Source of the DNA: Terriglobia bacterium
GTDB lineage: Bacteria > Acidobacteriota > Terriglobia > 20CM-2-55-15
Length of the DNA: 64,000 nucleotides
Assembly: GCA_965198225.1 (NCBI GenBank)
Contig: CBDAOY010000006.1
Location: 608,001-672,000 of the forward strand
Direction: 5' to 3'
The notes below the pieces were generated by a model, which saw only the letters and a list, made by a program, of their open reading frames with translations, was not told the origin of the DNA and searched no databases. Of this stretch, positions 1 to 64,000 are shown piece by piece; positions within the stretch are counted from its first letter, which is position 1, and every line of letters starts with the position of its first letter. Made by a program: the position numbers and the translations under genes.

Positions 1-1251
1 AGCTTCGTGACCACCAAAGGGTTGACTTCGGAGAGCGGCACGGCGACCGCGCAGTTCATCAATCACCGCCCAGGTGTCATTTGTCGCACCCTCGCGGATG
101 CCGCCCATGTTCTCGATGCCATAAGAAATCCGGAGCGCGGTTACTTCGATTCAAGAGACATGTTCACGGCGATTCCGAAAACCTTCCTATCGAATGAACC
201 ATACGCCCTTTCTATTGTCGATGAAGAGGACCTGGAGGGAGAGGAGCGGCCTCTCGAAGGAATGCGTATCGGCATTGTCCGGGAATACATGGTAAAGCAC
301 ACGCTTAACGACGTCGCGATCAGCGATCAAATCGACAATGAATTCAAGAAAGTTCTACGCGATGAGCTGGGAGCAGAGATCGTTGAATCGGTCGATCCAA
401 AGTATCCCGACGATCCGACCGTGCCGAATCTGCAGTACACCTTCCAGGATGCTTTCCGGGAGATCATCGCATTCAATGCGCCTGAGTATTTCTTTCAAAC
501 TACGGATGGCGATCTGGAGTTTGCCGTCCCCGGCCATGACGTGAGCACGAGGGATTACATGGTTCAATTGGCGCTCGGCGAGGTGCCATTATCGGACAAG
601 TTGAATATGCGCCGCATCCTCTCCGGCTTCGACAATACTCAGCGCACTGCATTCAGCGTGGACAAATATCTGCGTGAAAGAGGCGATACCAAAGTAACGG
701 ATTGGGCGAGTTATGTCGCCAACTCGAAATGGCGATCTGAATCACAAGCAGTCGGAGCCCAGAATGCGGCGGAGCGGAATGTGCAAGACATTCGCGCAAC
801 ACGAGGGATCGACCGTGTAAAAATGCAGTCCGTATTCAGGCTTGCGGTTCTCAAGGTGATGCACGAAAACGATATCGACGTGTTCGTGCATCCGAACGTC
901 GGCGTCCCTCAATGGAAGATCGGGATCGATCGTGAACCTACGGTCGACAACCGAAGGGCCGCCGGACCCGCGATCACCGACCTGTTGGGAGTTCCTGAGA
1001 TTATCGTTCCGGCCGGCTATAACCAAATCGTCTACGAGCCGCGCTATGTTTTAAGCGAAGACAAGAGGAGCTACTCATTGGTCACCGGCACGGTCGAGTC
1101 GACGCTCCCTCATCCAATGCCGATCAGCATTAACTTCTGGGCCGGTCCGGGCGACGAGGCAACGGTTTTGAAGGCCGCTTCGGCCTATGAAGCTGCGACC
1201 AAACACCGGGTCCCGCCGCCGGCGTTTGGACCACTCCCAGACGAGCCTTGA
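1..1251 (+). CDS. Amidase signature family protein, C-terminal part (5' end outside window)
   Basis: Frame is open from base 1. 'RPGVICRTLADAAHVLDAI', 'PLEGMRIGIV' and C-terminal 'PISINFWAGPGDEATVLKAASAYEAATKHRVPPP' are typical of amidases. Confidence 0.85.
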   Translation, partial: SFVTTKGLTSESGTATAQFINHRPGVICRTLADAAHVLDAIRNPERGYFDSRDMFTAIPKTFLSNEPYALSIVDEEDLEGEERPLEGMRIGIVREYMVKHTLNDVAISDQIDNEFKKVLRDELGAEIVESVDPKYPDDPTVPNLQYTFQDAFREIIAFNAPEYFFQTTDGDLEFAVPGHDVSTRDYMVQLALGEVPLSDKLNMRRILSGFDNTQRTAFSVDKYLRERGDTKVTDWASYVANSKWRSESQAVGAQNAAERNVQDIRATRGIDRVKMQSVFRLAVLKVMHENDIDVFVHPNVGVPQWKIGIDREPTVDNRRAAGPAITDLLGVPEIIVPAGYNQIVYEPRYVLSEDKRSYSLVTGTVESTLPHPMPISINFWAGPGDEATVLKAASAYEAATKHRVPPPAFGPLPDEP

Positions 1252-1423
1252 TCATCAAGGGAGACGCGATCGAAATCGTAAGCAACTTGCTCGTACGGAG
1301 TCAGCGCATCTTTCTTCCTTTTGAATCATGATTTTGCGAATGGCGCCACGACTTGCACGCCGTCTCACTTGGGTTCACCTTTCCGTGTAGTGACCTGTTA
1401 CAGGTCACTAGCTAGCTATAGCT

Positions 1424-1452
1424 AGGCGGCACGACTATACGTCCACGTGGAT
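1424..1452. repeat. Junction palindromic site, right half (CGACTATACG-TCCAC-GTGGAT)
   Basis: Matches the right arm of the ~40-bp site family. About 55 nt at 1432-1488 also resembles 12858-12913. Confidence 0.7.
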
Positions 1453-1518
1453 TGAAACAGTCTGGCGAATCGGAGAGTCTGCGGCGGGTCAATGGTTGTC
1501 AGGCTTCGATCTGAGCGG

Positions 1519-2892
1519 TCAGCGACCTTGGCGGTGGAGAACCGTTGAATCGCCGAGCGGCGGGTACATCGCAGGCGGTCGGTCGAAGTCGACCCACTCG
1601 ACGTCGGCCCAAAGCACGTACTCGGGGCGCTCACTGGGGTCGACGAAGATCAGCATTCCGGCATTCCCCTCGCCGAGGTCGCCGGTGCGTTCGAGTTGCA
1701 GCTCCTCGCCGCTATGGAGGATCACCCTGGCACGCTGGGCGCCGCGCTCTTCGCGGCCGGAGGGGAAGATCGAGGCGATCAGGCCGAAGGGGATGGTGTA
1801 ATTCACGCCCTCGGATGGGGCGTCGAGCGTCTCGGTGGTCTCGCTCTCGTCGAGGTCGTAGACCAGCCGGCCGGCGAGGCGGCGGCCGGCGCGGGTGGTG
1901 ACGCTGCCCGTGAGCGGGCGCCCCGGCGGGAAGTCGCCGAAGGCGGGGCCGCTGCCGCCGGGACTGAAGTCGACGCGTTCGAAGGCGTCCCAGGAAATCA
2001 GCACCCGGCCGTAGCGTCTGTCGTCGACGTAGATCCCGAGGTTGCCCTGCCCGACTTCGCGGGTGCCGGAGAGGACGATCTCGCGGCCGTCGAGGAGCGT
2101 CACGAGGGAGCTGTCGCGCGAGTTGCGCGCGATGGCGCCGATGATGTCGAAACGAAGGTTGAGCTCACCGTCGGCGGTGTAGCCGTCGAGCTCGTCCGTA
2201 CCGACGCACTCGTTCCGGTTCCACTGGACAAATCCGGTGAAGTCGCCCCCCCGCGTGCGCACCGTACCGTGCAGCCGGTCGGGGGCGGCGTCCAGTCGGG
2301 CGGTGGGGAGTAGCTCGATGCTGCGGATCCGCCACTCGTCGAAGTCCACAACGCCGCGCCTGGGGTCCCACACTCGCACGCCGTCGGCGAGGTCGTCGGA
2401 GGAGAAGCGGTCGAGGTCGAACACGGTTCCGCTCTTGAGAGTCACCCGGAAGTCGCGGCCGCGCGCCTCGATGCGCGCGATGTCGCCGAAGCGCCCCATG
2501 AAGGGCCGGCCGAGGTCTATCTGGCGCTCCTGGCTGACGATCTGGACCCCGAAGATCTTGATCGAGCGGCGCTCCTTGAGCTGCTCGGGCGGCGCGTGGG
2601 GGACCCAGGGATTCTCGTCCTTGAAGCCGTTGAAATAGTCGCCCCAGAACGCCTCCTCGTCGCCCCCCCAGCGCAGCCGCCCCTGGTAGGTGGCGCCGTC
2701 ATCGGTGGTGATGCGGCCGTAGAGGAAGCCCTGCTGGGCCTCCGAGGCCGCCGCCGCGGTCGGGGGGAGGGCCGCGGGCACGGTGGCCACCCCGGGGTCG
2801 ACGTCCTGCTCGCGGTCCCGGCGGCCGGTGGCCAGGACGAGGAGGACGAGCACGATGGCGAGGGCCCCCCCGGCGATCGTGGCTCTCTTCAT
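1519..2892 (-). CDS. Membrane-anchored or secreted hypothetical protein with three internal repeats
   Basis: 457 aa with an N-terminal hydrophobic helix. Repeats begin LYGRITTDDGATYQGRLRW / LHGTVRTRGGDFTGFVQW / LTGSVTTRAGRRLAGRLVY. Confidence 0.8.
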   Translation of the reverse strand: MKRATIAGGALAIVLVLLVLATGRRDREQDVDPGVATVPAALPPTAAAASEAQQGFLYGRITTDDGATYQGRLRWGGDEEAFWGDYFNGFKDENPWVPHAPPEQLKERRSIKIFGVQIVSQERQIDLGRPFMGRFGDIARIEARGRDFRVTLKSGTVFDLDRFSSDDLADGVRVWDPRRGVVDFDEWRIRSIELLPTARLDAAPDRLHGTVRTRGGDFTGFVQWNRNECVGTDELDGYTADGELNLRFDIIGAIARNSRDSSLVTLLDGREIVLSGTREVGQGNLGIYVDDRRYGRVLISWDAFERVDFSPGGSGPAFGDFPPGRPLTGSVTTRAGRRLAGRLVYDLDESETTETLDAPSEGVNYTIPFGLIASIFPSGREERGAQRARVILHSGEELQLERTGDLGEGNAGMLIFVDPSERPEYVLWADVEWVDFDRPPAMYPPLGDSTVLHRQGR

Positions 2893-3034
2893 GGTCAGTC
2901 AGCCCTCCCGCAGAAGACACGAGTCTCCTGCCGTGTTGTCGGCATACCTCCCTAACGCTCGGGGCGGCGGAAGATTACGCTGGGATGGCCAACTTCGCCA
3001 TCTCGGCTGACGTTCCAACCCGCATGATGGCTGT

Positions 3035-4429
3035 TCACTGGAGTTCTTGTCCGATCGCGACCAGGTTCGCGCTCGTGCGGAAGTAGAGAACCCCCTGCGA
3101 AATCGCCGGAGTTGCAAAGCACGGGCCGCCAATGCTGTTTCGTGCGAGCAGCTTGAAAACCGGACCGGCCTCGAGCACGTACACGTAGCCGTTTTCAGAT
3201 GCGCAGAACACCTTGCCGTCCGCCGCCACCAGCGACGAGACGATCGCCGCGCCCGGGTCCAGTCGCTTCTCGTACATCCGTTCTCCCGACTTTGCGTCGA
3301 AGCATCTCACGACACCGGTTTCGTAGCCGAAGTAGATGTAGTCGCCGTATACGACCGGTGTCGAAAGGTAGGAGCCGCCCCGCGTCGCGTGCCACAGGAT
3401 CGAATTCGATATCCTGGCCCGCGGCGTCGGTGTAATGTCCCCGTGCGCGTCGGGATGCACGACGAATATGGGCGATGAGCTTCCGTGCGAGCTGGTAATG
3501 TAGATCCAACCGTTCGCCACAAACGGGGTCGGCACAGGATTGTCGCCCCCACCTCGAAGGCGCCAGAGCTCCTGGCCCGTCTCCAGATCGTAGGACACGA
3601 TCCACGGCCAGCCATTTGCGACCACCTGGGTCCTGCCCGGGCCGGCATGAATCAGGGGAGTGCTCCAGCTTCCCCGCTCGCACACGCCCTTTCGGGACGC
3701 TCTCCAAAGCTCCTTACCGTCGGACAGGCGCAGGACGACCAGAAAGGGATCATCCGGATCGTCACACACTAAAGCAACACGATCGTTGTGAATCACGGGC
3801 GAGCTACCGTATCCCCGCCCGACACCGAATACCGTAATGTCGATGACTCCGAGATCGCGGCTCCACAACAGGCGGCCATCCAGATCGTAGCAATACAACC
3901 CTTCCGATCCGAAGAAGGCGACCAGTCGCCGTCCGTCGGTCGCCAGGCTCGTATTGGCGTGGGTCGCCTTCGCGTGGCGGTTTGCGCGTGGTCGTCCGAC
4001 TCGCGCCGACTGTCGCCAGATCTCCCGGCCGGACTTCTTGTCATAGCAAAGCACCACCCAGCTCTGCTCGCCCCTGTCGTCGGCGGCCTCGTTGCTACCT
4101 GTCCAATCCCGACGGTTCACTCCGGCATCACCACCAAGCCTGAGCGGGACCCGGCCGTCCTTGGCGATGGCTGTTAGAAGGAATATCCGCTCGCCCCACA
4201 ACACGGGGCTGGAGTGGCCGAGTCCCGGGATCGGCGACTGCCAGCGAACTCCGGCCACTTCACCGGCCGTTTCATCGACATCCCATGATGTGCGGACTGG
4301 AAACCCGTCCGCCACACCCCGCCCGTTCGGGCCCCGGAATGACGGCCAGTTCTGAATGTCCTCGGTCTCTTGAGCCAAGAGCGGAAGGGCGGCGACGCCC
4401 TGCAGGAATCGTCGTCGGGACAGAAGCAT
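3035..4429 (-). CDS. Tat-exported PQQ-binding-like beta-propeller protein
   Basis: SRRRFLQ twin-arginine signal, 'NWPSFRGPNGRG', 'GHSSPVLWG', repeated Trp-docking motifs. GGAGG RBS upstream of ATG 4429. Confidence 0.9.
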   Translation of the reverse strand: MLLSRRRFLQGVAALPLLAQETEDIQNWPSFRGPNGRGVADGFPVRTSWDVDETAGEVAGVRWQSPIPGLGHSSPVLWGERIFLLTAIAKDGRVPLRLGGDAGVNRRDWTGSNEAADDRGEQSWVVLCYDKKSGREIWRQSARVGRPRANRHAKATHANTSLATDGRRLVAFFGSEGLYCYDLDGRLLWSRDLGVIDITVFGVGRGYGSSPVIHNDRVALVCDDPDDPFLVVLRLSDGKELWRASRKGVCERGSWSTPLIHAGPGRTQVVANGWPWIVSYDLETGQELWRLRGGGDNPVPTPFVANGWIYITSSHGSSSPIFVVHPDAHGDITPTPRARISNSILWHATRGGSYLSTPVVYGDYIYFGYETGVVRCFDAKSGERMYEKRLDPGAAIVSSLVAADGKVFCASENGYVYVLEAGPVFKLLARNSIGGPCFATPAISQGVLYFRTSANLVAIGQELQ

Positions 4430-4563
4430 GCGCTCCTCCACGGTCAGAATGCCAGACGCATGTTACTGGTGAGCGCGTTTTCGTTCAATCACAGTCTGAA
4501 CCCCAGCTGTCCCCAACGGAGACGTCTACCCGGGCTTAGTACAAATTCAACCACCGATCTTGC

Positions 4564-6185
4564 TCATCGGGCGATCAGCATCGTGACCCGATGCGGCTCG
4601 GTGGTGGACGGGTGATGCATGAGGACGTCCTGCCTGCCGTCCTTGTTGAGGTCCGCGAGCCAGGTGTATTCCTCGCGGGGCATGGCGACCGCCACTTTTT
4701 GAGGCCGCCTGGCGAACAGGTCCGGCCCCGGCACGCCGAGAAAGACGCGCAGTTCTTTCCGGCCGCTCCCCACCAACAGGTCCGGGCGTCTGTCGCCGTT
4801 CACATCCCCGATCAGCACTGACGGCAAGAGCGCGGCTCTCTCACCTGACTTTCCGAGAGAGTCCGTCTTGATTTTGCGGGTGGCGTTGGTCTTGTCGGGG
4901 TAGATGCCGCCTTCCATGCGGTAGAACTCGACATCCAGCGATACCGAACGAGTCAGAAGCGCGCCGATAATCATGCGGATGGTCTTAAAGATCCCGATCT
5001 TGATGGTTGTGAACATCATGTCGACCTGGCCGTCGTGGTCGAAGTCGTGCTGACCCATCCCGAACGGGAGGCCGTTCGACTGGATCGCGGTGGCGACGTC
5101 CGGCGCGAACTCGGTGCCGCCGTCGGGTGTTGGCGTGCCGAAATGCACCTCGTAGGTGGAGCGCGCGCTCCACATGCTCACGATCTCCAGCGAGAAAATC
5201 ACGAGGTCGGCGACGCCGTCGCCGTTCATGTCGGTTAGCGAGTGCAGCACCCTCCCCGTCATGTCTCCGGTCGGTTGGTGATCTTTACGCCGGCGGCGAA
5301 CCCCCAGCGGAGCGGCGAGCGAGGCGAGTTCGTCGGAGTCGAATGCCACATCGGTAGTGAAGGTCTTGGCCGCCGGCACAAACAGCCCATGCTCGTCCTG
5401 GTGATGAACCTCGAAGTGATCCTCGTTCCAGAACACCAGGTCACTGCGACCATCCCGGTTATAGTCCATCTCATGGACACCGCCCTGATCCCAGGGGTTG
5501 TGTCGATATCCGTCGATTCCGACGGTCGTACGCCTGGAGGGGCCGATCTTCACCGGATCGGCGAACGCGCCATCGCTCGTCTGAACGAACACCCAGAAGC
5601 CATCGACGTCCGGCACCACCAGGTCGTCGCGCTCGTCGTGGTTCACGTCCCGAGTGATATCTACATGGGAGATTCCGTCTCGGGGAGGTGGGTTGAAGTT
5701 GGAAGTCACCGCCACCAGCGCGCGTTGGGTCGCCGTTTCGGGATCGAACCAGTTCAAGCGGCCGGACTCGTAGGTGACCAACCGTCGCGGCCGCCAATGT
5801 TGGCGACGTCGATGAACAACACTTCGAGACCGAGCGTTCGTTCGAGTGCCGGCACCCACGTGCCGTCGTCGAAAACGTAGATGCGCAAGCGGCGGTCGTC
5901 GTTCTCGTCGATGTTCAACACGGCAAGGTCCGCGAAGGCACCACCGAGAAGGAATCCCGTCAGAACGGTCTGGTGTTTCGCGGAGCCGATGACGACCTCG
6001 TACTGTTCGAAAGTGAATTCCGGGACCCCAGGCGGGTCCATCACATTCGTCCGCGCTGACATGCATCCAGAGAGGAACACTCCAACAACCAGTGTGGAGA
6101 ACAGGCTTCGTCGATATGTAGGAATAACCTGATTGATCCTGATGGCACGATCCCAGAGAGCTGGTCGATCCGTCATGTCCATCAC
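4564..6185 (-). pseudogene. FG-GAP/VCBS-repeat lipoprotein, frameshifted at ~5785
   Basis: The N-part (lipobox LSGC) and the C-part (DxNxDGxxDL repeats) lie in different frames. Adding one C (GACGG to GACCGG) gives ...IGGRDRLVTYESG. Could be a sequencing error. Confidence 0.8.
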
Positions 6186-6344
6186 CTCACCCCCGCACTC
6201 TACGCTTTGGCCGCGGGAGCAGAGCCCCGACTATTCCAGTTTTTCGACTGTCACAAACGGGTCGGGATTATTGGGAGGCCGCGGAAATGACGCTCCAATG
6301 GATCTGGCCGACGGCCGGAGAGATCGCCCATGAAGATCTGGCTG

Positions 6345-6470
6345 TGGCGTCGATAGAATGATTCGTCTCCGTCTTAGACCAAAAGGGCACTACGCCTCCT
6401 TGCTGTTTTATCTGGTGCGTCTCGCCTGTTGGAGGAAACGGCCGCACGTGAATCTGGCCCTCAGCCTCGC
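6345..6470 (-). pseudogene. Fragment of a TolB/PD40 propeller, as found in Ser/Thr kinase-TolB proteins
   Basis: Reads EGQIHVRPFPPTGETHQIKQQGGVVPFWS, then DGDESFYRR in a shifted frame. Confidence 0.6.
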
Positions 6471-6964
6471 CTGCCTGACCAAGGTCGTAGCCAGTGAAGA
6501 TCCGGCGGTCATGATGAAACTCTGGCCGATCGTCAAAACAAACGGGGATCGTCAGGGCCGGGGGCAAGCGGCACGGCGGAGGGTGATTTTCCTTGGCGGC
6601 CGTCCCTGAGATCCGCCTATAATCCGCTGGCGTGACTCTGAGAGGTCAATACATCAGACCGTTAGTCGAAGTTCGACAACCTTGGCCGATCGTCGCGAAG
6701 GGAGGGCCGATGATTTTCCTATCCACCCGCTGGATTCAACTTCAGCCATGTCGTCGCCACGGACGTCTTCATCACGGAGGTCGACCAGTTCGGTGCGATG
6801 AACTCCGCCTACCGACCTCGATTTCAGAACGACCCGCCCGTACGAGCCACCGTCGGGGTCGACCGGCTGGCGAACGGCAACGAGCTCGCCAAAATCATGC
6901 TCGTGCGAGGAACGAGCGACGTTCCCCAGAGCTCGACTTCTTCGGCCTGGCCGGAAAGGACGCC

Positions 6965-9568
6965 ATGACTCGGTACGCCCGTTTCCTCATCCTCCTGCTA
7001 GCCGTGAGTGCGTTTCCGCTGAATCTCGAAGCCCAGGAAAGAACGGGTCAGGCCTTGACTCAGGCCGCTGGTCCCGTCACGACTGCGAACTACGATCTGG
7101 CTGGGCGCTTCGCTCCATACAAGATCGACCGCCTCATCTACAGCACGGCGGTTGAGCCGCACTGGATCGACGGCAGTGATCGGTTCTGGTACGAGTGGGA
7201 GACCTCGGCCGGTAAGAGCTACTACCTCGTCGACCCGGCACGCGGCACGAAGGCCGCCATCTTCGACAACGACCGAATCGCGGCCGAACTGACTCGCTTG
7301 ACGAAAGATCCATGGGACGGCCAGCACCTGCCGATCCGGAGCATCACGTTCATCGACGCGGACACGCTGCAATTCGAAGTCGAGTCGTCCCAGGATGCGG
7401 AAGAGGAGGAATCCGAGACGGACGAGACTGATCAGGAACAGCAGCAGGAAGAGGATGAAGGGGACGCCGACGAGGAGCGGGCGAAGAAGCATCTGTTCCA
7501 CTTCGAGTACGACATCAACGGCCGGACCCTTCGCCTGCTCGAGGATTGGGAAGAGCCCGACGACCATCCGGACTGGGCGAGCGTGTCACCCGACGGTCAG
7601 ACGGTAGTCTTCGCTCGCAACGACAACCTCTTCATGATGAGTGGGGACTCCTACCAGCAGATCCTCGACGCTCGGCGTGGCAAGGATGGTGATGACGCGG
7701 ACGAGGCGGACCAGGCCGTCGAGGTGGAGGAGATCCAGCTGACGACCGACGGCGAGCAGTACTACAGCTACGCCGACTTCGAGCGGGGCGACACCGACAA
7801 GGAACGGGAGAAGACGAAGGACGAGCGGAAGGAGGTCGCGATCTCGTGGTCGCACGATTCCGGTCGCTTCGCCATCGTCCGGCGTGATCAGCGAGAGACG
7901 GAGGATCTCTGGGTCATCCATTCGGTCGGTAACCGCCGGCCCGAGCTCGAGACGTACCGGTACGACATGGCTGGGGAGGAGAACATCACGCAGAGGGAGC
8001 TGGGCGTCTACGACCTCGCGACACGCCAGATGGTCGCGGTAGACGTGGCCAAGTTCAAGGACCAGAACATTGCGCTTTGGAACGCCCGGAAGTTCGTGTA
8101 TCCGGACCGCCACGAGCCTGAACGAAACCTCTGGCTGTCGGACGACCCGAACGAAGTGCACTTCTGGCGGCAGAGTCGCGATCGACACCGACTCGAGGTC
8201 GCCGTGGCGGACGCAACGACCGGTGAGGTGCGCGTACTCTTCGAGGAAGAGCTCAACACCTACGTGGAGATCCAGCGGCTCGAACGTCTCACTTCGGGCG
8301 ATCTGATCTGGTGGTCGGAGCGGGACGGCTGGTCGCATCTCTACCTCTACGGCTCGGACGGGACCCTCAAGACTCGGTTGACCGAAGGACCCTGGGGTGT
8401 GCGACGGGTCCACGGGATCGACGAAGCGGCCGGGGTCGTGTACTTCTCGGCGAACGCTCGAGAGGCCGCCGAAGACCCCTACTACCAGCATCTGTACAGC
8501 GTGAACCTCGATGGCGACGACCTGAAGCTACTCGATCCCGGAGACTTCGACCATCGAGTCGAGATGGGGGAGTCCAGCCGGTTCTTCGTCGACAACTACT
8601 CCAGGGTGAACACGACGCCGAGCGCGGCGCTGATCGGCGCCGACGGCACGAAGGTGCTCGATCTCGAAGCGGCCGACTTCAGCCAGCTCGAGGCGGCGGG
8701 GTATCAGTTCCCTGAGCCGTACAGCATCAAGGCGGCCGATCGCGTGACCGACCTGTACGGCGTCATGTACAAACCGTTCGACTTCGACCCGTCGAGGAAG
8801 TATCCGATCATCGAATTCGTCTATCCCGGTCCGCAGACCGAATCGGTCTCGAAGTCGTTCTCGACGAATCGCTACGAAACCGCCCTCGCACAGTTCGGCT
8901 TCATCGTCGTGACCATCGGAAACCGCGGCGGACATCCTGCGCGCTCGAAGTGGTACCACAACTACGGCTACGGCAACTTGCGTGATTACGGCCTGGCGGA
9001 CAAGAAGGCGGCCATCGAGCAGCTCGCCGACCGCCACGACTTCATCGACGCGGACCGCGTGGGCATCTATGGACACTCTGGCGGGGGGTTCATGTCGACC
9101 GCCGCGATGCTCGTCTATCCGGACCTTTTCAAGGTTGCTGTGTCGTCGTCCGGGAACCACAACAACGACGTCTACAACACCTTCTGGTCGGAGAAGCACG
9201 ATGGCGTCAAGGAGGTCGTGGGAGAGGACGGCGAGATCAGCTTCGAGTACGACATCGACAAGAACACGGATCTTGCCCAAAACCTCAAGGGGCACCTCCT
9301 GCTGACGACGGGCGACATCGACAACAACGTGCATCCGGTCGGCACGCTAAGGATGGCCGAGGCGCTCATCAAGGCGAACAAGCGCTTCGACTTCTTCATC
9401 TTCCCCGGCGTGCGGCACAGCTACCGGGAGATGGGTGACTACTGGTTCTGGCTCCGGGCGGAGTACTTCGTCGAGCACCTGCTGGGCGACTTGCAATGGG
9501 ATCCGGACATTGCTCAACTCAACTTGATGAAGGGCGATCCGCCGGTCGGGACGAACGGGCCGCGATGA
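6965..9568 (+). CDS. S9B dipeptidyl peptidase IV-like serine peptidase, secreted
   Basis: Signal peptide, GHSGGG nucleophile motif, DNNVH, and a His in GVRHSY. GGAAAGGA RBS upstream of ATG 6965. Confidence 0.92.
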   Translation: MTRYARFLILLLAVSAFPLNLEAQERTGQALTQAAGPVTTANYDLAGRFAPYKIDRLIYSTAVEPHWIDGSDRFWYEWETSAGKSYYLVDPARGTKAAIFDNDRIAAELTRLTKDPWDGQHLPIRSITFIDADTLQFEVESSQDAEEEESETDETDQEQQQEEDEGDADEERAKKHLFHFEYDINGRTLRLLEDWEEPDDHPDWASVSPDGQTVVFARNDNLFMMSGDSYQQILDARRGKDGDDADEADQAVEVEEIQLTTDGEQYYSYADFERGDTDKEREKTKDERKEVAISWSHDSGRFAIVRRDQRETEDLWVIHSVGNRRPELETYRYDMAGEENITQRELGVYDLATRQMVAVDVAKFKDQNIALWNARKFVYPDRHEPERNLWLSDDPNEVHFWRQSRDRHRLEVAVADATTGEVRVLFEEELNTYVEIQRLERLTSGDLIWWSERDGWSHLYLYGSDGTLKTRLTEGPWGVRRVHGIDEAAGVVYFSANAREAAEDPYYQHLYSVNLDGDDLKLLDPGDFDHRVEMGESSRFFVDNYSRVNTTPSAALIGADGTKVLDLEAADFSQLEAAGYQFPEPYSIKAADRVTDLYGVMYKPFDFDPSRKYPIIEFVYPGPQTESVSKSFSTNRYETALAQFGFIVVTIGNRGGHPARSKWYHNYGYGNLRDYGLADKKAAIEQLADRHDFIDADRVGIYGHSGGGFMSTAAMLVYPDLFKVAVSSSGNHNNDVYNTFWSEKHDGVKEVVGEDGEISFEYDIDKNTDLAQNLKGHLLLTTGDIDNNVHPVGTLRMAEALIKANKRFDFFIFPGVRHSYREMGDYWFWLRAEYFVEHLLGDLQWDPDIAQLNLMKGDPPVGTNGPR

Positions 9569-9737
9569 GCGGCTCCTTCTCGTGTCGATCGGTCGCTCGG
9601 AAGAGGGGCTTGTCGACGAGATGCACTTTTCCGTATCGTCGACTTGAACGAAGCCGCTGGCGCGGCGGACGCTACGCGTGTGCTGAGCGAAGAGTGATGA
9701 GCCCCCGATAGAGTGTGAGCCTCACAAGGAGGCTCAC

Positions 9738-10628
9738 ATGACGAAGCTGCGACAACGGATGCTGGAGGAACTCCAGCGCCGGAACTACTCACCCGCTACG
9801 ATTCGGCTGTATCTTCACGCGGTCGAAGACTTCGCCCGCTACTTCGGGAAGTCCCCCGACAAGCTCGAACAGGAACAGATGCGGCAGTACCAGCTGCATC
9901 TGCTTCAGGAGCGCAAGCTCGCTGTCGACACCATCATCGGACGGATCGCCGCACTCCGGTTCTTCTACGTGAAGGTGCTTCGCCGTCCCTATCACCAGGT
10001 CGATCTGGTCTATCCGAAACAGCCGTCCCGGTTGCCCACGATTCTGAGCGAAGAGGAAGTGGCGCAACTGCTGGCCTCCGCCAACAGTGCCTATCACTTC
10101 GTCATCCTGATGACCTTGTATTCGACGGGACTGCGGCGGGCCGAGCTGTGTCGTCTGAAGGTCGAGGACGTCGATAGCGAACGCATGGTGATCCATGTGA
10201 GGCAGGGTAAAGGCAATCGCGACCGCGACGTGCCGCTGTCACCGAAACTGCTGGAAGTCCTGCGCGACTACTGGCGTTGGCGGAAACCCGGCGAGTACCT
10301 CTTCCCCAGTTTGCTCCGGACCCGGCCCGGACAGCCCATCGATGTGAAGACGGTTTGGTACGCCGTCCAACAAGCCGCCCAACGTGCCGGCATCAAAAAG
10401 AAAGTATCCCCACATACGCTGCGCCACAGCTGGGCCACCCACCTGCTGGAGAGGGGAACCGACCTGCGAACCATCCAGCTCCTGTTGGGTCATGTCGATC
10501 TGGAAGCGACGACCCTCTATCTCCATTTGTCTCAGGCGCACATGCAGCGCGTGGTGAACCCGATCGATTCTCTTCCGGTTCCCGATCTGGGACCGTCTCC
10601 CCGTCTGAGAAAGAAGAAAGGCGAATGA
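9738..10628 (+). CDS. Tyrosine recombinase/integrase
   Basis: YSTGLRRAE, GKGNRDR, HTLRH, LLGH and catalytic Y in TTLY. Integron-integrase-like N-terminal domain. Confidence 0.95.
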   Translation: MTKLRQRMLEELQRRNYSPATIRLYLHAVEDFARYFGKSPDKLEQEQMRQYQLHLLQERKLAVDTIIGRIAALRFFYVKVLRRPYHQVDLVYPKQPSRLPTILSEEEVAQLLASANSAYHFVILMTLYSTGLRRAELCRLKVEDVDSERMVIHVRQGKGNRDRDVPLSPKLLEVLRDYWRWRKPGEYLFPSLLRTRPGQPIDVKTVWYAVQQAAQRAGIKKKVSPHTLRHSWATHLLERGTDLRTIQLLLGHVDLEATTLYLHLSQAHMQRVVNPIDSLPVPDLGPSPRLRKKKGE

Positions 10629-11794
10629 GCCGGCCCGCCGTCGAGGTGGCCGACATCGTCCGCGCCCGGGTTCGAGGTTTCCTCCAGCGTCACCGCCTCG
10701 GCATCCAGAAGCTCAAGGTCCTGCGCGCCATCCTGAACTGTCGTACTGCGGCTCTGGGTGGCCACATCGACCGGTGTGCCGATTGTGGCCGGGAGTCCGG
10801 AATCTCGTTCAACTCCTGCCGCAACCGCCACTGCCCGAAGTGTCAGACCCAGGCCCGACGACGGTGGCTCGAAGCACGAGAAGCCGAACTGCTGCCCACC
10901 CCCTACTTCCACGTCGTGTTCACCGTCCCGCACCAGTTCCATCCGTTCTTCTTCCACAACCCTGCCCTACTCTACAGCCTGCTGTTTCGCAGCGTGGCCG
11001 ACACGATGATCGAGGTGGCGGCCAATCCGAAACGACTCGGCGCCCGGATCGGCTTCTTCGGCATCCTGCATACCTGGAGTCAGAACCTGGAGTTCCATCC
11101 CCACATCCACTGCGTGGTACCGGCCGGCGGACTGGCTCCGGATCAGTCCCGTTGGATTCCGGGTTCTGGGCGCTTCTTCCTCCCCAAGCAGGTGCTCGCC
11201 CGAGTCTTCCGTGGCAAGTTCATCGACGGGCTCGGGCGAGCGATCGCCGACGGTTCGCTCGAACTGTCCGGCTCGATTCGACCCTTCGGCGAACCGCAAC
11301 ACTTTCGGCGGTTCCGCCGCCAGATCCATTCCCGCAACTGGGTCGTCTATATCAAACGACCCTTTGGTGGCCCCGAACAGGTGCTCCGCTACCTGGGCCG
11401 CTACACCCATCGGGTCGCCATCTCCAACCATCGATTGATCTCGTTTGACGGTAACCGGGTCCGGTTCCGTTGGCGGGATTACCGCAATGGCAACAAGAGT
11501 CGCATCATGACACTCGCGGCCGACGAGTTCATCCGACGGTTCTTATTGCACGTTCTGCCGAAGGGCTTCGTCCGCATCCGACACTTCGGATTCATGGCCA
11601 ACTACCGCCGGTCGGCCGCCTTCGCTCTCTGTCGCCAACTCCTCGATGCCATGCCGAGGGTCGAATCTGACGAAACCACCACCTCGAACTCTTCCTGGTC
11701 GTGTCCGCACTGTCAGGGACCGATGACTCTCATCCAACGCTTCACCGCTCTGCAACTCGTAGCGAGGCTCGCCTTCCAATGCGATACGTCCTAA
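10625..11794 (+). CDS. IS91-family (Y2 HUH) transposase with Zn-binding domain
   Basis: NSCRNRHCPKC Zn motif, HPHIH HUH motif, YLGRY, RIRHFG, C-terminal CPHC. Confidence 0.93.
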   Translation: MSRPAVEVADIVRARVRGFLQRHRLGIQKLKVLRAILNCRTAALGGHIDRCADCGRESGISFNSCRNRHCPKCQTQARRRWLEAREAELLPTPYFHVVFTVPHQFHPFFFHNPALLYSLLFRSVADTMIEVAANPKRLGARIGFFGILHTWSQNLEFHPHIHCVVPAGGLAPDQSRWIPGSGRFFLPKQVLARVFRGKFIDGLGRAIADGSLELSGSIRPFGEPQHFRRFRRQIHSRNWVVYIKRPFGGPEQVLRYLGRYTHRVAISNHRLISFDGNRVRFRWRDYRNGNKSRIMTLAADEFIRRFLLHVLPKGFVRIRHFGFMANYRRSAAFALCRQLLDAMPRVESDETTTSNSSWSCPHCQGPMTLIQRFTALQLVARLAFQCDTS

Positions 11795-12216
11795 TCCTCC
11801 TTCACAAACCGACGACCGACGTGCGGTTCAGCCACGTCCTCGCCGGAGTGTGCCTCCGCTGCAAAATCCCCTCAGATCCCGTCCTTTCAACCCACCGATT
11901 CCCCGACCCAACTGCTTTCCGATTCACACCATCGACGCGGTCATCGACCGCCGGTCCCCCTCCTCGCCCCAACGCCACTCCAGATCCGGCCCGCTTCCGG
12001 CTACTTTCTCCATAGCCCACCGCGTCCGCCGCATTCGGCCAGCGCCCTCCTTCAAGTCTTGTTATCGAAACTGCCGCGGTGGGAACTTCTCGCTCATCCT
12101 GTGGCCGCGCTCGCCGCGGCACTTCCGATGAACGCTAACGACTATACGCCCGAGTGACTGCCTGCATGCCGGCCAAGCCGGCTCCAGCCGCTTGTTATCC
12201 GCCGTCCTCCGTACCG

Positions 12217-12759
12217 CTACGACGATCTCCTCTGGAACCACCGCAACACCGCGTTGACCCTGGCGGCGGTTCGGCCCTCGACCTCGAGCACCTCGATACC
12301 GAGCCCGAGGGAATCCTCAATGAGGACCTCCCTCAGCACCTCGTCCACCAATTCTCTCGAGTGGTCCTGGAGCTCAGCAGACGCCAACCCTATGCGGTCG
12401 TACTCCTCGATGGGAACGAAGACTAAGAAATCGAGCGTCTGAAGAGCACGCTGCACTCGAGGGCGCCAATCCTCGATGGCAAAGGCTTCGGCCTCAGGAT
12501 GCACTGAAATGTAGCCGATAAGATCGAGTGGGCATCGGTCAAAAATTGCATTGGTGCGCCGCTCGCTGAGCAACTGGAGGGAAAGCGCCAGCTGCGCCTC
12601 GAAGTCTGCCAGCGCTGGCGGATGCGAGAACTCGTATCCGTCCTCAAGCATCAACTCATACGGTTCAGCGATCGCGGAATGGTCGGGCAAGTGCAAGCAG
12701 AGTTCCTCAACCAGGGTGGACTTTCCCGTACGGTGGGTGCCAGACACAGCAATGCGCAT
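12217..12759 (-). CDS. Small P-loop ATPase/kinase (AAA_28/NadR-like)
   Basis: N-terminal 'IAVSGTHRTGKST' Walker A and a 'IFDRCPLD' motif. Confidence 0.85.
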   Translation of the reverse strand: MRIAVSGTHRTGKSTLVEELCLHLPDHSAIAEPYELMLEDGYEFSHPPALADFEAQLALSLQLLSERRTNAIFDRCPLDLIGYISVHPEAEAFAIEDWRPRVQRALQTLDFLVFVPIEEYDRIGLASAELQDHSRELVDEVLREVLIEDSLGLGIEVLEVEGRTAARVNAVLRWFQRRSS

Positions 12760-12838
12760 ACGGAGTGCAAGTGTATCGCTCTACGTTTCAATCCTGAGAG
12801 GAATCGGGCGAGAGCCGGCGCGATGTACTCTTGCAGGA

Positions 12839-12879
12839 ATCCTCATCTCCGTGAAGGCGATCTACACGTCCATGTGGAT
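12839..12879. repeat. Junction palindromic site (41 bp)
   Basis: ATCCTC-ATCTC-CGTGAAGGCGATCTACACG-TCCAT-GTGGAT. Confidence 0.75.
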
Positions 12880-13047
12880 TGAACACTCCGGCGAACTGAG
12901 ATGTCTGGTGGGGTGAGAAGGCTCGCACAGCGAGGGCCAGGGCCTTCGCACCTCAGCCCGATCGTGACTGCGGTCGGCCGTGGTGTTCATTGTCGAAACG
13001 AAAGATAGGATGATTCGGGTGTTTCGACACGTACTATTGTTGAGAAC

Positions 13048-13659
13048 ATGACTGGCCTCTTTGAATCTGAAGAAAACGTCCGTTTGGCAGGCCTGCTGTT
13101 CGGACTGTTCCTTTCCACGCTCTTCTCCTTCGTCGGCTACCTGGTGGCGTACCGGAAGCACTACAACTTGATATCCGGCTATAACCGCGCCCCGCAGGCG
13201 GTGAGGGATTGCTACGACATTGAAGGACTCTCGAAGCACTTGGGGGATGGGCTTATTACCCTCGCGGTCCTTCTGACGATTAGTTCAGTGCTGTTCTGGT
13301 TCGGCGTCGACGGCTGGATGACGGGCGTGATGGGGCTGTTCACCTTCGTCACGCTCATCATCCTGATCGGGACGCGCAAGTTCATGCCCGCCCGTCGAAT
13401 GCTGGCCGAGCGCTCCCCCTCGGATGCGAAACACGCCTTCCTATATTCGGTGATGCCCACCCGAGCGTACAGGGCCATGGAAGAGGGATCGCGCAAGTGG
13501 CAGCAGGAATGTCGGACCTGCGGACACGCACAGGACTACTGGGAGGCCGGAGGGGTTCGATACAAAGCGGTCGGGAAAAAATCTCAGATAGGTTTTTGCG
13601 AGCGGTGCGGGAAACTGCGATGGCACAGGATTCGGAAGAAACCGGCGTTCAGAACATGA
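13048..13659 (+). CDS. DUF3784-like membrane protein with a C-terminal Cys4 zinc ribbon
   Basis: 'LISGYN' motif, three hydrophobic helices, then CRTC...CERC. Confidence 0.7.
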   Translation: MTGLFESEENVRLAGLLFGLFLSTLFSFVGYLVAYRKHYNLISGYNRAPQAVRDCYDIEGLSKHLGDGLITLAVLLTISSVLFWFGVDGWMTGVMGLFTFVTLIILIGTRKFMPARRMLAERSPSDAKHAFLYSVMPTRAYRAMEEGSRKWQQECRTCGHAQDYWEAGGVRYKAVGKKSQIGFCERCGKLRWHRIRKKPAFRT

Positions 13660-13783
13660 ATGGCCTACTTCAGTAGATCTTACATCGCTCACGCTGAGCT
13701 GGCAGTTGGCTGCTCATGGCTGCCTCGGACATCCACGGAGGAGTGATGGCACCAGGCGGACCCTCTTGTTGCAAATCGACGAA

Positions 13784-15133
13784 TTATTCGAGTCGAGCCA
13801 GCACAGGTGATGGCATGGTGCGAGCCTTGAATCTGTTCATTAGAAAAAGGTAGGACGGGAACGTGACAATCAGGCCGACCATCCATGAATAGTTGAGGAA
13901 TATGAGGGCGACACCTGCGCCCACGAACATGCTGATGAAAGCGATGGGATTGAAGCCGGCTCGGAACCAGAACGGGCTCTTTGTGGAGGTATCGAACAGC
14001 CCTTCGACGTCTACCTTCCGACGATTGAGCACCCAGTAGTCGGCCAGCATGATTGCGAGAATGGGTCCCAGGAAAGCGGAATAGAGGATGATGAAAAACT
14101 GAAAGTTCCCGCTGTCCAGCAACATCCATGGGAACGTCAGGCTGGCGGCCGCTCCCACAACAATGACGGCGGCGCCCCAACTCATTCCGGTGAGATCCAT
14201 CAGGACAAGCGCGGGTGGCAAAATGTTGATCGTAAGATTCGTCGTTATCTGAGCCATGGTGACGAAGAACAACAGCACAATGCTGAGCACAAGACCCGGA
14301 GACATGTCCATGAGCGCATCGATTGGATTCCAGGTACCGACGCTCGATGCTGCCATGATTCCGAAAACCGTCATGGCAATCAGCGGTGGATTAATGCCGA
14401 TGGCATGGCCAACCCAGTTTGTGGATGGCCGATTCTCGACATACCGGGTCAGGTCCGAGATGCTGATCATCTCGGTCGACACGATTCCCACGGCGGTGTT
14501 CAATGCAAACAGAAAAGGCAAGCCCCACGATCCTGGAAAGTTCCACGACTGCTCGATTTGCACGCCGTGGACCCCGAACAGCCGGGACATCATCCAGCCC
14601 ATGATGGCGAAGATCACGATCGCCATGGATGACTCGACCCATTTGATTGTCTGAATCCCGAAATACGCCAGTCCCGTCTGAAAAATCTGAAAGAGCAGGA
14701 AATAGACGGGCACACTTCCGAAACCGAATAGCTGCTGCGTAATGCTAGCGACCGCCATCGCGCCAATCCAGCTTCCGATGCCGTACCAGGCGATCGCCGG
14801 TATCGCGCGGATCGCCGCCGGAATTTTAGCGCCCCGAAGCCCAAAGCTCGACCTCAACTGAACTGCATAGGCCAGTCCGTGCCGTTGACCGAACATTCCG
14901 TTCAGGCTGAACACCAGGGTGACAATCAAGCCCGTCACCACAACAACCATGATGGCCTGCGCAATGTTCAATCCGCCGTGTGGCGGCAGAAAGGACTGGC
15001 CCAGGATAAACATCTGGATGGGTTTCAGCGAAGACCACCACAGAAAGGTATAAGTGGTCAGCGAGAAAATTCGTTCCTTGTCCGTGACCGGCAGAAAACT
15101 GGCACGCTTGCTGTCAGACTTGAGGAGGGCCAT
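13784..15133 (-). CDS. NCS1 nucleobase:cation symporter (cytosine/allantoin permease family)
   Basis: About 12 TM helices, 'LRSSFGLRGA', 'WYGIGSWIG', 'SDLTRY', 'ADYW'. Confidence 0.9.
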   Translation of the reverse strand: MALLKSDSKRASFLPVTDKERIFSLTTYTFLWWSSLKPIQMFILGQSFLPPHGGLNIAQAIMVVVVTGLIVTLVFSLNGMFGQRHGLAYAVQLRSSFGLRGAKIPAAIRAIPAIAWYGIGSWIGAMAVASITQQLFGFGSVPVYFLLFQIFQTGLAYFGIQTIKWVESSMAIVIFAIMGWMMSRLFGVHGVQIEQSWNFPGSWGLPFLFALNTAVGIVSTEMISISDLTRYVENRPSTNWVGHAIGINPPLIAMTVFGIMAASSVGTWNPIDALMDMSPGLVLSIVLLFFVTMAQITTNLTINILPPALVLMDLTGMSWGAAVIVVGAAASLTFPWMLLDSGNFQFFIILYSAFLGPILAIMLADYWVLNRRKVDVEGLFDTSTKSPFWFRAGFNPIAFISMFVGAGVALIFLNYSWMVGLIVTFPSYLFLMNRFKARTMPSPVLARLE

Positions 15134-15202
15134 GGCCGACAGGATAACAAGAGCAGAAAGCCAAGGTCTAAAAAAGGATATCGCCTTCGGTCAGGAGTCG
15201 CG

Positions 15203-17878
15203 CTACTCGGTTCTCAGCGCGACTGCTGGGTCAACTCGAGTCCCCCTTCGGGCCGGCACGTACACCGCGAACAGCGCGGTGGCGGCAAGGAGGCCGGCAA
15301 CGGCAGCATACGTGAATGGATCTGCTGTCGACACGCCGAAGAGCAGTCCTTGCATGAGGCGAGTGAACGCCAGCGCCACCACCAGCCCGACTGCGAGTCC
15401 CAGACCAACAACATGGACTCCCTGGCCGATGACCATCGCGATCACGTCATGGCGCCTCGCTCCAAGGGCCATCCGTATCCCTATCTCTCGTGTTCGCTCA
15501 GCAACCCCGTAGGAGAAGACGCCATAGGTGCCGACGAGGGCAATCGCGATGGCCAGAACCGCAAAGAGCGACAGCAACAGGGTTGTAAACCGCGGTCGCG
15601 CAATCGAGTCTGAAAGTTTGGTTTCCATCGTCTCTAGTCGATAGATTGGCTGGTCCGGATCGATCGCGGCCACTTGCGACCGGACCGAGTTCACAAGGGA
15701 ATCGGGTGGCACCGATGCCCTGAGAACGATGGTCATGCCGCCGAACTGAAACTGCCGGGACGGTACTATGATTTCTGGCGTGTACTCCTGGCTGAAGCCG
15801 TAATGACGGACCGAACCGCTCACGCCGACGATTTGCCGTGATCGTCCGTAAAGTATGATGTGCTGCCCCAGGGGGTCCTCGTTCGGGAAAAACTCCTCGG
15901 CCATCGTCTCGTTGATCACCATCACGGACTGGGTGCCCGGTCCGTCAAACTCCGTGAAAGAGCGGCCACGGACAATGGGAATGCCCATGGTGCGAAAGTA
16001 CCCCACGGTCACGATACGGAGATTGGCCTGTCGTTCCTCGCCAGGCCGCGGACGAGGCTGTTCCTCGATCACAATAGGCAGATCGAAGTCGATGCCACCT
16101 TGATCCAGAGGCAGCGAACTGGCTGCCGCGGCGGCCTCGACTCCGGGCAGAGCTTCGATGCCGTCCAGGAGTTCCTCGAAAAACGACGCCTGTGGAGACA
16201 GCGGCGGTTCCTCGGCCGGACGTAAAGGCCGAAACTGGCCCCCGTCGGTGGGATAACGCGACTGGTCCAGAAAGATCTGTCCAGCCAGAAGGCCTTCTGG
16301 ACGGAAGCCGTAGTCCAATTCCTGTAGCTTCACAAAGCTTTGAAGCATCAAACCGGCACCCACCAGAACAACCAGTGAGAGACCGAGCTCAGCCACCACC
16401 ATGGCTGATCGACCCCGAAGTCGGCGACTCCCGGCGTAGCCCTGTGGGTCGAGCTTGATGGCACCCATAATGTCAGACCGCGAAGAACGAACAGCGGGTG
16501 TCAGGCCGAAAAGGAGTCCCGTCATGATCGACAAGAGAAGCGCGAACGCTAACATGGGTGAGTCGAGTTGGACCGTCTCGAGGCGGGGAATCGATTGGGG
16601 CCCTAATCGTACGGCTATTTCGATCAGGACCCACGCGAGTAGGACTCCGCATGCACCACCAAGAGCTGCGAGGACGAGGTTTTCAGTGAGCAGTTGCCGG
16701 ACGATTCGCATGCGGCTCGAACCCAAGGCGCTCCGTATCGCAATTTCCCTCGACCGGGCGGATGACCGTACCATGACGAGATTGGCGACGTTCGCGCAGG
16801 TAATCAAAAGAACGAAGCCTACTGCACCTGCCAGTGCCACGAGGCTCAATCGGACGTTCTCGATCATCTGTTCGTGGGCTGGCAGTACCGCCACTTCAGG
16901 GTTGCTGGTCGGCTCCTCTTCCGCGATGCGACTCGCGATGACGCCTAGCTGCTCGGCCGCCTCTTCGACCGACACATCGGGTCTGAGCTTTCCGATCACC
17001 AATAGCGTGTGGGAAAGTCGTGAGGTGAGCTCTTGAGGAGCGAGGGTCAACGGAGAGTACGTGTCGACGTTGGCGACGGTGGAAGGGAAATCGAATCCCG
17101 GCGGCATCACTCCGACCACTGTGGAGGCTCTATTGTCCAGTTCGATCGTGCTGCCGACGACCGCAAGGTCGGACTGGAAACGCCGACGCCAAAAGCGATG
17201 TCCCAGAACCACGACGGGCTCGTTTCGATCCAACTCCTGTCGGGTAAACGTCCGCCCGAAAAGCGGCTCGGCGCCAAGCACCCTAAAGAGGTTCGCCGTT
17301 GACGTGAGGGTCGTCAGCTGCTCTGCTTCACCGACTCCCGTAAGGGCAAAGCCTTCGGTGCGGTAGGCGGCCAAATTCTCGAACCGATCCGCTCCAGCGA
17401 CCCAGTCCTGGAGATTCCTCGGCGCCACCGGGTCACGATCCTTACCGGTCTGGCTGTTGCGCTCCCAAACTACGACAAGGCGTTCCGGATCGGTGTACGG
17501 CAAGGGTTTCAGCAGCACGTGGTTGACTATCGTGAATACGGCAGTATTCGATCCAATACCGATCGCCAGCGTCAAGATTGCGAGGACGGCATAGGCGCGG
17601 TTCCGGATCAAGAGTCGTCCGCCGCTTCGCAAGTCCTGGCAAAGATCGCCCACCCAATGAAGCGGCCTGGCCTCCCGCACCCACTCCTTCGTCTGTTCGA
17701 CACCCCCCATTCGGAGGCGGGCTTCCCGTTGTGCTTCTGCTCTGTTCCAGCCCTGCTGAACCAGGTCGTCGGCCTCCATCTCCAGATGGAGACGCACTTC
17801 CTCGGCCAGTTCCGACTCCACGTCTTGATTGCGGAACAAGATCCGCAGTCTGCGTGTCACTCGATCGAGCAATGGCAT
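15203..17878 (-). CDS. Duplicated MacB/FtsX-type ABC permease (ADOP family)
   Basis: Permease prefix 'EEVRLHLE', two 'REIAIR/REIGIRMALGA' motifs, C-terminal 'RVDPAVALRTE'. Lies downstream of PadR. Confidence 0.92.
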   Translation of the reverse strand: MPLLDRVTRRLRILFRNQDVESELAEEVRLHLEMEADDLVQQGWNRAEAQREARLRMGGVEQTKEWVREARPLHWVGDLCQDLRSGGRLLIRNRAYAVLAILTLAIGIGSNTAVFTIVNHVLLKPLPYTDPERLVVVWERNSQTGKDRDPVAPRNLQDWVAGADRFENLAAYRTEGFALTGVGEAEQLTTLTSTANLFRVLGAEPLFGRTFTRQELDRNEPVVVLGHRFWRRRFQSDLAVVGSTIELDNRASTVVGVMPPGFDFPSTVANVDTYSPLTLAPQELTSRLSHTLLVIGKLRPDVSVEEAAEQLGVIASRIAEEEPTSNPEVAVLPAHEQMIENVRLSLVALAGAVGFVLLITCANVANLVMVRSSARSREIAIRSALGSSRMRIVRQLLTENLVLAALGGACGVLLAWVLIEIAVRLGPQSIPRLETVQLDSPMLAFALLLSIMTGLLFGLTPAVRSSRSDIMGAIKLDPQGYAGSRRLRGRSAMVVAELGLSLVVLVGAGLMLQSFVKLQELDYGFRPEGLLAGQIFLDQSRYPTDGGQFRPLRPAEEPPLSPQASFFEELLDGIEALPGVEAAAAASSLPLDQGGIDFDLPIVIEEQPRPRPGEERQANLRIVTVGYFRTMGIPIVRGRSFTEFDGPGTQSVMVINETMAEEFFPNEDPLGQHIILYGRSRQIVGVSGSVRHYGFSQEYTPEIIVPSRQFQFGGMTIVLRASVPPDSLVNSVRSQVAAIDPDQPIYRLETMETKLSDSIARPRFTTLLLSLFAVLAIAIALVGTYGVFSYGVAERTREIGIRMALGARRHDVIAMVIGQGVHVVGLGLAVGLVVALAFTRLMQGLLFGVSTADPFTYAAVAGLLAATALFAVYVPARRGTRVDPAVALRTE

Positions 17879-17907
17879 CAACGTGCTCCTGTCATCACTT
17901 TCTTCGC

Positions 17908-18240
17908 TCAGCCAGCCTGCAGTGTATGACCGACCGCTGCTGAAAACAGCCGCCATCGCTCTCGTTCGTCGGCGAACTGCTTGCGGCCCACCTTCGTCAG
18001 TCGATAGAACTTGGCCCGACGCCCTTCATCAGAAGTCCCCCAGTTGGCGCATACGAATCCGCGGTCCTCCAAACGGTGCAGCGCCGGATACAAGGAGCCT
18101 TGGTTTACCTCGAGGACGTCCCTGGACATGTCGCGAATCCGCTTCGAAATGCCCCATCCGTGGAGGGGGCCCAGGGTTAGTGCTTTCAGGATCAGGAGGT
18201 CGAGCGTGCCTTGGAGCAAATCCGCCTTGGGTCTGGGCAT
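17908..18240 (-). CDS. PadR family transcriptional regulator (acidobacterial type)
   Basis: 'LLQGTLDLLILK...LHGWGI...GSLYPALHRLE...RRAKFYRLT'. Confidence 0.93.
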   Translation of the reverse strand: MPRPKADLLQGTLDLLILKALTLGPLHGWGISKRIRDMSRDVLEVNQGSLYPALHRLEDRGFVCANWGTSDEGRRAKFYRLTKVGRKQFADERERWRLFSAAVGHTLQAG

Positions 18241-18263
18241 GGTGTGTCCCCGTTCCGTGTCTG

Positions 18264-18299
18264 TGTTGTCGATTATTAATGCCTTGCCATTCGACAACA
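18264..18299. promoter_or_regulatory. Inverted repeat upstream of padR, candidate autoregulatory operator
   Basis: TGTTGTCGA-N18-TCGACAACA. Confidence 0.5.
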
Positions 18300-18613
18300 T
18301 AATAGACCCGAGTATCGATTGAGTCAAAGGACACAAGTAGCGGGAATCAAGAAAACGGGTCTTCCCTTCGCGATGGACGATTGGATGCTAAAGCCGCAAC
18401 TGGATTCTGCCGCATCGAATTGAAGGCATCGTTTGCGATCCAGAAGTCGCCATCTGGGAAGTCGAGACCAGATCGGTAAACGCTTCGGCGTTTTGTCGCG
18501 GGTAATCCGAGAGTCGAATGGAGCTTTGAGCTTGACCTTGTACCAGCCGAAGCGTAGCGTCGAAGAAGCGGATTCACGTCGGACTCCTGTGTTGGAGCCT
18601 CGTGTCCCTTCTT

Positions 18614-18683
18614 GGAAAGTAGTTGGTTTCCCGCTGCCAACCCCTCTCTTTCCCGCAAGGTTCTCGAAGGTCCCTACAGACAA
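18614..18683 (+). promoter_or_regulatory. Conserved structured 5' leader of RRM gene 1
   Basis: GGAAAG...CTTTCC stem followed by CGCAAGGTTCTCGAAGGTCCCTACAGACAA. Homologous to 19717-19787 on the minus strand. Confidence 0.7.
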
Positions 18684-18704
18684 CGCCATCTTGGGGGACT
18701 GTCT

Positions 18705-19001
18705 GTGACTACGAGACTCTACGTCGGAAACCTGTCGCCCGAAACGACTCCAGACGATTTGAACAGCCCATTCGGACAGGTGTCCAGAGTGGTCCCCATC
18801 GACGTCGTAGCTCGGCCGGGCACCGGCCCTTCCCGCGGGTTTGCCTTCGTGGAGATCGACGCAACAAGCCCTGGGGACGTGATCTCCAAACTGAACATCA
18901 CCGAACTTGACGGGCGACGACTGAGGGTCAGGACACAACCCAGGTCTTCTACAGTAGTCGTCCGGGACACCCCTCGACGTGGCCAGGCACATGAACAGTA
19001 A
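18705..19001 (+). CDS. RRM (RNP-1) RNA-binding protein, divergent
   Basis: RNP2 LYVGNL and RNP1 RGFAFVE. GTG start. Confidence 0.8.
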   Translation: MTTRLYVGNLSPETTPDDLNSPFGQVSRVVPIDVVARPGTGPSRGFAFVEIDATSPGDVISKLNITELDGRRLRVRTQPRSSTVVVRDTPRRGQAHEQ

Positions 19002-19293
19002 GGGCACCGTGCGCTACGTGGGATACGGGGTGTTACCGGACGGTGGACGGGGATTCAATTTTTCATTTGAGGAGACGGGGACATCGGCGACGTTTATCAC
19101 GGTCGAAGCGCCCATGTCGCTCTTCACTGGAACCGATCGTCTCGCCATCCAGGAAGGTGCCCCCATCTGCTATGAAACTTTGAAGTGGCGAGTCGAAAAC
19201 GACTCCGGGAGGTTGCCTTCCCGGCTCACCCTGACGTCTGCTGACGTCGCTCAACACCGAAAGATCACGAAACCGTATGGCCGCAAGCGTTGA
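18991..19293 (+). CDS. Small hypothetical protein (paralog at 23741-24066)
   Basis: 100 aa, overlaps the RRM stop. Shares RYVG..., DR..xQE.A.ICY, LTxxD with the paralog. Confidence 0.75.
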   Translation: MNSKGTVRYVGYGVLPDGGRGFNFSFEETGTSATFITVEAPMSLFTGTDRLAIQEGAPICYETLKWRVENDSGRLPSRLTLTSADVAQHRKITKPYGRKR

Positions 19294-19407
19294 GGTCGGC
19301 TTTCCAGGCATCGGTGGTGAGAAACGAGCGTCTCCCTGTCTCCTGGCGAGCCCGCAGCGTGAGGCAACTACAGCGAGCGGCCTCGCCCTGCCTGCCTGGC
19401 TAAGCTT

Positions 19408-19701
19408 TCAGTAGCGTCCGTAGCCGCCGCGACCACCTCCGCCACTCTGGCGATTGGTTTGAGGTCGGGCTTCGTTAACCGTCAGTGCCCGGCCGTCCAG
19501 ATCAGTTCCGTTGAACTGTGAAATCGCTTTCTCGGCGTTTTCGGCACTCATCTCCACAAAACCGAAGCCTCGGGATCAGCCGGTGTCCCGGTCGGTAATG
19601 ATCCGGACCGATTCGACCACGCCGGCCTGCGCAAACAGGCTGTCGAGATCGCCTTCCGTCGTCTGGAACGACAGATTTCCAACGTACAATTTTTGGGTCA
19701 T
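19408..19701 (-). pseudogene. RRM RNA-binding protein with an in-frame TGA at codon 42 (absent from ORF track)
   Basis: [50 protein letters not shown]...[10 protein letters not shown]...[14 protein letters not shown] at 19576-19578 where Arg is expected. Confidence 0.9.
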
Positions 19702-19716
19702 TGAACTTCCTTGAAT

Positions 19717-19787
19717 TTGTCTGTAGAGGGACTTCGAGAGCTTTGCGGGAAAGGAGGGTCGGCAAACAGGATCGATCTACTTTCCGA
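19717..19787 (-). promoter_or_regulatory. Conserved structured 5' leader of RRM gene 2
   Basis: GGAAAG...CTTTCC stem followed by CGCAAAGCTCTCGAAGTCCCTCTACAGACAA. Confidence 0.7.
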
Positions 19788-20069
19788 ACAGAGGCAAGAG
19801 GCGCCCAAACAGGATTAGTAGCTTGCGCTACGGAGTCCAGCATACAGGCCAGAACGCAGGAGCTGCAAGAAGACGATCCACGGCCATATCTTCCTCCCGC
19901 CAAATGACAAAGAGGTATTTCACTGGCAATCATGTCTTGATGGACGGGTGCGACCGGCTCGAACTCAAGAGTCGTCGACAGAGCCGAACGTGCTGGCGAG
20001 GTGTTCCTCGACCGCGAAGCCAGCAGCGGACGGAAGAGCACAAGCGGCCTGAAAGGCCACATCGTCGAT

Positions 20070-20109
20070 ACCGGTAACGGAGTATCGGCGACCATACGGA
20101 CAAGTGAAA
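20070..20109. repeat. Junction palindromic site (40 bp, left hexamer degenerate)
   Basis: ACCGGT-AACGG-AGTATCGGCGACCATACG-GACAA-GTGAAA. Confidence 0.65.
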
Positions 20110-20317
20110 TAGCTAAACGCTGCGTAGGAAGAGTCGGCGACGGTCTTCGCGGGATTGGCTGGTGACCGGTCGTTACCAGGGACGTGCTCCGAGCCGCTAC
20201 GCCAGACGATGTGGCACAGCAAGCTGCTCGAATCGCCGATCGGAGCGCAAGTTGCCGACACCGGGATCAACCTTGAGACCGACTTACGTGGCGTCAGAAG
20301 TCGCCCACAAGGGCTAG

Positions 20318-21854
20318 GAGTCTGCGCGGCAGAGCGCAAAGAACTCGGACTGATTGGGATTTGAGAGGGTCTTCGGAGGAGAATCGACCGATTCTTCCGA
20401 TACGACGAGTTCAGAGTTGTACGGACACCCGTAATTGGCCGTGTATCGGGTCTGCCGGGTTGCGGTTTTCCGGATTATGCCCATTCGATCTTCCCGTTCA
20501 TCCGTCGTAAGTTCACCGCCAGAGTGACCAGATTCCACTCCCCGGTCACTTTGTCCAAACCGCGTAGACTGAACTGTCGGAATCCGAGCACCGACTTGAT
20601 CCACCCGAAGGGCGGCTCACCAATGTGCTTTCGGGCCCGGTAGCGGTCACGCCCACGCTTGGTTTTCATCTTTCTCATCATCCGACCAACAGCGGTGTCT
20701 TTGGGTGGGAGTGGGGCACGGGCGAGATCCTTCTCGCGACCCATCGCAACATACCCGTCAATCTGACGTTGTTCCAACATCCCCAGATTTGACTCGGATC
20801 GATATCCCGCATCGGCCAGCACGCGGTCGGGACGCTCCCCCAGATTGTCGCTCAACGCATCCAGCGTGGGTTCCAACTGCCCCACATCCGATGCATTGTC
20901 AGTCACCGTTGTTGCCACGATGATCCGGGCCTGGGAATCCACCACCGCTTGCGCGTTGTAGCATTGCTGGAACCCTTCGGTGGAGGTCTTCATCATCCGG
21001 CTTTCCGGGTCGGTGAAGTTGTCCTGGGCCGTGGGTTTAGGTTCCCCCATGGGACGTTTGAATGGCTTCTTTCCGCATCCGGGTTTGTGATCTTTGGTGT
21101 TCCGTCCCGCTTCCTTGTCCGCGGCCATCTGACGTTCTTCGAGCCGCTTCATGGCCGCCTGTATCGTGGCCAGGCGCTTCTTGCGCGTGGCCAACCCGTC
21201 GGGCAGTTCGTCTCCGCGCCGGTCCTTGCCGTATCGCTCGTCTTCGTCCTCATCGGTCGCCTCGGCCCGGTTCAACAGATCCCGAATCTGTTCACCCAAT
21301 TCGGTCTCCTGCTTTTTCATGCGTTCGTAGCTCATCGCTTTGCGTTTGCTTGCATTCGCCCGCATCTTGGTCCCGTCCACCGCCACGGTTCCCATCTTCA
21401 CCAGTCCCGCTTCCCGCGCCATCATCACCACTTGCACAAACAGGTTTCCGAACTCCTCAAGATGCAGTTTGCGAAAATCCGAGATCGTTCGGTGCGCCGG
21501 AAAGTTCTCCGCTCCCAACATCCGGAACGCTACGTCGTCGGTCAACTTCGCCGCGATCTTCCTGGACGAGAACACTCCGGTCGCGTACCCATAAATCAGC
21601 ACCTTCACCATCATCCGCGGATCAAACGCCTGATTGCCCGGACCCTCGGTTCCATACCGCTGTTCGAACGCGCTCAAATCCATCGCGTCCACCGCGTCCG
21701 ATATGAAGTACGACAGGTGATCTTCGGCCAACCAATCTCTCAACGACGGTGGCATCAGCAGTGTTTGTTCTGGGCTATAAGTTCGATAGGTTCGTGCCAT
21801 GACATATCTTCGATCTTTATCCGCCCAATTCCGGTCCTTCTGCCGCGCAGACTC
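20318..21854 (-). mobile_element. IS1182-family insertion sequence
   Basis: Perfect 16-bp terminal IR GAGTCTGCGCGGCAGA. CTAG target duplication at 20314-20317 and 21855-21858. Confidence 0.92.
20475..21800 (-). CDS. IS1182-family DDE transposase
   Basis: 'AVDGTK', 'NFTDPESR', 'LADAGY', 'EPPFGWIK' motifs. Confidence 0.95.
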   Translation of the reverse strand: MARTYRTYSPEQTLLMPPSLRDWLAEDHLSYFISDAVDAMDLSAFEQRYGTEGPGNQAFDPRMMVKVLIYGYATGVFSSRKIAAKLTDDVAFRMLGAENFPAHRTISDFRKLHLEEFGNLFVQVVMMAREAGLVKMGTVAVDGTKMRANASKRKAMSYERMKKQETELGEQIRDLLNRAEATDEDEDERYGKDRRGDELPDGLATRKKRLATIQAAMKRLEERQMAADKEAGRNTKDHKPGCGKKPFKRPMGEPKPTAQDNFTDPESRMMKTSTEGFQQCYNAQAVVDSQARIIVATTVTDNASDVGQLEPTLDALSDNLGERPDRVLADAGYRSESNLGMLEQRQIDGYVAMGREKDLARAPLPPKDTAVGRMMRKMKTKRGRDRYRARKHIGEPPFGWIKSVLGFRQFSLRGLDKVTGEWNLVTLAVNLRRMNGKIEWA

Positions 21855-21976
21855 CTAGCGAGCGTGTCTTCATCTGCCTTCCCGCGTCCTTGTCAAAAGG
21901 GTTTCTTGGCTGTACGCTGCCTCGTGGCCCACCAGGGAGCCTGTATGTCAGATTCTTGGTGCATGAAGGAGACGCG

Positions 21977-23185
21977 ATGCACGGTTCTCGGAATGCTCTC
22001 GCCCATATCGGAATTCTCCTCGGGGTAACGTTCTTTACATCGGCTGGCGCGGCCACGCAGGGAGGTCGTGGTGGCGTGCAGATTCAGTCAGGTGAGTCGT
22101 GCCCCCAAGGCATGACTGAGGTCCGCCCGCAGACCTGCAGGGCACCGGAGTTGCCTCCGCCGAGCATTGTGGACTACCGGCCCGAGTCCAAGCTCGTCAC
22201 CGAGGAAAGCCTGGTCCCACGGGCCAAGTACCCGGTGGTAGACGTCCACGGTCACGCACGGTCGCTTGCCACACCCGGTGTGATCGACGACATGGTCACC
22301 CAACTCGATGCACTGAACATTCAGGTCTATATCGCCGCCGACAACCTTTCCGGCGAGCGCCTTCGCGATAGCATCGAAGCGATCGAAGCGAGCCCGCACC
22401 GCGACCGCTTCCGAGTCCTGGCGGGAATCGACTTCAGCGACAAGGAGCCCGGTTGGGGCCAAAGGGCGGCAGAGCGGCTCGAAGCCGATGTCCGGGCCGG
22501 TGCGATCGGCGTCGGTGAGGTTTCGAAGAGCTTCGGGCTCACGATCACCAAGGCGGATGGCTCTCGCCTGAGAGTAGACGATTCCGAGCTGGACCCGGTG
22601 TGGAAGACGGTGGCGCGGTTGAATGTTCCGGCGTTCATCCACACTGCGGAGCCGGCGGAGTTCTTCCAGCCGTTGGACTACCAGAACGAGCGGTGGCTGG
22701 AGCTGGCGCTCTTCCCGAATCGGAGGAACTACGGTCCTGATCATGTGACGTTCGACGAGCTGATGGCCGAGCGGGACAACCTGTTCCGCAGGCATCCGGA
22801 CACGCAGTTCATCGCGGCCCACTTTGGTTGGCACGGTAACGATCTGGCGCGCGCAGCACGGCTGCTCGAAGAGTTTCCGAACGTGGTCCTTGAAGTGGGG
22901 GCGATCCTATATGACTTGGGCCGCCAACCGAGAGCGGTCCACGATTTCTTCGTCAAGTACCAGGACCGTATCCTCTTCGGGAAGGATAGCTTCCAACCCG
23001 TCGAATATCCCTACTACTGGCGCGTCTTCGAAACCACCGACGAGTACTTCGACTACTACCGCGGCTATCACGCGTTCTGGAAGCTCTACGGCGCGGACCT
23101 ACCCGACGAGGTGCTGAAGGCGTTGTACTACCAGAACGCACTCCGGGTAATGCCTGGCTTGCCGCGTACGGGCTGGCCAGAGTAG
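21977..23185 (+). CDS. Amidohydrolase family protein (TIM barrel), secreted
   Basis: DVHGH metal motif, 'FIHTAEP', 'AAHFG', 'DRILFGKD'. Signal peptide. Confidence 0.9.
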   Translation: MHGSRNALAHIGILLGVTFFTSAGAATQGGRGGVQIQSGESCPQGMTEVRPQTCRAPELPPPSIVDYRPESKLVTEESLVPRAKYPVVDVHGHARSLATPGVIDDMVTQLDALNIQVYIAADNLSGERLRDSIEAIEASPHRDRFRVLAGIDFSDKEPGWGQRAAERLEADVRAGAIGVGEVSKSFGLTITKADGSRLRVDDSELDPVWKTVARLNVPAFIHTAEPAEFFQPLDYQNERWLELALFPNRRNYGPDHVTFDELMAERDNLFRRHPDTQFIAAHFGWHGNDLARAARLLEEFPNVVLEVGAILYDLGRQPRAVHDFFVKYQDRILFGKDSFQPVEYPYYWRVFETTDEYFDYYRGYHAFWKLYGADLPDEVLKALYYQNALRVMPGLPRTGWPE

Positions 23186-23346
23186 AGTGCGGTCCCGGGG
23201 GGCTTGACCACCACCGGTTCGGAAGAGATGCTCTGTGCTCATGGCGTCAGTGGAGATGGGCGGGCCCACGACCGTGGAAACCCAATTGGCACACCGCCGG
23301 CACGACAAGTCGAACCCCCTTTCAAAAACGGAGGCTCTCAACCACG

Positions 23347-23383
23347 ATCCACGTTATCGTATAGGCATTACAGTCATGTGGAT
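23347..23383. repeat. Junction palindromic site (37 bp)
   Basis: ATCCAC-GTTAT-CGTATAGGCATTACA-GTCAT-GTGGAT. Confidence 0.75.
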
Positions 23384-23740
23384 TGTCGCGGGCTCGGTTT
23401 CTGCTAGCTATGTTAACGCGCGGACCATCGGCATCGAATCGACTTGCGGGAAAAACCATCAGAAATCGTTAGGCCGTCCGGCGTGAGGTCGTAGTCCCTG
23501 TATTGATTGAGTAGGATGAACCCTTTCAAAGTAACACCGTGTTAATCTACCAACGGACAGAGTCCGTTCCTTCCAGAAGATCCGTCGTTTGCAATCCCGC
23601 CCCGGCCGGTCTATCCTCAAAATGATCTTTTTCTGAAAGGGTCTCTTTTTTCTACGATTCTTTCCTCGACTGTCTTTCACGTCACCCATTCTCGTGACCG
23701 TCGACCGTCAAGAATAAGAATCCCCGATTCAGGATCTCTT

Positions 23741-24066
23741 TTGAACGATAAGCAATCGATTCGTTACGTCGGCTTCGTGTGCACGGAGAACGGAGGCCAT
23801 TGTTGGATTTGTCCGTCCTTCCGGCCAGTGGCGCGCCGACGCAGGTTTTCATTGATATTCCGGAGCCGCATTTCAGCGGCGCGGATCGGATCCTGTTTCA
23901 GGAAGCCGCGGGAATCTGCTATCTCAAGATCAAGGAACTCTGTCAGGTGGGCACGATCCGCAACACACCCCGTGTGCGCCTGACCGCAACCGACATCGAA
24001 CGCTACAGACAGGTCGTTCAAGTTTCAGGTCGCCGGAAAAAGAGTCTCCGCAAGCGCGCGGTCTAG
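23741..24066 (+). pseudogene. Paralog of 18991-19293, frameshifted at ~23793
   Basis: MNDKQSIRYVGFVCTENG continues in another frame as RPLLDLSV...DRILFQEAAGICYLKIK...LTATDIERYR. Confidence 0.7.
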
Positions 24067-24120
24067 GAAGCGCTCTGAAGCCAGAGAAGTTTCGAAGTTC
24101 TATTCGAAGGAGCGAGGTCG

Positions 24121-24345
24121 GTGCAGTTATCGCGATGGGCCAGATCTGCCGATACGCGTTGGTATTTCGGCGTGCGTTGCCGTCGGTGCCGAACGCCGAT
24201 TCTATTCGGGGTAGATCACACGGCTGGAGAAACGCCGTTCACACCCGTTGCAAAACTCATACTGACCTGTGCCGCTGAGGCATGCGGTCACCAAGCCGAC
24301 TACAGCAATGCGACCGTATCGCGATTCCAGAAGACCCAAGAATAG
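24121..24345 (+). CDS. Small Cys-rich, putative Zn-binding protein
   Basis: CRRC...CAAEACGH. GGAG/GAGG upstream of a GTG start. Confidence 0.65.
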   Translation: MQLSRWARSADTRWYFGVRCRRCRTPILFGVDHTAGETPFTPVAKLILTCAAEACGHQADYSNATVSRFQKTQE

Positions 24346-24384
24346 CTACGAAGAACGACCGGCGGATGCCGCCAGGAGGTCGAG

Positions 24385-24546
24385 GTGAAAGCGAAGAAGG
24401 AGACGATCCCGGACATTCGCGTCTGGTGTCAACACTGTTGCATCCGAATCTCACCCAATGAAGACCGGGTTGCCGCCGGTGATAAGGTCTACCATAAGCA
24501 CTGCTTTCCCAAGCGGCCCCCCGTCGAGAGAGCTAAGAAGGAGTAG
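24385..24546 (+). CDS. 53-aa microprotein with a CxxC-x18-HxxC finger (absent from ORF track)
   Basis: AGGAGG RBS and GTG start. MKAKKETIPDIRVWCQHCCIRISPNEDRVAAGDKVYHKHCFPKRPPVERAKKE. Confidence 0.7.
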   Translation: MKAKKETIPDIRVWCQHCCIRISPNEDRVAAGDKVYHKHCFPKRPPVERAKKE

Positions 24547-24620
24547 CCGCTGTTTCCGCTTCCGATGAGTTCAATATGTACCGAAGGTGACATTCAAACT
24601 CATCTTGACGGGGCAGCTTA

Positions 24621-24660
24621 CGCCAGCCAGCTGAACGGGTCCCGTTGAGTAAGGGTGGAT
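24621..24660. repeat. Junction palindromic site, degenerate (40 bp)
   Basis: CGCCAG-CCAGC-N18-TAAGG-GTGGAT. The right arm is nearly identical to 33941-33956. Confidence 0.5.
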
Positions 24661-24785
24661 CGGTAACGATCGGTCGCCTTGTGTTTAGGAACGCTCGATT
24701 GACCTGCCGCTGACCAGCCTGCACGTGTTACTGCCTAGCTAGTGTGACATCTGGATGGCCCTGTATTCATGGGGTCTTCGTGAGA

Positions 24786-24825
24786 ATCCACTTTTCCGTG
24801 TCGCCGACTTTACGGCAAGTCGGGG
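24786..24825. repeat. Junction palindromic site closest to the E1 target
   Basis: ATCCACTTTTCCGTGTCGCCGACTT matches the E1 left flank ATGCACTTTTCCGTATCGTCGACTT at 22/25 positions. It continues TACG. Confidence 0.8.
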
Positions 24826-24848
24826 GCAGAAGGCTCGAACACAGGTCC

Positions 24849-24905
24849 CTAAGGCACTGGCACACGTTCCTTGAGTTCTTCGAACCAGTTCAGAACAACT
24901 GTGAT
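24849..24905 (-). pseudogene. Isolated C-terminus of a kinase-TolB family protein
   Basis: ITVVLNWFEELKERVPVP*. Confidence 0.7.
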
Positions 24906-24989
24906 CGGGATCGAACCGGTTTCGGCGGCCGGTCGGCTACTCGTAGATGTGCATGGGCGCTAACAAGAAAAGTGTCCACTGCATTGACC

Positions 24990-25142
24990 TCAAGCCCCTT
25001 GCCTCGTACTCTTCTTCTCCGGATTTGCTCGTGCGGTTCGTTCCTGCAGTGCTTTTCGAACTTCCCGGATACGTTCTCTCATCCGAAGTTTTGCCTTGCG
25101 CAGACGGTTGAAGCGCGCCTTGTCACCATTTCTTGCGGACAT
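24990..25142 (-). CDS. 50-aa highly basic microprotein (absent from ORF track)
   Basis: GAGG RBS. MSARNGDKARFNRLRKAKLRMRERIREVRKALQERTARANPEKKSTRQGA. Confidence 0.65.
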   Translation of the reverse strand: MSARNGDKARFNRLRKAKLRMRERIREVRKALQERTARANPEKKSTRQGA

Positions 25143-25260
25143 CTGTCACCTCACATAATTCAGCATTCAGATTCTAGTCATTTGTGAACGAATAGAAAGT
25201 GTCCTCTTGCTAACGGAACGACAAAGGCCACTGGATGAACATTCAGACCCCCGGCTTTCC

Positions 25261-25296
25261 CGACGAGATCCACAAGGAAGTATCGGCGACATATCA
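25261..25296. repeat. Junction palindromic site, left half
   Basis: CGACGAG-ATCCAC-AAGGA-AGTATCGGCGAC, compared with the E1 left flank CGACGAG-ATGCAC-TTTTC-CGTATCGTCGAC. Confidence 0.75.
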
Positions 25297-25625
25297 GGAA
25301 TTAGCGGGAGTCAGTCGTTCGGTGCGCGTACTTGCGACGATTGATTCGACGAAACTAACGAATACAGGTTCGAGTAGGACTCTCGCGTTCGGGCTGTTGT
25401 TCCATGAGTACCAAACAGACGGAATCGGATAAAACTTAGCGATGAGGTGCTTGAGCTCCTCAAGGCCAGACGGTTTGTGTGACGTTGGCGCGTCAAGCAA
25501 GGTTTTCGCCTTCGCGGGGCGGGGGGTCACTCTTGCGGAGCAGACCCGAGCGCCGACAGCTACACTAAAACATTGTCACGCTCGGCCAACGTTATTGTAT
25601 TCTCTGTCCGGACTAATCGGAGGGA

Positions 25626-27005
25626 GTGATGAAGAGACTTGTGTTGCTGTTGCTGGTACTGGCGGCCTCGACGGGCGCAGAGGCGCAAACGAAGAATTGG
25701 CCCGCATTCCGAGGCCCGGGCGCGCGGGGTGTCGCAGACGGCAAAGTCGTCGTTTCCTGGAACGCGGATGCCAGCGAAGGTGAGCTCCGGAACGTTCTGT
25801 GGAGTACCGAGATCCCCGGTCTTTCCCATTCGAGCCCCACGATCTGGGGTGATCGTCTCTTTGTCGTGAGTGCGATCAGTTCCGAAGACACAAGTACGCT
25901 CAAAGTGTGTATTCGCTGCGACGGAGGAATACCCGCCGACGACAACGGGGAGCAAACCTGGGTCGTCTATTGTCTCGACAAGAATACCGGCAAGATCCTC
26001 TGGCAACGCACCGCCAAAAAGTCCATCCCCCGAGGGAGGCGGCACCCGAAGGCGAGTCATGCCAACCAGACAATAGCGACAGACGGCCAACGCCTGATCG
26101 TTTTCTTAGGTTCCGAAGGCGCCTATAGCTATGACCTTGATGGCAACTTGTTGTGGAAAAAGGATCTTGGCTTTATCGATGGTGCGCCGATCAACTATGG
26201 GGGCGGGGACTGGCAATTGGGAACGGCCAGTTCGCCGATCCTGTTTGAGGACACCGTTGTGCTTCAGGCCGACCAGACGCAGGGCTCGTTTCTTGTGGCT
26301 CTGACCGCGGCAGACGGAGACGAGCTGTGGCGCACCTCCCGCGAGGGCGTTTCCAGCCAGAGCTGGGCGTCGCCCACGGTCGTCCGATCGGGCGACCGAA
26401 CGCAGGTTGTCCTCAATGGCTGGCCTCACGTTGCAGGGTACGATCTGAATAGCGGCAAAGAACTCTGGCGGCTGCGGTCTGCAGGAGATCTTCCTGCAGC
26501 AACACCGGTTTTCTCGAACGGACTCATATACGTTTTGGGCTCGCACGGCCCAGGAATGCCGCTTTTTGCCATTTTCCCGGACGCGTCGGGTGACATCACG
26601 CCTGAGGAGGGTTCCACTGAAAGCCCCGGCCTGGCGTGGTATGTTCCGCGCAATGTCCAGGAGACCATGGCGACGCCTCTCATTCTCGACGGTCTGGTGT
26701 ATAGCATCGCCGACAACGGCGTCCTCAAGGTGTACGATGCGCTCACGGGTGAGAGACAGTACACCAAGCGGGTCGGTCCGGGCGTGGGTTTCTCGGCTTC
26801 ACCAATCACCGTGGATTCCAAGATTCTCTTCGCGAGTGAAGATGGCGACGTCTATGTTGTGAAGGCCGGAACGGAGTTTGAGGTGCTGTCGAAGAATTCC
26901 ATGGGCGAGCCGGTGATAGCCTCGCCGGCGTTTTCCGACGATGTCCTGTACTTCCGCACTCAAGGTCACGTCGTTTCGATCGGTTCCGTGACGGATCAAC
27001 GCTGA
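25626..27005 (+). CDS. PQQ-binding-like beta-propeller protein, secreted
   Basis: Signal peptide, 'NWPAFRGPGARG', 'SHSSPTIWG'. Paralog of 3035-4429. Confidence 0.9.
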   Translation: MMKRLVLLLLVLAASTGAEAQTKNWPAFRGPGARGVADGKVVVSWNADASEGELRNVLWSTEIPGLSHSSPTIWGDRLFVVSAISSEDTSTLKVCIRCDGGIPADDNGEQTWVVYCLDKNTGKILWQRTAKKSIPRGRRHPKASHANQTIATDGQRLIVFLGSEGAYSYDLDGNLLWKKDLGFIDGAPINYGGGDWQLGTASSPILFEDTVVLQADQTQGSFLVALTAADGDELWRTSREGVSSQSWASPTVVRSGDRTQVVLNGWPHVAGYDLNSGKELWRLRSAGDLPAATPVFSNGLIYVLGSHGPGMPLFAIFPDASGDITPEEGSTESPGLAWYVPRNVQETMATPLILDGLVYSIADNGVLKVYDALTGERQYTKRVGPGVGFSASPITVDSKILFASEDGDVYVVKAGTEFEVLSKNSMGEPVIASPAFSDDVLYFRTQGHVVSIGSVTDQR

Positions 27006-27034
27006 ACATCGAGCGACTATTCATCAGTCTCACC
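26995..27034. repeat. Junction palindromic site, degenerate, overlapping the stop codon
   Basis: ATCAAC-GCTGA-ACATCGAGCGACTATTCA-TCAGT-CTCACC (6-5-18-5-6 spacing). Confidence 0.5.
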
Positions 27035-27058
27035 ACAGACCCCCAAAAGGCTCAAAAA

Positions 27059-27799
27059 CTAAGGGAGGGCTTCCCGGACACAACGAAAGCCGATGTCCAA
27101 ATCGAAGTGCTCGTATCGGGGCTCGGCGACCGAGCGAAACGTTATCCGTATATACTCGGCAGTGTCGTTCCACGAACCGCCGCGCATTACGCGAAACTGT
27201 CCCTGCGGCGGTCCGGTGGGATCTGACGCCGGGCTCGATTCGTAGTACTTCTCCTCGTACCAATCCTGCACCCATTCCAAAACGTTGCCGTGCATGTCAT
27301 GCAAGCCCCAGGCATTCGGCTGCTTCTGGCCTACCGGATGCGTTTGATCACCGGAATTCCTGTCGTACCAACCCATGGCGTCCAGCGGTCCGGCGTACGC
27401 TCCGGTGGTTCCGGCCCTGGCCGCGTATTCCCATTCAGCTTCTGTCGGCAGCCGGTATCGGTACCCGTCGTTCCGGTCGTTCATCTTCTCCAGAAACTCC
27501 TGCGTAGCCTGCCACGTCACGTTCTCCACCGGAAGGTTCGATCCCGCGAATTTGCTCCGGTTGGTTCCCATCACGGATTCCCATTGCGTCTGCGTCACTT
27601 CGTACTTCCCGATCTCGAATGCCATCGTGATGCGGACCTGGTGCGATGGCTCCTCGTTGCTGTCGCATTCAGAGTCGTTCGAAGAACAACCCATCAGGAA
27701 CTCTCCCGGCTGAATCTTCACAAACTCCATTTCCGCTTGTTGCGCAAAATGCGGAACCGCAGACAGGAACAACAACACATACAAGGTCACTCTGCTCAT
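27059..27799 (-). CDS. Formylglycine-generating enzyme (FGE/SUMF1) family protein
   Basis: 'RLPTEAEWEYAARAG', 'PNAWGLHDMHGNV.EW', 'RGGSW', 'IGFRC'. Confidence 0.92.
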   Translation of the reverse strand: MSRVTLYVLLFLSAVPHFAQQAEMEFVKIQPGEFLMGCSSNDSECDSNEEPSHQVRITMAFEIGKYEVTQTQWESVMGTNRSKFAGSNLPVENVTWQATQEFLEKMNDRNDGYRYRLPTEAEWEYAARAGTTGAYAGPLDAMGWYDRNSGDQTHPVGQKQPNAWGLHDMHGNVLEWVQDWYEEKYYESSPASDPTGPPQGQFRVMRGGSWNDTAEYIRITFRSVAEPRYEHFDLDIGFRCVREALP

Positions 27800-27833
27800 A
27801 CAGCCTCCCTGAGCGATTCAGACAACCACCCGA

Positions 27834-28017
27834 TCACTCGAAGTCCTGGCTGTGCTTGTCGGTGATCGCGTCGTGGCCGATCGTCGTGCCGATCATGGAC
27901 CCGCCCGGCGTGACTTTGATTCTGGTGCGTCTTTGGCTCTCCACACCTCGCCCATGCCGCCCGTTCCGAGGCAGAAACGATTTGGTAGGGTCCGAGTGTC
28001 GACCCGGGCTGGATCAC
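27834..28017 (-). pseudogene. Two tandem N-terminal relics of Ser/Thr kinase genes
   Basis: MIQPGSTLGPYQIVS/(shift)LGTGGMGEVWRAKD, followed by MIGTTIGHDAITDK. Confidence 0.7.
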
Positions 28018-28176
28018 CCGTAGATAAGACTATGAAAGGGACTTGTGGTCAATCAGAAGGTCACTTCCCTGAAATACCGCTTTCTCGGAAACGTACCAAT
28101 GCCCGGTCGGCGCCGGTCGGTCATGGACGTGGCTGCTTCTCAGGCGAGGGAACGGATCGTCACGCGCACGCTGAGA

Positions 28177-29490
28177 TCACTCCTCGTCGACTTCACCGAC
28201 GCCGAGAAGCTCGTTTCTGGCGCAGACGACGAAATCAGTCTCGAGCATGATGAAATTGAAGGCGCGTGCCTGTTTCTTCGGAAGCCGGGAGGTGGCGAAC
28301 TGACCGAGGGAGCGGTCGAGAAGGCGCAGCGCGCGTCGCAGATCCTCGTTCTCGACAGCGGCGGCACCGCGATCGGCAGCCAGCGCCTGGCTCGTCCAGA
28401 TGGCCATCGGGTAATTGATGGCGAGTTTGGGAATCGCTTCGACGAATGGCAGCGACTGCTCGCCGGCGAGAAGGTAGCGTTGGCCGATGATCTTGGCACA
28501 CAGGAAGCTCTTGATCCTGCTCGCACCCTCCCGCTCGACAAAACTTCCGTCCACCTCAGTAATCTGTTCGAACGTGGCTGTCAACTCCCTGTTGTCGACG
28601 TAGGGCCTCTGCTCCGCCTTCCGGTAGCGATTGCCGATAGCGATGCGTTTTCTCTTCGCCGCCTCGAGCCTGTGGCCGCGCAGCAGATCTTCGTTTGACG
28701 TTGTCGGATTGAGCACCAGATAGAGCCATTGAAAGAAGATAGCTCGCTGCGTGCGGTCCATCTGTCCTTCCCACGGCATCTTGCTTATCTGGATTGGAAG
28801 CCCCTGAGAAAGGGCTTGGCGCAGTTGGGCGGCCGACTCGGTTGAGGGGTCTCCCGTGGTCGCCAGTCGGCTGTACTCCAGCAGGCAGCGAACACGATCG
28901 AAGAGGGACAACGAAGTGTCGTCGAGGAATGCGAGCATGTACTGCTCGATCTGCCACAGGATCTCGTCACTCAAAGCGGACTTTTCGTTGAGGTGGTGCT
29001 TTCGAGGTCGCGGGCTGCCCAGTTCGGTTTCGAGCAAGAGGCTCCACTCCGGGACTTGAGCCTTGAGTTCGGCCCCTTGACCGAGGCTGACAGCGCGACA
29101 GGAGAAGGCACAATCGACCGCGATGCGCTCCTTCAGAGGATAGAAGTGGAAGGGGTACATCCTGCACATCAGCGGCTTGCGCTCGGCACCGAAATGCTCG
29201 TGAATGCGGCACTGGCGGTCGGATCCGAGATAGATGCATGCACCATCCTCGCGCTTCTTCAAACGCCGCCCCGATCCCCCGCTCGAACCCGTAGCCGAGA
29301 CGCCCGGGGAGACACCAACCAGATCGTCGGCGCGTCCGCGCCAGTCGAGGCTAGCCAGCGACTCCGCCTCCTCGGGCGTCAGCAGGATGTTGGTGTTGAC
29401 GCAGCAGTCACCACACCCACTACACGTGAAACGGAGGTCGGACGGATAGTCGAAATCTGCAGTCACGAGGCAAGTCTCCCTCCCCAGCAT
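28177..29490 (-). CDS. YkgJ-like (CxxCxxCC) Zn/Fe-S cysteine-cluster protein
   Basis: CSGCGDCC, 'GACIYL', 'CRIH', 'KPLMCRMYPF'. Confidence 0.85.
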   Translation of the reverse strand: MLGRETCLVTADFDYPSDLRFTCSGCGDCCVNTNILLTPEEAESLASLDWRGRADDLVGVSPGVSATGSSGGSGRRLKKREDGACIYLGSDRQCRIHEHFGAERKPLMCRMYPFHFYPLKERIAVDCAFSCRAVSLGQGAELKAQVPEWSLLLETELGSPRPRKHHLNEKSALSDEILWQIEQYMLAFLDDTSLSLFDRVRCLLEYSRLATTGDPSTESAAQLRQALSQGLPIQISKMPWEGQMDRTQRAIFFQWLYLVLNPTTSNEDLLRGHRLEAAKRKRIAIGNRYRKAEQRPYVDNRELTATFEQITEVDGSFVEREGASRIKSFLCAKIIGQRYLLAGEQSLPFVEAIPKLAINYPMAIWTSQALAADRGAAAVENEDLRRALRLLDRSLGQFATSRLPKKQARAFNFIMLETDFVVCARNELLGVGEVDEE

Positions 29491-29540
29491 AGTCGATCAG
29501 CGGCGAGTCGAACTCTTCGAGACCTTGAATCTCCTACATC

Positions 29541-29585
29541 ATCCACATCTACGGTTAGCCGGCACGACTACTCGCTCAAGTGGAC
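29541..29585. repeat. Junction palindromic site (45 bp)
   Basis: ATCCAC-ATCTA-CGGTTAGCCGGCACGACTACTCG-CTCAA-GTGGAC. Confidence 0.75.
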
Positions 29586-29707
29586 TGTTCGGGATCCCCG
29601 GTCTTGATCAGAACCGATTTGATGGACATAGATGTCTGGATCGGTCAGCATCGCGCTCAAACGTTTCTGGTGATGAAACGACGGCTTCCAATCCAGAGGA
29701 GGGTGTC

Positions 29708-30028
29708 ATGAAGGCCTGGGGACTCGCCTTTCTTGTTCTTGCTTACGCCCCGCCCATCCCCGCCGCCCCACAGCAGGTCGGCGGCGTGGAGTTGATGGAA
29801 CTCACCGTCGCCCAGACCCACACAGCCATACTGGCCCGGACCCTCACGGCGCGGCAGCTCGTGGAGGCGTACCTGGCACGCATCGACGCCTACGACAAGC
29901 AGGGCCCAACCATCAACAGCCTCATCATGCTCAACCCCCGATGCCTGGAGCGCGCCGACGAGCTCGACGCCTACCTCGTCCGCACCGGACGCCTCATGGG
30001 GCCGCTCCACGGCATCCCCTTCATCGTC
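29708..30028 (+). pseudogene. Truncated amidase (N-terminal ~107 aa only)
   Basis: Signal peptide, 'LVEAYLARIDAYD', 'GPLHGIPFIV'. Homology ends where the catalytic KD should follow. Confidence 0.8.
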
Positions 30029-30267
30029 ACCAGCATCGCTTTCCGTCTCCCTCCTCGACCTCGCCCGCAAGACCCATCGGCGATGGTGCCGATAGCACTG
30101 TTAAAGGCCACTTAGACTCCCGCGGGACGCTCAGGTCACCAGTCCAGGCCGAAATTCGTTTTGTATTGCTGTCGTTTCCTTCTTCGCCTGTCACTTCTGG
30201 ACTAATCGTCGCACTCTGGGCACTCGGCCGGCTGTGGGCGAGCTCACATTCGGACAATGTCCCATAA

Positions 30268-30315
30268 GTTGACTTGGACGTTTGAGTAGGGGCGATTGGA
30301 TGTACTTAGATGGAT
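30268..30315. repeat. Junction palindromic site, degenerate
   Basis: GTTGAC-TTGGA-CGT...-CTTAG-ATGGAT. Confidence 0.45.
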
Positions 30316-30418
30316 CTGCTCGCTTACGCGACACGAATTCTCTCGGCGCTGAGCGAGCCGATGGTTAGAATCTCCCAATGCTCGGGCCGTCCGGCCCTGG
30401 CGCAAGTGAGGTGAACCC

Positions 30419-31873
30419 ATGGTCAGAACTAAATCCGTTACGATAGGAGCCGCCCTCGTCGGAGTCCTGGCGTTGTTTCTCGCGGCAGCTCCGGTCGAGG
30501 CGCAGCTCGCGAGCCCGAGTGAGGACCCGGATGTCCAGGGGGCGATCAGGCTCTTCTCTGCGTGGCTCGACGGTCAGGTCGCCTATCGACAGCTTCCCGG
30601 CGTGGTGGTGGGCGTGGTGTCCGACCAGGAGCTCGTGTGGGCCCAGGGCTTCGGCTTCGCGAACGTCGATGCGAAGCGACCAATGGCGCTGAACACGCGG
30701 TTTCGCATGGCGTCGCACAGCAAGCTGTTCACCGCGACCGCGATCATGCAGCTGCGCGAGCAGGGCCGGCTCAGGCTCGACGATCCGGTGTCGGAGTATC
30801 TGCCCTGGTTCCGGGTGCAGTCGGCCGCCCAGGACGATCCGCCGATCACTATCGAGCACCTGCTCACCCACAGCTCCGGCCTTCCGCGCGAGGCAGGATC
30901 GCATTGGAGCGACTGGGAGTTTCCCACCCCCGAGGAGCTGAGAGAGCTCATCCCGAAGCGGCAGGCGCCATTCTCACCCGAGACCCGCTGGAAGTACTCG
31001 AACCTGGCGTACACGATCGCCGGGATGATCGTCGAAGCGGTGAGCGGCGAGATGTGGGCGCAATATCTTCAAAACAACATCTTCGATCCGCTCGGGATGT
31101 CGGCATCGAGCGTGGACCGCGACGTCGCAAGCTTGGCCACGGGCTACAGCCGCCGCATGCCGGACGGGTCGCGGCAGGTCATTCCCTTCGTCGATGCGCG
31201 CGGGATGGCCGCGGCAACCGGCCTCACGTCCTCGGTCGAAGACATGGCGAAGTTCGTCTCGGCCCAGTTCCGGAAGGGGCCGAGGGGTGGCGACCAGATT
31301 CTCAGCACCGCTTCTCTGCGGGAGATGCATCGTGTGCGGATGCTCGAGAGCACGTGGACCCAAGGGCAGGGGATCGGGTTCGCGGTCAGGCGCGTCGGGG
31401 ACAAGCTGTACGTGGGGCACGGGGGCGGCTATCCGGGCCATACGACGAACACCCTGATCCAGCTCGACTCGAAGGTAGGCGCGATCGTCCTGACGAACAC
31501 AAACGACTCGAATCCCGCGGACATCGCGCGACAGCTCATGAGCACGGTGGGCGAAGCCGTTGCCGAGGCGACCGCGACCGAGCCTGCCGTCCTCACGTGG
31601 GACCCGGCATGGGAGCGGTTCGCAGGGCTCTACCGGAGAATCGGTGGGGATAGACAGGTCGTCCTCCTGAACCAGCGCCTGGTGGTGATGACCCCAAACG
31701 CGCGCAGCATTGACGATTCGGTCGGGCTCGAGCCGATAGGCGACGGTCTGTTCCGTCTGACCGCTCCGACCGGAGGGGGGGCGGTCGGAGAGGTTGTCCG
31801 GTTCGTCGAGGAGAACGGACAGGTGGTCCGGATGATCATAGGGGATTCCTACGCGGATCGGGTCGGGAACTGA
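30419..31873 (+). CDS. Serine hydrolase, beta-lactamase/AmpC-like family, secreted
   Basis: SHSK (SxxK), LLTHSSGL, YSN and HGG motifs. Confidence 0.92.
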   Translation: MVRTKSVTIGAALVGVLALFLAAAPVEAQLASPSEDPDVQGAIRLFSAWLDGQVAYRQLPGVVVGVVSDQELVWAQGFGFANVDAKRPMALNTRFRMASHSKLFTATAIMQLREQGRLRLDDPVSEYLPWFRVQSAAQDDPPITIEHLLTHSSGLPREAGSHWSDWEFPTPEELRELIPKRQAPFSPETRWKYSNLAYTIAGMIVEAVSGEMWAQYLQNNIFDPLGMSASSVDRDVASLATGYSRRMPDGSRQVIPFVDARGMAAATGLTSSVEDMAKFVSAQFRKGPRGGDQILSTASLREMHRVRMLESTWTQGQGIGFAVRRVGDKLYVGHGGGYPGHTTNTLIQLDSKVGAIVLTNTNDSNPADIARQLMSTVGEAVAEATATEPAVLTWDPAWERFAGLYRRIGGDRQVVLLNQRLVVMTPNARSIDDSVGLEPIGDGLFRLTAPTGGGAVGEVVRFVEENGQVVRMIIGDSYADRVGN

Positions 31874-31950
31874 TCGCTGTGAGGTGAGCTTCAGAGGGGC
31901 GAGTTCCCCTTCCGCGATCGGCTGTCCGCCAAGCGGGGCTTCCGGACACA

Positions 31951-31990
31951 ACCCACTCTGGTTGTATGGCGGCTCCACGTCCATGTGGAT
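31951..31990. repeat. Junction palindromic site (40 bp)
   Basis: ACCCAC-TCTGG-TTGTATGGCGGCTCCACG-TCCAT-GTGGAT. Confidence 0.75.
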
Positions 31991-32018
31991 GCTGTAGGTT
32001 GCCGCTGGAACGCCGAAC

Positions 32019-32473
32019 TTACTTTGGTCTTTTTTTTGGCCCGGACTTTCGGCGCTTCCGCGACGGCGAACGGGTTCCCGCTTTGCTGGTTACAAACTTG
32101 TAGGCCATGCCGAGCAAGTCCCGCAACACATCAGGATTGACGCTAGACAGGCGAACCAGAACGACGTCGTAGCCGACATAGTGGTCCGTCACGTAGTAAA
32201 CATCAGGGGCATCAGCGAGCAACTGGTCGCGAACATCGAAATCCACCCGAACGGCAAGTGAACCGGGTTCGGCCGAGCGATTAGCTGGCACACATGCCAG
32301 GAGTTTTCCGCCTACCTTGAGCGCGGGGAAGCCGTACGCGAGGTGTGGTTGGCGTGTGGACGGTGCCTTCAAACTTCAGCAGAACCCCCTGATCGATCCG
32401 TGCTTTCCTCCATACCAGGCAACGCAAGTCCGATATTCCGTACGGTGTCGAAGTTGATTGTGCTTTCGGGCAT
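32019..32473 (-). pseudogene. MmcQ/YjbR-like protein disrupted by a 59-nt insertion
   Basis: MPESTINFDTVRNIGLALPGMEEST|insert|AYGFPALKVGGKLL...YYVTDHYVGYDVVLVRL. Confidence 0.8.
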
Positions 32474-32547
32474 TGGTCAGTGCGATTTCCGAGGTGTGGT
32501 TGGCGTGTGGACGGTGCCTTCAAACTTCAGCAGAACCCCCTGATCGA
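32339..32547. repeat. Exact 58-bp direct repeat (32339-32396 and 32490-32547)
   Basis: CGAGGTGTGGTTGGCGTGTGGACGGTGCCTTCAAACTTCAGCAGAACCCCCTGATCGA occurs twice. Confidence 0.95.
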
Positions 32548-32723
32548 GGTAGATCAAGAAGGAATCGCCCACACCGAAGGGTTCTACCGGGCCGACCTGC
32601 CAAACGAAGACCGGCGCGTCGCCCAGGCGCTCCGCTGCCACACTTGCGGGCCGGCACCATGCGAACATCGACGGAGCCCTCGAGGTCCGACGGCTCTCGG
32701 GACGCGGATCCGCAGACCGTTCC

Positions 32724-33581
32724 CTACTTGGGCACTGTCCGCCGCCACTCGTCGTACTGGCGCCGGAGATCCAACAGCGGGTTTTCCGCCCCACGCTCGG
32801 TACGCACGGAGAGCGCGAGCCAGGGCGCTTTGTCGGTACCCGCGTCCGTCATACCGATGTTCTCGGCGGCGTAGGGTTCGTCACCACCGCGCGCGACCAG
32901 GATGGCCGCCATGGACGTGGTCTGCCGCACGTTCCCCTGATTGCAGCGGACGTCGCCGCCGGCGATGGATCCGGCCTCGAGAGCCCGAATGAGCCGGTCG
33001 GGCAGTGTGTTGAAGCCCGCCGGATCGTCCCAACGGTAGGCATCGAGGGGATTCTGAACCACCTCCGAGCTGGCCAGGGTGTTCCCCTGCGAGCTCACGC
33101 CTCGGCTGGGGTCGGCCATCACTCCGGCGTAGCGGGCGGCGCCGTCCTCGCTGGCGACCATCCCCTGCCGGAGGGGGGTGGTGTAGCCGGCGGTGCGCAC
33201 GAAACCGTCGTTCATGGTGACCACTCCGTACTGTCGGCGCTCGAGCTCGCTGTCCCACTCGGGGTCCGTCACCCGCGCGATTACCTCTTCGGCGGTGAGC
33301 CCCTCCTTGATCGCCTCGAACACGCGGTTCCGGTTGTCGATGTTGAAGCCCGCCTGAGTCGCAGCGGCCCCCTTTCCGGGCACCAGTGCCGCCACAGCGT
33401 CCCCGTTCCTCGTGACGCAGGAAGACACCGCGACCCCCACGTCGCCCGTCTCCGGATCTACTCCCACGATCGACCACGTGGTCATGTCCATCTCGGTGGG
33501 ATACTCGGTCGCCTCGGGGGCGACACAGGCGGCGAGAAGCAGGCCGCCCAGCAGCAGGAACATTCTCTTCAGCGTACGCAC
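32724..33581 (-). CDS. DUF1028 (Ntn-hydrolase-like) lipoprotein
   Basis: Lipobox LAAC, 'TWSIVGVDPETGDVGVAVSS', 'RQYGVV', 'QGNTL', 'AGGDVRC'. Confidence 0.85.
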   Translation of the reverse strand: MRTLKRMFLLLGGLLLAACVAPEATEYPTEMDMTTWSIVGVDPETGDVGVAVSSCVTRNGDAVAALVPGKGAAATQAGFNIDNRNRVFEAIKEGLTAEEVIARVTDPEWDSELERRQYGVVTMNDGFVRTAGYTTPLRQGMVASEDGAARYAGVMADPSRGVSSQGNTLASSEVVQNPLDAYRWDDPAGFNTLPDRLIRALEAGSIAGGDVRCNQGNVRQTTSMAAILVARGGDEPYAAENIGMTDAGTDKAPWLALSVRTERGAENPLLDLRRQYDEWRRTVPK

Positions 33582-33635
33582 GTCTATTCCTCCAGTTCGC
33601 AGGTTGACGTCCTCAGTGGGCGAGTCTGAAACCGG

Positions 33636-33675
33636 GCCGAATCACCCGTATATAAGACTACAGTCGGGGGTCAAC
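33636..33675. repeat. Junction palindromic site next to a kinase N-terminal relic
   Basis: Core CGTATATAAGACTACAGT-CGGGG-GTCAAC. ATCACCCGTA(T/G)ATAAGACTA recurs at 28013-28032. Confidence 0.55.
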
Positions 33676-33916
33676 AGCAATCAGAGAGTCACCCGGTCGT
33701 CATAGCGCCATGCCGATAAGCAGGAAGCCCGTTATCAAAGGGGCTTTCGACAGAAGACAGTTTGCAGCATAGGCGACTTCTCGGAAGTTGAGAACAGATC
33801 GTTTATTGGGCGTTGAGAATTTGATAGCGCTTAACTCACTCCTCTAGTATCTTTTGCCGAGTTTTTCACGGCTTTTTCAGCAACACAATATAACGATGGA
33901 ATCCGGCACAAAACTC

Positions 33917-33956
33917 CGCCACTACGAGATCTCAACGCCCTTAAGTAAGGGTGGAA
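33917..33956. repeat. Junction palindromic site, degenerate (40 bp)
   Basis: CGCCAC-TACGA-N18-TAAGG-GTGGAA. Confidence 0.5.
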
Positions 33957-34105
33957 TGGGTGAAGTGTGGCCGGGATACGAAGCCGCGACGGCCTGCGGC
34001 CGCGCGCGGGTTGTTGTCGGATTGAGTTGATTCAGGCTAAGGTGCCTTAGCGCGGCCTCTATTAACCAAGTTTGAATTATCAACCTGAATATTAAGGAGC
34101 GGAGA

Positions 34106-34894
34106 ATGGCAACGACGTGGCGAGTTTCTGGACGCATACAGGTTTCGGTGAATGAGCGCGAATCTGAGGGCAGAGTTCGTGAGACCGGAAATATGCAAGG
34201 TGTAGAAGTAGAAGTATTTGGTTCCCTTTTGAATTCGGGTAACACTAGAGACACCTGGTGGAGCCTTGAAACTGTGATTCACGAGGTAATGCACTTGTGG
34301 AACTATGATCACAACACCGGCACGTCCAATTGGCTCCAGGCGGTTTGTGATGGCAACACCCACTCTTTCCAGGAAAAGCCCGCAATCGCGTTTCACGAAG
34401 GATTTGCTGAGTACGCAATGGACGATCTTCTTCATGAGATATGGGGACTGAACCGTGTGGAACCCTTTAATAGGCATAGCGTGCGAAACAGGAGTGGGCA
34501 GGCGCTTACCAATCTAAAGGTCGTGGAAGGGAGCGACGAAGGTGTCACAAATGCCCTCCACACGCTGACGACTCCTGATATCTACACGCGAACCTTCGGG
34601 ACACGGACTAGCACCACCCCGAGGGGCAGTCGAGCGGGCACTACCACTACGACCGGCAGGAATTGCCCCCGCAGCCCCAACCTCGATTTGTGGGATGTCC
34701 TAAAAGTTTTCAAGCCCGCGCCACGGTCAGGTTGGAAAACTGCTTGGCAAGTGGGCAGGCCGTCCTATGGCATCGTCCGATTCTTCAAGCGCGCGGCAGA
34801 TGTTCTGCCTTCGTTTGGTTCACAAGCCGAGAGATTGTATCTGGCTCTGATAGACCCAGACTCGAATGTGGAACCGCAAAGCCGCTGCAGATAG
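34106..34894 (+). CDS. Hypothetical protein with an HExxH zincin-like motif
   Basis: 'VIHEVMHLW' and downstream 'AFHEGFAEY'. AAGGAG RBS. Lower GC than its neighbours. Confidence 0.6.
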   Translation: MATTWRVSGRIQVSVNERESEGRVRETGNMQGVEVEVFGSLLNSGNTRDTWWSLETVIHEVMHLWNYDHNTGTSNWLQAVCDGNTHSFQEKPAIAFHEGFAEYAMDDLLHEIWGLNRVEPFNRHSVRNRSGQALTNLKVVEGSDEGVTNALHTLTTPDIYTRTFGTRTSTTPRGSRAGTTTTTGRNCPRSPNLDLWDVLKVFKPAPRSGWKTAWQVGRPSYGIVRFFKRAADVLPSFGSQAERLYLALIDPDSNVEPQSRCR

Positions 34895-34948
34895 GCGGAT
34901 AAGCGGTATAAGCAGGGTCCGACGACTATGGCAACACCACGCGCTTGC

Positions 34949-35005
34949 ATCAACATCGTCCTAAACTGGTTTGAAGAACTGAAGGAACGGGTGCCAGTTT
35001 CCTGA
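34949..35005 (+). pseudogene. Isolated C-terminus of a kinase-TolB family protein
   Basis: INIVLNWFEELKERVPVS*. Confidence 0.7.
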
Positions 35006-35571
35006 TTTTCCGGGTCAAGTCCTGATAAATCATCTTGTCGGACATTGACCACCAGGCCGTAACGGCTACCCGTAGAAGGCCCCGTAGCAAAGGACGACAG
35101 ATTACCCGCCATAAGTCGCCTAGCGTTTAGGAATGAGCAGCATCAATGACCAAAAAACTGGCTTACGGTTTCGAACGCAAGATCTAGGATAAGTACTATT
35201 AGGAGAGTAACTTGAGGTCAATGAAAAGGTCAGATGCTCGTAATACGCCATGTTTCTATCGGAGATGGTCCGGGACCGACAGTGGCAGGAATGATCCGGG
35301 GCATGTCGGATAGAACGGTTTGAAGTGAGGCGCAGGCGCGGTCGGGAGGGAAAGCCCTATGGGTTTTCAATCGAGGGGCCGGGGGGATATACAAGCAGCC
35401 GACTCGATGTTGGGACATGGAGTGGGCCGAACTTTGCGTTGCGCTGCCCGGTTCTGAGGTTTCCGAAGCATTCGGACCGGACTCGAAAGGCCCAGTTGAC
35501 AGATCCCAGACACACTGGCGCGGTGCAGTCCAGCGGGCCGCGAAGTGGACGTGGTTGTGGAGCATTGACGG

Positions 35572-36756
35572 TTAGGTACTGTCGAGAATCGGGACCGGCC
35601 TGGATGTGATGAACCCGAGTTGGAGCGCGGTGAAGCGTTCGACGATGCGCATGGTTCCGTGACAGAGCGGACACGGTTCCGGCGGAGTGTTTGGGGGCGG
35701 AGAGTCCGGCTCCGACGTGGGTGTCTGGCCGAGGAGTCGCCGACACAGCCCGAGCATCACGGCGCGTTTCCGATTGGCCATCCATCCGAAGTAACGGATG
35801 CGGGGAAAGCCTTTCGGCAAGACGTGGTGTAGGAACCGCCGGAGGAACTCCTCCGGGGCCAGTGTCATCGTGCGGGGTCGTCCGTTGTGGCGGTAGTCCT
35901 TCCATCGGAATGTGACGCCGTCGGAGGTGACGCTGATGATGCGATGGTTAGAGATCGCCACCCGGTGCGTGTAGCGGGCCAGGTACTGGAGCACGTGTTC
36001 GGCACCGCCGAAGGGCGGCTTGGCATAGACGACCCAGTCCCGGTCTTTGAGGTCATCGATGAACTGCTGGAAGCGGGATGGGTCGGCCAGTTGCAGGCAT
36101 TCGCCGTGGAAGGCGAGCGTCTTGTTATCGAACGCCTCAGCCAACCCATCGAGGAACTTCACTCGGAAGACGGCACTGAGTTTCCGGACCGGAAGCAGGA
36201 AGTCGGACCGCGACGGATGGACCCACCGGTCGTGATCCGGTGAGGGTCCGCCACCGGGAACGACGCAATGGATATGGGGATGCCGTTCCAGGGTCTGTCC
36301 CCAGGTGTGCAGGATGCTGAGGAAGCCGGCTTCGGCACCCAGATACTTCCGTTGAGCCGCGACCTGGATCAAGGCGGCGGCACTGGCGTGAAACAGGAGC
36401 CGGTAGAGGACGCGCTTGTTCTGCCAGATGAGTGGGACCAACTGATGCGGCAGGCTAAAGACCAGATGGTAGTAACCGACCGGCAACAGTTCCTGCTGCC
36501 GTTTCTCGACCCAGGTGTTTCGGGCCTGGGTCTGACACTTCGGACAGTGGCGATTCCGGCAGGAATGGTATAGAAGTGTGTCGTGGCCACATCGTTCGCA
36601 TCGTTTCCGGTGACCGCCTAATGCTTGGGTCCGACAACGGGTAATCGCATTCAGGACTTTGACCTGGGGCCAGGTCAGCGCCCGCCGATACCGGTTTCGG
36701 AATCGGTCTCCTGCGATGCGAACGACCTGGGCCACCTCAAAGCGTGGCCGGCTCAT
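35572..36756 (-). CDS. IS91-family HUH transposase
   Basis: SCRNRHCPKC, HPHIH, YLARY, RIRYFG, CPLC. Confidence 0.93.
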   Translation of the reverse strand: MSRPRFEVAQVVRIAGDRFRNRYRRALTWPQVKVLNAITRCRTQALGGHRKRCERCGHDTLLYHSCRNRHCPKCQTQARNTWVEKRQQELLPVGYYHLVFSLPHQLVPLIWQNKRVLYRLLFHASAAALIQVAAQRKYLGAEAGFLSILHTWGQTLERHPHIHCVVPGGGPSPDHDRWVHPSRSDFLLPVRKLSAVFRVKFLDGLAEAFDNKTLAFHGECLQLADPSRFQQFIDDLKDRDWVVYAKPPFGGAEHVLQYLARYTHRVAISNHRIISVTSDGVTFRWKDYRHNGRPRTMTLAPEEFLRRFLHHVLPKGFPRIRYFGWMANRKRAVMLGLCRRLLGQTPTSEPDSPPPNTPPEPCPLCHGTMRIVERFTALQLGFITSRPVPILDST

Positions 36757-37630
36757 CGCTTTGTCTCCTCAACAACGGCAGGCAGGTGCAACTGATCCAG
36801 GGGGTTGCGTGCCATCTCCAGGTGACGGCGAGACAGCTGGAGATACAGCGTGGTATCGGACAACCGGCTGTGTCCCATCAAGAGCTGGATCGTGCGCAGG
36901 TCGGTCCCCGACTCAGCAGATGCGTACCGAAGCAGTGGCGCAGCGTATGGGGACCGACTTTCTGCTCAAGACCGGCCCGTTCCGACGCCCGACGGACCGC
37001 ATACCAGACGACCTTGTCCGAGATCGGCCGTTTCACACCCCGGTGTCGGGCACTGCTGGGAAACAGATACCCCGCCGGCCGTTTCAACAACCAGTATTGC
37101 CGCAGGGCTTCCAGCAAGCTCGGGCTCAACGGCACATCTCGGTCCCGACGACCTTTGCCCTGGCGGATATGCACCAGCATCCGCTCACTGTCGATATCGG
37201 TGACCTTCAACGTCGATGCTTCTGTGCGCCGCGCTCCGGTTCCGTAGAGCACCATCAGGATCGCCCGGTGCATCGGTGTCACTGCCGACTGGATCAACTG
37301 CCCGACTTCATCGGGGCTTAGGATCGTCGGTAGTTTCCGGGCCGTCTTGGGAAACGGCAGGTCATCGATCCCCAGATCGGCTCGACGCAGCACCTTCTTG
37401 TAGAGGAATCGCAAGGCGGAGATCCGCGCCTCCACCGTGTTCGGGGCCAGCTTCTGCTTCCGCAGCATGTGCAGCTGGAACCGTCGCAGTTCTTCGGCTC
37501 CCGCATCGGCGGGAGACTTGCCGCAGTATTGGCGGAACTGGTCGAACGTGATCAGGTAGCTGCGAATCGTTCCAGGCGCGTAGTTGCGTCGCCGGAGCTC
37601 GTCCAGCAGTCGTTTTCGTAGTGGGGTCAT
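36753..37630 (-). pseudogene. Tyrosine recombinase, frameshifted at ~36914
   Basis: Adding one G after HTLRHCFGTHLL restores ESGTDLRTIQLLMGH...TTLY and the ATGA overlap with the transposase. Confidence 0.88.
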
Positions 37631-37764
37631 AAGCCACCTCCTTATGACCGCCACTGTATGGGATGGGATCTATCTACAGGACGCCGACTCCGAGCGCCTG
37701 CGGCTTAGTTCTAACCGCCGATACGGAAACCTGGAAACCGGCTGAAATGGGGCTTCAGGCCGCG

Positions 37765-37803
37765 AGCCACTTTGGAGTATCGGCGACTTGTCAAGAGCTG
37801 GAA
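37765..37803. repeat. Junction palindromic site (39 bp)
   Basis: AGCCAC-TTTGG-AGTATCGGCGACTTGTCA-AGAG-CTGGAA. Confidence 0.65.
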
Positions 37804-37926
37804 GGATGGCGAACGCTGCGATGCTCGCAGCAGTATAGAGTCAGGGGCGCCTACGCCAAGGGTGTCTTGCGGCGTGCAGAACGCTGCCGCGTGAGAGGGA
37901 CCGTCAGTTTGTCTACCCAGATTCCG

Positions 37927-38610
37927 TCAATCGCTCACTGTCCTTGAATTAAAGCGGAGCAATCCGCCGCCGAACAGAATTCCCAGAACCGAAGCAGCGA
38001 CGTTAGCAGCGAGAGGGCCAACGACGTTAGCCACGGGAGGTCCACCGAAAATGATAAAGGGTCCGAAGAGCACGAGGTTCATAAGAAGGAGCGAACCGGC
38101 GAACAGAAGTACTACACCTGTTTGTTGCTCGCGATGATAGCGGACGACCAGCCAGCCACACATTGCCCCGACCATGAGAGGCAACGCGACTGCGAATACA
38201 AAGGGGTAGACATGGCGTAATCCGGCCCATTGGTTAGAGGAGAAAGGTCCAAGTACCGGCATCCACATGAAGCTCCACGCAGTCTTGATTGGTTGGCCCG
38301 GCCCAATCCAGACGTCCCAGCCGTTCCCGGAGAAGAAAGGGCTGACGAAAGGGAAGATCATCGCTTTGCCGCAAAGAATCCACATGCCCCAACCTGTCAG
38401 AAGCGCTCTGGCGGCGATCCACTTGTGTCCTTGAATCTCCCTGAAGAAGCTTACCGGAATGGCTTTCATCGCCTGACGCCAATACCACATCGCGCTGGCT
38501 TTCTGCAGGTACTGCTCCGCAAGATCGCCGAGGACCGCATCATTGTTGGGTCCGGACCCAAAACGTTTCAACATCCACGTTGCAACTCTGGGGGGCTTTT
38601 TCGACGTCAC
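37927..38610 (-). CDS. PadR-associated membrane protein (permease-prefix domain)
   Basis: 'PPRVATWML...VLGDLAEQY...WYWRQ' followed by TM helices. GTG start overlaps the padR stop. Confidence 0.8.
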   Translation of the reverse strand: MTSKKPPRVATWMLKRFGSGPNNDAVLGDLAEQYLQKASAMWYWRQAMKAIPVSFFREIQGHKWIAARALLTGWGMWILCGKAMIFPFVSPFFSGNGWDVWIGPGQPIKTAWSFMWMPVLGPFSSNQWAGLRHVYPFVFAVALPLMVGAMCGWLVVRYHREQQTGVVLLFAGSLLLMNLVLFGPFIIFGGPPVANVVGPLAANVAASVLGILFGGGLLRFNSRTVSD

Positions 38611-38942
38611 GCTTTCTCTCCCTTTAGTTCCGGCAAACCTTTCCACAAGTTCATCAGGGATCGTCGGGCATCACGGACCTCACGTATCCCAGCGCCAGTA
38701 ATACGAAAATGGCGTTTTGCTCGGCCGCCACGCTTGGGAGTGGCCTCGCCCAGTCTTGAAGTAACCAGGCCACGTTCCTGAAGACGCTCCAATGTTGCAT
38801 AGACACTCGCGACAACGACTTCGCGACCTGTCTGTTCTTCAAGCTCCTGGGCGATCGTCACCCCATAGGCATCCTCACCCAAACGCAGAAGTGCCAGCAA
38901 CAGCATGAGGTCAAAGTTTCCGAGATAGCCGCCCTTTCGCAT
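38607..38942 (-). CDS. PadR family transcriptional regulator
   Basis: 'LGNFDLMLLLAL...AYGVTI...VYATLERL...GGRAKR'. IR TTCAG-N4-CTGAA at 38946-38959. Confidence 0.9.
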   Translation of the reverse strand: MRKGGYLGNFDLMLLLALLRLGEDAYGVTIAQELEEQTGREVVVASVYATLERLQERGLVTSRLGEATPKRGGRAKRHFRITGAGIREVRDARRSLMNLWKGLPELKGEKA

Positions 38943-39070
38943 TTATTCAGAATACTGAAGAAATTTAGCGTATGGCAAGTGTCGTTTCAGAATTGTTTCT
39001 AGGTTAGGAGAAGCATCGAGATGCTGCAGATACTGCAAGTCAGGTTGCCGGAGTACCGCCTTCGGCAAGA

Positions 39071-39469
39071 TTGGGGATTCGGTGGACCGGCTTCTTTCCA
39101 GCACGGGCGTCAGGTCGCTCCGACGTGCAACGTGGGATTCCAGTGCATCAGGTTGTTCAGGATGGATCCACGATCTCGATCGAAACTGAGACCGGACAGC
39201 TACGTTTCGGCGAGAACGACTTGTCGATCTTCGTTACCGACACCGATACTGGTCGCTTGCAGCAGGCAAGCGATATGTCATTGGATCTGTTTATGCCTGC
39301 TATGGGCGCGATGCCTCCAATGAGAGATGTCGCCGATCTGGCCGGAATCGGACCAGGGGAGTGGCAAGGCAACGTGCGAATTTCAATGGCTGGAGAATGG
39401 CAAGTGACGATCACTTTCGATAGTCCATCCGGCCCATTGCGCATTACTTTCCCGGTTACGGTTCAGTGA
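39071..39469 (+). pseudogene. YtkA/FixH-like Ig-fold domain, probably a 5'-truncated relic
   Basis: 'GEN.L...FMPAMGAMPPMR...MAGEWQVTI'. No convincing start or signal peptide. Confidence 0.55.
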
Positions 39470-39885
39470 GAGAACTGGTAAAGCATCAGGTACACCACCA
39501 CACCTGTCACCGACACATAGATCCAGATCGGGAACGTCCAGCGCGCAATCCGCACGTGCTGATCGAAGCGCTCACGCCAGGCGAGATAAACCGTCCTCAG
39601 GACCATCGGCACGATGACGACGGCCAGGACCGTATGCGAGATCAGGATCGACAAGTAAATCGGGCGAATCCATCCCTCGCGTTCGAAACGCACCGAGCCC
39701 ACCTGGTAGTGGTAGACGAGGTAGGAGGTCAGGAAGAGGGTGGAGACGCCGAGTGCGGCAATCATGCAGGCTTTGTGGGCCTGGATCCGGCGCCGGCTGA
39801 TGAAATACACACCGAAAGCGACCAGGATGCCGCTCGTCAGGTTCAGCAGCGCGTTCAGTGCGGGAAGGTCCGTGACACTCGGCAT
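39463..39885 (-). CDS. DUF420 membrane protein (oxidase-cluster associated)
   Basis: 'LPALNALLN', 'HKACM', 'LISHTVLA', 'YVSVTGVVVY'. Confidence 0.9.
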   Translation of the reverse strand: MPSVTDLPALNALLNLTSGILVAFGVYFISRRRIQAHKACMIAALGVSTLFLTSYLVYHYQVGSVRFEREGWIRPIYLSILISHTVLAVVIVPMVLRTVYLAWRERFDQHVRIARWTFPIWIYVSVTGVVVYLMLYQFSH

Positions 39886-39899
39886 CAGGTGGTGCTCGC

Positions 39900-40502
39900 T
39901 CAGCTGATTTCGTCCAGCAGTGCCTCTACGTCGGCGACGAGCCGAGCGACGGACTCCGATTCCGTTCCGGCATAGTAGCCGCGGATCTTTCCGCTGGGGT
40001 CGACCAGGGCGAAGCGGGTGCTGTGGGTGATCGGTTCGACCTCGGTTTCGATCGTGTCGTCGACGGCAAGGTGGAACCCTTCTTTCGACAATGTGTACAG
40101 CTCTTCCTTCTCACCGGTCAGGAAGACCCAACGGTCGCCCTCGGCTCCGTGCCGGTCGGCATATCGCGCCAGAACCTCCGGCGTGTCGCGGTAGGGGTCG
40201 ACCGTGAACGACACCATCCGGACGCTCTCGGGCAGCTCCCGCTGGAGCAACTTCATCTTGTCGGTCATCATCGGACAGGTGCCCGCGCAGTTGGTGAAGA
40301 TGAAGTCCGCCACCCAGATCTGACCGTCCAGATCGCTGCGCGTGAAGGTGCGTCCGCTGCGTTCGATGAGTGTGAATTCGGGAACTTCGCCGAACTCCAG
40401 AAGCGCGGGAGGCCGGGCAAACTGCAGCGCGAGGGTGACGGCGATGCCCGACAGCATGATGACGATTGCGGCTAACGATGACCAGTGCGGAAGACGTGCC
40501 AC
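39900..40502 (-). CDS. SCO family copper chaperone
   Basis: FIFTNCAGTCP (CxxxC), VDP..DT, 'HSTRFALVD..G.IRGYY'. Confidence 0.92.
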   Translation of the reverse strand: MARLPHWSSLAAIVIMLSGIAVTLALQFARPPALLEFGEVPEFTLIERSGRTFTRSDLDGQIWVADFIFTNCAGTCPMMTDKMKLLQRELPESVRMVSFTVDPYRDTPEVLARYADRHGAEGDRWVFLTGEKEELYTLSKEGFHLAVDDTIETEVEPITHSTRFALVDPSGKIRGYYAGTESESVARLVADVEALLDEIS

Positions 40503-40527
40503 TCCGATTCTCCCCCTGAAGGATTCC

Positions 40528-41298
40528 TTAACGTTTGTGCGTGATGCCGAGCGCCACGACGAACATCGCCAGGGCGAAGGCGACGACGATCGCCAGCGAC
40601 AACGCCGGGGTGGGGCCGCCCATCGACGCGTACTGCTCGCTTCCGTAGAGGCTCCAGCGGACGGCGGCGACACCGTAAGTCAGCGGGTTGAACGTCATCA
40701 CCCATTGTAACCACGCCGGAGCGCCGCTCGGCGGGAAAACCGCGCCGGAGAGCAGCCACAGAGGGATCAGGAAAAGGTTCATGATTGCGTGAAATCCCTG
40801 CGTCGAGTCCAGGCTCCATGCGATCACATACCCCAGCCCGGCCAGACCGAACGCGACCAGACCCAACACGGCCAGCGTCAGGGGTATCGCCGACGCGGAT
40901 ATCCCGATCACCATCGGCGCGAGGGCCATGAAGACCACGCCCTGTATGAGCGCGATCGTCGTCGACCCGGAGATCTTCCCCAGGGCAATCGTCGATCTTG
41001 GAATCGGGGCGACCAGCACGGACTGCAGGAACCCTTCCTTGCGATCGTCAATAATCGATATCGTCGCGAAGATCGACGTGAACAGGAGGATCATCACGAC
41101 CGTGCCCGGGAAAAAATACTCCATGTAGTTCATCGTGCCTGTCAGCGTCGGCAGGCTGAACGATCGGCCGACCCCGGAGCCGAGGACGAACCAGAAGACG
41201 AGCGGCGTTCCCAGCGCGCCCACGATGCGGCTCCTCTGGCGGAAGAACCGCACGAGTTCGCGCTTCCAGAGCGTCAGCGACGGGAGTAGGATGCTCAT
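40528..41298 (-). CDS. ABC-2 type transporter permease
   Basis: About six TM helices, 'DRKEGFLQSVLVAP', 'NPLTYGV'. Confidence 0.9.
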   Translation of the reverse strand: MSILLPSLTLWKRELVRFFRQRSRIVGALGTPLVFWFVLGSGVGRSFSLPTLTGTMNYMEYFFPGTVVMILLFTSIFATISIIDDRKEGFLQSVLVAPIPRSTIALGKISGSTTIALIQGVVFMALAPMVIGISASAIPLTLAVLGLVAFGLAGLGYVIAWSLDSTQGFHAIMNLFLIPLWLLSGAVFPPSGAPAWLQWVMTFNPLTYGVAAVRWSLYGSEQYASMGGPTPALSLAIVVAFALAMFVVALGITHKR

Positions 41299-42218
41299 GA
41301 TTCTTCCCAGAAGCGGTGGCCGGTCCGGTCGATGAAAACGTCTTCGAGTGTGGGCTTGGCCAGCGTTACTGAATCGATCATCCCCGGGAACGACTCGATC
41401 AACTCGGCGATGAACTCGTGGCCGTTCGACCGCTCGATCCGCACGCTGCCGTTGAGGACGACCGGTTCGATCCCGAATTTGCCGACGATCTTCTGCCGGA
41501 GAGCATCAGGGTCTTCTGTCGCAAGTGCGATGATGTCGCCGCCGATCCGTCGCTTCAGCTCCGCCGGAGTTCCCGAAGCCACGACCTCTCCCTTGTGGAG
41601 TATCAGGACGCGATCGCATCGATCCGCCTCGTCGATCAGGTGCGTCGTCACCAGGATCGTCACGCTTCCGGACTCGCGCAGCTGTTCCAGGTATTGCCAC
41701 AGATCGTAGCGGGCGCCCGGATCGAGACCGAGCGAAGGTTCGTCCAGGATCAGCAGTTCGGGTTTGTGAAGGAGGCCCTTGGCCAACTCCACGCGTCGAC
41801 GAAGCCCGCCCGACAACGTCTCGACCAGGTTCGCCCGACGGTCTGAGATGCGGAGTCGCTCCATCATCTCGTCCACCCGCCCGGCCAGAACGCGGCCACG
41901 GAGCCCGTAGAGATGACCCTGATGGAACAGGTTCTCCGAAACAGTGAGTTTGACGTCCAGGCTCGGGTTCTGGAAGACGACGCCGATCTTGCGGCGGACC
42001 TCCGCTGCGTCTCGGCTTACGTCGGAGGTTAGTATGGACGCGGAGCCCGCGCTGGGTGGAAACAGGGTGGAGAGGATGCGGAAGAGGGTCGTCTTGCCGC
42101 CTCCGTTCGGGCCGAGGAGTCCGAAGATCTCACCCCGAGCGACGTCGAAACTAACGCCGTTCAGAGCCCGGTGGCTGCCGTAAGAGTGGGAGAGATCCTG
42201 GACTTCGACGACGGACAC
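41295..42218 (-). CDS. ABC transporter ATP-binding protein
   Basis: GPNGGGKT, LSGG, ILDEP, TTH. Confidence 0.93.
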   Translation of the reverse strand: MSVVEVQDLSHSYGSHRALNGVSFDVARGEIFGLLGPNGGGKTTLFRILSTLFPPSAGSASILTSDVSRDAAEVRRKIGVVFQNPSLDVKLTVSENLFHQGHLYGLRGRVLAGRVDEMMERLRISDRRANLVETLSGGLRRRVELAKGLLHKPELLILDEPSLGLDPGARYDLWQYLEQLRESGSVTILVTTHLIDEADRCDRVLILHKGEVVASGTPAELKRRIGGDIIALATEDPDALRQKIVGKFGIEPVVLNGSVRIERSNGHEFIAELIESFPGMIDSVTLAKPTLEDVFIDRTGHRFWEES

Positions 42219-42220
42219 GT

Positions 42221-43114
42221 TCAGATCACCTTGTCGATTAGCATCACCATCAGGAGTGCGGGCAGATAGAGAACCGAGACGCGCAGCAACCGCCGCGCCG
42301 CCCCCTTGGATCGATACACAGCCACCGCAACCCCGTAACCCAGGTACGTGAAACCGAGAAGTATCGCCGCGAACAGATACAGCGTTCCGGTGACGCCGAA
42401 GACTGTCGGTAGGAGGCTTACCGGCAAAAGGACGCTGCAGTAGAAAATGATCTGCCGGGAGGCACTGAGTTCCCCCGCGTTCTTTATCGAAAGCCGCGAA
42501 AAACCGCCGCGCATGTAATCGTCGTCGTACACCCACGCGATCGCCAGAAAATGCGGCATCTGCCAGAGAAAGACGATGGCGAAGAGCGACCAACCCATAC
42601 CGTCCAGGCTTCCGCCGGCGGCCGTCCACCCCAGCATGGGAGGGGCCGCGCCCGGAACGGCGCCTACGAGGGTGGCAGCCGCGGTTCGCGTCTTCAATGG
42701 CGTGTAGACGAACGCGTACAGGAAGAGCGTAAGAGCCGCAAGTGTCCCGGTCAGGATGTTCGTGAGAATCAGGAGGTAGCCCACACCGCCGAGGGAAATC
42801 GCGACCGCAAATAGCAGAGCTTCGCCTTCCGGAATCCGTCCGTCGGGAAGCGGCCGGTCCTTGGTTCGGACCATCCGAGCGTCGTGGTGACGCTCCAGGT
42901 ACTGGTTCAAGGCGCTCGCGCCGCCGGCGACGAGACCCGTCCCCACGATCGAGTGCAGGAGCAGGAGCGAGTTCAGCCCCTGTGACGAGCCCATATAGAA
43001 ACCGACGAGGGTCGTGATGAGAACCAGCGCCGTGATGCGGGGCTTCGTCAGTTCGAGATACTCGAAGATCCGCCCTCGCCGAACAGCGACATCTACTCCG
43101 AGGGTCCGCGTCAT
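42221..43114 (-). CDS. ctaB: Protoheme IX farnesyltransferase (heme o synthase)
   Basis: 'LTKPRI', 'NQYLERHHDARMVRTKDRPLP', 'YTPLK', 'WQMPHF'. Confidence 0.93.
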   Translation of the reverse strand: MTRTLGVDVAVRRGRIFEYLELTKPRITALVLITTLVGFYMGSSQGLNSLLLLHSIVGTGLVAGGASALNQYLERHHDARMVRTKDRPLPDGRIPEGEALLFAVAISLGGVGYLLILTNILTGTLAALTLFLYAFVYTPLKTRTAAATLVGAVPGAAPPMLGWTAAGGSLDGMGWSLFAIVFLWQMPHFLAIAWVYDDDYMRGGFSRLSIKNAGELSASRQIIFYCSVLLPVSLLPTVFGVTGTLYLFAAILLGFTYLGYGVAVAVYRSKGAARRLLRVSVLYLPALLMVMLIDKVI

Positions 43115-44088
43115 GCCGGCTGATCGATCGGTTGAGCGCGAGTCTGGAGCTGGGGAGTCACCATCGCGAACGCGCGCAGAGTCAACAGCAGAGAGATGCC
43201 GAGGATTACCGCCCCTGTCACAACGTGAAGGGTCGTGATTATGACGGCCCGCCCGGTCCAGATCGTAAAAGCGCCCAGCGTCACCTGAACGAGCAGCAGA
43301 GACGCCATGATGACTGCGGGGCGGAACAGCCGTGGTTGTGAGCGGTACTCCGAAACGATCCGAATCAGGGTCCACAACACCATCCCGGTCACGAGCAGCG
43401 CGCCGATACGGTGTGCGAAGTGAATCATGATCGACGTTGACTCAAACCTTGGAATGATTCTTCCGAACGCAAGTGGAAAGTCCGGAATCGCCAACCCCGA
43501 ATTCGTGTGGCGCATCAGAGCGCCCAGCATGAGTTGGAGGTAGATCGCACCTGTTGTCAGGCCGCACAGCCAGGGCAGGCTCGGGCTGCCCGTCCGTTCG
43601 CCTGCCGAAGGCAGCCCGCGTTTCCAGTCGGGCGAGGTGAACAGCGCCAGGGCGATGATCATGCAGAAGAATGTCTGCGCCAGCGTGGCATGAGCGACCG
43701 AGATCGGAGTCGGGAGGAGGTATAGAACGGTGAGCCCGCCGAGTATGGCCTGCCCGATGACGGCTCCCAGGGCGCCGAGCGTCAACCACCGGACCCATGG
43801 CCGATTGTCTTTCAACGATACCCAGACCGCCAGCGCGAACGTCAGAAGGCCGACGAACCCGGCCACCATCCGGTGCCCGTGCTCATAGAAAATCCCGCCG
43901 ACCATCGGCGGGAAGAACATTCCGTAGGAGAGGGGCCAATCGGGAACTGCGAGGCCGGATTCCGTACTGGTTACCAGCCCGCCCGCGAAAATCAGGAACG
44001 TGGTGCTCAGTGCGGTGAACACCGTGAATCGGTGAAGCCAGAGGTTTTCCGGCTCCGGCGACTCCGGTCCCGCAGATTCCCGTGACAT
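43111..44088 (-). CDS. ctaA: Heme A synthase (COX15/CtaA family)
   Basis: 'SGLAVPDWP', 'EHGHR', conserved His in AHA, HFAHR and TLHV. Confidence 0.88.
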   Translation of the reverse strand: MSRESAGPESPEPENLWLHRFTVFTALSTTFLIFAGGLVTSTESGLAVPDWPLSYGMFFPPMVGGIFYEHGHRMVAGFVGLLTFALAVWVSLKDNRPWVRWLTLGALGAVIGQAILGGLTVLYLLPTPISVAHATLAQTFFCMIIALALFTSPDWKRGLPSAGERTGSPSLPWLCGLTTGAIYLQLMLGALMRHTNSGLAIPDFPLAFGRIIPRFESTSIMIHFAHRIGALLVTGMVLWTLIRIVSEYRSQPRLFRPAVIMASLLLVQVTLGAFTIWTGRAVIITTLHVVTGAVILGISLLLTLRAFAMVTPQLQTRAQPIDQPA

Positions 44089-44095
44089 CGAGCAC

Positions 44096-44893
44096 TTATT
44101 CGGAGGTGGTCGTTTCGCCTTCAGAGAAGGTGAAGTTCAGCTCGGCCGTCGCGTTGTCGGCCACTTCCACAGTCGAGACCTGCTCTCCGTACTTTTCATG
44201 CCAGGCGACGACTTCGTAGGTTCCCGGCGGCAGTTTCAGCTCGTAGCTTCCCGTACCGGCCGAGGTGGTGTGGAACGGATGGTCGAACACGCCGACGAAA
44301 GAATTCATCCACCGGTGTACGTCGCATCGGATCGGAAGAGGCATTTCGGGCTGATCGAAAGTCTTCTTGGTCTCCATGCCCTGAACCGGCTGACCGATGT
44401 TGAACGGGGTGTTGACTTCGGCCCACGCATGGATGTTGTGGAGCGTCGTGTCGCTGTTCGTGATCGACAGTTCCTGGCTGGCCATCATCGTAAACACGTG
44501 CGGCGAGTAGACACAATTCGCCTGATCGATCACTACGGGCTCGCTCGGCACGGGGTAGGTAGCCCCCTCGTGTCCCGAGCGCACGTAAAGGATGACGTTC
44601 TGGAGCTTGCTGTCTTCGGTGACGAGAACTTCCTGGCTCGTCGCCCCCTCGCTGTGCGACTGGCAGAACGGGTCGGCGGCCATCTGAATCCGGGCGGCTG
44701 CGGGAACTTCTCCCTCGAACATGATGTTGCCCGATATCGTCCCGGTCGCTGAGGCGGGATCGTAGGAAGCGCCGCCACCCGCGGCACCGCCGCTCGGCGC
44801 AGGAGGCAACCCACTCGAATCATCGCCGCCGCCGCAACCCGCGAGGATCACCAGCACGGAGAGAATCGAGAGAACCAACTTACTCTTGTGCAT
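44096..44893 (-). CDS. Lipoprotein with cupredoxin-like and carboxypeptidase-regulatory-like domains
   Basis: Lipobox LAGC. HNIH and CDVHRWM resemble type-1 Cu ligands. Confidence 0.75.
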   Translation of the reverse strand: MHKSKLVLSILSVLVILAGCGGGDDSSGLPPAPSGGAAGGGASYDPASATGTISGNIMFEGEVPAAARIQMAADPFCQSHSEGATSQEVLVTEDSKLQNVILYVRSGHEGATYPVPSEPVVIDQANCVYSPHVFTMMASQELSITNSDTTLHNIHAWAEVNTPFNIGQPVQGMETKKTFDQPEMPLPIRCDVHRWMNSFVGVFDHPFHTTSAGTGSYELKLPPGTYEVVAWHEKYGEQVSTVEVADNATAELNFTFSEGETTTSE

Positions 44894-44970
44894 TTTACGA
44901 ATCTCCTGAATATATAAGGTTGAAATATAGGTAGCCCAAACTATGGACTATAGCATTATTCTGAACCCAG

Positions 44971-45038
44971 TGTAGGTGCGGTCTATGACCGCACATTCCT
45001 CGTGCCGCAACAACGCGCGCTCATAGAGCGCACCTACA
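44971..45038. repeat. GTAG-type REP doublet
   Basis: TGTAGGTGCGGTCTATGACCGCAC plus an inverted degenerate copy. Same family as 57596-57664. Confidence 0.85.
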
Positions 45039-45133
45039 CCACCCCGGCGGGCTAAACGCCTGTAAACACGTACGAAAGGGCGACCGCCGCCGGCCGCCCT
45101 TACACGGAATTCGATCCACTCCGTTCCAAGCCG

Positions 45134-48070
45134 TCAGTTGTCGTCGCTGATTCGGCTCGGACCCCCGCCCACGGTGACGAACAGATGGTCCCGGACTGCC
45201 TCGATCTGTGCCTGGACATCCCCGCCGAGGACATCCGGAAGGGGGGACACTCCCTGATCGAAGAAGGTCGGCATCCGGGTTCCCGGCGCGATCCCCTGTG
45301 GATCGAGTATCCAATCCATCACCCACTGCGGTCGAAGCCGTTCGCTCGAGAGCATCAGGTTCGGCGCCAGGTCCGCGGCCGTGACGCCTGGCGGAAGCGG
45401 GCCGTCGTCGGTCGGATGGCATCGCTCACACTGGAGCAGCGTAAACAGGCGGTCTCCCACCTGGAGTCGCTCTCTCGTGGTTGCCACCTCAGTCGTGATG
45501 AACGGGAACTCCGCCTCATCCAGCGCCGAGAAATAGCGCGCGATCGTCGTCGCGTCCGATTCGTCGAAGTAGAACGTCGGCATCCGCGCCGTCAGCCAGG
45601 GCCTCAACGTGGTTTCACCAGGGTCCTTCAGGAACGGGTGGAGCCAGAGCGGTTGCGTCTTGGCACCCTGTGTGTTGAGCAGCGGGGGCCACAAGGCCTG
45701 GTCTTCGATCGTCGAGCGGATGTCTCCACCGCCGGCCTCGACATCGTGACAGCCCCGGCAGTTGCGCCGGGAGACCAGCGCGCGGCCGGCCTCGAGGTCC
45801 GCGGTGAGCACGTTGCGCATGTCGGGGGGCACACGATCTTTGACCATGCCCGTCAGGACCATCACGATCCCCTCGACCTGTTCGTCGGTGAAATCGAAGT
45901 CCGGCATCCGGGCGAGCTCTTCCGGACGTTTGACGCGGCCCACATCGAAGATCCGCGGGTCCCTGAGCTTCTGCGCGTACCACGCACTGCGTTCGTGCGG
46001 AAGGCAGTCCTCGGAGGTACTGATAGCACACTCGAGAAAACCGAAATCCAACCGTGTGATCAGCTTGCTGCCGGCTTCGGTCAGCTCTGTGCCGATCGGC
46101 TGGGTCTCCTCGAAACCCTCGATCGTGTGACAGCCGAAGCAGCCATAACGAGCGATCAGGCGTTCACCCGTGTACAGGTTCTTTTCTTCCAGCGACATCG
46201 ATTCCAGGCGCTGTTGGGCTTCGATGCCGGTCGAACCGGCGCGCAGGAACTCCAGCGTGACCTCGTCCAGCGCAGCTTCGTCAGGTTCGGGAAAAACAGA
46301 CGCCTCGAAATCGGGATTGGTCAGGGAACTCAGGTATGCCGCGACGTCGGCAGCCTCGGCAACCGTCAGGCGCAGACTGGGCATGTTCGTGTCATGCCAG
46401 ACGATTTGTGGGTCACGGACCCAGTTGTAGAGCCACTCTGAGGTGACCTTGCTCCCCTGGCTGGCCAGGTTGTACCCGAACCGCCGTCGATGCTGCGTCC
46501 GCGCATCGTCTGCTTCGATCGGGCCGACGGCGTGGCAGCCGAAGCAGCCGACGGTTTCGACAAGCTCCTTCCCGCTTTCCACGTTGCCGTTGGTTCGCGC
46601 GGCCGGGAGCGGGTTGTCCCGGGACTTGGAAAAGAGGAATTCCGTGATCGCGGTGATCTCGGCGATACTCCGTGGTTCATGTTCCGGGCCGCTGTTGTTG
46701 CTGTTGCCCCAGAACTGCGGCATGCGGGCTTCGGACTTGAACGCTCTTGGTTCGCGCAGCCACTTGAGGACCCATTCCTTTTCCAACTTGCTTGCGATCG
46801 TTGTCAGGTCCGGCCCGACGCGGCGGACGTCTTCATAGCCCGGGATTCGGTGGCAGCCGAAGCAGCCGTACATGCGGATCAGATCCCGACCCGCGTTCAG
46901 CGCTGGTGCTTCTGGAACGTCACCCGCACCCGTGTGGCACTTGAGGCATGTCGCTTCGATCCGGTTCATCGGGATCATCGGCGTTTCCAGATAGTGCTGC
47001 TCGTGCCAGTCGTACTCTTCTTCCCATTCTGCCTGCTGAGCCCCGTTCACCGGAGTGTGACCGGCGCGTGCGAACTCGACCGCGCGGTCAAGTCCCGAAT
47101 GGCAGGTCGTGCAGCCGAACTGATCGATCGGGTGCGGGGAGTCCCCACCGAGGTACCTGCCGAGGTCCGGATGGGTCGTGAACGGCGCCGGCGCGTCGGC
47201 AAACGCCGCCTGGTCGATACCCAGGTGGCAGGTCGTGCAGCGATCCACCCTCGGGATCTGCATGAACGGATGTTCGTTGAACAGGGTAGGTAGGATGATC
47301 TGGTTGACCTTCTCCGATGGATTCAGCATGTCCAGAACCGGTGCGTTCCGGAACGATGTGACGACGAATCCCGGATCCAGGGTATTCAGAACGGCGTCGA
47401 TGCGGTTGTACTCGGCCAGAGCCGTATCGAGTTCGCCCTGGATGCCGTCCCGGCTGCCGATGATCGCGTTGAGCTCTTCCCCGGCGGCGCGGATATCCAG
47501 CGTCAACTGGTCGACCCGCAAACCGTACTCATTAATCTGGGCCAGCGTTGCTTCGGCCCTCTGGCCCAGTGCTTCCGCGTTTGAGGCGTCGTTGGCACGG
47601 GCTTCATCGTAGTCGTACTTTTCCACGTCGTAACTCGCCCGGGAGAAGCGGAAGTCCTGGTCGGCGGCGTAGAGCTCAGCGTTGAAATCGTCGATGACGC
47701 CCTGGATGCGGTCGATCTCGGCCTCGTTCTCGGCGAGCGCCGCCTGGGCCTGTCCCAACTGGCCCTGCAGTTCATCGAACCGAGCCCTGTCGATCGCGTT
47801 CGCCGCGTTGTCTCGTTCGGCGAGGGTGCTGTCGATGCTCATCCGTGTGAACGCTCGCTGGTACTGTCTCCAGTCGCGGGTGTAGTCGGCCAGGATCATC
47901 CAGACCGTGAACCCAAACAGCAGCAGGCTGGAAATGGCGAACCACTTGTGCAGGTTGTCGGCCTCGTACAGCCGGTCGCCCCGCTGTCCGATGTTCAGCG
48001 CGTCGTCCTTCTTCGCGGGAGGAGGAATGGCTGGTTTTTTGTCTCCACCGATGGGTGTTTCGCTACTCAT
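45134..48070 (-). CDS. Membrane-anchored multiheme cytochrome c (8 CxxCH) with a long coiled coil
   Basis: CTTCH x2, CLKCH, CFGCH x3, CRGCH, CERCH. N-terminal TM helix. Confidence 0.92.
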   Translation of the reverse strand: MSSETPIGGDKKPAIPPPAKKDDALNIGQRGDRLYEADNLHKWFAISSLLLFGFTVWMILADYTRDWRQYQRAFTRMSIDSTLAERDNAANAIDRARFDELQGQLGQAQAALAENEAEIDRIQGVIDDFNAELYAADQDFRFSRASYDVEKYDYDEARANDASNAEALGQRAEATLAQINEYGLRVDQLTLDIRAAGEELNAIIGSRDGIQGELDTALAEYNRIDAVLNTLDPGFVVTSFRNAPVLDMLNPSEKVNQIILPTLFNEHPFMQIPRVDRCTTCHLGIDQAAFADAPAPFTTHPDLGRYLGGDSPHPIDQFGCTTCHSGLDRAVEFARAGHTPVNGAQQAEWEEEYDWHEQHYLETPMIPMNRIEATCLKCHTGAGDVPEAPALNAGRDLIRMYGCFGCHRIPGYEDVRRVGPDLTTIASKLEKEWVLKWLREPRAFKSEARMPQFWGNSNNSGPEHEPRSIAEITAITEFLFSKSRDNPLPAARTNGNVESGKELVETVGCFGCHAVGPIEADDARTQHRRRFGYNLASQGSKVTSEWLYNWVRDPQIVWHDTNMPSLRLTVAEAADVAAYLSSLTNPDFEASVFPEPDEAALDEVTLEFLRAGSTGIEAQQRLESMSLEEKNLYTGERLIARYGCFGCHTIEGFEETQPIGTELTEAGSKLITRLDFGFLECAISTSEDCLPHERSAWYAQKLRDPRIFDVGRVKRPEELARMPDFDFTDEQVEGIVMVLTGMVKDRVPPDMRNVLTADLEAGRALVSRRNCRGCHDVEAGGGDIRSTIEDQALWPPLLNTQGAKTQPLWLHPFLKDPGETTLRPWLTARMPTFYFDESDATTIARYFSALDEAEFPFITTEVATTRERLQVGDRLFTLLQCERCHPTDDGPLPPGVTAADLAPNLMLSSERLRPQWVMDWILDPQGIAPGTRMPTFFDQGVSPLPDVLGGDVQAQIEAVRDHLFVTVGGGPSRISDDN

Positions 48071-48082
48071 TGCTCTCTCCGC

Positions 48083-49162
48083 CTAGATATTGAAAAAGTA
48101 CTCCGGAATTCCGATGATGTACTTCAGGTTGAACAGCCACCGCATCACCATCTTGATCGGCAGCGACGCCATCGCCAGCAGCAGGAACACCATCACGTGG
48201 TACCGAGCCGGCCCCAGCGTCTTGAAGAAGCCCTTGAATATAGTCTTTGCCAGAAGAGGGGGAATCAGTAACAAATAGCCAAGGACCACCAGGAACCCGA
48301 AGCTTTCGCGCAGCAAGATGTTTGACGGCAGCCCGACACCCAAGGCCTTAACCCAGATGTATTCCGAAAGGTTCACGTTTACCAGGGCTTCCAGTTTGTG
48401 GACGTCCCAGTATTCGTAGGGTCCGAAGAAGTTCCAGTTTGGCCCCCTCAGAAAGGTCCCCAGGATCACGAGCAACACCCACAGGATCAGGAACCCGAAC
48501 AGGAAAGTCATGATTTCCCAACTGCGCTCCTTGAAGGTGTAGTAACCGTTTCCTTTCGGGTTCGTGTCGATGTAAGGGATCGCCATCAGGCCGACGATGA
48601 TCAGGCTCGGGAACACCACGCCGGCGAGCCAGGGATCGAAGTAGACCAACATCTCCTGGAGGCCCAGGAAGTACCATGGCGCCTTCGACGGGTTCGGCGT
48701 ATTGGCCGGGTTTGCAGGCTCCTCGATAGGCGCCGCGATCAGAATCGACCATCCGATCAGGACGAAGGTCAGGACGACCATGCAGATCAACTCGGTATAG
48801 ACCAAGTCGGGCCAGCTCAGAACCTTGGATGCCGTCTCTTCCTTCTCGATCAGGGGTTGTCCTTCCTCTATTCGCTTGTCGTTGCGGATCCCTTCCCGGA
48901 GCGCGTACCAGGTGAAGAACGGGATAAGGAAGAGCATACCGACGATCGGCACGTTGTCCGGCTTCGTGACGATCAGCCGAAAGTCCGCGTCCAGCATGCT
49001 GATCCCCATGAACAAAGCCATTCCCGGGAACAGGATCATCGCCGCCTTGTCGCTGTAAAACGTCTGCCTGTACTTGGCCGAGATGAAGAGCAGGATGGCG
49101 GCCAACGTGATGAGGTACTGCGGAATCGTCAGGAAATTGATGATGTCTTTGATGAAATCCAT
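48083..49162 (-). CDS. Cytochrome b C-terminal / subunit IV-like protein, extended
   Basis: 'WPDLVY', 'ANPANTPNPSKAPWYFLGLQE' (PEWY-equivalent), 'IPYID'. Confidence 0.85.
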   Translation of the reverse strand: MDFIKDIINFLTIPQYLITLAAILLFISAKYRQTFYSDKAAMILFPGMALFMGISMLDADFRLIVTKPDNVPIVGMLFLIPFFTWYALREGIRNDKRIEEGQPLIEKEETASKVLSWPDLVYTELICMVVLTFVLIGWSILIAAPIEEPANPANTPNPSKAPWYFLGLQEMLVYFDPWLAGVVFPSLIIVGLMAIPYIDTNPKGNGYYTFKERSWEIMTFLFGFLILWVLLVILGTFLRGPNWNFFGPYEYWDVHKLEALVNVNLSEYIWVKALGVGLPSNILLRESFGFLVVLGYLLLIPPLLAKTIFKGFFKTLGPARYHVMVFLLLAMASLPIKMVMRWLFNLKYIIGIPEYFFNI

Positions 49163-49178
49163 TCTGATCGCCTACTTT

Positions 49179-49991
49179 CTACAGAGGGCCGGAAATGCCG
49201 CCGTCCCTGCGGATTCTCCAGAAATGCACCGCCATCAGGAAGCCGGCAACCAGGGGCAGCCCGACGCAGTGCAACACGTAGAAGCGCAGGAGGGCCCCCT
49301 CGCCGACGAACGTTCCGCCCAGAAGGGCGAAGCGGGCGTCGCTGGTGTTGTTCACGAGGTTGATGTCTCCCAGCGACAGCAGGGCGGCGCCGGGGCCTTC
49401 GTGGCCCAGGAAGGGTGTCGCACGCGCCATGTTTGAACCCACGGTGATGGCCCACATGGCCAACTGATCCCACGGCAGCAGGTAACCCGTAAAGCTTAGC
49501 AGCAGCGTCAGGACGAGCAGGATGACCCCGACGCCCCAGTTGAATTCGCGCGGTGGCTTGTAGGAACCGGTCATGAACACACGGAACATGTGCAGCCACA
49601 CCGAGATCACCATCAGATGGGCGCCCCATCGGTGAATCTCACGCATGATTCCCAACGGCACCTGTTCGCGCAGGTCGATGATGTCGACGTAAGCGTATTC
49701 GAGCGTCGGCCGGTAGTAGAACATCAGCAGCAGACCGGTAAACGTCAACACAAGGAACAGGAAGAACGTGATTCCTCCCATACACCAGGTGAAGCGGAGC
49801 CGGATTCCCGATTTCCGTACCTTCACGGGGTGGAGGTGCAGAAAGACGTTGCCCAGCATTACAAGCATCCGTTTCCGGTCCGAGCTCGGTACGCCGACCC
49901 GGAAGACCGATCGGTAAATCTGGCTTTCCTGGATGGTCTCTCCGAGGCTGGAGAGCGATAGCTTCGACAGCAAATCCTTGAATTTACTCAT
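49179..49991 (-). CDS. Cytochrome b6-like subunit
   Basis: 'WCMGG', HRWGAH, HMFRVF, 'PREFNW', 'TGYLLPWDQ', 'RFYVLH', 'HFWRIR'. Confidence 0.93.
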
Positions 49992-50086
49992 AAAAAGAAC
50001 CTAACTATGTACTGTGGGCACAGGCGGGCAAGGTCCTAGCGTGGATGCAACCCTCCTGACCCAATTACCTTCCGCGAACCGCGGAC

Positions 50087-50641
50087 TTACAACGGCAGAA
50101 ACGCCTGAGGGCTACTCCACTCACCCTTCTCTTGCTGGTACTTCTTGGCCCTCTCGACGCGGATCTGGCCGTCCTCGGCCATCGTGATCGTATACCGCTC
50201 CAGCGGTCGAGGCGCCGGGCCTTCAAAATTGATGCCGGTCTTGTAGAAACCGCTCCCATGACATGGGCACTTGAACTTCTGCTCTGCCTCCAGCCAGTTC
50301 GGCGTGCAGCCCAGGTGGGTGCAGGTGGTCGACAGGGCGTAAATACCTTCCTCGTTGCGGACCAGCCAGACGCCGAACCGCTCCTTGAAACGCTCGTCGA
50401 CCATGCCTATCTGGAGCTCGCTCGGATCGCCGGCCTTGAAGGCCGACGGCGGTTCGAACAGGACATTGGGGAACATGAAACGTGCCGTCGCCGTCGCCGA
50501 GGCGACCATGGAGGCGGTGAACGCCATCCACGCGACGCTCATCCAGGAAAGAAAGGACCGACGGGGCAATTCCTTCCTTTTCGCAGGTGCCTTTGGCGGC
50601 TTTTTTGCCTCGGGCGGCACTTGAGGATTCTCTTGGCTCAT
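50087..50641 (-). CDS. Rieske [2Fe-2S] subunit
   Basis: RRSFL Tat anchor, CTHLGC and CPCHGS boxes. Confidence 0.95.
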   Translation of the reverse strand: MSQENPQVPPEAKKPPKAPAKRKELPRRSFLSWMSVAWMAFTASMVASATATARFMFPNVLFEPPSAFKAGDPSELQIGMVDERFKERFGVWLVRNEEGIYALSTTCTHLGCTPNWLEAEQKFKCPCHGSGFYKTGINFEGPAPRPLERYTITMAEDGQIRVERAKKYQQEKGEWSSPQAFLPL

Positions 50642-50707
50642 CAGTAGACTCCTCGTTCAGTGAAGTTTGATTTCGAACACAGATAGAGAATTATTAATCT
50701 CGGAACG

Positions 50708-51604
50708 TTAATAAGTATTCAAGGCCTCCAGCGCCGCATCCCGAACCAGCAGGCTCGGATCGCTCTCGCTCAACAGGGCGATCTTGTCGCGCGCGCCTTC
50801 TATCCTAAGTAAACTGAGACACTTAACAGCGTTTACGATTGCGTTGTTCTTGTCTTCTTCCGACATCTCTGAGAACTGTGCCAGGTAGTCGCGGCTCGTC
50901 AATTCGATCAGCAGATCAACGCCGGCTGCGTCGTTCATCTGCGCCAGCGCCATCGCGGCATTCCACCTCACGGCCGCCGCCGTGTCGTTCAAGGCGATCT
51001 GCAGGTCGTGAATCGCAACCGGATCCTTCAGAGCTCCCAGCACGTGGGCGGCCATCATCCGGATGCCCGAGTCCTCGCTCTGCAACTTCGTGATGACTGC
51101 CGGGGCTGCTTGCTTGTCCGCGATCGTGCCCAATGCCCACAGCGTCCAGATTTGCGTTTCCGTGTCGACGTCAGCCAGGCCTTCGGCGAGTGCGGGGACG
51201 GCCGCGGGATCTCCCAGGTGCCCCAGGCTGACAGCCAGAAATCGCCGAATTCGCGTGTCGTCGGTCTTTGCGTTCTCGTAGACGGAGATCAATTCCGCAC
51301 CAAAACTGGTGCCCCGCAGCTCCTCCTTCTGGGCCGCTATCACTTTCGACAGATCCAGAGCGGCCTGCCATCGCCGCGTGTCGAACGGAGAGTAACCCGC
51401 GTTCTGCCGGATCTCGGTCAGGTACGTCCGTGGCGATTTCTGGTCATAGGTGATGAAGCCGAACAGAACAAACACCCCGATACCGAACGCGATGATGATC
51501 AGCGGGAAGAGGAAGAACTGGGCAATCAACAGCGAAGTGGGTTTCTGCACCTCGGTCAGATCTTCCTGAGGCGGCATTGAAATTGGATTGCCGTTGGACT
51601 CCAT
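50708..51604 (-). CDS. Membrane-anchored HEAT-repeat protein
   Basis: One TM helix followed by PBS-lyase-like HEAT repeats. Confidence 0.85.
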   Translation of the reverse strand: MESNGNPISMPPQEDLTEVQKPTSLLIAQFFLFPLIIIAFGIGVFVLFGFITYDQKSPRTYLTEIRQNAGYSPFDTRRWQAALDLSKVIAAQKEELRGTSFGAELISVYENAKTDDTRIRRFLAVSLGHLGDPAAVPALAEGLADVDTETQIWTLWALGTIADKQAAPAVITKLQSEDSGIRMMAAHVLGALKDPVAIHDLQIALNDTAAAVRWNAAMALAQMNDAAGVDLLIELTSRDYLAQFSEMSEEDKNNAIVNAVKCLSLLRIEGARDKIALLSESDPSLLVRDAALEALNTY

Positions 51605-51751
51605 AGGCGCGCCTGGAACGCGAGATTCTCCTCAAACGCCGAACATAGCAGAATAGAAAAATTGGGCTGTCCCGTCAACTCTAAACCGTGCAAAAAAAGG
51701 GATTTCGGGCGTTTTGAGAGACTTCGGATGCCGGGTTTCCGCCCGGATCCG

Positions 51752-52948
51752 TCACTCTTCCAGGCATATGGTGGCGGAGGCGGCCAGCTCGGCGATTTCG
51801 GCTTCCCCGTAGCCCAGACTTTCCAAGGTCGCCGCGTTGTGCTCGCCGAACCGCGGCGGAGGCTGTTCCAGACCCCCGGCCGTGTCGGACAGTTTGATCG
51901 GGATCCCCAGCATCTTCAGCGGGCCGTACTCGGGGTGAGTGAGTTCGCCGACCATCTCGCGGGCACGGATATGGGGGTCCTCGAGGATCTCTCCGACGGT
52001 GTTGATGGGTCCAACGGGTATACCCACTGCGGAAAGACGCTCGGTGATTTCGGCTCGCGTCAGCGGATGGATCGCTCGATCCATGATCGGCTTCAGGGCC
52101 TCGTAGTTCTTGATCCGGTTCGCGTTCGAATCAAAACGGGGGTCCGTGGCGACCTCCGGAAACTCCATGACGTTGCAGAAATTCTCCCACTGCTTCTGGT
52201 TCGTCACCGCGACGTTGATAAAACCATCGCTCGCATGGAAGCTCTCGTAAGGCACGATCGAGGGGTGACGTGAGCCCATCCTTGTCGGCGACCGGCCGGT
52301 CGTCAGGTAGATTTCGGCCTGGTACGCCAGAGTCGAGACCATGCTGTCGAGGAGGCTGATGTCCACGTGCTGTCCCTGCCCGGAACGGTGTCGCGCGAGC
52401 AGGGCCAGGAGGATGCCGTGGAAGGCATACAAGCCCGTGACGATGTCGGCCAGGGAGCCGCCGATCTTGACCGGTCCCCGGTCCGGCTCACCCGTGAGAT
52501 CCATCATCCCCGACTCTCCCTGGGCGATGACGTCGTAGCCGGGCCGATCGCGGTAGGGGCCGGTCTGGCCGAAACCGGAGATGGAGCAGTAGACAACCCG
52601 GCTGTTGCGCTCCGTGACGTCGGCGTAGGAGAAACCCAGCCGGTCGAGCACCCCGGGCCGGAAGTTCTCGACAACGACGTCAGCCCGGTCTATCAGCTTC
52701 CAGAGAATCTCACGTCCGGCCTCGTTCTTGAGATTCAGTCCCAGGCTCTGCTTGTTCCGGTTGACCGACAGGAAGTACGTGCTGATTCCTCCTACGAACG
52801 GAGGCCCCCACATCCTGCTGTCGTCGCCGTGCGGCGGCGGTTCGACCTTGACGACGCGTGCGCCCATGTCGCCCATCAGCATCGTGCAGATCGGGCCGGA
52901 CAGAATACGGGTGAGATCGACCACGAAGATATCGTCCAAGGGCTTCAT
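51752..52948 (-). CDS. CoA transferase family III (CaiB/BaiF)
   Basis: 'DLTRILSGP', 'NRNKQS', 'ADVVVENFRPG', 'GFGQTGPY..RPGYD'. Confidence 0.95.
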   Translation of the reverse strand: MKPLDDIFVVDLTRILSGPICTMLMGDMGARVVKVEPPPHGDDSRMWGPPFVGGISTYFLSVNRNKQSLGLNLKNEAGREILWKLIDRADVVVENFRPGVLDRLGFSYADVTERNSRVVYCSISGFGQTGPYRDRPGYDVIAQGESGMMDLTGEPDRGPVKIGGSLADIVTGLYAFHGILLALLARHRSGQGQHVDISLLDSMVSTLAYQAEIYLTTGRSPTRMGSRHPSIVPYESFHASDGFINVAVTNQKQWENFCNVMEFPEVATDPRFDSNANRIKNYEALKPIMDRAIHPLTRAEITERLSAVGIPVGPINTVGEILEDPHIRAREMVGELTHPEYGPLKMLGIPIKLSDTAGGLEQPPPRFGEHNAATLESLGYGEAEIAELAASATICLEE

Positions 52949-52984
52949 CGGGACGGGATCATAGCATGCGGGAAGTGAGGAAGA

Positions 52985-53081
52985 AGTGACAAGTGATGAG
53001 TGACCAGTGACAAGTAAGAGGGTTACTCCGACTCGTCACTTGTCACTCGTCACCTCCCCCCGGCAACTCGTCACTTGTCAC
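52985..53081. repeat. Inverted heptamer tandem repeats (GTGACRA / TYGTCAC)
   Basis: Similar arrays occur at 57569-57591 and 59181-59300. Confidence 0.75.
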
Positions 53082-53117
53082 TTCCTCCAACGGCCTACGG
53101 ACAACGGGCTACGCTCA

Positions 53118-53567
53118 TCAGAACCTCTTCCGACTATCCAGCATTAGCGTCACGGGCCCGTCGTTCGTCAACTCCACGTCCATCATCGCCTGGAAGACAC
53201 CGGTCGATACCCCCACGCCGGCGTTCTCGACTTCCCGGATGTACTGTTCGTAGAGATCCCGTGCCTCGTCGGGGGGAGCGGCTTTGTCAAAGGACGGTCG
53301 TCGGCCTTTCCGGCAGTCGCCCAAGAGCGTGAACTGAGACACGGCGAGGAGCTCACCGCCGGCGTCGAGAAGGGAGCGGTTCATCCTGCCGTCGGCGTCC
53401 TCGAAGACCCGAAGTTCGACGGTCTTTTTCGCCATCACACGGGCGTCATCGTCGGTGTCGTCTTTTTCCACACCGAGAAGAACGACAAGGCCGCTCCCGA
53501 TTCTCGAGTGCTCGTTGCCGTCGATCAAGACGCGTGCCGTGGAGACTCTCTGGATGACCGCACGCAT
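53118..53567 (-). CDS. dtd: D-aminoacyl-tRNA deacylase
   Basis: MRAVIQRV, SQFTL, NDGPVT. Confidence 0.97.
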   Translation of the reverse strand: MRAVIQRVSTARVLIDGNEHSRIGSGLVVLLGVEKDDTDDDARVMAKKTVELRVFEDADGRMNRSLLDAGGELLAVSQFTLLGDCRKGRRPSFDKAAPPDEARDLYEQYIREVENAGVGVSTGVFQAMMDVELTNDGPVTLMLDSRKRF

Positions 53568-53582
53568 CTCAGTGGGATGACA

Positions 53583-54968
53583 TCAATTGGAGTTGCGGAG
53601 GGTTTTCAGGAAAAGGCGCTGGATCTTGGAGTTCAGGAGGCGGGTGTTGCGGGCGTCGGTCTTCCATTTCTTGCACAGGTTCGACACCGGGATGATGGCC
53701 TTTGCCATCGACGCATGGCCGCCGGCCGAACCGAGCGTACCGAAAGCCTCCTTGACGACCTTTCCTGCCGCTCGGACGTAGCCGACGTTTCGAACCGAAA
53801 GGATCAGGTCCGATTCGTAAATGCCGCTGACCACGGCCCACTCGACTCCCTCGAACTGTAGACAGAAGTCCGCAAGTTGAGGGATGAGGTCCTCTCGCTG
53901 GACGCGACCGAGGCTGACGAACGCCACCTTCTCCTTTATCTGTCTGGCCTTCAGCGCCCGGCTCAGCGCGTCCAGGGCCGCTGGCGGTAGTGCCGGTCGT
54001 TCGATCCGGCGCAGCAGATTCTGGTTGGCACGCTGGTACAGGTAGGAGAATGCCTCGACGTCCCATTCGTTCGTTTCGCGCGCGAGTGTGAACGTGTCGC
54101 TCTTGATGCCGTAGAGCAGCGCCGTCGCCAGGCGCGTGCCTATGCTGTTGCCCTGACTGAGCAGGTATTCCAGCAGAATCGTCGCGGTTGCGCCGTAGCC
54201 GGGCCGGACGTCGCGGATGGCGGTTTCGTAGTCGAACTGTTCGGGGTGGTGATCGACGACCAGATCGAGTCGGGGCAGCGTGGCCTTGATGTGTGAGGGT
54301 TGCAGGTCGACCAGCGCGATCCGGTCGAAGTTCTCGATCTTCGTCGGGGTGATGAGCTCGACCTCGATCTCGAGCAGCTTTACCATCGCGATGTTCTCTG
54401 GCCGGGTCACTCGTCCGAAACTACCGATGGTCGCAGTCTGTTTGTTCCGTCCCAGGACTTGGCGCAACGCGAGCCCGCTCGCGATTGCGTCCGGATCCGG
54501 ATCGTCCTGCATGAGGATGAGGACGTCATCGGCGTCCTCGAAATGCTCGCGGATCTCTTCAACCTGTCGCGTCGTTCTTGCCAGCACGATGTGCCAGCGA
54601 AGATTGCCCTCCAACAGTTGCTGCATGGTGATGCAATGAACGAAGTCGGCCCGTCCCGAGACTTCCTCCCGGTGCGCGGTGATCACCAGCGTCGGCACGC
54701 GGCTGCCGTTCTTGCGAACCAGTTCAAGAACTGCCTCGATGCGATCGAGATTATCGGACTGTATGAGCAGCAGGTCGGCCTCATCTCTGAGACGCTTCCG
54801 GAGCGAAGAATTGTTGCGGCCCGCCAGGGAGACCGTCTGGCCGTGGGAGGAGAGGTGTCGCTTGGCTGCGGGGTCGGTGACGATGTAGGTGGTATCGCCG
54901 TTGCCGACGAAGTAGTCTTTGAGGAGACCTGCGATGTAGTCTTCCTCGATGTAGACGACGGACCTCAT
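53583..54968 (-). CDS. DHH/DHHA1 family phosphoesterase with an N-terminal extra domain
   Basis: DPDPDAIAS, LVD, VDHH, GIKSDT, AGGH. Confidence 0.9.
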   Translation of the reverse strand: MRSVVYIEEDYIAGLLKDYFVGNGDTTYIVTDPAAKRHLSSHGQTVSLAGRNNSSLRKRLRDEADLLLIQSDNLDRIEAVLELVRKNGSRVPTLVITAHREEVSGRADFVHCITMQQLLEGNLRWHIVLARTTRQVEEIREHFEDADDVLILMQDDPDPDAIASGLALRQVLGRNKQTATIGSFGRVTRPENIAMVKLLEIEVELITPTKIENFDRIALVDLQPSHIKATLPRLDLVVDHHPEQFDYETAIRDVRPGYGATATILLEYLLSQGNSIGTRLATALLYGIKSDTFTLARETNEWDVEAFSYLYQRANQNLLRRIERPALPPAALDALSRALKARQIKEKVAFVSLGRVQREDLIPQLADFCLQFEGVEWAVVSGIYESDLILSVRNVGYVRAAGKVVKEAFGTLGSAGGHASMAKAIIPVSNLCKKWKTDARNTRLLNSKIQRLFLKTLRNSN

Positions 54969-55010
54969 AGGGCGTCTGGCGTCCGTCCGGATTCCCCTGT
55001 AGTTCGCAAC

Positions 55011-55039
55011 AAAAATGCACCTTCAACCGCTGAAGGTGC
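55011..55039 (-). terminator. Intrinsic terminator-like hairpin
   Basis: GCACCTTCA-GCGGT-TGAAGGTGC followed by ATTTTT on the minus strand. Confidence 0.75.
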
Positions 55040-55081
55040 CCGTCGCCACTGAGTGGAATCCAGCGGCACAGCCAAACTTCA

Positions 55082-55111
55082 ATTGTAGGTTTCTGGCGGA
55101 GGCCTTGTCAA
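55082..55111 (-). promoter_or_regulatory. Sigma70-like promoter
   Basis: TTGACA-N18-TACAAT on the minus strand. Confidence 0.7.
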
Positions 55112-55234
55112 ACAAGCAGACGCCTTATCACACAACGCGCCACGAGGCGGAATGAAGACTATTTCGCGCCCATACTCCTTCAAACGACGTGTTTTTGCAC
55201 GGGAATCGAGACCGTGAGGGGTCGACGACAGGAT

Positions 55235-56371
55235 TTACATGTCGATTCGCTCGATCAGCCCCGCGATGAGCGCCGTGCGCCACGGGAGTTGGTCGACCTC
55301 TATGTGTTCGTCGACCTGGTGGGGGCCCAGCCCCACCGTACCGAGCCCGTCCAGGGTCGGAACGCCCAACGCTGCCGTGAAGTTGCCGTCCGACGCCCCG
55401 CCGGTCGACCCCTCCTGAAGATCATGCCCCACCTCACCCGCGATTTCTTGAGCCAGTTCGAACAGCCTTGCGGTGTCGGAGGTCCGCTCCATGGGGGGGC
55501 GGCTGATCCGGCCACGCACCTCTATCCTCGAGCCCGGCAACACGGGTGACAGTGCGCGGACTGCTTGAGTAACCCGTTCGGCTTCATCTGTCGAGGTGAT
55601 TCTGGTGTCAATCTCGATCGCCGATTCCGCCGGAACGACGTTGGGTCGTGTTCCACCCCGAACGACGCCCACGGTCAGTGTCGTACCGCGATCAGGATCC
55701 GTCATCCGCTGCAGTTTCAGGATCTGATGCGCAATCTCTTCGATCGAGTTGATGCCCTCTTCGGGGTTGATCCCGGAGTGCGTCGCCTTCCCGATCGCTT
55801 TGACGGTGAAGCGTCCCACGCCTTTGCGTGCAGTCTTCAGGACACCTCCTGGCAGGGAAGGCTCCAGAACCAGGACAGCCTGCGAGCGGCGTGCTTCGGC
55901 CTCGATCAGCTCTTGAGAGCTTCTCCCACCGATCTCCTCGTCGCTGGTCAGCAGTACAGTGACCGGGTTTCGAAGCTGACCGCGGATCCGCGCGACGGTT
56001 CGGATCGCCATCCACATCATCGCGATCCCGGCTTTCATGTCGAAGACGCCGGGGCCGCTGGCGATGTTCCCTTCGATCTTGAAAGGGCGTTTCTGAACCT
56101 CTCCGGCGGGAAACACGGTGTCGGTGTGTCCCAGCAACATTATGGGGCGATCCCCGGCACCCGGGAACCGGACCCGGAGATGATCGCCAAAGCCTTCGAC
56201 CGGATTCACGAACACCTCTCCAGCGATCTCCTCGAAACGCCGGGCGAGGAAGGCCACAAGTCGGTCGACGAGTGGTTTGTCGTAGCTGGGCGACTCCATG
56301 TCCACCATCTGTTGCAGGAGCTCGATCCCGTCTTTCTTGCTGTTCTCCAGATCAGTCAGTATTTGCTTCAT
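55235..56371 (-). CDS. M20 family metallopeptidase (glutamate carboxypeptidase-like)
   Basis: GHTDTV, 'GPGVFDMK', DEE, 'GGASDGN', C-terminal H. Confidence 0.92.
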   Translation of the reverse strand: MKQILTDLENSKKDGIELLQQMVDMESPSYDKPLVDRLVAFLARRFEEIAGEVFVNPVEGFGDHLRVRFPGAGDRPIMLLGHTDTVFPAGEVQKRPFKIEGNIASGPGVFDMKAGIAMMWMAIRTVARIRGQLRNPVTVLLTSDEEIGGRSSQELIEAEARRSQAVLVLEPSLPGGVLKTARKGVGRFTVKAIGKATHSGINPEEGINSIEEIAHQILKLQRMTDPDRGTTLTVGVVRGGTRPNVVPAESAIEIDTRITSTDEAERVTQAVRALSPVLPGSRIEVRGRISRPPMERTSDTARLFELAQEIAGEVGHDLQEGSTGGASDGNFTAALGVPTLDGLGTVGLGPHQVDEHIEVDQLPWRTALIAGLIERIDM

Positions 56372-56473
56372 TGTCTGTCCTTTCGCACTCCGCGCGGGGC
56401 ATCCGCGACGTCGTCAGTCGCGCGCGCGAGCTCAAGCTATAATGCCATGTCACCGGCCGCGCGAATAAACCGT

Positions 56474-57595
56474 ATGAAGATTGCCATCCTGGGTATCCGG
56501 GGGATTCCCGCAAACTACGGAGGGTTCGAAACCTTCGCCGAAGAGCTGGCGCCGCGTCTGGTCGCACGCGGGTACGAGGTGACCGTCTACGGCCGGTCGA
56601 ACAATATCGATCACGCGTCCGACATCTACCGCGGAGTCCGCCTGGTCATACTTCCGACGATTCCAACAAAACACCTGGATACGGTTGCCCACACCTTCCT
56701 TTCGGTCTTCCATTCCCTGACTCGACGTTTTGATGCGATGTTGATGTGCAACGCAGCTAATGCAGTTTTTTGTGCCGTGCCGCGGTTGGCCGGCACGCCA
56801 GTGGCGCTGAACGTGGACGGGATCGAACGGAAAAGGAAGAAATGGGGGTTGGCCGGGCGATCCTACTATCGCATCTCCGAACGCCTGTCGACCTTCATTC
56901 CGACGCTGGTCGTCACAGACGCCGCCGTCATGCAGGACTATTACCTGAAGGAACACAACGCGTCGTCGGTGATGATCGCCTATGGCGCCGACTGCCGACA
57001 GCGTCCCGAAACCGGGTTTCTGGAAACGCTCGGGCTCGGACCCCGAAACTACCTCCTGTACGTGAGCCGGTTTGAGCCCGAAAACAACGTGCACCTGGCG
57101 ATTGAAGCCTATCGTGAGGTCGACACGGGCATGCCGCTGGTGATTGTCGGTGACGCGCCTTACGCGGCGGCCTATATCCAGCGGCTCCGAGCGATGGCGG
57201 ACGAGCGCGTACGCTTCCCCGGCGCCATCTACGGCGACGGCTACCTCGAACTTCGATCCCACGCCTATGCGTGGGTCCAGGCGACCGAGGTTGGCGGAAC
57301 TCATCCCGCCCTGTTAGAGGCAATGGGGGCGGGCAACTGTGTTCTGGCAAAAAACACGCCCGAGCACGTCGAAGTATTGGGGGATTCGGGCCTCTACTTT
57401 GACACTGCCCGGGACCTTGCCGGGCTGATCCGGCGGGTCCTTGAAGATCCGCCACTTGCCGCCGAATACCGCGAGCGTGCCCGGTCTCGAGCGCAGGCGA
57501 ACTACTCCTGGGAAGCGATTACGGATCAATACGAGCAGCTGTTTCGCAGAATGGCCGGATTGGAAGAAGTGACGAGTGAAGACTCGTCACTTTGA
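56474..57595 (+). CDS. GT4 glycosyltransferase (DUF1972-type)
   Basis: 'GIRGIPANYGGFETFAEEL', 'NVDGIE', 'RFEPENN', 'GGTHPALLEAM'. Confidence 0.9.
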   Translation: MKIAILGIRGIPANYGGFETFAEELAPRLVARGYEVTVYGRSNNIDHASDIYRGVRLVILPTIPTKHLDTVAHTFLSVFHSLTRRFDAMLMCNAANAVFCAVPRLAGTPVALNVDGIERKRKKWGLAGRSYYRISERLSTFIPTLVVTDAAVMQDYYLKEHNASSVMIAYGADCRQRPETGFLETLGLGPRNYLLYVSRFEPENNVHLAIEAYREVDTGMPLVIVGDAPYAAAYIQRLRAMADERVRFPGAIYGDGYLELRSHAYAWVQATEVGGTHPALLEAMGAGNCVLAKNTPEHVEVLGDSGLYFDTARDLAGLIRRVLEDPPLAAEYRERARSRAQANYSWEAITDQYEQLFRRMAGLEEVTSEDSSL

Positions 57596-57664
57596 TGTAG
57601 GTGCGGTCTATGACCGCACAAATCTTTGCAAAGCCACGGTGTGCGGTCATAGACCGCACCTACA
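57596..57664. repeat. GTAG-type REP doublet (REPIN-like)
   Basis: TGTAGGTGCGGTCTATGACCGCACA and its exact reverse complement. Confidence 0.9.
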
Positions 57665-57758
57665 CGTCACCAGCTTTGTTCCCACAACTGACTACTCACT
57701 ACCGACTACTGCCTACTCTGTTACAATTCCACCCTCAAGAAAACAAGGGAGAATACGT

Positions 57759-59183
57759 ATGAAACCAACAGTTTGCGGTCTGGCCTTCTCGCTGGTACTG
57801 GTCCTGGGGCAGCCGGTAATAGCCCAGGATTATGGCTTCAGTTCGGCGTGGCCCGAGCTCAGCCCGGCAGAGCGGGCGCAGGTCATGTCATTCGGCGAGG
57901 ATTTCAAGGGTTTCATGGGTCGGGCCAAGAGCGAAATGTGGTTCGTCCGTGAGGGTGTGGAGTACGCGGAGTCCCAGGGGTTCCGCGAGTGGTCCGGCGA
58001 CGCGTCGAGCTCGAACCTGACACCCGGTTCGAGGTGGTATGCGATCAACCGCGACCGCACCCTCGTGCTCTTCATCATCGGAACCGAACCCATCGAAGCC
58101 GGCATGCGGATCGTCAACACGCACATCGACTCCCCCCGTATCGAATTCAAAACGAAACCGCTCCGCGAACGCAACGAGGTCGTGACGATCGACGCGCAGG
58201 TCCACGGCGGGATCAAGACCTACCAGTGGGTCAACGTTCCGCTCGCCCTGATCGGGCGGATCGACAAGACGGACGGGTCGACCCAGTGGGTCGAGATCGG
58301 GACCCAACCGGACGATCCGATACTCCTGATCAGCGACCTGGCGCCGCATGTGGACCGGGACTACCGGAATCGAACTCAGCGGGATGTCATTCGAGCCGAG
58401 GAACTGGAGCCGATCATTGCTTCGTTGCCGCCGGATAAGGACAGCGAGTATAAGACTGCTACCGAGCGCCTCCTGGCCCTGCTGAAACAGGAGTACGACA
58501 TCGACGGCCGGGATTTCCTTTCGGCCGACATCCAGATCGTGCCGGCAACCGCGCCCAGGGACGTCGGTCTGGACCGCGCCCTGGTTGCTGCTTTCGGCCA
58601 GGATGACCGGTCCACGGGGTACATCAGCCTCCGCTCGATCGCCGAGATCGAAACTCCAGCTCACACTGCGGTTGCGTATGCAGTGAACAACGAAGAGACC
58701 GGATCGTGGAACACGGGTGTGAACTCCCAGTGGTTCACCACATTGGTGTCGGAGATGATCGAAGCTCAGAGGGGCGACTTCAACGACCTGACTCTGAGGC
58801 GGGCATACCGGAATACGGAAGTACTGGTGAGCGATACGACGACGGCTCTGAATCCCCTCTTCCCGGGTCCGCAAAGCCAGGAGTTGACCTCACGGCTCGG
58901 GTACGGACTCGTCGTCAAGGAGTACGGTGCGGGCAGGGAAGCCAATTCGGAGTTCTTCGCAAAACTTCGGGGAGTCCTGGATCGAGCCGGGGTGAAATGG
59001 CAGACGCATTCCTACAACGCGGGGTACGGCGGGGGCACGATCGCGGCCTGGTTCGCGGGACAGAATATGGACGTCATCGACGTGGGCATCGGAATCGTGA
59101 GCATGCACTCCCCCTACGAGATGTCCTCGAAGGTGGATCTCTGGCAGCTCCACAAGGGTTTTCAGGCGTTTTTCAATCAGTGA
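57759..59183 (+). CDS. M18 family aminopeptidase with signal peptide
   Basis: HIDSP, GQDD, NEE, 'GGGTI', 'SMHSP.E'. Confidence 0.9.
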   Translation: MKPTVCGLAFSLVLVLGQPVIAQDYGFSSAWPELSPAERAQVMSFGEDFKGFMGRAKSEMWFVREGVEYAESQGFREWSGDASSSNLTPGSRWYAINRDRTLVLFIIGTEPIEAGMRIVNTHIDSPRIEFKTKPLRERNEVVTIDAQVHGGIKTYQWVNVPLALIGRIDKTDGSTQWVEIGTQPDDPILLISDLAPHVDRDYRNRTQRDVIRAEELEPIIASLPPDKDSEYKTATERLLALLKQEYDIDGRDFLSADIQIVPATAPRDVGLDRALVAAFGQDDRSTGYISLRSIAEIETPAHTAVAYAVNNEETGSWNTGVNSQWFTTLVSEMIEAQRGDFNDLTLRRAYRNTEVLVSDTTTALNPLFPGPQSQELTSRLGYGLVVKEYGAGREANSEFFAKLRGVLDRAGVKWQTHSYNAGYGGGTIAAWFAGQNMDVIDVGIGIVSMHSPYEMSSKVDLWQLHKGFQAFFNQ

Positions 59184-59338
59184 CGAAGAAGTGGTCAGTG
59201 GCGAGTGGCCAGTGGCCGATGGATGAAGTGACGAATGCCAAGTGACAAGCTACATTCGGCGTACCCGTTACGCATCACTTGTCACTCGTCACTTGTCACT
59301 TCTTTGGGGCAGTTAAAGACTTACAGGTTGTGCCACCC

Positions 59339-60121
59339 ATGAAAGGGATCGTTCTCGCAGGCGGGCTCGGAAGCCGTCTTCACCCGCTGACAAAAGTCAC
59401 CAACAAGCACCTCCTGCCCGTCTACGACCGGCCAATGGTCCACTACCCGATACAGAGCCTTGTGGACGGGGGTATCGAAGAGATCCTGGTGGTTACGGGC
59501 GGCAACAGCGCCGGGGATTTTCTGGAACTGCTCGGTCACGGCAAGGAGTTCGGCCTCAAGCATCTCGACTACACTTACCAGGAAGGTCACGGCGGCATCG
59601 CCGCCGCGCTCGGCCTTGCCGAGTTTTTCGCCGACGGCGAGCCGATCTGCGTCATCCTGGGCGACAATATTTACCAGAAGAGCTTTAAGTCCTCGGTCGA
59701 GACCTATATGCGCCAGGGTTCCGGGGCGCGCATGCACTTGAAGAAGGTTGAGAACGCTCAGCGCTTCGGCGTGCCGGTCCTGGACGGTGATCGAGTGGTC
59801 CGCGTCGAAGAGAAACCGGCTGAACCCAAATCCTCCTATGCCGTCACGGGCATGTATATGTACGACGCGCGAGTGTTCGAAATTATCAGAACTCTGAAGC
59901 CCTCCGGCAGGGGGGAGCTCGAGATCACCGACGTCAACAACGCATACATAGAGTCCGGTGAAATGACCTACGAGATTATCGAAGGCTGGTGGTCCGATGC
60001 CGGAACGTTCGATTCCTTGCTCCGAGCGAACATTCTGGTTGCAGGCCGCCAGGGGAAGGCGTCCGAAGAGATTTCGATGGACACGATCCGCCGCTCGGCG
60101 GCCGCTCTCGAGGAGCGATAG
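59339..60121 (+). CDS. rfbA: Glucose-1-phosphate thymidylyltransferase-like nucleotidyltransferase
   Basis: GIVLAGGLGSRL, NKHLLPVYD, LGDN, EEKP, SGRGELEITD. Confidence 0.88.
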   Translation: MKGIVLAGGLGSRLHPLTKVTNKHLLPVYDRPMVHYPIQSLVDGGIEEILVVTGGNSAGDFLELLGHGKEFGLKHLDYTYQEGHGGIAAALGLAEFFADGEPICVILGDNIYQKSFKSSVETYMRQGSGARMHLKKVENAQRFGVPVLDGDRVVRVEEKPAEPKSSYAVTGMYMYDARVFEIIRTLKPSGRGELEITDVNNAYIESGEMTYEIIEGWWSDAGTFDSLLRANILVAGRQGKASEEISMDTIRRSAAALEER

Positions 60122-61177
60122 ATGTCGGCCGCAGAGAGACGCAGGGTTCTCGTCACTGGAGGTTCCGGATTCATCGGTTCGAACTTCATCCGCTACCTGT
60201 TTGAAGCCACGTCGGATGTCGCTGTAATCAACTTCGATCTGCTCACCTACGCCGGGAACCTGCGGAACAACGAAGACGTAGCTGGCGATGTCCGCTACAG
60301 CTTCATCCGGGGCGACATCGCCGATGCCGTGCAGATCGAACGGCTCTTTGAGGCGAATCCGATCGATGTCGTTGTCAATTTTGCCGCCGAAACCCACGTC
60401 GATCGTTCCATCGAAGATGCGGGTCCGTTTGTTGCCACGAATTTCGTCGGTACGCAGTGCCTGCTGGATGGCGCGCGCAGGCATCGGGTGTCGCGCTACG
60501 TCCAGATATCGACCGATGAAGTTTACGGAAGCCTGGGCGCGGAGGGCCGGTTTCGTGAAGACACACCGCTCAACCCGACGAACCCATACTCGGCGACGAA
60601 GGCGGCTGCCGACCTGTTCGTCTTGAGCTATGCGAAGACGCATGGGTTCCCTGGGTTGATCACCCGCTGCTCGAACAACTACGGCCCCAACCAGTTCCCT
60701 GAGAAGTTCATCCCCCTGCTGATCACCAACGCGATAGAAGGGAAGGCGATCCCGGTTTACGGACGGGGTCTCAACCGGCGGGAGTGGATCCATGTCGACG
60801 ACCATTCCCGTGGAGTGTGGAAGGCCGTCACCGACGGGCGACCAGGGCAGGTTTACAACATAGGCGGAGGAGACGAGATCGCGAACATCGATGTCGCGCG
60901 CGAAGTCCTCGGTCTCGTCGGACAGTCCGAATCGCTGATCGAGTTCGTCAAGGACCGACCCGCCCACGACCTCCGGTATGCCATCGACTGCTCGAAGATC
61001 GAAAGTGAGTGGGGATGGTCGGTCGAGACGGATTTTGCTACCGGCATTTCCAGGACGATCGATTGGTACCGAAACAACAAGGACTGGGTCCGGGAGGTCA
61101 AGGACGATTCCTATCTTTCCTACTACGAGCGTCACTACACGAACCGCGATCAAACTCTCGCCTCATACAAGGATTGA
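60122..61177 (+). CDS. rfbB: dTDP-glucose 4,6-dehydratase
   Basis: GGSGFIG, LTYAGN, AAETHVDRSI, STDEVYG, YSATK, NNYGP.QFPEK. Confidence 0.95.
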   Translation: MSAAERRRVLVTGGSGFIGSNFIRYLFEATSDVAVINFDLLTYAGNLRNNEDVAGDVRYSFIRGDIADAVQIERLFEANPIDVVVNFAAETHVDRSIEDAGPFVATNFVGTQCLLDGARRHRVSRYVQISTDEVYGSLGAEGRFREDTPLNPTNPYSATKAAADLFVLSYAKTHGFPGLITRCSNNYGPNQFPEKFIPLLITNAIEGKAIPVYGRGLNRREWIHVDDHSRGVWKAVTDGRPGQVYNIGGGDEIANIDVAREVLGLVGQSESLIEFVKDRPAHDLRYAIDCSKIESEWGWSVETDFATGISRTIDWYRNNKDWVREVKDDSYLSYYERHYTNRDQTLASYKD

Positions 61178-61179
61178 GG

Positions 61180-62082
61180 ATGTCCCCTCGCTCGCCGTCC
61201 ACGACCCGAACGCCGGATGCAAAGGAGACCGGGGATGGAGTGTCGCTGGCCTGCGACCTCTGCGGCTCGAGCGAAACCCGATCCGTCCTGACGTCCGCTA
61301 GCCTGGACGGTCCTCTCGTCCGTTGCGCGGTCTGTGGCCTGCACTATGTCTCCGTCCGGTCCGCACAGCTTGCCTTTTCACAGGAATCGTCGTCTCTGAC
61401 CGCGGAACGCATTCGGGACGCGAACGTGCATTTTTCGTCTCTACCCCGGGAGGAGGAACGCCGGCTCAACGAACTCAACGCGCGCTGGAGACTGGATTTG
61501 ATACGGGAGATCCGGGACGGCGGCCGCTTGCTGGAGGTTGGCTGTGGCCGCGGGGAGTTTCTCAAGGTTGCCCGCGATTCGTTCGATGCCTTTGGCGTGG
61601 AGCCAAACCCGGAACTCGCCGCCGACGCGCGCCGGGAAGCGTCGATCCACGAAGGGCTGATCGAAGACACGATCTGGTCCGATTTCGATGTCGCCGCCAG
61701 TTTTCATGTGATCGAACATGTGGATTCGCCCTCGAAGTTCGTTCAAGAGATAGCCAGGAGACTGAGACCGGGAGGGCTTGTTGCGCTGGAGACGCCCGAT
61801 ATCGGTTCCTGGCCCTATCGCCTGATGAAGGCGCGATGGCGACAGTTCATACCCGAGCACTACTACTTCTTCGATCGGAACACCCTGCACCGTCTTTTGT
61901 CGGACAACGGCTTTGAAGTGCGGCAGATCACACGAGTCGGGAAGTATGCCAGCTTGTCATTGCTCCTGAACCGACTCGGCCGCTACGTGCGTTTGCCCTT
62001 TGACGGACGGCTGTTTGCCGGTTCCTTCACCTTCCGCCTCAACCCCCTCGACATCCTGCTGGCACTGGCAATCAAGAAATGA
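61180..62082 (+). CDS. Class I SAM-dependent methyltransferase with N-terminal Zn ribbon
   Basis: CDLC...CAVC, LEVGCGRG, HVIEH, LRPGG. Confidence 0.88.
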   Translation: MSPRSPSTTRTPDAKETGDGVSLACDLCGSSETRSVLTSASLDGPLVRCAVCGLHYVSVRSAQLAFSQESSSLTAERIRDANVHFSSLPREEERRLNELNARWRLDLIREIRDGGRLLEVGCGRGEFLKVARDSFDAFGVEPNPELAADARREASIHEGLIEDTIWSDFDVAASFHVIEHVDSPSKFVQEIARRLRPGGLVALETPDIGSWPYRLMKARWRQFIPEHYYFFDRNTLHRLLSDNGFEVRQITRVGKYASLSLLLNRLGRYVRLPFDGRLFAGSFTFRLNPLDILLALAIKK

Positions 62083-62915
62083 AGAATGTCGTAGAGGCAG
62101 CCATCGTCAACTGGAATTCGGGTCCGATGCTTCGCCGAGCGGTGGAATCGGTTCTCGAACACGGGGAAGTGGAGAACATTGTCGTCGTCGATAACGCCTC
62201 ATCGGATGGATCGCTCGGGGACGTGGACTCGATCGGCAATCAGGTCCGCGTGATCGAAAACACCGCCAACCTCGGGTTTGCCGGAGCGATCAACCAGGCT
62301 TTCAAGACGACGACGTCACCCTTCGTTCTCATACTGAACCCCGACATCCAGGCGATGTCCGGCGCCATCGCAGCGCTCGCCCGCGCTCTGGATACCCATC
62401 CAAAGGCGGGAGCCATCGGGGGGTTCGTCAACCAGAACTATCCGCCCCGACCCTTTCCGACGCTGGCGAGTCTCTTTCGCGAAAACCTCGGGTTGCCGCG
62501 GCGCGAGACGAGGGTGTCGGGCGTGGAGGCGAGAGCGGTCGACCAGCCGGCCGGTGCGGCGCTGATGGTCCGCCGTGCGGCTTACGACGCGGTGGGGGGG
62601 TTCGACGAACAGTTCTACCCAGCCTGGTATGAAGACGTCGATTTCTGCCGAGCGATTTCCGCCTCCGGCTGGGAGATTTATTTTCACCCCGGGGCGAAAT
62701 TTCATCACGAGGGTGGCTACAGTCTCGAAGCTCTCGGCCTCGAACGGTTTCTCACGTCCTACTACGACAATCAGCTCCGCTACGCGCGAAAGCACCTCGG
62801 GCCTAGATCCGGCTTGTCGCTCAAGACGGGACTGGCTTTGGGAATGCTCGGCAAGATGATGTATCGGCCTCGGCTGGCTGCGACCTATTGGCGGGTGCTG
62901 TGGGAAGTCCTGTGA
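62079..62915 (+). CDS. GT2 glycosyltransferase
   Basis: VVDNASSDG, NLGFA, LNPD, YEDVD. Confidence 0.92.
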   Translation: MKNVVEAAIVNWNSGPMLRRAVESVLEHGEVENIVVVDNASSDGSLGDVDSIGNQVRVIENTANLGFAGAINQAFKTTTSPFVLILNPDIQAMSGAIAALARALDTHPKAGAIGGFVNQNYPPRPFPTLASLFRENLGLPRRETRVSGVEARAVDQPAGAALMVRRAAYDAVGGFDEQFYPAWYEDVDFCRAISASGWEIYFHPGAKFHHEGGYSLEALGLERFLTSYYDNQLRYARKHLGPRSGLSLKTGLALGMLGKMMYRPRLAATYWRVLWEVL

Positions 62916-63054
62916 GGACTGATCGCGAACCTGATCTCAGATTCATAGGATCAAGCCTCGCTGTTTGCGTCAGCACTCAGCTTTCAGTCAAGAAGCGGAA
63001 CGCCGAAGGCCTTCATTCAGAGCTGAAGGCTGACCGCTGATTGCTTGCTTGAAC

Positions 63055-63993
63055 ATGAAAATCTCCGTCCAGATCGTCACGTTCGACAGCTCGGCAGACA
63101 TATCCGCTTGCCTGGACAGTCTGGCGGCACAGACCACCAAGAACTTTCGCGTCCGCATTCTCGACAACGCTTCATCGGACAATACACTCGAGCTGCTCCG
63201 GGGTCGAGATGTCGATCTCATTACCTCTGACGCGAATACAGGCTTCGCGGCCGCGCACAACCGATTGGCGCGAAGCTATCCCGCACCGTACATCCTGTTC
63301 CTGAACCCGGATACCGTCCTGGAGCCGGACTTCATCGAAACCCTGACCGCGGCGTTGGACGGGGAAGACAAGGCTGGCTCGGCGACCGGTAAGCTCTTGC
63401 GCATGGACGGTGAGACGATCGATTCCACGGGTATCGTCATGACCCGCAACCAGAGACATCTGGACCGAGGCGCCGGCGAAATCGACAGCGGTCAGTACGA
63501 TCGTCCCGGGAGCATTTTCGGCCCGAGCGGGGCGGCGGCACTGTATCGGTACGGGTGCCTGGAGGACGTTGCAATCGACGGTGAGTTCTTTGACGAGGAC
63601 TTCTTTGCCTACCGGGAAGACGCCGATCTGGCCTGGCGCTGCCAGCTGATGGGTTGGGATTCATTGTATGTGCCCGGCGCGGTCGCCCGGCACCGGCGGA
63701 AGGTCACCCCGGAACGGCGTTCCGCTCTGTCTCAGGCTATCAACCGGCATTCGGTCAAGAACAGGTTCCTGCTGCGCATCAACAACATGACCGCGGGTCT
63801 TTATTTCCGTGACTTCTGGCCGATCACGGTCCGTGATCTCGCCGTGATCGGCTATGTCATCCTGCAGGAGCGATCTTCTTTGCCCGGCCTGCTGTTTGTC
63901 CTCGGTAATCTAGGGCGCTTGTGGCAGAAGCGTCGAATCGTCCAGACACGCGTCCGACGAGACCCGGTTCAGCTCGAGGCATGGTTCCGGTAG
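63055..63993 (+). CDS. GT2 glycosyltransferase
   Basis: DNASSD, NTGFA, LNPD, EDADLAWR. Confidence 0.92.
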   Translation: MKISVQIVTFDSSADISACLDSLAAQTTKNFRVRILDNASSDNTLELLRGRDVDLITSDANTGFAAAHNRLARSYPAPYILFLNPDTVLEPDFIETLTAALDGEDKAGSATGKLLRMDGETIDSTGIVMTRNQRHLDRGAGEIDSGQYDRPGSIFGPSGAAALYRYGCLEDVAIDGEFFDEDFFAYREDADLAWRCQLMGWDSLYVPGAVARHRRKVTPERRSALSQAINRHSVKNRFLLRINNMTAGLYFRDFWPITVRDLAVIGYVILQERSSLPGLLFVLGNLGRLWQKRRIVQTRVRRDPVQLEAWFR

Positions 63994-64000
63994 AATGACC

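Follow-up and report, generated by a model that had tools for sequence, protein, structure and literature searches.

The 64,000-nucleotide stretch of Terriglobia bacterium DNA that we analyzed (hereafter, the window) carries an accessory part, in which copies of a palindromic site of ~40-45 bp separate unrelated gene modules, and a core half (Table 1). The gene inventory of the original prediction for this DNA lacked enzymes that could act on the sites; the window holds two elements that each combine an IS91 transposase with an Xer-like recombinase, both of them inserted in sites. The first, 2.5 kb long, encodes a Xer/XerA-like tyrosine recombinase (9738-10628) and a Y2 HUH transposase (10625-11794). 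Its left end (TTGAACGAAGCCGCTGGCGCGGC), upstream of the genes, is GC-rich and contains a stem-loop, its right end reads ...CCGATGAACGCTAACGAC, and about nine copies at 98-100% identity are present in the genome. The transposase matched PF04986 (9.3e-63), PF14319, a zinc-binding domain (7.2e-31), and NF033538 (432.6 bits against a cut-off of 125). Neither terminal inverted repeats nor a target duplication was found at the element. The recombinase is a two-domain protein of 296 aa whose closest solved structures are of the XerA type (E 2.9e-43 and 1.5e-42). In the second, diverged element, whose left end is position 37714 and whose right end lies below 35572, the transposase occupies 35572-36756, and the recombinase (36878-37654) continues in another frame, i.e., it is frameshifted. 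A recombinase gene was present on every element of this kind.

Table 1. Palindromic sites, IS91-type elements, and a recurrent module in the window
Feature	Coordinates	Strand	Evidence and remarks
Right half-site TATACG-N5-GTGGAT, then TGAAAC...	1432..1456	+	R1 E 1.1e-4, model positions 22-46
Left arm and center of IS-split site, ATGCAC-TTTTC-CGTATCGTCGAC	9620..9643	+	R1 match 9620-9645, E 0.015; junction
2.5-kb IS91-family element	9644..12143	+	Pfam and NCBIfam; ends mapped
Right arm of IS-split site, TATACG-CCCGA-GTGACT	12144..12160	+	R1 match 12139-12159, E 0.49; junction
Full site at junction of AAA_28 gene (minus) and DUF3784 gene (plus)	12838..12882	+	R1 E 5.6e-9
Site with degenerate outer left box	20068..20112	+	R1 match 20079-20112, E 5.3e-6
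Full site, short center	23346..23388	+	R1 E 4.2e-7; exact ATCCAC...GTGGAT match
Site with degenerate right arm	24785..24825	+	R1 E 2.4e-8; left border of 0.5-kb module
0.5-kb module	24826..25290	+	Three genome copies, 96-97% identity
Left arm and center, then degenerate right arm	25267..25298	+	R1 E 0.014
Full site, longer center (...GGCACGAC)	29541..29587	+	R1 E 6.5e-3, not a seed
Full site 3' of beta-lactamase-fold gene	31950..31994	+	R1 E 1e-5
Left arm and center, weak right arm	33758..33785	+	R1 E 0.019
Second, diverged IS91 and recombinase element	35572..37714	-	53-57% amino-acid identity to first
Left arm and center, TTCCAG-GTTTC-CGTATCGGCGG, abutting left end of second IS	37715..37737	-	R1 match 37713-37735, E 0.055
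Left arm and center, degenerate right arm	37764..37795	+	R1 E 2.3e-4

Alignment of 19 intact sites from the host genome (G000) gave the consensus ATCCAC-N5-CGTRTNGGCGAC/TATACG-N5-GTGGAT, and the form that serves as insertion target is ATCCAC-N5-CGTRTNGG-CGAC/TATACG-N5-GTGGAT, with a slash marking the point of insertion. The 6-nt GGCGAC center is the most conserved segment, and the symmetric arms carry conserved boxes at 1-6 and 12-17 nt from it. Rather than a center varying in length from 15 to 26 nt, as had been described from the window by eye, we observed a near-constant spacing of the outer boxes (13 of the 19 sites have 28 nt, range 25-29). The 5-nt spacers had been called non-complementary and indeed showed the lowest pairing (48% of cells, compared with 56% for the inner and 66% for the outer boxes), yet they are partly conserved, as NTTNC on the left and GCCAN on the right. 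Taken over all cells, the arms did not covary: 61.1% of cells paired, compared with 64.5% on average over 500 shuffles, and a double-sided change was seen in only two pairs. There is thus no sign of a selected hairpin.

We used the 19 sites, six of which lie in the window, as seeds of a model (R1) and searched the window with it, filters disabled. R1 recovered all seven sites that the original prediction had listed as full, together with three that it had missed: the site split by the first element (9620 / 12144), 33758-33785, and 37713-37735. None of its four weaker sites was supported, 24621, 33636, and 33917 giving no match at E ≤ 10 and 26995 only one at E 7.5. Position 33636 falls in the 5' part of a kinase-like gene, a part that is repeated. 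Two of six proposed halves stood (1432-1456, where other sequence, with GGCACGAC at its end, stands in place of the left half, and 25267-25298), and four did not (2945, 6290, 13731, and 30268; the R1 match at 2945 had an E value of 2.2 and lay on the opposite strand). The reported absence of full sites from the core was borne out, with no R1 match at E < 1 past 37.8 kb and a best core match, at 40955, of E 1.6. All window sites are on the plus strand, the sole exception being 37713-37735, which abuts the second element.

An nhmmer profile built from the identical 19 sites was also scanned over the 6.4-Mb genome and over a Markov-1 shuffled version of it. At E ≤ 0.01, 0.1, and 1, the genome yielded 21, 28, and 40 loci, counts that include the 19 seeds by construction, and the shuffled genome yielded 0, 1, and 1. 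The motif is real, standing far above chance at 28 loci versus one (E ≤ 0.1), and these 28 loci cluster in five islands. Genuine dispersed palindromic repeats also occur in this genome, numbering hundreds of copies.

Nearly all of the approximately nine copies of the 2.5-kb element are inserted in one orientation, directly after CGAC at the center of a site. In G000, AT[CGT]CAC stands exactly 17 nt before the junction in seven of eight left junctions, and [GC]TG[GA] occupies positions +12 to +15 in all ten right junctions. The arms are part of the target, because the IS copies are 98-100% identical while their flanks differ. The element's own end, ...AACGAC, leaves one CGAC at each junction, and this is an IS91-family signature. 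Related elements in two other genera occupied the same site type. A lineage with 87% transposase identity (in G002) had a full arm at five of seven left flanks and a partial arm at one, with CGAC at both junctions, and a lineage at about 54% (in G005) had a site arm at three of three left flanks. Lineages at 63% (in G002 and G015) have a different target, ...CGTT/, and their own ends are GCGTT or ATGTT, so that CGTT or GTT is found at both junctions. Single related copies in G020, G017, and G018, as well as the left flank of copy C7 in G000, were without clear sites.

The sites lie between genes (on crude ORF calls) in the accessory part only, where the original prediction had placed them, and they separate unrelated modules; co-oriented arrays with modules of one to three genes between the sites are found in several related genomes. 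In G000, neighboring sites no more than 15 kb apart share a strand in 18 of 20 pairs. G021 has 10-11 plus-strand sites within 25 kb, with no IS91 gene in the array and no recombinase gene in or beside it. The 0.5-kb module spans one site center to the next, and an IS occupies its right-hand site in two copies and is lacking in one; the two copies of module plus IS could equally be two independent insertions at the same favored site. The left-bordering site of the window copy has lost 37 nt compared with its two paralogs. A "minimal module" of ~70 nt, made up in the window by 37715-37737 and 37764-37795, is recurrent elsewhere and adjoins IS copies. One module common to G003 and G000 breaks at the arm/center border, and similarity to G003 stops at 12840, at the start of the site 12838..12882. 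The co-oriented arrays in other genomes agree with the proposal that the modules are cassette-like units; against it, genes common to genomes at 84-98% identity mostly break at coding-sequence edges and not at site centers, and these genes of the window occur without sites in G002 and G003. The accessory genes of the window are 84-93% identical to those of G002, G003, or G001, compared with 71-78% for the adjoining core.

We found an IS91 transposase in 9 of 11 genomes with at least four sites versus 4 of 25 genomes without a site, these genomes being kin and not independent. PF04986 had no match in G038 (96% complete), where about 20 palindromes are very good, almost identical to one another, and close to perfect, nor in G001, which has five sites but is split into 230 contigs; sites are thus kept, or come about, in genomes that have no resident element.

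The reading we prefer, and to which we give about even credence, is that the sites are specific docking points, and probably surrogate ends, of IS91-type rolling-circle transposons with a Xer/XerA-like recombinase. The islands look like gene-cassette arrays without being integrons, because an Xer-carrying rolling-circle transposon inserts exactly at the site center. The HUH transposase would cut behind the CGAC of the site as well as behind that of the element's own end. A site upstream of the element may halt read-through (one-ended) transposition, and neighboring modules would for this reason travel with the element. Repeated site-directed insertion would then build co-oriented arrays of modules, each joint being a predicted hybrid between the left arm of one unit and the right arm of the next. 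The simplest role for the symmetric arms is as putative binding sites of the element's recombinase. We reasoned that the recombinase probably binds them, and that the arm-bound enzyme would either set the target specificity of the transposase or resolve its products. Several observations count against this reading: the sites of G038 and G001, the G021 array without such enzyme genes, the related IS copies outside clear sites, the predominance of breaks at coding-sequence edges, and the variable first nucleotides of the element's left end (see below). Neither a circular nor an empty-site form was seen, with no informative joint among the 15 public-run contigs listed.

Similar to IS91, IS801, and ISCR, the elements encode a Y2 HUH transposase whose N-terminus is of the zinc-binding type, lack both terminal inverted repeats and target duplication, and have a GC-rich stem-loop in the end that precedes the gene. 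A tetranucleotide is likewise common to the target and one element end, and CGAC is given among the IS801 targets in PMC3189936, which also describes a conserved GC-rich stem-loop at the left end and frequent one-ended transposition. PMC5737581 places oriIS downstream of the gene and has one-ended transposition carrying adjacent DNA, a capture that appears in PMC5714925 as well. Unlike those elements, the ones described here target the center of a ~40-bp palindrome and not just 4 nt, carry an Xer-like tyrosine recombinase upstream of the transposase, and find their targets in co-oriented arrays between gene modules. IS91 and ISCR are gene-capturers with almost no target specificity. To our knowledge, an IS91 subgroup with a tyrosine recombinase is listed in ISfinder/TnPedia, with the role of that enzyme unexplained. 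The recombinase-bearing subgroup here shows strict, oriented insertion at the center of a conserved palindrome that is also the joint of accessory-gene arrays, in several genera. A palindromic IS91 target of this kind was not found in the full-text literature, most subscription journals and TnPedia lying outside the search. Our observations suggest a testable function for the element's recombinase, as target reader or resolver, provide a defined ~40-bp target with which rolling-circle insertion could be investigated or put to use, and point to a candidate mechanism for the assembly and exchange of accessory genes in soil Acidobacteriota.

A possible but doubtful alternative is that the sites are tyrosine-recombinase core sites, with two 17-bp arms around a 6-bp asymmetric GGCGAC, at which the element's Xer-like enzyme excises and integrates site-bounded modules as circles, the IS91 transposase only spreading the recombinase gene. 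The result would be a system of cassettes or accretion comparable to dif modules or tandem integrative elements. XerA works as a homodimer and its dif site is symmetric; the recombinase here is closest to XerA and is carried by every element of this kind. A palindrome with an asymmetric center would have polarity, consistent with co-oriented arrays, and breaks at the center would re-assort the arms and so account for their lack of covariation. Near-identical copies differ in the 1-2 nt with which the element's left end begins, beside CGAC (AA, TA, CA), as from an overlap-region heteroduplex; this variation counts against a precise HUH cut, which does not predict it. However, the joined element ends (...GCTAACGAC+TTGAACGAAGCC) have direct TGAACG repeats and are unlike a partner core site because they form no inverted repeat. 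The common CGAC/CGTT is moreover a trait of the IS91 family without a recombinase, according to PMC3189936. The 6-nt boxes are split by 5 weakly conserved nucleotides, and a two-domain enzyme of 296 aa would need to span 17 bp. The recombinase of the second window copy is frameshifted, and no module circle was seen.

Acinetobacter pdif sites are 28-bp, 11-6-11 targets of host XerC/XerD, and those flanking a module are inverted, with alternating orientation. The sites here differ in being about 40 bp long, co-oriented, and chromosomal, with an extra outer box, and in their link to an element-borne recombinase and an HUH transposase. Both kinds are short sites that bound discrete accessory modules; in PMC7399989, PMC6449649, and PMC13141974, modules bounded by short Xer-type sites are shuffled between replicons.

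We regard as unlikely a distributed cassette system run by the rolling-circle transposase, in which each site of a co-oriented array would be both an origin-like end for the module on one side and a terminator for that on the other, any module, whether or not it contains the element, could be copied out and insert at the CGAC of another site, and the recombinase would read the arms. Such a system would amount to an integron-like gene-shuffling platform on HUH chemistry, in several Terriglobia genera.

It also seems quite improbable that the sites are REP-like or terminator-like intergenic palindromes with a host function (mRNA ends, protein binding), which would place them between transcription units, and that IS91 elements merely prefer them as targets. 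Several other IS families target REP sequences, and the sites do stand between functional units, as far as crude ORF calls tell. In G038, which has its near-perfect palindromes without an IS91 transposase, a DUF1553 and DUF1501 pair is intact and sites follow gene 3' ends; the DPPIV and AAA_28 genes adjoin each other with no site in G002 and G003, and in G000 their native spacer has given way to a site. A host function of this sort fits poorly with a copy number of only about 30-40 in five accessory islands, none in the core half of the window, when true dispersed repeats of the same genome run to hundreds. The array polarity is uniform, the family occurs across genera in step with the IS, and we found no arm covariation, T-run, or Rfam match for the sites. 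REP palindromes, like these sites, are intergenic and linked to an HUH enzyme (PMC5714925). Unlike REP/RAYT, with its Y1 HUH enzyme, the sites here are low in copy number and island-clustered, and their enzyme is Y2, mobile, and present in multiple copies instead of encoded by one domesticated gene.

It is very hard to credit that these are integron attC, of the ordinary or a divergent type, which an integron integrase recombines in folded single-stranded form: the box-spacer-box layout resembles R''-spacer-L''...L'-spacer-R', the sites are co-oriented between unrelated genes as in attC arrays, and an integron-integrase model (TIGR02249) is the second-best NCBIfam match of the recombinase, but this match is split over two stretches and its score, 202.9, falls short of the 265 cut-off (NF011946, 134.9 against 435), the outer boxes are ATCCAC/GTGGAT and not ...AAC/GTT..., no compensatory pairing was found, no integrase gene ends the G021 array, and the central break point contradicts it. 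The original prediction was right that these are not ordinary attC, given the different boxes, the central break, and a recombinase that is not IntI; its attC-like recombination of folded single strands does not agree with breaks at the palindrome center and arms without compensatory change. The recombinase is related to both IntI and Xer, with no IntI insertion, attI, or integrase platform here. It is the sequence of the sites that is conserved rather than a structure, and unlike integron cassettes, the genes between them lie in both orientations and many modules are multi-gene.

Two recurrent halves, ATCCAC-N5-(C/A)GTATCGGCGAC and TATACG-N5-GTGGAT, were found in the palindromic sites predicted between the accessory genes. 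Exact-pattern searches gave just 3 and 1 matches; the motif was too degenerate for regular expressions, so we used profiles instead. Iterated nhmmer profiles, together with 19 intact sites from the source genome that we aligned (A1), yielded the consensus nnATCCAC-nTTnC-CGTGTnGGCGAC-TATACG-GCCAn-GTGGATT (n=19), with the highest column conservation at the centre GGCGAC and at TAC, and with the outer boxes spaced by 28 nt in 13 of these sites (range, 25 to 29 nt). At E<=0.01, 0.1, and 1, the genome gave 21, 28, and 40 matches to the A1 profile, counts that contain the 19 seed sites by construction, versus 0, 1, and 1 in a Markov-1 shuffled genome. The profile outlined five islands and a single extra site (see the table). 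No Rfam family reached its gathering score when the entire window was searched.

We then scanned the window with a model built from the same 19 sites (R1, filters off). All seven sites that the original prediction had called full were recovered, together with two of its six halves or longer variants; the other four of these and all four of its weaker sites were not, and R1 found three sites absent from that list. Every window site lay on the plus strand, with the single exception of 37713-37735 (minus), which adjoins the second IS. Beyond 37.8 kb, R1 gave nothing at E<1; the original prediction had seen no full site, by eye, past 39.4 kb. We also observed that the right arm and its extension read GTGGATTGAAAC at 1445-1456 and GTGGATTGAACA at 12871-12882; the former appears to match the 3'-terminal sequence of type I-C CRISPR repeats. 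GTGGATTGAA occurred just 12 times in the genome, never in an array.

The genome spans 6.4 Mb in 9 contigs at 60% G+C, and the window covers positions 608,001-672,000 of contig C6. From ~39.5 kb of the window onward, the core was collinear with G002 and G003, both complete and from the same genus, at 71-78% nucleotide identity, whereas genes in the first 39 kb matched scattered places in G002, G003, or the related genome G001 at 84-93%. This bears out the predicted accessory region, which was exchanged more recently than the core. Genes were called crudely, from ORF length and GC3, so their borders are approximate. An apparently split amidase at 1-1251 was discounted, because the gene merely extends past the window start, where the relatives' copy continues; the amidase-like fragment is a separate piece.

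Locations of the sites, mobile elements, and repeats (window positions unless a contig or genome is named)
Feature	Location	Strand	Remark
Site island	C4 55-73 kb		A1 profile
Site island	C6 295-342 kb		A1 profile
Site island of the window	C6 583-646 kb		A1 profile
Site island	C7 939-946 kb		A1 profile
Site island	C9 763-820 kb		A1 profile
Single extra site	C6 737 kb		A1 profile; outside the five islands
Tyrosine recombinase	9738-10628		
IS91-family Y2 transposase	10625-11794		start overlaps recombinase gene by 4 nt
Second enzyme pair	35572-37654	opposite	recombinase frameshifted
0.5-kb module	24826-25290		
Minimal module	37715-37795		also beside element copies
DDE IS	20308-21868		
Amidase-like fragment	29525-30115		
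81-nt repeat	30032-30112		
~71-nt palindromic repeat	44970-45040, 57596-57665		
Kinase-like 5' repeat	27926-28092, 33569-33700, ~10 more island places	reverse	~50 nt from site left arms
~40-nt element GACCGATTTGATGGACATAGATGGTCGGATCGGTCAGCAT	29620-29665; C6 295.2, 327.5, 348.8 kb; G003 array 33600		
58-bp direct repeat	32339-32396, 32490-32547		151 bp apart

Two enzymes in the window had been overlooked in the original prediction, a tyrosine recombinase with Phage_integrase and SAM_4 domains and an IS91-family Y2 transposase (Pfam, NCBIfam). The best NCBIfam model for the recombinase was NF040815 (XerA/'integron integrase'), at 223 bits where the cut-off is 220; TIGR02249, the model for integrons, scored just 202.9 versus a cut-off of 265, split into two stretches. 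Its nearest solved structures were the XerA-type 4a8e and 5hxy, followed by IntI4 and XerD. A classification of tyrosine recombinases (PMC8138268) does not mention IS91. The second pair shared 53-57% amino-acid identity with the first, which sits in a 2.5-kb element of which the genome has ~9 copies, 98-100% identical. Alignment of these copies placed the element start at TTGAACGAAGCCGCTGGCGCGGC..., a GC-rich stem-loop, and its end at ...CCGATGAACGCTAACGAC.

To the left of the element, a flank of the form AT[CGT]CAC-N5-NGYRTNGNCGAC directly abutted it in 7 of 8 junctions in this genome; to the right, the flank started with an (N)ATACG-like sequence and carried [GC]TG[GA] at +12 to +15 in all 10 junctions. 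CGAC was present at both ends. Since the element copies are near-identical and their flanks differ, the half-sites belong to the target, and the element occupies the site centre in one constant orientation relative to its asymmetric sequence. For IS801, an IS91-family member, PMC3189936 reports the targets GAAC, GGAC, CAAG, and CGAC, a conserved GC-rich stem-loop at the left end, and frequent one-ended transposition; PMC5737581 and PMC5714925 place oriIS downstream of the gene and describe neighbouring DNA that can travel along. The layout here therefore matches that of the IS91 family apart from the target, which is far larger than the canonical one.

The region was present, near-identical, in contigs of four public runs from four studies, which end at repeats. 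Neither an empty-site joint (9643->12144) nor a circle joint was among the 15 joints listed of 35; contigs are blind to rare forms, which makes this outcome neutral on both. In contigs of all four runs, 22790 was joined back to 14578 with an identical ~33 extra letters, and one X6 contig omitted 14324-14907; both may stem from variation within the population or from a homologue in a different organism.

Several relatives carry IS91-type transposases in multiple copies, and we mapped the ends of 40 such copies. A lineage in G002 at 87% occupied the same type of site (left flanks full in 5 of 7 copies and partial in 1), as did a ~54% lineage in G005 with likeness to the window's second element (3 of 3). 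In G002 and G015, the 63% lineages ended in GCGTT or ATGTT and were inserted after ...CGTT in another context, often AACAC-TTCGG-CGTT|TATCGGGAG. Their IS91-plus-recombinase elements also formed head-to-tail tandems (G002 L021, L022, L025, and L029; G015 L042) with one CGTT shared between copies, which is what rolling-circle read-around would give. Compared by eye, with no statistic, the left flank of the target appears to resemble the element's own right end (CAC-N5-...-tetranucleotide) in each lineage. G020, G017, and G018 held one copy each, none in a clear site.

Of the 40 relatives, 15 carried sites (R1, E<=0.01); 11 genomes had at least 4 matches, with maxima of 30 in G021 and 28 in G015. 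The IS91 transposase was found in 9 of these 11 genomes and in 4 of the 25 without sites. In the source genome, 18 of 20 neighbouring site pairs <=15 kb apart had both members on the same strand. All 14 C6 sites (297-737 kb) were on plus and all 9 C9 sites on minus. The site strand ran counter in sign to the weak local GC skew everywhere but at C6 737 kb, and the C6 skew flips sign near 650 kb, within the window. A replication-strand bias was not borne out in G002, where 9 of 10 listed sites were minus at four distant positions. A 25-kb stretch of G021 held 10-11 plus-strand sites at 1.4-4 kb intervals, delimiting modules of 1-3 genes of unrelated functions in both orientations; no recombinase or IS91 gene was found inside this array. 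A DDE IS (DDE_Tnp_1/DUF772) with ~15 copies at 99.4-99.9% identity in the source genome has its type represented there.

We also followed where units break. Three copies of a 0.5-kb module (96-97% identity) were similar from just after the CGAC of the left site to the CGAC of the right site, and the element lay at the right-hand site in two of them. A ~70-nt minimal module consisted of a right arm, 28 nt, and a left arm, and one module common to G003 and the source genome broke exactly at the arm/centre border. For shared genes, however, the expected borders at site centres mostly failed to appear; among genes common to genomes at 84-98% identity, most borders were coding-sequence edges, and the G002 and G003 versions lacked sites. 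DPPIV and AAA_28 were adjacent in all three genomes, with a site and element between them in the source genome only, so the sites are joints added in this lineage and do not belong to the ancestral flanks of the genes. The mosaic is shaped by more than exchange at site centres.

We observed that insertion after the central CGAC is oriented, that element and target share a tetranucleotide, that targets are lineage-specific, that arrays are co-oriented, and that some units have their borders at site centres. These steps form the observed part of the reading to which we give roughly an even chance, namely that IS91-type rolling-circle transposition uses the sites as its targets and probably also as alternative points of termination, with the Xer-like recombinase as the likely arm reader. 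In this reading the transposase would presumably do the cutting, neighbours would be co-mobilised by read-through, and the recombinase would bind the symmetric arms. IS91 and ISCR elements are known to capture genes, and IS elements that target palindromes are known too; full-text searches gave no paper that describes strict, oriented insertion of an IS91-plus-recombinase element at a palindromic target of ~40 bp, or arrays of that target between accessory modules in Acidobacteriota.

The main rival, in which modules bounded by sites are exchanged by the recombinase itself in the manner of dif modules, strikes us as a weaker contender with perhaps one chance in four; the element ends, when joined, form no palindrome, and this counts against dif-like exchange of the element but not of the modules. 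Less probable again is that the sites are a REP-like host element merely targeted by IS91-type elements. Its chief support comes from G038, a 96% complete genome of a different family with ~20 near-perfect palindromes in which no IS91 transposase was found, and in which the module pattern recurs (FGE-sulfatase, MFS, aldo-keto reductase, DUF1553+DUF1501, etc.); G001, in 230 contigs, was the other of the 11 genomes with at least 4 matches in which no transposase was found. Readings beyond those considered here share a very small residue of probability. The identification of the sites as integron attC was ruled out by four tested features.

The proposed outer and inner helices paired in 61.1% of cells, versus a mean of 64.5% when partners were shuffled among sites (n=19), and changes on both sides of a pair numbered 2 versus 5.2 expected. 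As this pair count gave no covariation, a selected hairpin was dropped as an established feature; the count is neutral on folding itself. The palindrome is thus a pair of arms, each keeping to a consensus, and not a stem maintained by compensation; this pattern would fit arms that are re-assorted when the break falls at the centre, or arms bound by protein in duplex DNA.

Other repeats accompany the sites. The ~40-nt conserved element, with a 7-bp inverted repeat, lay 20-60 nt right of several sites, and others carried a different right-hand extension, GTGGAT-TGAAACAG..TGGCGAATCGAGAG (e.g., 1451-1500). A Ser/Thr-kinase-like 5' end (..LGKGGMGEVW..) of ~50 codons, with a promoter-like upstream stretch, recurred at ~78% identity; its VAIK codons read CTTGATGGCGAC on the site strand and so mimic the site centre, giving weak profile matches. 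The 81-nt repeat, which truncates the amidase-like ORF, had >80 copies on all large contigs at 93-99% identity and a second set at ~85%; it resembles a MITE or REP-like family with no relation to the site. The 58-bp direct repeat, whose two copies are identical, lay in or near a YjbR-like ORF region. The ~71-nt perfect-stem palindrome (GTGTAGGTGCGGTCTATGACCGCACA...) recurred hundreds of times across the genome, in places as tandem copies, and was also present in G001-G003; it is the true dispersed REP-like family of this genome.

What the first reader, a model, noticed from the sequence alone, without database searches (positions are those of the whole stretch)
9621..12159. Element E1 is inserted in the centre of one of these palindromes
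Seen: the left flank is ATGCAC-TTTTC-CGTATCGT-CGACT (9621-9644) and the right flank is CGACT-ATACG-CCCGA-GTGACT (12139-12159). Removing the element and one CGACT copy gives a 40-bp site with the near-perfect core CGTATCGTCGACTATACG. Its left part matches the unoccupied site at 24786 at 22/25 positions. Known: classical IS91 inserts next to a tetranucleotide without duplicating the target. Inference: the palindromes are this element's target and CGACT is the crossover core, perhaps used by the tyrosine recombinase. Alternatively, the halves are element termini and the empty sites are excision footprints.
Basis: partly seen in the sequence, partly recalled or inferred. Interest (0 to 1): 0.85.

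Follow-up and report, generated by a model that had tools for sequence, protein, structure and literature searches.

The report
IS91-type element targeting palindrome centres
A 2.5-kb jumping gene that carries an IS91-type transposase and a Xer-like recombinase has inserted, in every copy in this genome, at the same bond in the centre of one family of about 45-bp palindromes, and those palindromes also mark the borders of other movable DNA segments.

Summary
E1 (window 9640-12143) encodes a tyrosine recombinase and an IS91-family Y2 transposase. The genome holds 8 copies with both ends and 2 copies truncated at the 5' end, 98.7-100% identical. All 8 left and 10 right junctions lie in diverged members of one imperfect-palindrome family. 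Unoccupied members carry a single CGAC at the centre. The halves are therefore target, not element termini.

The CGACT repeat is not a target duplication. One CGAC comes from the target and one from the element, and the T after the left CGAC belongs to the element. This is the IS91-family rule of a similar tetranucleotide at both ends. Sister lineages use CGGT, GCGT or ATGT. One of them has an intact recombinase and inserts at CGT^TT with no palindrome.

I favour joining by the HUH transposase, with odds of about 0.6. Joining by the tyrosine recombinase is not excluded, at about 0.25.

A new point is that a 482-bp segment present three times begins and ends exactly at CGAC^ of flanking palindromes. 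The palindromes therefore behave as recombination sites that delimit cassettes.

I rate this a new variant of a known kind, with interest 0.65.

The parts
9604..9643 (+). Left half of the target palindrome, ending in the CGAC 4-mer at 9640-9643. By the pattern seen in sister lineages this 4-mer is most likely target-derived.
   Evidence: nhmmer hit at C6:617604-617645. It aligns with the left halves of unoccupied sites. In relatives the left 4-mer varies with the flank.
9644..12142 (+). Element E1. It starts T-TGAAC and ends ...GAACGCTAA-CGAC. The boundary is ambiguous by 4 nt, so 9640-12138 is equally compatible with this genome's copies alone.
   Evidence: Copy-to-copy homology runs from 9640 to 12143. 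An 85%-identical relative aligns end to end over positions 1-2504.
9653..9666 (+). Left subterminal hairpin (5-bp stem, TGGC loop) just inside a GAAC. It has the same layout as the left (terIS) end of a canonical IS91-family element.
   Evidence: DNA fold. Left-end alignment of the enterobacterial IS91-family element.
9738..10628 (+). Tyrosine recombinase, 296 aa, Xer-like. The catalytic-type motifs are present. Its stop codon overlaps the transposase start codon (ATGA).
   Evidence: Pfam PF00589 at 5.6e-44 and PF13495. NCBIfam NF040815 at 223 bits (cut-off 220); TIGR02249 at 203 bits, below its 265 cut-off. Translation.
10625..11794 (+). IS91-family Y2 HUH transposase, 389 aa.
   Evidence: Pfam PF04986 at 9.3e-63 and PF14319 at 7.2e-31. 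NCBIfam NF033538 at 432.6 bits (cut-off 125). The translation shows H-x-H and Y-x-x-x-Y stretches.
12064..12129 (+). Larger imperfect subterminal palindrome in the right end.
   Evidence: DNA fold of the last 90 nt.
12139..12142 (+). Right-hand CGAC. It is constant in all copies and in relatives, and is most likely borne by the element.
   Evidence: 10 of 10 right ends in this genome and 11 of 11 in relatives carry CGAC. The next base varies (T, C or A) as it does in unoccupied sites.
12143..12162 (+). Right half of the target palindrome.
   Evidence: Aligns with the right halves of unoccupied sites.
12833..12886 (+). Unoccupied family member with a CGAT centre when read on the + strand.
20055..20113 (+). 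Unoccupied family member.
23331..23389 (+). Unoccupied family member.
24770..24821 (+). It forms the left border of the repeated cassette.
24809..25290 (+). Cassette-like segment present three times in the genome (96-98% identical). Homology begins right after CGAC of one palindrome and ends with CGAC of the next.
   Evidence: The ORF at 24744-25187 has no Pfam family.
25251..25304 (+). Unoccupied family member, the right border of the cassette. The same border is occupied by E1 in the other two cassette copies.
31934..31995 (+). Unoccupied family member.
33740..33789 (+). Unoccupied family member.
35115..37713 (-). E2, a diverged relative (about 65% nt identity). The transposase (35572-36756) is intact and the recombinase (36878-37654) is truncated. 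The left junction is a palindrome-type half-site followed by CGGT; the right end is CGAC followed by a half-site-like flank.
   Evidence: A homologous left junction occurs in another genus.
37748..37793 (+). A further family member next to E2, on the opposite strand relative to E2.

Best explanation
E1 is an active or recently active member of the IS91 family that carries a Xer-like tyrosine recombinase gene translationally coupled upstream of its Y2 HUH transposase gene.

Shown: it inserts in one orientation at a single bond, CGAC^T, in the centre of a roughly 45-bp imperfect palindrome family. The palindrome has outer boxes ATCCAC/GTGGAT, inner boxes GTATAG/CTATAC and an asymmetric centre G-CGA. 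There is no target duplication. One flanking CGAC is the target's and the other is the element's own terminal 4-mer. The T after the left CGAC is the element's first base.

Inferred: the HUH transposase makes the join. It cuts single-stranded DNA 3' of a 4-mer in the target that matches the 4-mer at the element's own end, as described for IS91, IS801 and IS1294. The palindrome supplies extra recognition beyond the 4-mer. The route is unknown. It may be a transient hairpin that places the 4-mer at its tip, pairing with the element's right subterminal 10-mer, or the recombinase bound to the palindrome arms.

Inferred: the recombinase is an accessory or second activity and not the enzyme that sets the junction.

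Shown: the same palindromes border other repeated segments at the same bond, so they are recombination sites in their own right.
For: 1. Targeting. 8 of 8 left junctions and 10 of 10 right junctions lie in family members, while the copies' interiors are 98.7-100% identical. The 21 unoccupied sites aligned with the 8 reconstructed sites put the junction in the same central column, where 18 of the 21 have CGAC or a one-base variant (CGAT, CGCC, CGGC) and 3 are gapped there. Only about 49 of 15,536 CGACT sites are in the family.

2. Relatives. An 85%-identical element in other genomes aligns end to end. In at least 5 of 8 cases its left flank is an obvious family half-site, and the right-flank consensus is the right half. 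E2-type elements in this window and in another genus sit at half-sites with a CGGT centre.

3. IS91-like behaviour.
- The family models score 432 bits.
- The left end has GAAC plus a hairpin with a TGGC loop, as at the left end of a canonical enterobacterial IS91-family element.
- That canonical element has a constant 4-mer at one end and a variable GAAC/CAAG at the other, with no duplication, as the literature states (PMC13181058: introduction and passages read).
- Lineage b (20 loci fetched, 18 unique non-tandem junctions, 99.7-99.9% identical) has a constant GCGT at the right end and a variable NCGT on the left flank. Its target logo is C 13/18, G 16/18, T 17/18 ^ T 16/18, T 15/18. It has no palindrome and an intact 298-aa recombinase.
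- Lineage c (18 copies) has a constant ATGT at the right end.

4. No mixing. The bases just outside the 4-mer never mix between junctions. GG precedes the left CGAC in 6 of 8 copies and GT in 2. AA precedes the right CGAC in 10 of 10. This argues against a 6-8-bp staggered exchange with random segregation.
Against: 1. The palindrome centre is also the breakpoint of segments that are not E1. A site-specific recombinase would explain this more simply than a transposase that recognises E1's own ends.

2. The palindrome shows no compensatory changes: 58.6% of cells are paired against 61.1% in shuffles. This fits a double-stranded protein-binding site better than a selected hairpin.

3. In these lineages the variable, target-derived 4-mer lies upstream of the genes. 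In IS91 and in the control element it lies downstream, next to oriIS. The polarity is therefore mirrored and unexplained.

4. The recombinase keeps its catalytic-type motifs and is paired with the transposase in relatives down to 42% identity, so it is under selection for some catalytic role.

5. No circle junction or empty allele was seen, so activity and intermediates are inferred only.
Confidence: 0.6

Rival explanations
1. The Xer-like tyrosine recombinase integrates a circular form of E1 into the palindrome. The palindrome is the recombinase's own recombination site, and the same enzyme shuffles the palindrome-bordered cassettes. To fit the sharp junction the reaction would have to exchange one strand pair only, at the right border of a GGCGAC spacer, with replication finishing the job, as integron integrases and XerC do on single-stranded substrates. 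The transposase would supply the single-stranded circle.
For: - A 482-bp segment present three times starts and ends exactly at CGAC^ of flanking palindromes. In one copy the half-site to the left of the cassette matches the half-site to the right of the adjacent E1, as expected if the cassette first entered an intact site.
- At least 12 of 45 family sites examined show homology to other loci that starts or stops within 4 nt of CGAC^, with different partners on the two sides.
- The arms are conserved by sequence and not by covariation.
- The sites are co-oriented within each island.
- The recombinase is intact, Xer-like and translationally coupled.
- One same-genus genome keeps an intact recombinase beside a broken transposase and gives 30 model matches to the palindrome family at E<=0.01.
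- E1's right subterminal 10-mer resembles a left half-site (read).
Against: - Lineage b has an intact recombinase and 18 unique insertions at a 5-nt motif with no palindrome.
- Identity between the element junction and the target is only 4-5 bp in this genome.
- The element's junction has direct GAAC repeats, not inverted arms.
- The end architecture and the 4-mer rule are those of IS91.
- The cassette copies differ by 2-3.5% while the adjacent E1 copies are 100% identical, so cassette movement predates the E1 burst.
Confidence: 0.25
2. The palindromes are attC-type sites of an integron or of an attC cluster without an integrase, and E1 is an attC-targeting insertion sequence, analogous to IS1111-attC elements and group IIC-attC introns.
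For: - The genome has an integron-integrase gene (TIGR02249, 446.5 bits, cut-off 265) at C6:488798-489706.
- The sites have two paired boxes separated by a variable spacer, often lie 36-146 bp after a gene end (ORF ends, site starts), and cluster co-oriented in islands.
Against: - The cassette breakpoint is at the centre, not in an outer box.
- No AAC...GTT outer boxes are present: a crude scan for canonical attC gave 6 candidates genome-wide and none near the integrase.
- No arrays of inverted repeats lie next to the integrase gene, and that match contains a TGA.
- The nearest family site is more than 90 kb from the integrase.
Confidence: 0.05
3. The palindrome halves are the true termini of the element, and unoccupied palindromes are excision footprints.
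For: Each element is flanked by inverted half-sites. Two loci in a relative carry a 15-nt duplicate of the right end beside an intact copy.
Against: - The half-sites differ strongly between copies whose interiors are identical.
- There are no solo end-footprints in this genome: 10 of the 22 pattern hits are element ends and the other 12 are one-mismatch chance hits.
- Model matches to the palindrome family outnumber elements in a genome with a single broken copy.
- The halves continue into cassette homology, not into E1.
Confidence: 0.03

Closest known systems
IS91 family (IS91, IS801, IS1294): rolling-circle insertion sequences with a Y2 HUH transposase
   Same: - The same transposase family.
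- No target duplication.
- A 4-mer at the element's own end that resembles the 4-mer chosen in the target.
- A subterminal hairpin next to GAAC at the gene-upstream end.
- An upstream ORF whose stop codon overlaps the transposase start codon, as orf121 does in IS91 (PMC13181058).
   Different: - The 4-mer is CGAC, or CGGT, GCGT or ATGT in sister lineages, instead of GAAC/CAAG read on the gene-sense strand.
- The mobile unit extends 2 nt and 13 nt beyond internal GAAC motifs.
- The variable, target-derived 4-mer lies upstream of the genes, not downstream (against 94, 95).
- The upstream ORF is a tyrosine recombinase, not Orf121.
- E1 needs a palindrome of about 45 bp around the 4-mer.
IS91-family elements with an upstream tyrosine recombinase gene. 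Such pairs are annotated in RefSeq on Rhizobium and Bradyrhizobium plasmids. From memory only, ISfinder lists such members, among them ISWz1.
   Same: The same gene pair in the same order. The transposase is 51% identical. The left end has the same TGAACGAAGCCGC motif followed by a hairpin.
   Different: The three Rhizobium copies examined are not in this palindrome family. Their right ends differ, and each is followed by another transposase gene. My searches found no published target rule for this subgroup.
Insertion sequences that target repeated palindromes or recombination sites: ISPpu9 (IS110 family) in REPs, IS1111-attC elements, IS1202-family elements at pdif/dif, and REP-associated IS in general
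   Same: Orientation-specific insertion at a fixed position in a repeated palindromic or recombination site (PMC12288879, PMC10132070 and PMC1525189: abstracts in search listings; PMC11187229: title and abstract start).
   Different: Those elements use DEDD or DDE transposases. In PMC1525189, IS91 appears only as 1 of 7 copies near a REP in one Shigella genome (table passage). An IS91-family element dedicated to a palindrome centre did not turn up in searches or 105.
Acinetobacter dif modules: segments bordered by pdif XerC/XerD sites
   Same: Movable segments bordered by short, nearly palindromic sites for a Xer-type recombinase, with exchange inside the site (abstracts in the listing).
   Different: The sites here are about 45 bp with bipartite arms, are co-oriented and chromosomal, and lie in 40-60-kb islands. 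The recombinase candidate is encoded by an insertion sequence. Nothing about recombinase action has been tested.
Integron gene cassettes and attC sites
   Same: Arrays of co-oriented imperfect palindromes. Each cassette carries part of a site at each end, and the site has two boxes plus a spacer.
   Different: The breakpoint is at the centre, not in the outer box. The recombinase lacks the integron-specific segment: TIGR02249 matches in two pieces that skip model positions 177-237 and scores below the cut-off. The cassettes reach about 7 kb and hold genes on both strands.
REP sequences and their Y1 HUH transposase (RAYT / TnpA-REP)
   Same: A repeated extragenic palindrome associated with an HUH-type enzyme (PMC3333891 and PMC8266576: abstracts in the listing).
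   Different: The enzyme here is a Y2 transposase of a mobile multi-copy element, not a single domesticated Y1 gene. The palindromes are confined to a few islands.

Membership tests
IS91 family | Transposase with Y2_Tnp and the IS91 zinc-binding domain | tested here: met
   PF04986 at 9.3e-63 and PF14319 at 7.2e-31. NF033538 at 432.6 bits against a cut-off of 125.
IS91 family | HUH motif and two catalytic tyrosines | tested here: met
   The translation shows an H-P-H-I-H stretch and Y-L-G-R-Y. Assigning these as the catalytic motifs rests on recalled knowledge of the family.
IS91 family | No target-site duplication; insertion next to a specific tetranucleotide | tested here: met
   The flanking 4-mers differ within a copy in sister lineages, for example CCGT on the left and GCGT on the right. 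In E1 the base after the right CGAC varies while the left one is always T.
IS91 family | Two different ends, with a terIS hairpin beside a cleavage 4-mer upstream of the genes and oriIS with the target 4-mer downstream | tested here: inconclusive
   The left end has GAAC plus a hairpin like the control element. However, the variable 4-mer is on the upstream side in these lineages, opposite to IS91 and to the control.
IS91 family | Single-stranded circular intermediate | not testable with these tools
   Only assembled contigs of public runs were available. No circle junction was seen.
Integron (integrase plus attC) | Integrase with the integron-specific extra segment, scoring above the TIGR02249 cut-off | tested here: not met
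   202.9 bits against a cut-off of 265. The match is in two pieces that lack model positions 177-237.
Integron (integrase plus attC) | Crossover in the outer (R') box, so that a cassette carries almost the whole site at its 3' end | tested here: not met
   Homology between cassette copies starts at the central CGAC^.
Xer-type recombinase with dif-like sites (dif modules) | Recombinase of the Xer group | tested here: met
   NF040815 (XerA-type) at 223 bits against a cut-off of 220. The XerC and XerD models score 199 and 193, below their cut-offs. The pass is marginal.
Xer-type recombinase with dif-like sites (dif modules) | Sites of two inverted arms of about 11 bp around a 6-8-bp spacer, cut by the recombinase | tested here: inconclusive
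   Inverted inner boxes lie around a 4-6-nt asymmetric centre. Binding and cleavage were not tested.
REP / RAYT | Single-copy Y1 HUH gene flanked by REPs, with REPs spread genome-wide | tested here: not met
   The enzyme is a multi-copy Y2 transposase. The sites are confined to islands on 4 of 9 contigs, apart from one weak hit on C8.

The most novel reading that the evidence does not exclude
The palindromes are the recombination sites of an unrecognised cassette system, comparable to integrons or dif modules, and its recombinase is carried by IS91-type elements. The HUH transposase peels off single-stranded circles. The Xer-like recombinase then inserts them, and palindrome-bordered cassettes in trans, by a one-strand exchange at the palindrome centre. 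This would be a two-enzyme mobile element that joins rolling-circle transposition to site-specific recombination.
Probability: 0.18. Interest if true: 0.9.

Novelty: new variant of a known kind. Interest (0 to 1): 0.65.

Why it matters
IS91-family elements are thought to choose targets by a tetranucleotide alone, and the role of the tyrosine recombinase carried by one subgroup is unknown.

Here one lineage is wholly dedicated to the centre of a palindromic repeat, while sister lineages with the same gene pair use only a short motif. This gives a natural comparison for finding what adds target specificity to an HUH transposase.

The same palindromes border repeated segments at the same bond, in co-oriented arrays in several related soil-bacterial (Terriglobia) genomes. 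This points to a cassette-shuffling system outside the integron and dif-module paradigms.

Both ideas can be tested with short oligonucleotides and two purified proteins.

Tried and rejected
1. Rfam, at gathering thresholds over the whole window, gave no match.

2. A crude regular-expression scan for canonical attC sites (outer AAC...GTT boxes plus inner boxes) gave 6 candidates genome-wide and none near the integrase. A scan for inverted repeats in the 11 kb beside the integrase gene found no array. The dedicated attC model was not available.

3. Covariation in the palindrome: with 18 pairs in 22 sequences, 58.6% of cells are paired against 61.1% in shuffles, and 476 of 500 shuffles reach the observed value. 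There is no support for a selected hairpin. Folding energies of single sites are weak, -2.5 to -10.1 kcal/mol.

4. Search for an empty allele. Three relatives carry the upstream peptidase gene at 94-95% identity. Two of them (G002, G003) also keep the downstream gene, and have a different intergenic sequence of 136 or 440 bp with neither palindrome nor E1. The third (G012) has a different IS91-type element there.

5. Public runs. Contigs of X3, X5 and X8 bridge one or both E1 junctions. No contig joins 9639 to 12144 and none shows a right-end-to-left-end junction. Contigs drop rare variants, so this says nothing about activity. One X3 contig runs on beyond 9638 into sequence that is not in the stretch, and I could not read it.

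6. Solo end-footprints. A pattern for the last 13 nt of E1, allowing one substitution, gave 22 hits. Ten are element ends and 12 are one-mismatch chance hits elsewhere.

7. GC skew around the copies is weak and not consistent. Three islands have negative skew with the element on +, or positive skew with it on -; one island is the opposite. This is inconclusive for a lagging-strand bias.

8. Pairing between the element's right subterminal 12-mer and the right flank. The mean best match was 6.2-6.8 of 12, against 5.8 for shuffled flanks, in four groups of 10, 11, 19 and 18 flanks. This is a weak lead only. The flanks are related to each other, so no probability is given.

9. One-ended transposition as the source of the cassette copies. 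I rejected it as the recent event because the cassettes differ by 2-3.5% while the adjacent E1 copies are identical.

10. Literature. Searches found no paper on an IS91-family element that targets palindromes, nor on the role of the recombinase in this subgroup. ISfinder and TnPedia are not in the library, so my statement that ISfinder lists such members is recalled. The supplementary tables of PMC13181058 with target 4-mers of IS91 isoforms could bear on the comparison.


Full report
**What is there.** The window is G000:C6:608001-672000. Two overlapping genes lie between them.
- The first (9738-10628) is a 296-aa tyrosine recombinase. It matches PF00589 at 5.6e-44 and has an N-terminal SAM-like domain.
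- The second (10625-11794) is a 389-aa IS91-family transposase. It matches PF04986 at 9.3e-63 and PF14319, and NF033538 at 432.6 bits.
- The recombinase stop codon overlaps the transposase start codon.
- The recombinase scores just over the XerA-type cut-off (NF040815, 223 against 220). It scores below the integron-integrase cut-off (202.9 against 265), in two pieces that skip the integron-specific segment.
- Both translations are open and show the stretches expected of active enzymes. The assignment of those motifs is from recalled knowledge.

**Copies and flanks.**
- A BLAST of 9621-12159 against the genome finds 8 copies with both ends, one of them split by a 4.3-kb insertion. It also finds 2 copies truncated at the 5' end. 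All are 98.7-100% identical.
- Homology between copies runs from 9640 to 12143.
- Outside that span the flanks are not identical but are clearly related. The left flanks end in an ATCCAC box, a short variable stretch, and GTATAGG or a variant. The right flanks read TATACGG-type, a variable stretch, then GTGGAT.
- A profile built from the 8 reconstructed sites finds 49 non-overlapping hits at E<=1. They lie in five islands: C4 26-68 kb, C6 295-342 kb, C6 583-646 kb plus one site at 737 kb, C7 939-946 kb and C9 763-820 kb.
- In a joint alignment of the 21 unoccupied sites that span the centre with the 8 reconstructed ones, the junction falls in the same central column. There, 18 of the 21 unoccupied sites have CGAC or a one-base variant and 3 are gapped (consensus).
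- The halves are therefore target sequence, and the element has recently spread into an older, diverged repeat family.
- If CGACT alone were enough, only about 0.3% of candidate sites would lie in the family. The profile is biased towards E1-like targets because it was built from them.

**What the CGACT repeat is.**
- In this genome the left CGACT is invariant. The base after the right CGAC is T, C or A, as in unoccupied sites.
- In the 85%-identical element of related genomes the left 4-mer is CGAC in 6 junctions, AGAC in one and GGAC in one. The right 4-mer is CGAC in 11 of 11.
- Lineage b in G002 gave 20 loci at 99.7-99.9% identity and 18 unique non-tandem junctions. It carries a constant GCGT at its right end. 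Its left flank ends in GCGT, CCGT, ACGT, GGGT, CTGT, GTGT or CCGC.
- Lineage c in G015 (18 copies) carries a constant ATGT.
- E2 in this window has CGGT on the left and CGAC on the right.
- The flanking repeat is therefore not a duplication. One 4-mer travels with the element and a similar one is chosen in the target.
- This is the published rule for the IS91 family. There is no duplication, a target tetranucleotide lies beside one end, and a cleavage tetranucleotide lies at the other. That tetranucleotide is identical to the target one in IS801 and IS1294 (PMC13181058, introduction and passages read).
- I checked the rule on four copies of an IS91-family element in enterobacterial plasmids. 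All four have GAAC at the upstream end. Downstream, two have GAAC and two have CAAG.
- E1's left end has the same layout as that element's left end, GAAC followed by a hairpin with a TGGC loop.

**Differences from IS91.**
- The mobile unit extends beyond internal GAAC motifs, by 2 nt on the left and 13 nt on the right.
- In these lineages the variable 4-mer lies upstream of the genes, whereas in IS91 and in the control element it lies downstream. Taken at face value, the gene-sense strand would be the one cut 3' of the 4-mer at both ends. This is the mirror image of IS91, where the bottom strand is transferred. I could not resolve this.

**Which enzyme joins.**
- Lineage b has an intact 298-aa recombinase. 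Its 18 unique insertions share only C-G-T^T-T (13, 16, 17, 16 and 15 of 18) and no palindrome. The recombinase is therefore not needed to explain junctions in the subgroup.
- In E1 the two bases before the left CGAC are GG in 6 of 8 copies and GT in 2. Those before the right CGAC are AA in 10 of 10, with no mixing. This is not what a 6-8-bp staggered exchange followed by random segregation would give.
- On this basis I favour the transposase, at about 0.6.
- A one-strand exchange by a Xer-like or integron-like recombinase would also give a sharp junction and is not excluded.

**What the palindromes are.**
- They give no Rfam match.
- They show no covariation and fold weakly.
- They are co-oriented within each island when read by their asymmetric centre.
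- They often lie 36-146 bp after a gene end (ORF ends, site starts).
- The genes between them are ordinary and lie on both strands: peptidases, amidohydrolases, a permease, an ABC-type permease and a beta-lactamase-fold protein.

**Cassette evidence.**
- Window 24809-25290 occurs three times at 96-98% identity. In all three copies the homology begins immediately after CGAC of one palindrome and ends with CGAC of the next.
- In the C9 copy, the half-site to the left of the segment matches the half-site to the right of the neighbouring E1. This is as expected if the segment first entered an intact site and E1 later entered the new right-hand site.
- The segments differ by 2-3.5% while the adjacent E1 copies are identical, so the two events are separate in time.
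- Of 45 family sites examined, at least 12 show homology to other loci that starts or stops within 4 nt of CGAC^, with different partners on the two sides. A further pair begins at a degenerate site.
- One counter-example is the pair C6:295175 / C9:778635, where homology runs 11 nt past the centre.
- The palindromes are therefore recombination sites that border movable segments, and the exchange bond is the one E1 uses. This is the main argument for the recombinase rival and for the more novel reading.

**Distribution.**
- A sequence-only model of the site matches 13 of 30 related genomes at E<=0.01. The counts are 39 in G000, 30 in G003, 31 in G015, 20 in G012 and 15 in G002.
- The transposase is found in 10 of the same 30 genomes at E<=1e-20.
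- The two features overlap but do not coincide. G003 has 30 site matches and one element with an intact recombinase and a split transposase. G029 has 11 transposase matches and no site match.
- In the 4 of 5 further genomes where the recombinase was found, its strong matches (42-70% identity) lie next to a transposase match wherever I compared coordinates (G003, G012, G029); weaker recombinase-family matches (33-37%) lie elsewhere.
- E2-type elements in G012 sit at half-sites with a CGGT centre. One of them shares about 90 nt of left flank with E2 of this window.
- The same gene pair occurs on Rhizobium and Bradyrhizobium plasmids at 51% transposase identity. Its left-end motif is the same, but it is not in this palindrome family.

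**The orthologous locus.** G002 and G003 (same genus, 94-95% identity in the peptidase gene) keep both flanking genes. Their intergenic sequence is unrelated and has neither palindrome nor E1. It does not bear on targeting, however, because unoccupied paralogous sites exist. What it shows is that the palindrome unit itself comes and goes.

**Verdict.** Targeting of the palindrome centre is established. The alternative that the halves are element termini is rejected. The CGACT repeat is the IS91-type 4-mer pair and not a recombinase core in the usual sense. Which enzyme joins, and what reads the palindrome, remain open. The combination of an IS91-type element with a recombinase, dedicated to a palindrome that also borders cassettes, did not turn up in the papers searched. 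I rate it a new variant of a known kind.

Noticed in passing
G000:C6:488798-489706 (-), outside the window: There is a genuine integron-integrase match (TIGR02249, 446.5 bits) with one TGA inside it. No array of inverted repeats lies in the 11 kb beside it, and no family palindrome lies within 90 kb.
   Followed up: partly
window 36878-37654 (-): E2's recombinase ORF is only 258 aa. It stops at position 230 of the 263-position XerA-type model, so it probably lacks the catalytic tyrosine. E2's transposase is intact.
   Followed up: partly
G000:C6:342075-346378: One E1 copy is interrupted after its 69th base by about 4.3 kb of other DNA. The start of that insert is 99% identical to C9:459952.
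   Followed up: no
L010 and L016 (genome G002), right flanks of E1-like copies: A duplicate of about 15 nt of the element's right end (T-A-GAACGCTAG-CGAC) lies directly after an intact copy. It looks like a tandem copy that lost everything between the GAAC motifs of its two ends. No such remnant exists in G000.
   Followed up: partly
window 12118-12142 and the right flanks of all lineages: The 10-mer just inside the conserved GAACGCTAA resembles a left half-site and is partly complementary to the right flank. In lineage c the flank consensus TTATCGGGAGTAAT matches its complement at 8 of 12 positions. Some right junctions fold into a good hairpin (-14.5 kcal/mol in L009). Statistically the signal is weak.
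   Followed up: partly
G015 loci L091, L094, L096-L098, L100, L102, L103: Eight of 18 lineage-c copies lie directly 3' of a second repeat family of about 50 nt, which is itself an inverted repeat (CGCCAAGGGT...ACCCTTCGGCG).
   Followed up: no
Left flanks of many family sites, e.g. window 9606-9620: About 25 nt upstream of the central CGAC there is often a second CGAC, inside a conserved GGGGCTTTCCCGACGAG module. Further upstream there is often a CCTGAAA...GGGG motif. The repeat unit is therefore larger than the palindrome and is asymmetric.
   Followed up: no
L048, L050, L051, L052 (Rhizobium and Bradyrhizobium plasmids): In all four loci examined, the recombinase-plus-IS91 element is followed within about 50-100 bp of its right end by another transposase gene. 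That gene is of the IS5 family in three of them.
   Followed up: no
L041 (G003) 2870-3150: The orthologous intergenic region in G003 holds an insert of about 300 bp with inverted ends of about 25 nt. It is absent from G002 and looks like a miniature transposable element.
   Followed up: no
window 20310-20400 and 20475-21800 (-): A DDE transposase gene (PF01609) lies here. The 87-94 nt at its end are present, 98-100% identical, in at least 14 other places in the genome, so this is another multi-copy insertion sequence. It lies about 200 bp from the palindrome at 20055.
   Followed up: no
L047 9284-9381 and L040: A different palindromic repeat pair (arms of 26 nt, 92% complementary) recurs in this genome and in G012. 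It is probably a REP-like family unrelated to the E1 target.
   Followed up: no

Follow-up and report, generated by a model that had tools for sequence, protein, structure and literature searches.

Recombinase-bearing IS91-family elements occupy a fixed position within a 36-bp imperfect palindrome in a Terriglobia bacterium

Two diverged mobile elements, E1 and E2, lie in a 64,000-nucleotide stretch of a Terriglobia bacterium (contig CBDAOY010000006.1, positions 608,001 to 672,000; hereafter the window, whose numbering is used throughout). E1, E2 and their relatives in three other genomes share a single insertion point and a single orientation within an imperfect palindrome of about 36 bp. All junctions examined in the source genome follow the same plan: a 15-nt left arm, a 6-nt hexamer, the element and an inverted 15-nt right arm, with the element placed exactly at the boundary between hexamer and right arm. 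For E1 they comprised 8 left and 10 right junctions, to which E2 and three miniatures of 283 bp with E2-type ends were added. This agrees with the initial annotation of the E2 region, which had proposed that E2 repeats the target geometry of E1. On balance we favor a reading in which this site- and orientation-specific insertion at the hexamer/right-arm boundary is probably carried out by the element-encoded recombinase, with the transposase TnpA supplying a copied-out element. The placement of E2 at the exact palindrome position that E1 uses also suggests a role for the extra recombinase.

From their gene content, both elements can be assigned to a subgroup of the IS91 family whose members encode an IntI/Xer-like tyrosine recombinase together with a Y2 HUH transposase. 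The unit consists of a left end (GAAC and a small palindrome), the recombinase gene, the transposase gene and a tail of about 330 nt that ends in TCCGAT plus 13 nt. The left end, GAAC-N-AA with its small palindrome, is kept across seven lineages, and the two ends of E1 and of E2 are dissimilar and are not inverted repeats of each other. The spacing from TCCGAT to the end is identical in E1 and E2, and the longer downstream pattern noted at the outset (TCCGAT, 16 nt, ACG, 5 nt, STGAC) was indeed present at both. Tail-only copies (miniatures) occur in the source genome and in relatives. In both elements the tnpA start codon overlaps the recombinase stop codon, which is suggestive of translational coupling, and the gene pair is conserved at 26 of 29 loci in other genomes of the phylum (25 of 28 without L023, a locus from the unpublished genome G049). 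H-x-H and Y-x-x-x-Y strings are readable in the DNA of E1 and E2, and both transposases are predicted to have the zinc-binding N-terminal domain and Y2 HUH catalytic domain by which the IS91 family is defined. The matches to PF13495 and PF00589 span residues 4-267 of the 296-residue E1 recombinase, in which HTLRH and LYLH strings can be read; the protein thus appears to be a simple tyrosine recombinase with a SAM-like N-terminal domain and a catalytic domain bearing the R..K..HxxR..H/W..Y residues, and without an arm-binding domain. Against the integron integrase model TIGR02249 it scored 202.9 bits, under the cut-off of 265, matching at model positions 4-176 and 238-315 only and skipping about 178-237. 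The IntI-specific extra segment of the catalytic domain is therefore absent, in agreement with Smyshlyaev et al. (bioRxiv, 10.1101/542381), where IS91-associated recombinases are placed in an integron-like subgroup.

E1, the active relative of E2, is present in nine near-identical copies in the source genome, and the TnpA proteins encoded at the nine loci are 100% identical. In contigs assembled from the public runs X1, X3, X4 and X5, breaks fall at 9640 and at 12142/12143, the behavior of a repeat; none of these contigs links 9639 with 12143, and there is no circle junction among those listed, an outcome that, for assembled contigs only, is silent either way. E2 has a single copy and appears to be an old, decaying member with an intact transposase and a frameshifted recombinase. 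The frameshift falls upstream of the segment bearing the catalytic Tyr, such that the C-terminal part is lost. A tblastn alignment with the homologue from genome G405 runs at 70% identity through residue 243 and continues at 83% in a different frame, and a 1-nt gap is visible when the gene is set against that of E1. With its recombinase broken, E2 is in itself no evidence for current activity. E1 and E2 share 65-66% nucleotide identity over their coding parts and 53% identity in TnpA, which bears out the earlier view that the pair is diverged and does not reflect a recent duplication. The features of both elements and their sites are collected in Table 1.

Table 1. Coordinates of the two elements, their genes and their target sites in the window.
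Feature	Position	Strand	Remarks
E1 (TTGAAC...CGAC)	9644..12142	+	Identity among copies runs from 9640 to 12142/12143
E1 left target arm (9623-9637) and hexamer GTCGAC (9638-9643)	9623..9643	+	12.0 bits
E1 tyrosine recombinase gene, 296 aa	9738..10628	+	PF00589 and PF13495; NF040815 223 bits (cut-off 220)
E1 tnpA, 389 aa	10625..11794	+	PF14319 and PF04986; NF033538 432.6 bits (cut-off 125)
E1 right end: arm-like 15 nt (12124-12138), hexamer-like AACGAC to 12142, then R15 (12143-12157)	12124..12157	+	R15 11.7 bits
E2, 2,469-bp IS91-family element: left end, int pseudogene, tnpA, tail, right end	35245..37713	-	Ends set against E1 copies, miniatures and G405/G412 copies
E2 right target arm (R15)	35230..35244	-	12.6 bits; directly abuts element end, as in all E1 copies
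E2 non-coding tail	35245..35571	-	Last 19 nt (35245-35263), TCCGAT plus 13 nt, are the family's conserved right end
E2 tnpA, 394 aa, intact	35572..36756	-	Start overlaps int stop as ATGA; PF14319 and PF04986; NF033538 "IS91 family transposase" 428.6 bits (cut-off 125)
E2 tyrosine recombinase gene, -1 frameshift near 36911	36757..37630	-	PF00589 and PF13495 match first 250 aa
E2 left-end motif T-AGAAC-N-AAGCCGC, then short palindrome	37700..37713	-	Conserved in E1, E2, miniatures and elements of five other genomes
E2 target hexamer GGCGGT	37714..37719	-	Between left arm and E2
E2 left target arm (L15)	37720..37734	-	8.6 bits on half-site matrix; same register as E1 left arms
Hexamer-like CACGAC and right arm with conserved right extension; left half replaced by CTAG-bounded repeat	1430..1450	+	
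Unoccupied E1-type site, spacer ggcgatc	12841..12877	+	Arms 11.0 and 15.5 bits
Unoccupied E1-type site, hexamer GGCGAC	20072..20107	+	Matrix scan
Unoccupied E1-type site, GGCGAC	25270..25305	+	Paralogue of two E1-occupied sites elsewhere in genome
Unoccupied E2-type site, read inverted, spacer accgct	28061..28096	+	Matrix scan
Neighboring E1-type site, inverted relative to E2's site, 32 nt away	37767..37802	+	Left arm 9.5 bits, GGCGAC, right arm -8.4 bits (degenerate)

The flanks quoted for E2 by the initial annotation were found at their coordinates, and the 30-nt upstream pattern it described as common to both elements is found at just two places in the window, 9628-9657 (+) and 37700-37729 (-), with 0.00 occurrences expected from 100 shuffles. 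The ends it proposed for E2 were off by about 2 nt on the left and 5 nt on the right. E1 junctions, miniatures and the E2-like copies in genomes G405 and G412, whose identity to E2 starts at 35245, move the right end from 35250 to 35245, so that bases 35245-35249 belong to the element and not to its flank; on the left, conserved element sequence begins at 37713 and is adjoined by the hexamer and left arm listed in Table 1. A 4-nt core, CGCC/GGCG, had been thought to be shared by the two sides; it is absent from the G405/G412 copies, whose junctions share only GT(T), and the rejoined site, put at 39 bp, is better described as 15 + 6 + 15 = 36 bp. The further site proposed just outside E2 (37765-37803) held up in its left arm (37767-37781) and hexamer (GGCGAC, 37782-37787) and failed in its right arm (37788-37802).

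Each target hexamer is similar to the six terminal bases at the right end of the element that it receives. E1 ends in AACGAC and its targets carry GGCGAC or GTCGAC in 8/8 copies; E2-type elements end in TGGCGT or TGACGT and occupy nnCGGT-like hexamers; and a third family in genome G402 ends in AAGCGT, with CGGCGT- or CGACGT-like targets. The hexamer stretch varies among the E2-like copies in G405/G412 and is thus derived from the target, and the E2 hexamer class is also found in unoccupied sites of the source genome (accgcc, accgca and accgct on the opposite strand). The last 15 nt of E1 itself score 6.9 bits as a left-type arm. Followed by AACGAC, this stretch makes the right junction read as a complete site, so that the element carries a target-like site of its own. 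Insertion was not accompanied by target duplication: junctions share only the constant CGAC (E1) or GT(T) (E2-type) and the flanks otherwise differ. Since CGAC is also present at 9640-9643, the ends of E1 are ambiguous by 4 nt. E1 has CTTG at its start and C(T/A)(T/A)N (CTAT, CTTC, CTTA, CATT and similar) in its right flank, and E2-type and third-family copies start with GTT(A/T) and are flanked by GTTA or GTTT; these right-flank tetranucleotides are similar in style, yet not identical, to the GTTC/CTTG given in PMC13181058.

A half-site consensus from 24 distinct flanks of the source genome contains 10.6 bits of information in total, with C5 in 24/24, A10 in 20/24 and T13 in 22/24 half-sites. 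Scores of at least 8 bits were reached by 6665 positions in 12.8 million (5.2e-4 per position, genome). The matrix was built solely from source-genome flanks, and genomes G402, G405 and G412 hence provide independent samples. Flanks of at least 8 bits were found for the E2-like copies of G405/G412 at 5/11 left and 4/9 right ends (9/20) and for the E1-like copies of G402 at 5/8 left and 4/6 right ends (9/14). Target specificity, claimed originally from two occupied sites, is supported by this consensus and by these independent flanks, and the flank matches did not vanish in the larger sample as they might have. The exception is the third G402 lineage, a prolific family of about 25 copies that carries both genes, at which the hexamer is present, the arms are absent and 0/24 flanks reach 8 bits; a recombinase gene by itself therefore does not imply targeting to arms.

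Unoccupied sites were detected with the same matrix. In a genome scan, inverted arm pairs separated by spacers of 1-8 nt numbered 14, compared to 2 in the control orientation, and the spacers of unoccupied sites fell into the GGCGAC or GGCGGT classes although the hexamer is not part of the matrix. The empty paralogue at 25270 reads arm-GGCGAC-arm with a single CGAC, and the 472 bp preceding it match the left flanks of the E1 copies at 342 kb of contig C6 and 767 kb of contig C9 with 96.6-97.5% identity; there are three occurrences of this site-bounded 472-bp module. The unoccupied sites belong to a repeat of about 190 bp that is confined to four co-oriented arrays, with 28 nhmmer matches found only in four regions that also contain copies of E elements. 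At 4/16 E1-type sites there is an inverted half-site 45-48 nt upstream. Site orientation was opposite in sign to GC skew in 4/4 regions, a lead only given how weak the skew is (|0.001-0.04|). With respect to the nature of the target, no tRNA gene was found in 30000-40000 and no Rfam family matched 34000-38500 or locus L067 at E<=0.1, so the target is not a known RNA gene. A BLAST search with one 161-nt site repeat against 20 relatives returned no match and missed the repeat's own paralogues too, marking the search as insensitive.

Several other explanations for the similar flanks were weighed. Chance is vanishingly improbable; its one attraction was the small size of the original observation (two sites), and it is already refuted by the larger samples, namely the shuffles, the 24 half-sites, the arm pairs and the flanks in G405/G412 and G402. 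It is also improbable, if less extremely so, that the flanks do not reflect a target preference at all and that the arms travel with the element, or that E1 and E2 are nested in some other repeated or mobile sequence. The confinement of the sites to the 190-bp repeat and the three occurrences of the 472-bp module would suit such a history, as would the orthologous locus between peptidase and AAA genes in G402 and G403, at which neither E1 nor a recognizable site was found and the spacer is a different, only loosely similar sequence that offers no clean attB. Copies that are 98-100% identical internally nevertheless carry different arms, and unoccupied sites exist, one being a paralogue of two that are occupied. 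Moreover, other genomes show the arm pattern again in contexts that are unrelated, and an insertion point and orientation that never vary within the repeat are target specificity itself.

A more serious alternative, which we regard as possible but doubtful, is that the Y2 transposase alone selects and cuts the target. The palindrome would then be a hairpin beside a nick site that mimics the nick site at the origin end of the element, the mimicked site consisting of the last hexamer of the element and a (C/G)T(T/A)N tetranucleotide, and the recombinase would do another job such as resolution of tandems or excision of the unit. The tetranucleotide logic of IS91, IS801 and IS1294, as set out in PMC13181058, fits every lineage; in genome G279, for example, the left-end and right-flank tetranucleotides are drawn from the same pair, GTCA/GTTT, in all four combinations. 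The armless third family retains specificity for hexamer plus TT, and perfect head-to-tail tandems at 3/15 of its left ends are as expected from rolling-circle read-through. In addition, two of eight G402 copies are followed by a 14-15-nt "shell" in which the start of the left end and the tail of the right end are joined at GAAC; these look like a transposase-type excision scar and resemble donor joints left by single-strand excision. The consensus arms are self-complementary and could form a hairpin. Their complementarity (283 matches between left and right arms vs 263.7 +/- 9.6, reached by 145/5000 permutations) is, however, not above what the shared consensus predicts, with no excess at the variable positions 7-9, and two protein-binding arms therefore fit better than a hairpin maintained by compensation. 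Classical IS91 members require just a tetranucleotide (PMC13181058), whereas the presence of a 15-nt arm on each side, the arm-like right end of the element and the lack of compensatory change have the look of a duplex core site for a recombinase. New insertions also carry 15 nt outside the two GAAC cleavage-like points, which a single-strand circle running from GAAC to GAAC would not.

In the recombinase-based reading that we prefer, the recombinase would bind the arms and catalyze conservative recombination where hexamer and right arm meet. The reaction may be integron-like and effectively one-sided, since the left junction always keeps the hexamer of the target and the right junction always that of the element. 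The Y2 transposase would provide the substrate by copying the element out as circles or tandem copies. Folding of computed circle junctions (last 60 plus first 60 nt) from nine lineages on both strands gave no conserved structure across the junction; only the left-end palindrome recurs. Several observations count against this reading. The same junctions also fit the IS91 tetranucleotide rule as given in PMC13181058. The base right after the hexamer varies (T/A/C) among the E1-like copies of G402 at both junctions, which a simple one-point exchange by a recombinase does not predict. The armless third G402 lineage, the GAAC shells and the absence of a site at the G402/G403 orthologous locus weigh on the same side.

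Like IS91, IS801 and IS1294, E1 and E2 encode transposases that match the family models over their full length (NF033538, 429-433 bits; PF14319 and PF04986), have dissimilar ends with a small palindrome beside GAAC at the upstream end, cause no target duplication and carry similar left-end and right-flank tetranucleotides; the stop codon of the upstream ORF overlaps the tnpA start as that of orf121 does in IS91. In the published rule (PMC13181058), the tetranucleotide found at the terminus end has a similar counterpart beside the origin end; the flanking tetranucleotides here are C(T/A)(T/A)N or GTT(A/T) and not the published GTTC/CTTG. Their target, a 36-bp palindrome plus a hexamer matching the element end, also goes beyond a tetranucleotide, and their upstream ORF is a tyrosine recombinase and not orf121. 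The two-gene architecture is shared with ISWz1, ISShvi3, ISSod25 and others, IS91-family entries in ISfinder with an upstream integrase gene. ISShvi3 is reported to adjoin an attC site in a Shewanella integron (PMC9229058). The E1 recombinase is IntI-like in its 203-bit model score and in the integron-like subgroup placement offered by 10.1101/542381, and differs from IntI in falling under the 265-bit cut-off and missing the IntI-specific insert. E1/E2 sites are 36-bp duplex-type palindromes, in contrast to the 57-141-nt folded attC. Crossover at integron core sites follows a G|TT rule; E1/E2 insertion is likewise one-sided at the spacer edge and E2-type junctions share GTT at the crossover, whereas E1 has CTT. 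No E-type site pairs were found in the 480-540 kb region around the one true IntI gene of the genome (C6:488798-489706).

Two inverted arms around a 6-nt center with AT-rich inner arm ends are also a property of the sites used by Xer/dif, IMEX and pdif systems, and Xer resembles the E1/E2 recombinase in being simple, without an arm-binding domain. IMEX integrate at dif, and pdif modules are found on Acinetobacter plasmids; gene modules are bounded by repeated sites here as in the latter. In contrast to Xer/dif and IMEX, the recombinase is carried by the element and is not the host XerCD, and there are many co-oriented, arrayed sites per genome (in the source genome at least 28 site repeats in four regions) instead of one dif or alternating pdif. 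The IS1111-attC group, group IIC-attC introns and REP-targeting IS home to structured repeats and share with E1 and E2 the position- and orientation-specific insertion into a repeated palindromic site. Their enzymes are a DEDD transposase or a reverse transcriptase, and we know of none among them that combines the two enzyme types of E1 and E2, an HUH transposase and a tyrosine recombinase. Such repeat-homing insertion sequences and introns are mentioned in PMC9229058.

The E-type sites, which are co-oriented in arrays, are of the 36-bp duplex type and bound at least one repeated module, could have a wider role. It is conceivable, though rather unlikely in our estimation, that gene modules in Acidobacteria recombine at these sites in an integron-like or pdif-like system, with the IS91-borne IntI-like enzymes as the sole cognate recombinases. 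Each of the two hexamer classes, which often stand back to back, 45-48 nt apart, would be served by one element type, E1 or E2. This possibility builds on the co-oriented arrays and on the same 472-bp module appearing three times from site to site. If it were true, a rolling-circle insertion sequence would be the mobile "integrase platform" of a cassette system.

The recombinase gene of this IS91 subgroup was already on record, and in the freely readable literature we found neither a published target rule for IS91 elements with a recombinase nor a role for the enzyme. Insertion at a fixed point of a recombinase-type core site, and co-variation of the hexamer with the element end in three lineages, give the gene a directly testable function in target choice and integration. 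They also hint at a possible division of labor between a rolling-circle transposase and a site-specific recombinase. Because ISWz1, of the same IS91 subgroup, is reported in multidrug-resistance regions of conjugative elements (PMC11322121), the target rule helps in reading such regions. The co-oriented arrays and repeated modules, in turn, point to a possible cassette-like exchange of genes in soil Acidobacteria.

The two elements, E1 and E2, share one plan: a tyrosine recombinase gene is followed by an IS91-type transposase gene, tnpA. Both transposases carry PF14319 and PF04986 (Pfam) and score 429-433 bits against the NCBIfam model NF033538, 'IS91 family transposase' (cut-off 125). Judged by transposase and ends, the elements belong to the IS91 family and fall in its subgroup with an upstream recombinase gene; IS91 entries of this kind exist in ISfinder. 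The recombinases carry PF13495 and PF00589 (Pfam), with a match to NF040815 at 223 bits (cut-off 220). Assignment as an integron integrase was rejected by the curated model TIGR02249, whose 203-bit match lies under the cut-off of 265 and falls into two parts, with model positions ~178-237 left unmatched. Smyshlyaev et al. (bioRxiv 10.1101/542381) are in line with this: they put recombinases 'found in IS91' into the integron-like subgroup and describe them as lacking the extra helices of IntI. In other genomes, recombinase and transposase were paired at 26 of 29 loci (25 of 28 without one locus from the unpublished genome G049).

Because E1 is multi-copy, its ends are fixed. Nine loci in the genome encode a 100% identical TnpA; DNA identity among the copies starts at CGACTTGAAC (9640) and ends after ...GCTAACGAC (12142), at times one T later, and contigs from public runs break at these two limits, none of them joining 9639 to 12143 or showing a circle junction. 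Inserted E1 reads arm - GGCGAC or GTCGAC - TTGAAC...GCTAACGAC - arm, where an arm is a 15-nt half-site. In one E1 copy, about 4.3 kb of other DNA interrupts the element after its first ~70 nt, and a partial copy consists of the last 789 nt. The GAACGAAGCCGC motif of the E1 left end recurs in another context, a repeat family of about 20 loci that often form ~325-bp tandem pairs.

E2 has a single copy in the genome. We compared it with E2-like copies in G405 and G412, in which the sequence linking the left arm to (T/A)GAAC differs from copy to copy (CGGTT, GGGTT, TGGTT, TCCTT, GAGTT) and the right end is constant. The variable stretch is therefore target rather than element, and the ends of E2 fall at 37713 and 35245. 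These positions replace the exact ends proposed in the initial annotation, whose quoted strings we confirmed at 35228-35249 and 37716-37736 and whose 30-nt pattern common to both elements has exactly two occurrences in the window (9628-9657, plus strand; 37700-37729, minus strand; none expected in shuffles). A 4-nt GGCG core had also been proposed, and had to be abandoned since E2-like copies have only GT(T) common to both junctions; we read the GGCG repeat as a likeness of the target hexamer GGCGGT to the terminal hexamer of E2, TGGCGT. The downstream signature TCCGAT-N16-ACG-N5-STGAC proved composite: its TCCGAT and the next 13 nt form the conserved right end of the element, and the remainder belongs to the right arm of the target.

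The E1 and E2 genes share 65-66% nucleotide identity and their TnpA proteins 53% identity. A −1 frameshift near 36911 breaks the E2 recombinase gene: up to residue 243 a G405 homologue matches in one frame at 70%, and its last 53 residues, which include the catalytic tyrosine, match in another frame at 83%. The E2 transposase gene is intact. E2 is a diverged, decayed relative. Two short repeats just beyond its right arm have many copies in related genomes (~85-95% identity); in G406 and G416 the 44-nt one forms clusters spaced by a few kb. Neither repeat gave a tRNA or Rfam match.

To define the target, flanks were aligned by the junction alone. The E1 copies contributed 8 left junctions and 10 right ones; E2 and three 283-bp miniatures, whose arms obey the same geometry, supplied the rest. 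This gave 24 distinct half-sites with the consensus, outward from the element, T-W-T-W-C-G-n-n-C-A-T-G-T-G-G (C5 24/24, A10 20/24, T13 22/24; 10.6 bits in all) and a junction plan of 15-nt left arm, six bases, element and inverted 15-nt right arm. Besides the three miniatures in this genome, tail-only matches occur in G402, G403, G405 and G412. A matrix built only from flanks in this genome (window background mean −14.6, sd 7.0) was used to call arms at 8 bits or more, a level reached at 6665 of 12.8 million background positions. E2-like copies in G405 and G412 (75-77% identical to E2, identity starting from window 35245) had left arms in 5 of 11 and right arms in 4 of 9 cases; for E1-like copies in G402 (85% to E1) the counts were 5/8 and 4/6, and the adjoining hexamers were ggcgac (four), gacgac (two), cgcgac and caggac. 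A third lineage in G402 (~25 copies with both genes, 69% to E1) had no arms on either side (0/12 each); all that it retains is a CGGCGT- or CGACGT-like hexamer and then TT. Arm targeting is thus lineage-specific. The flank matches persisted in this larger sample for the E1 and E2 lineages, and the target specificity originally read from their flanks is supported with the ends corrected. In all three lineages the target hexamer resembles the element's terminal hexamer: GGCGAC and AACGAC for E1, nnCGGT and TGGCGT or TGACGT for E2-type elements, CGGCGT and AAGCGT for the third family.

There were 14 inverted arm pairs with 1-8-nt spacers, and the control orientation gave 2. The spacers of the inverted pairs fall in two hexamer classes, neither contained in the matrix: six sites have GGCGAC, others GGCGGT, TGCGGT or AGCGGT. 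The further site noted earlier beside E2 (37767-37802, inverted, 32 nt from its left arm) has GGCGAC and a well-scoring left arm (9.5 bits) but no right-arm match (−8.4 bits). Two high-scoring pairs with odd spacers (3 and 11 nt) may be variant or damaged sites. An inverted half-site lies 45-48 nt upstream at 4 of 16 E1-type sites. The sites sit inside a ~190-bp repeat; a profile built from 17 of them gave 28 matches, only in C6 295-342 kb, C6 609-646 kb (the window), C9 763-819 kb and C4 26-73 kb, in one orientation per region, that of the resident E1 copies. A 472-bp stretch occurs three times (96.6-97.5% identity), each spanning one site to the next; the downstream site is empty in the window and holds E1 in the other two. 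The empty paralogue, arm-GGCGAC-arm, contains CGAC once; insertion therefore made no duplication. The 472-bp module also contains a very basic 50-aa ORF. The window genes that lie between sites are accessory genes of mixed kinds, encoded in both orientations. A DDE-transposase insertion sequence of ~1.55 kb (PF01609, PF05598) lies between two palindromic sites; the genome has at least 14 copies of it at >99% identity. An 81-nt repeat has >50 near-identical copies (94-99%) across all large contigs.

Coordinates of the features (window positions unless a contig is named)
Feature	Position	Strand	Remark
E1	9640-12143	plus	plan same as E2
E2 left arm	37734-37720
E2 target hexamer	37719-37714		GGCGGT
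E2	37713-35245		TAGAAC...ACATGGCGT
E2 recombinase gene	37630 down to 36757	minus
E2 tnpA	36756-35572	minus	ATG overlaps recombinase stop
E2 non-coding tail		minus	327 nt, after tnpA
E2 right arm	35244-35230
Short repeats near E2	34894-34937 (44 nt); 34949-35048
DDE insertion sequence	20311-21860
Odd-spacer pairs	23349-23381; 29543-29583
472-bp stretch	24819-25290
50-aa ORF	24990-25142	minus
81-nt repeat	30032-30112
Split E1 copy	C6:341981-342075 + C6:346378-348812
Partial E1 copy	C9:797351-798139
Miniatures, 283 bp	C5:540744-541026; C5:520761-521043; C2:60150-60433	minus (C2)	non-coding, E2-type left and right ends only
GAACGAAGCCGC tandem pairs (examples)	C5:4598 + 4922; C6:841505 + 841835
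IntI gene	C6:488798-489706
E2-like element, G412	C5:1054403-1057023
Third-family tandem pairs, G402	C1:151055-156370; 2049275-2054590; 4641272-4646580		L099, L107, L108; no spacer
E1-like copies followed by shells, G402	C1:5060990-5063820; C1:5095322-5098120		L096, L097

We lean towards the recombinase as the enzyme that chooses the target. In its favour, the target is built like a duplex core site, being a 36-bp duplex-type palindrome. Insertion is at a fixed point and in one orientation. The last 15 nt of the element themselves score as an arm (6.9 bits) and are followed by hexamer-like sequence, which makes the right junction a full site. The hexamer is always the target's at the left junction and always the element's at the right. 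Integrons exchange at a single boundary, and this fixed origin fits such a reaction. Arm complementarity, which does not exceed that given by the shared consensus, was also counted for the recombinase.

That the transposase alone accounts for insertion seems less likely to us; several observations speak for it. The junctions follow an IS91-like tetranucleotide logic of the kind outlined in PMC13181058: E1 starts CTTG, with C(T/A)(T/A)N after its end; E2-type and third-family copies have GTT(A/T) at both positions; and in genome G279 GTCA or GTTT stands at either, in all four combinations. Three of 15 third-family left ends lie in perfect head-to-tail tandems. In G402, two E1-like copies each have a 14-15-nt 'shell' behind them, in which 5-6 nt from the start of the left end meet the final 9 nt of the right end at GAAC; these shells resemble rolling-circle products and may be excision scars. 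The third lineage also lacks arms while keeping the recombinase gene, so carrying this gene does not by itself lead to arm targeting. Target choice by the recombinase is still the reading we prefer.

E1 is absent from the orthologous locus in G402 and G403, where the same two genes enclose a different spacer with no site; in G412 an E2-like element lies there in opposite orientation, with the same S9 peptidase gene upstream of it. Searches for RNA families and tRNAs gave no match, and no conserved fold was found across the computed circle junction. This genome also has a true IntI gene with one in-frame TGA, which scores 446.5 bits with TIGR02249 and so passes the cut-off; no palindromic sites of this type lie near it in C6 480-540 kb. 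The literature searched held no description of this targeting rule; PMC9229058 notes ISShvi3 beside an attC site, and PMC11322121 describes ISWz1 in resistance regions without giving a target rule. With its ends corrected, the observation on E1 and E2 is real, and the mechanism by which these elements insert is testable.
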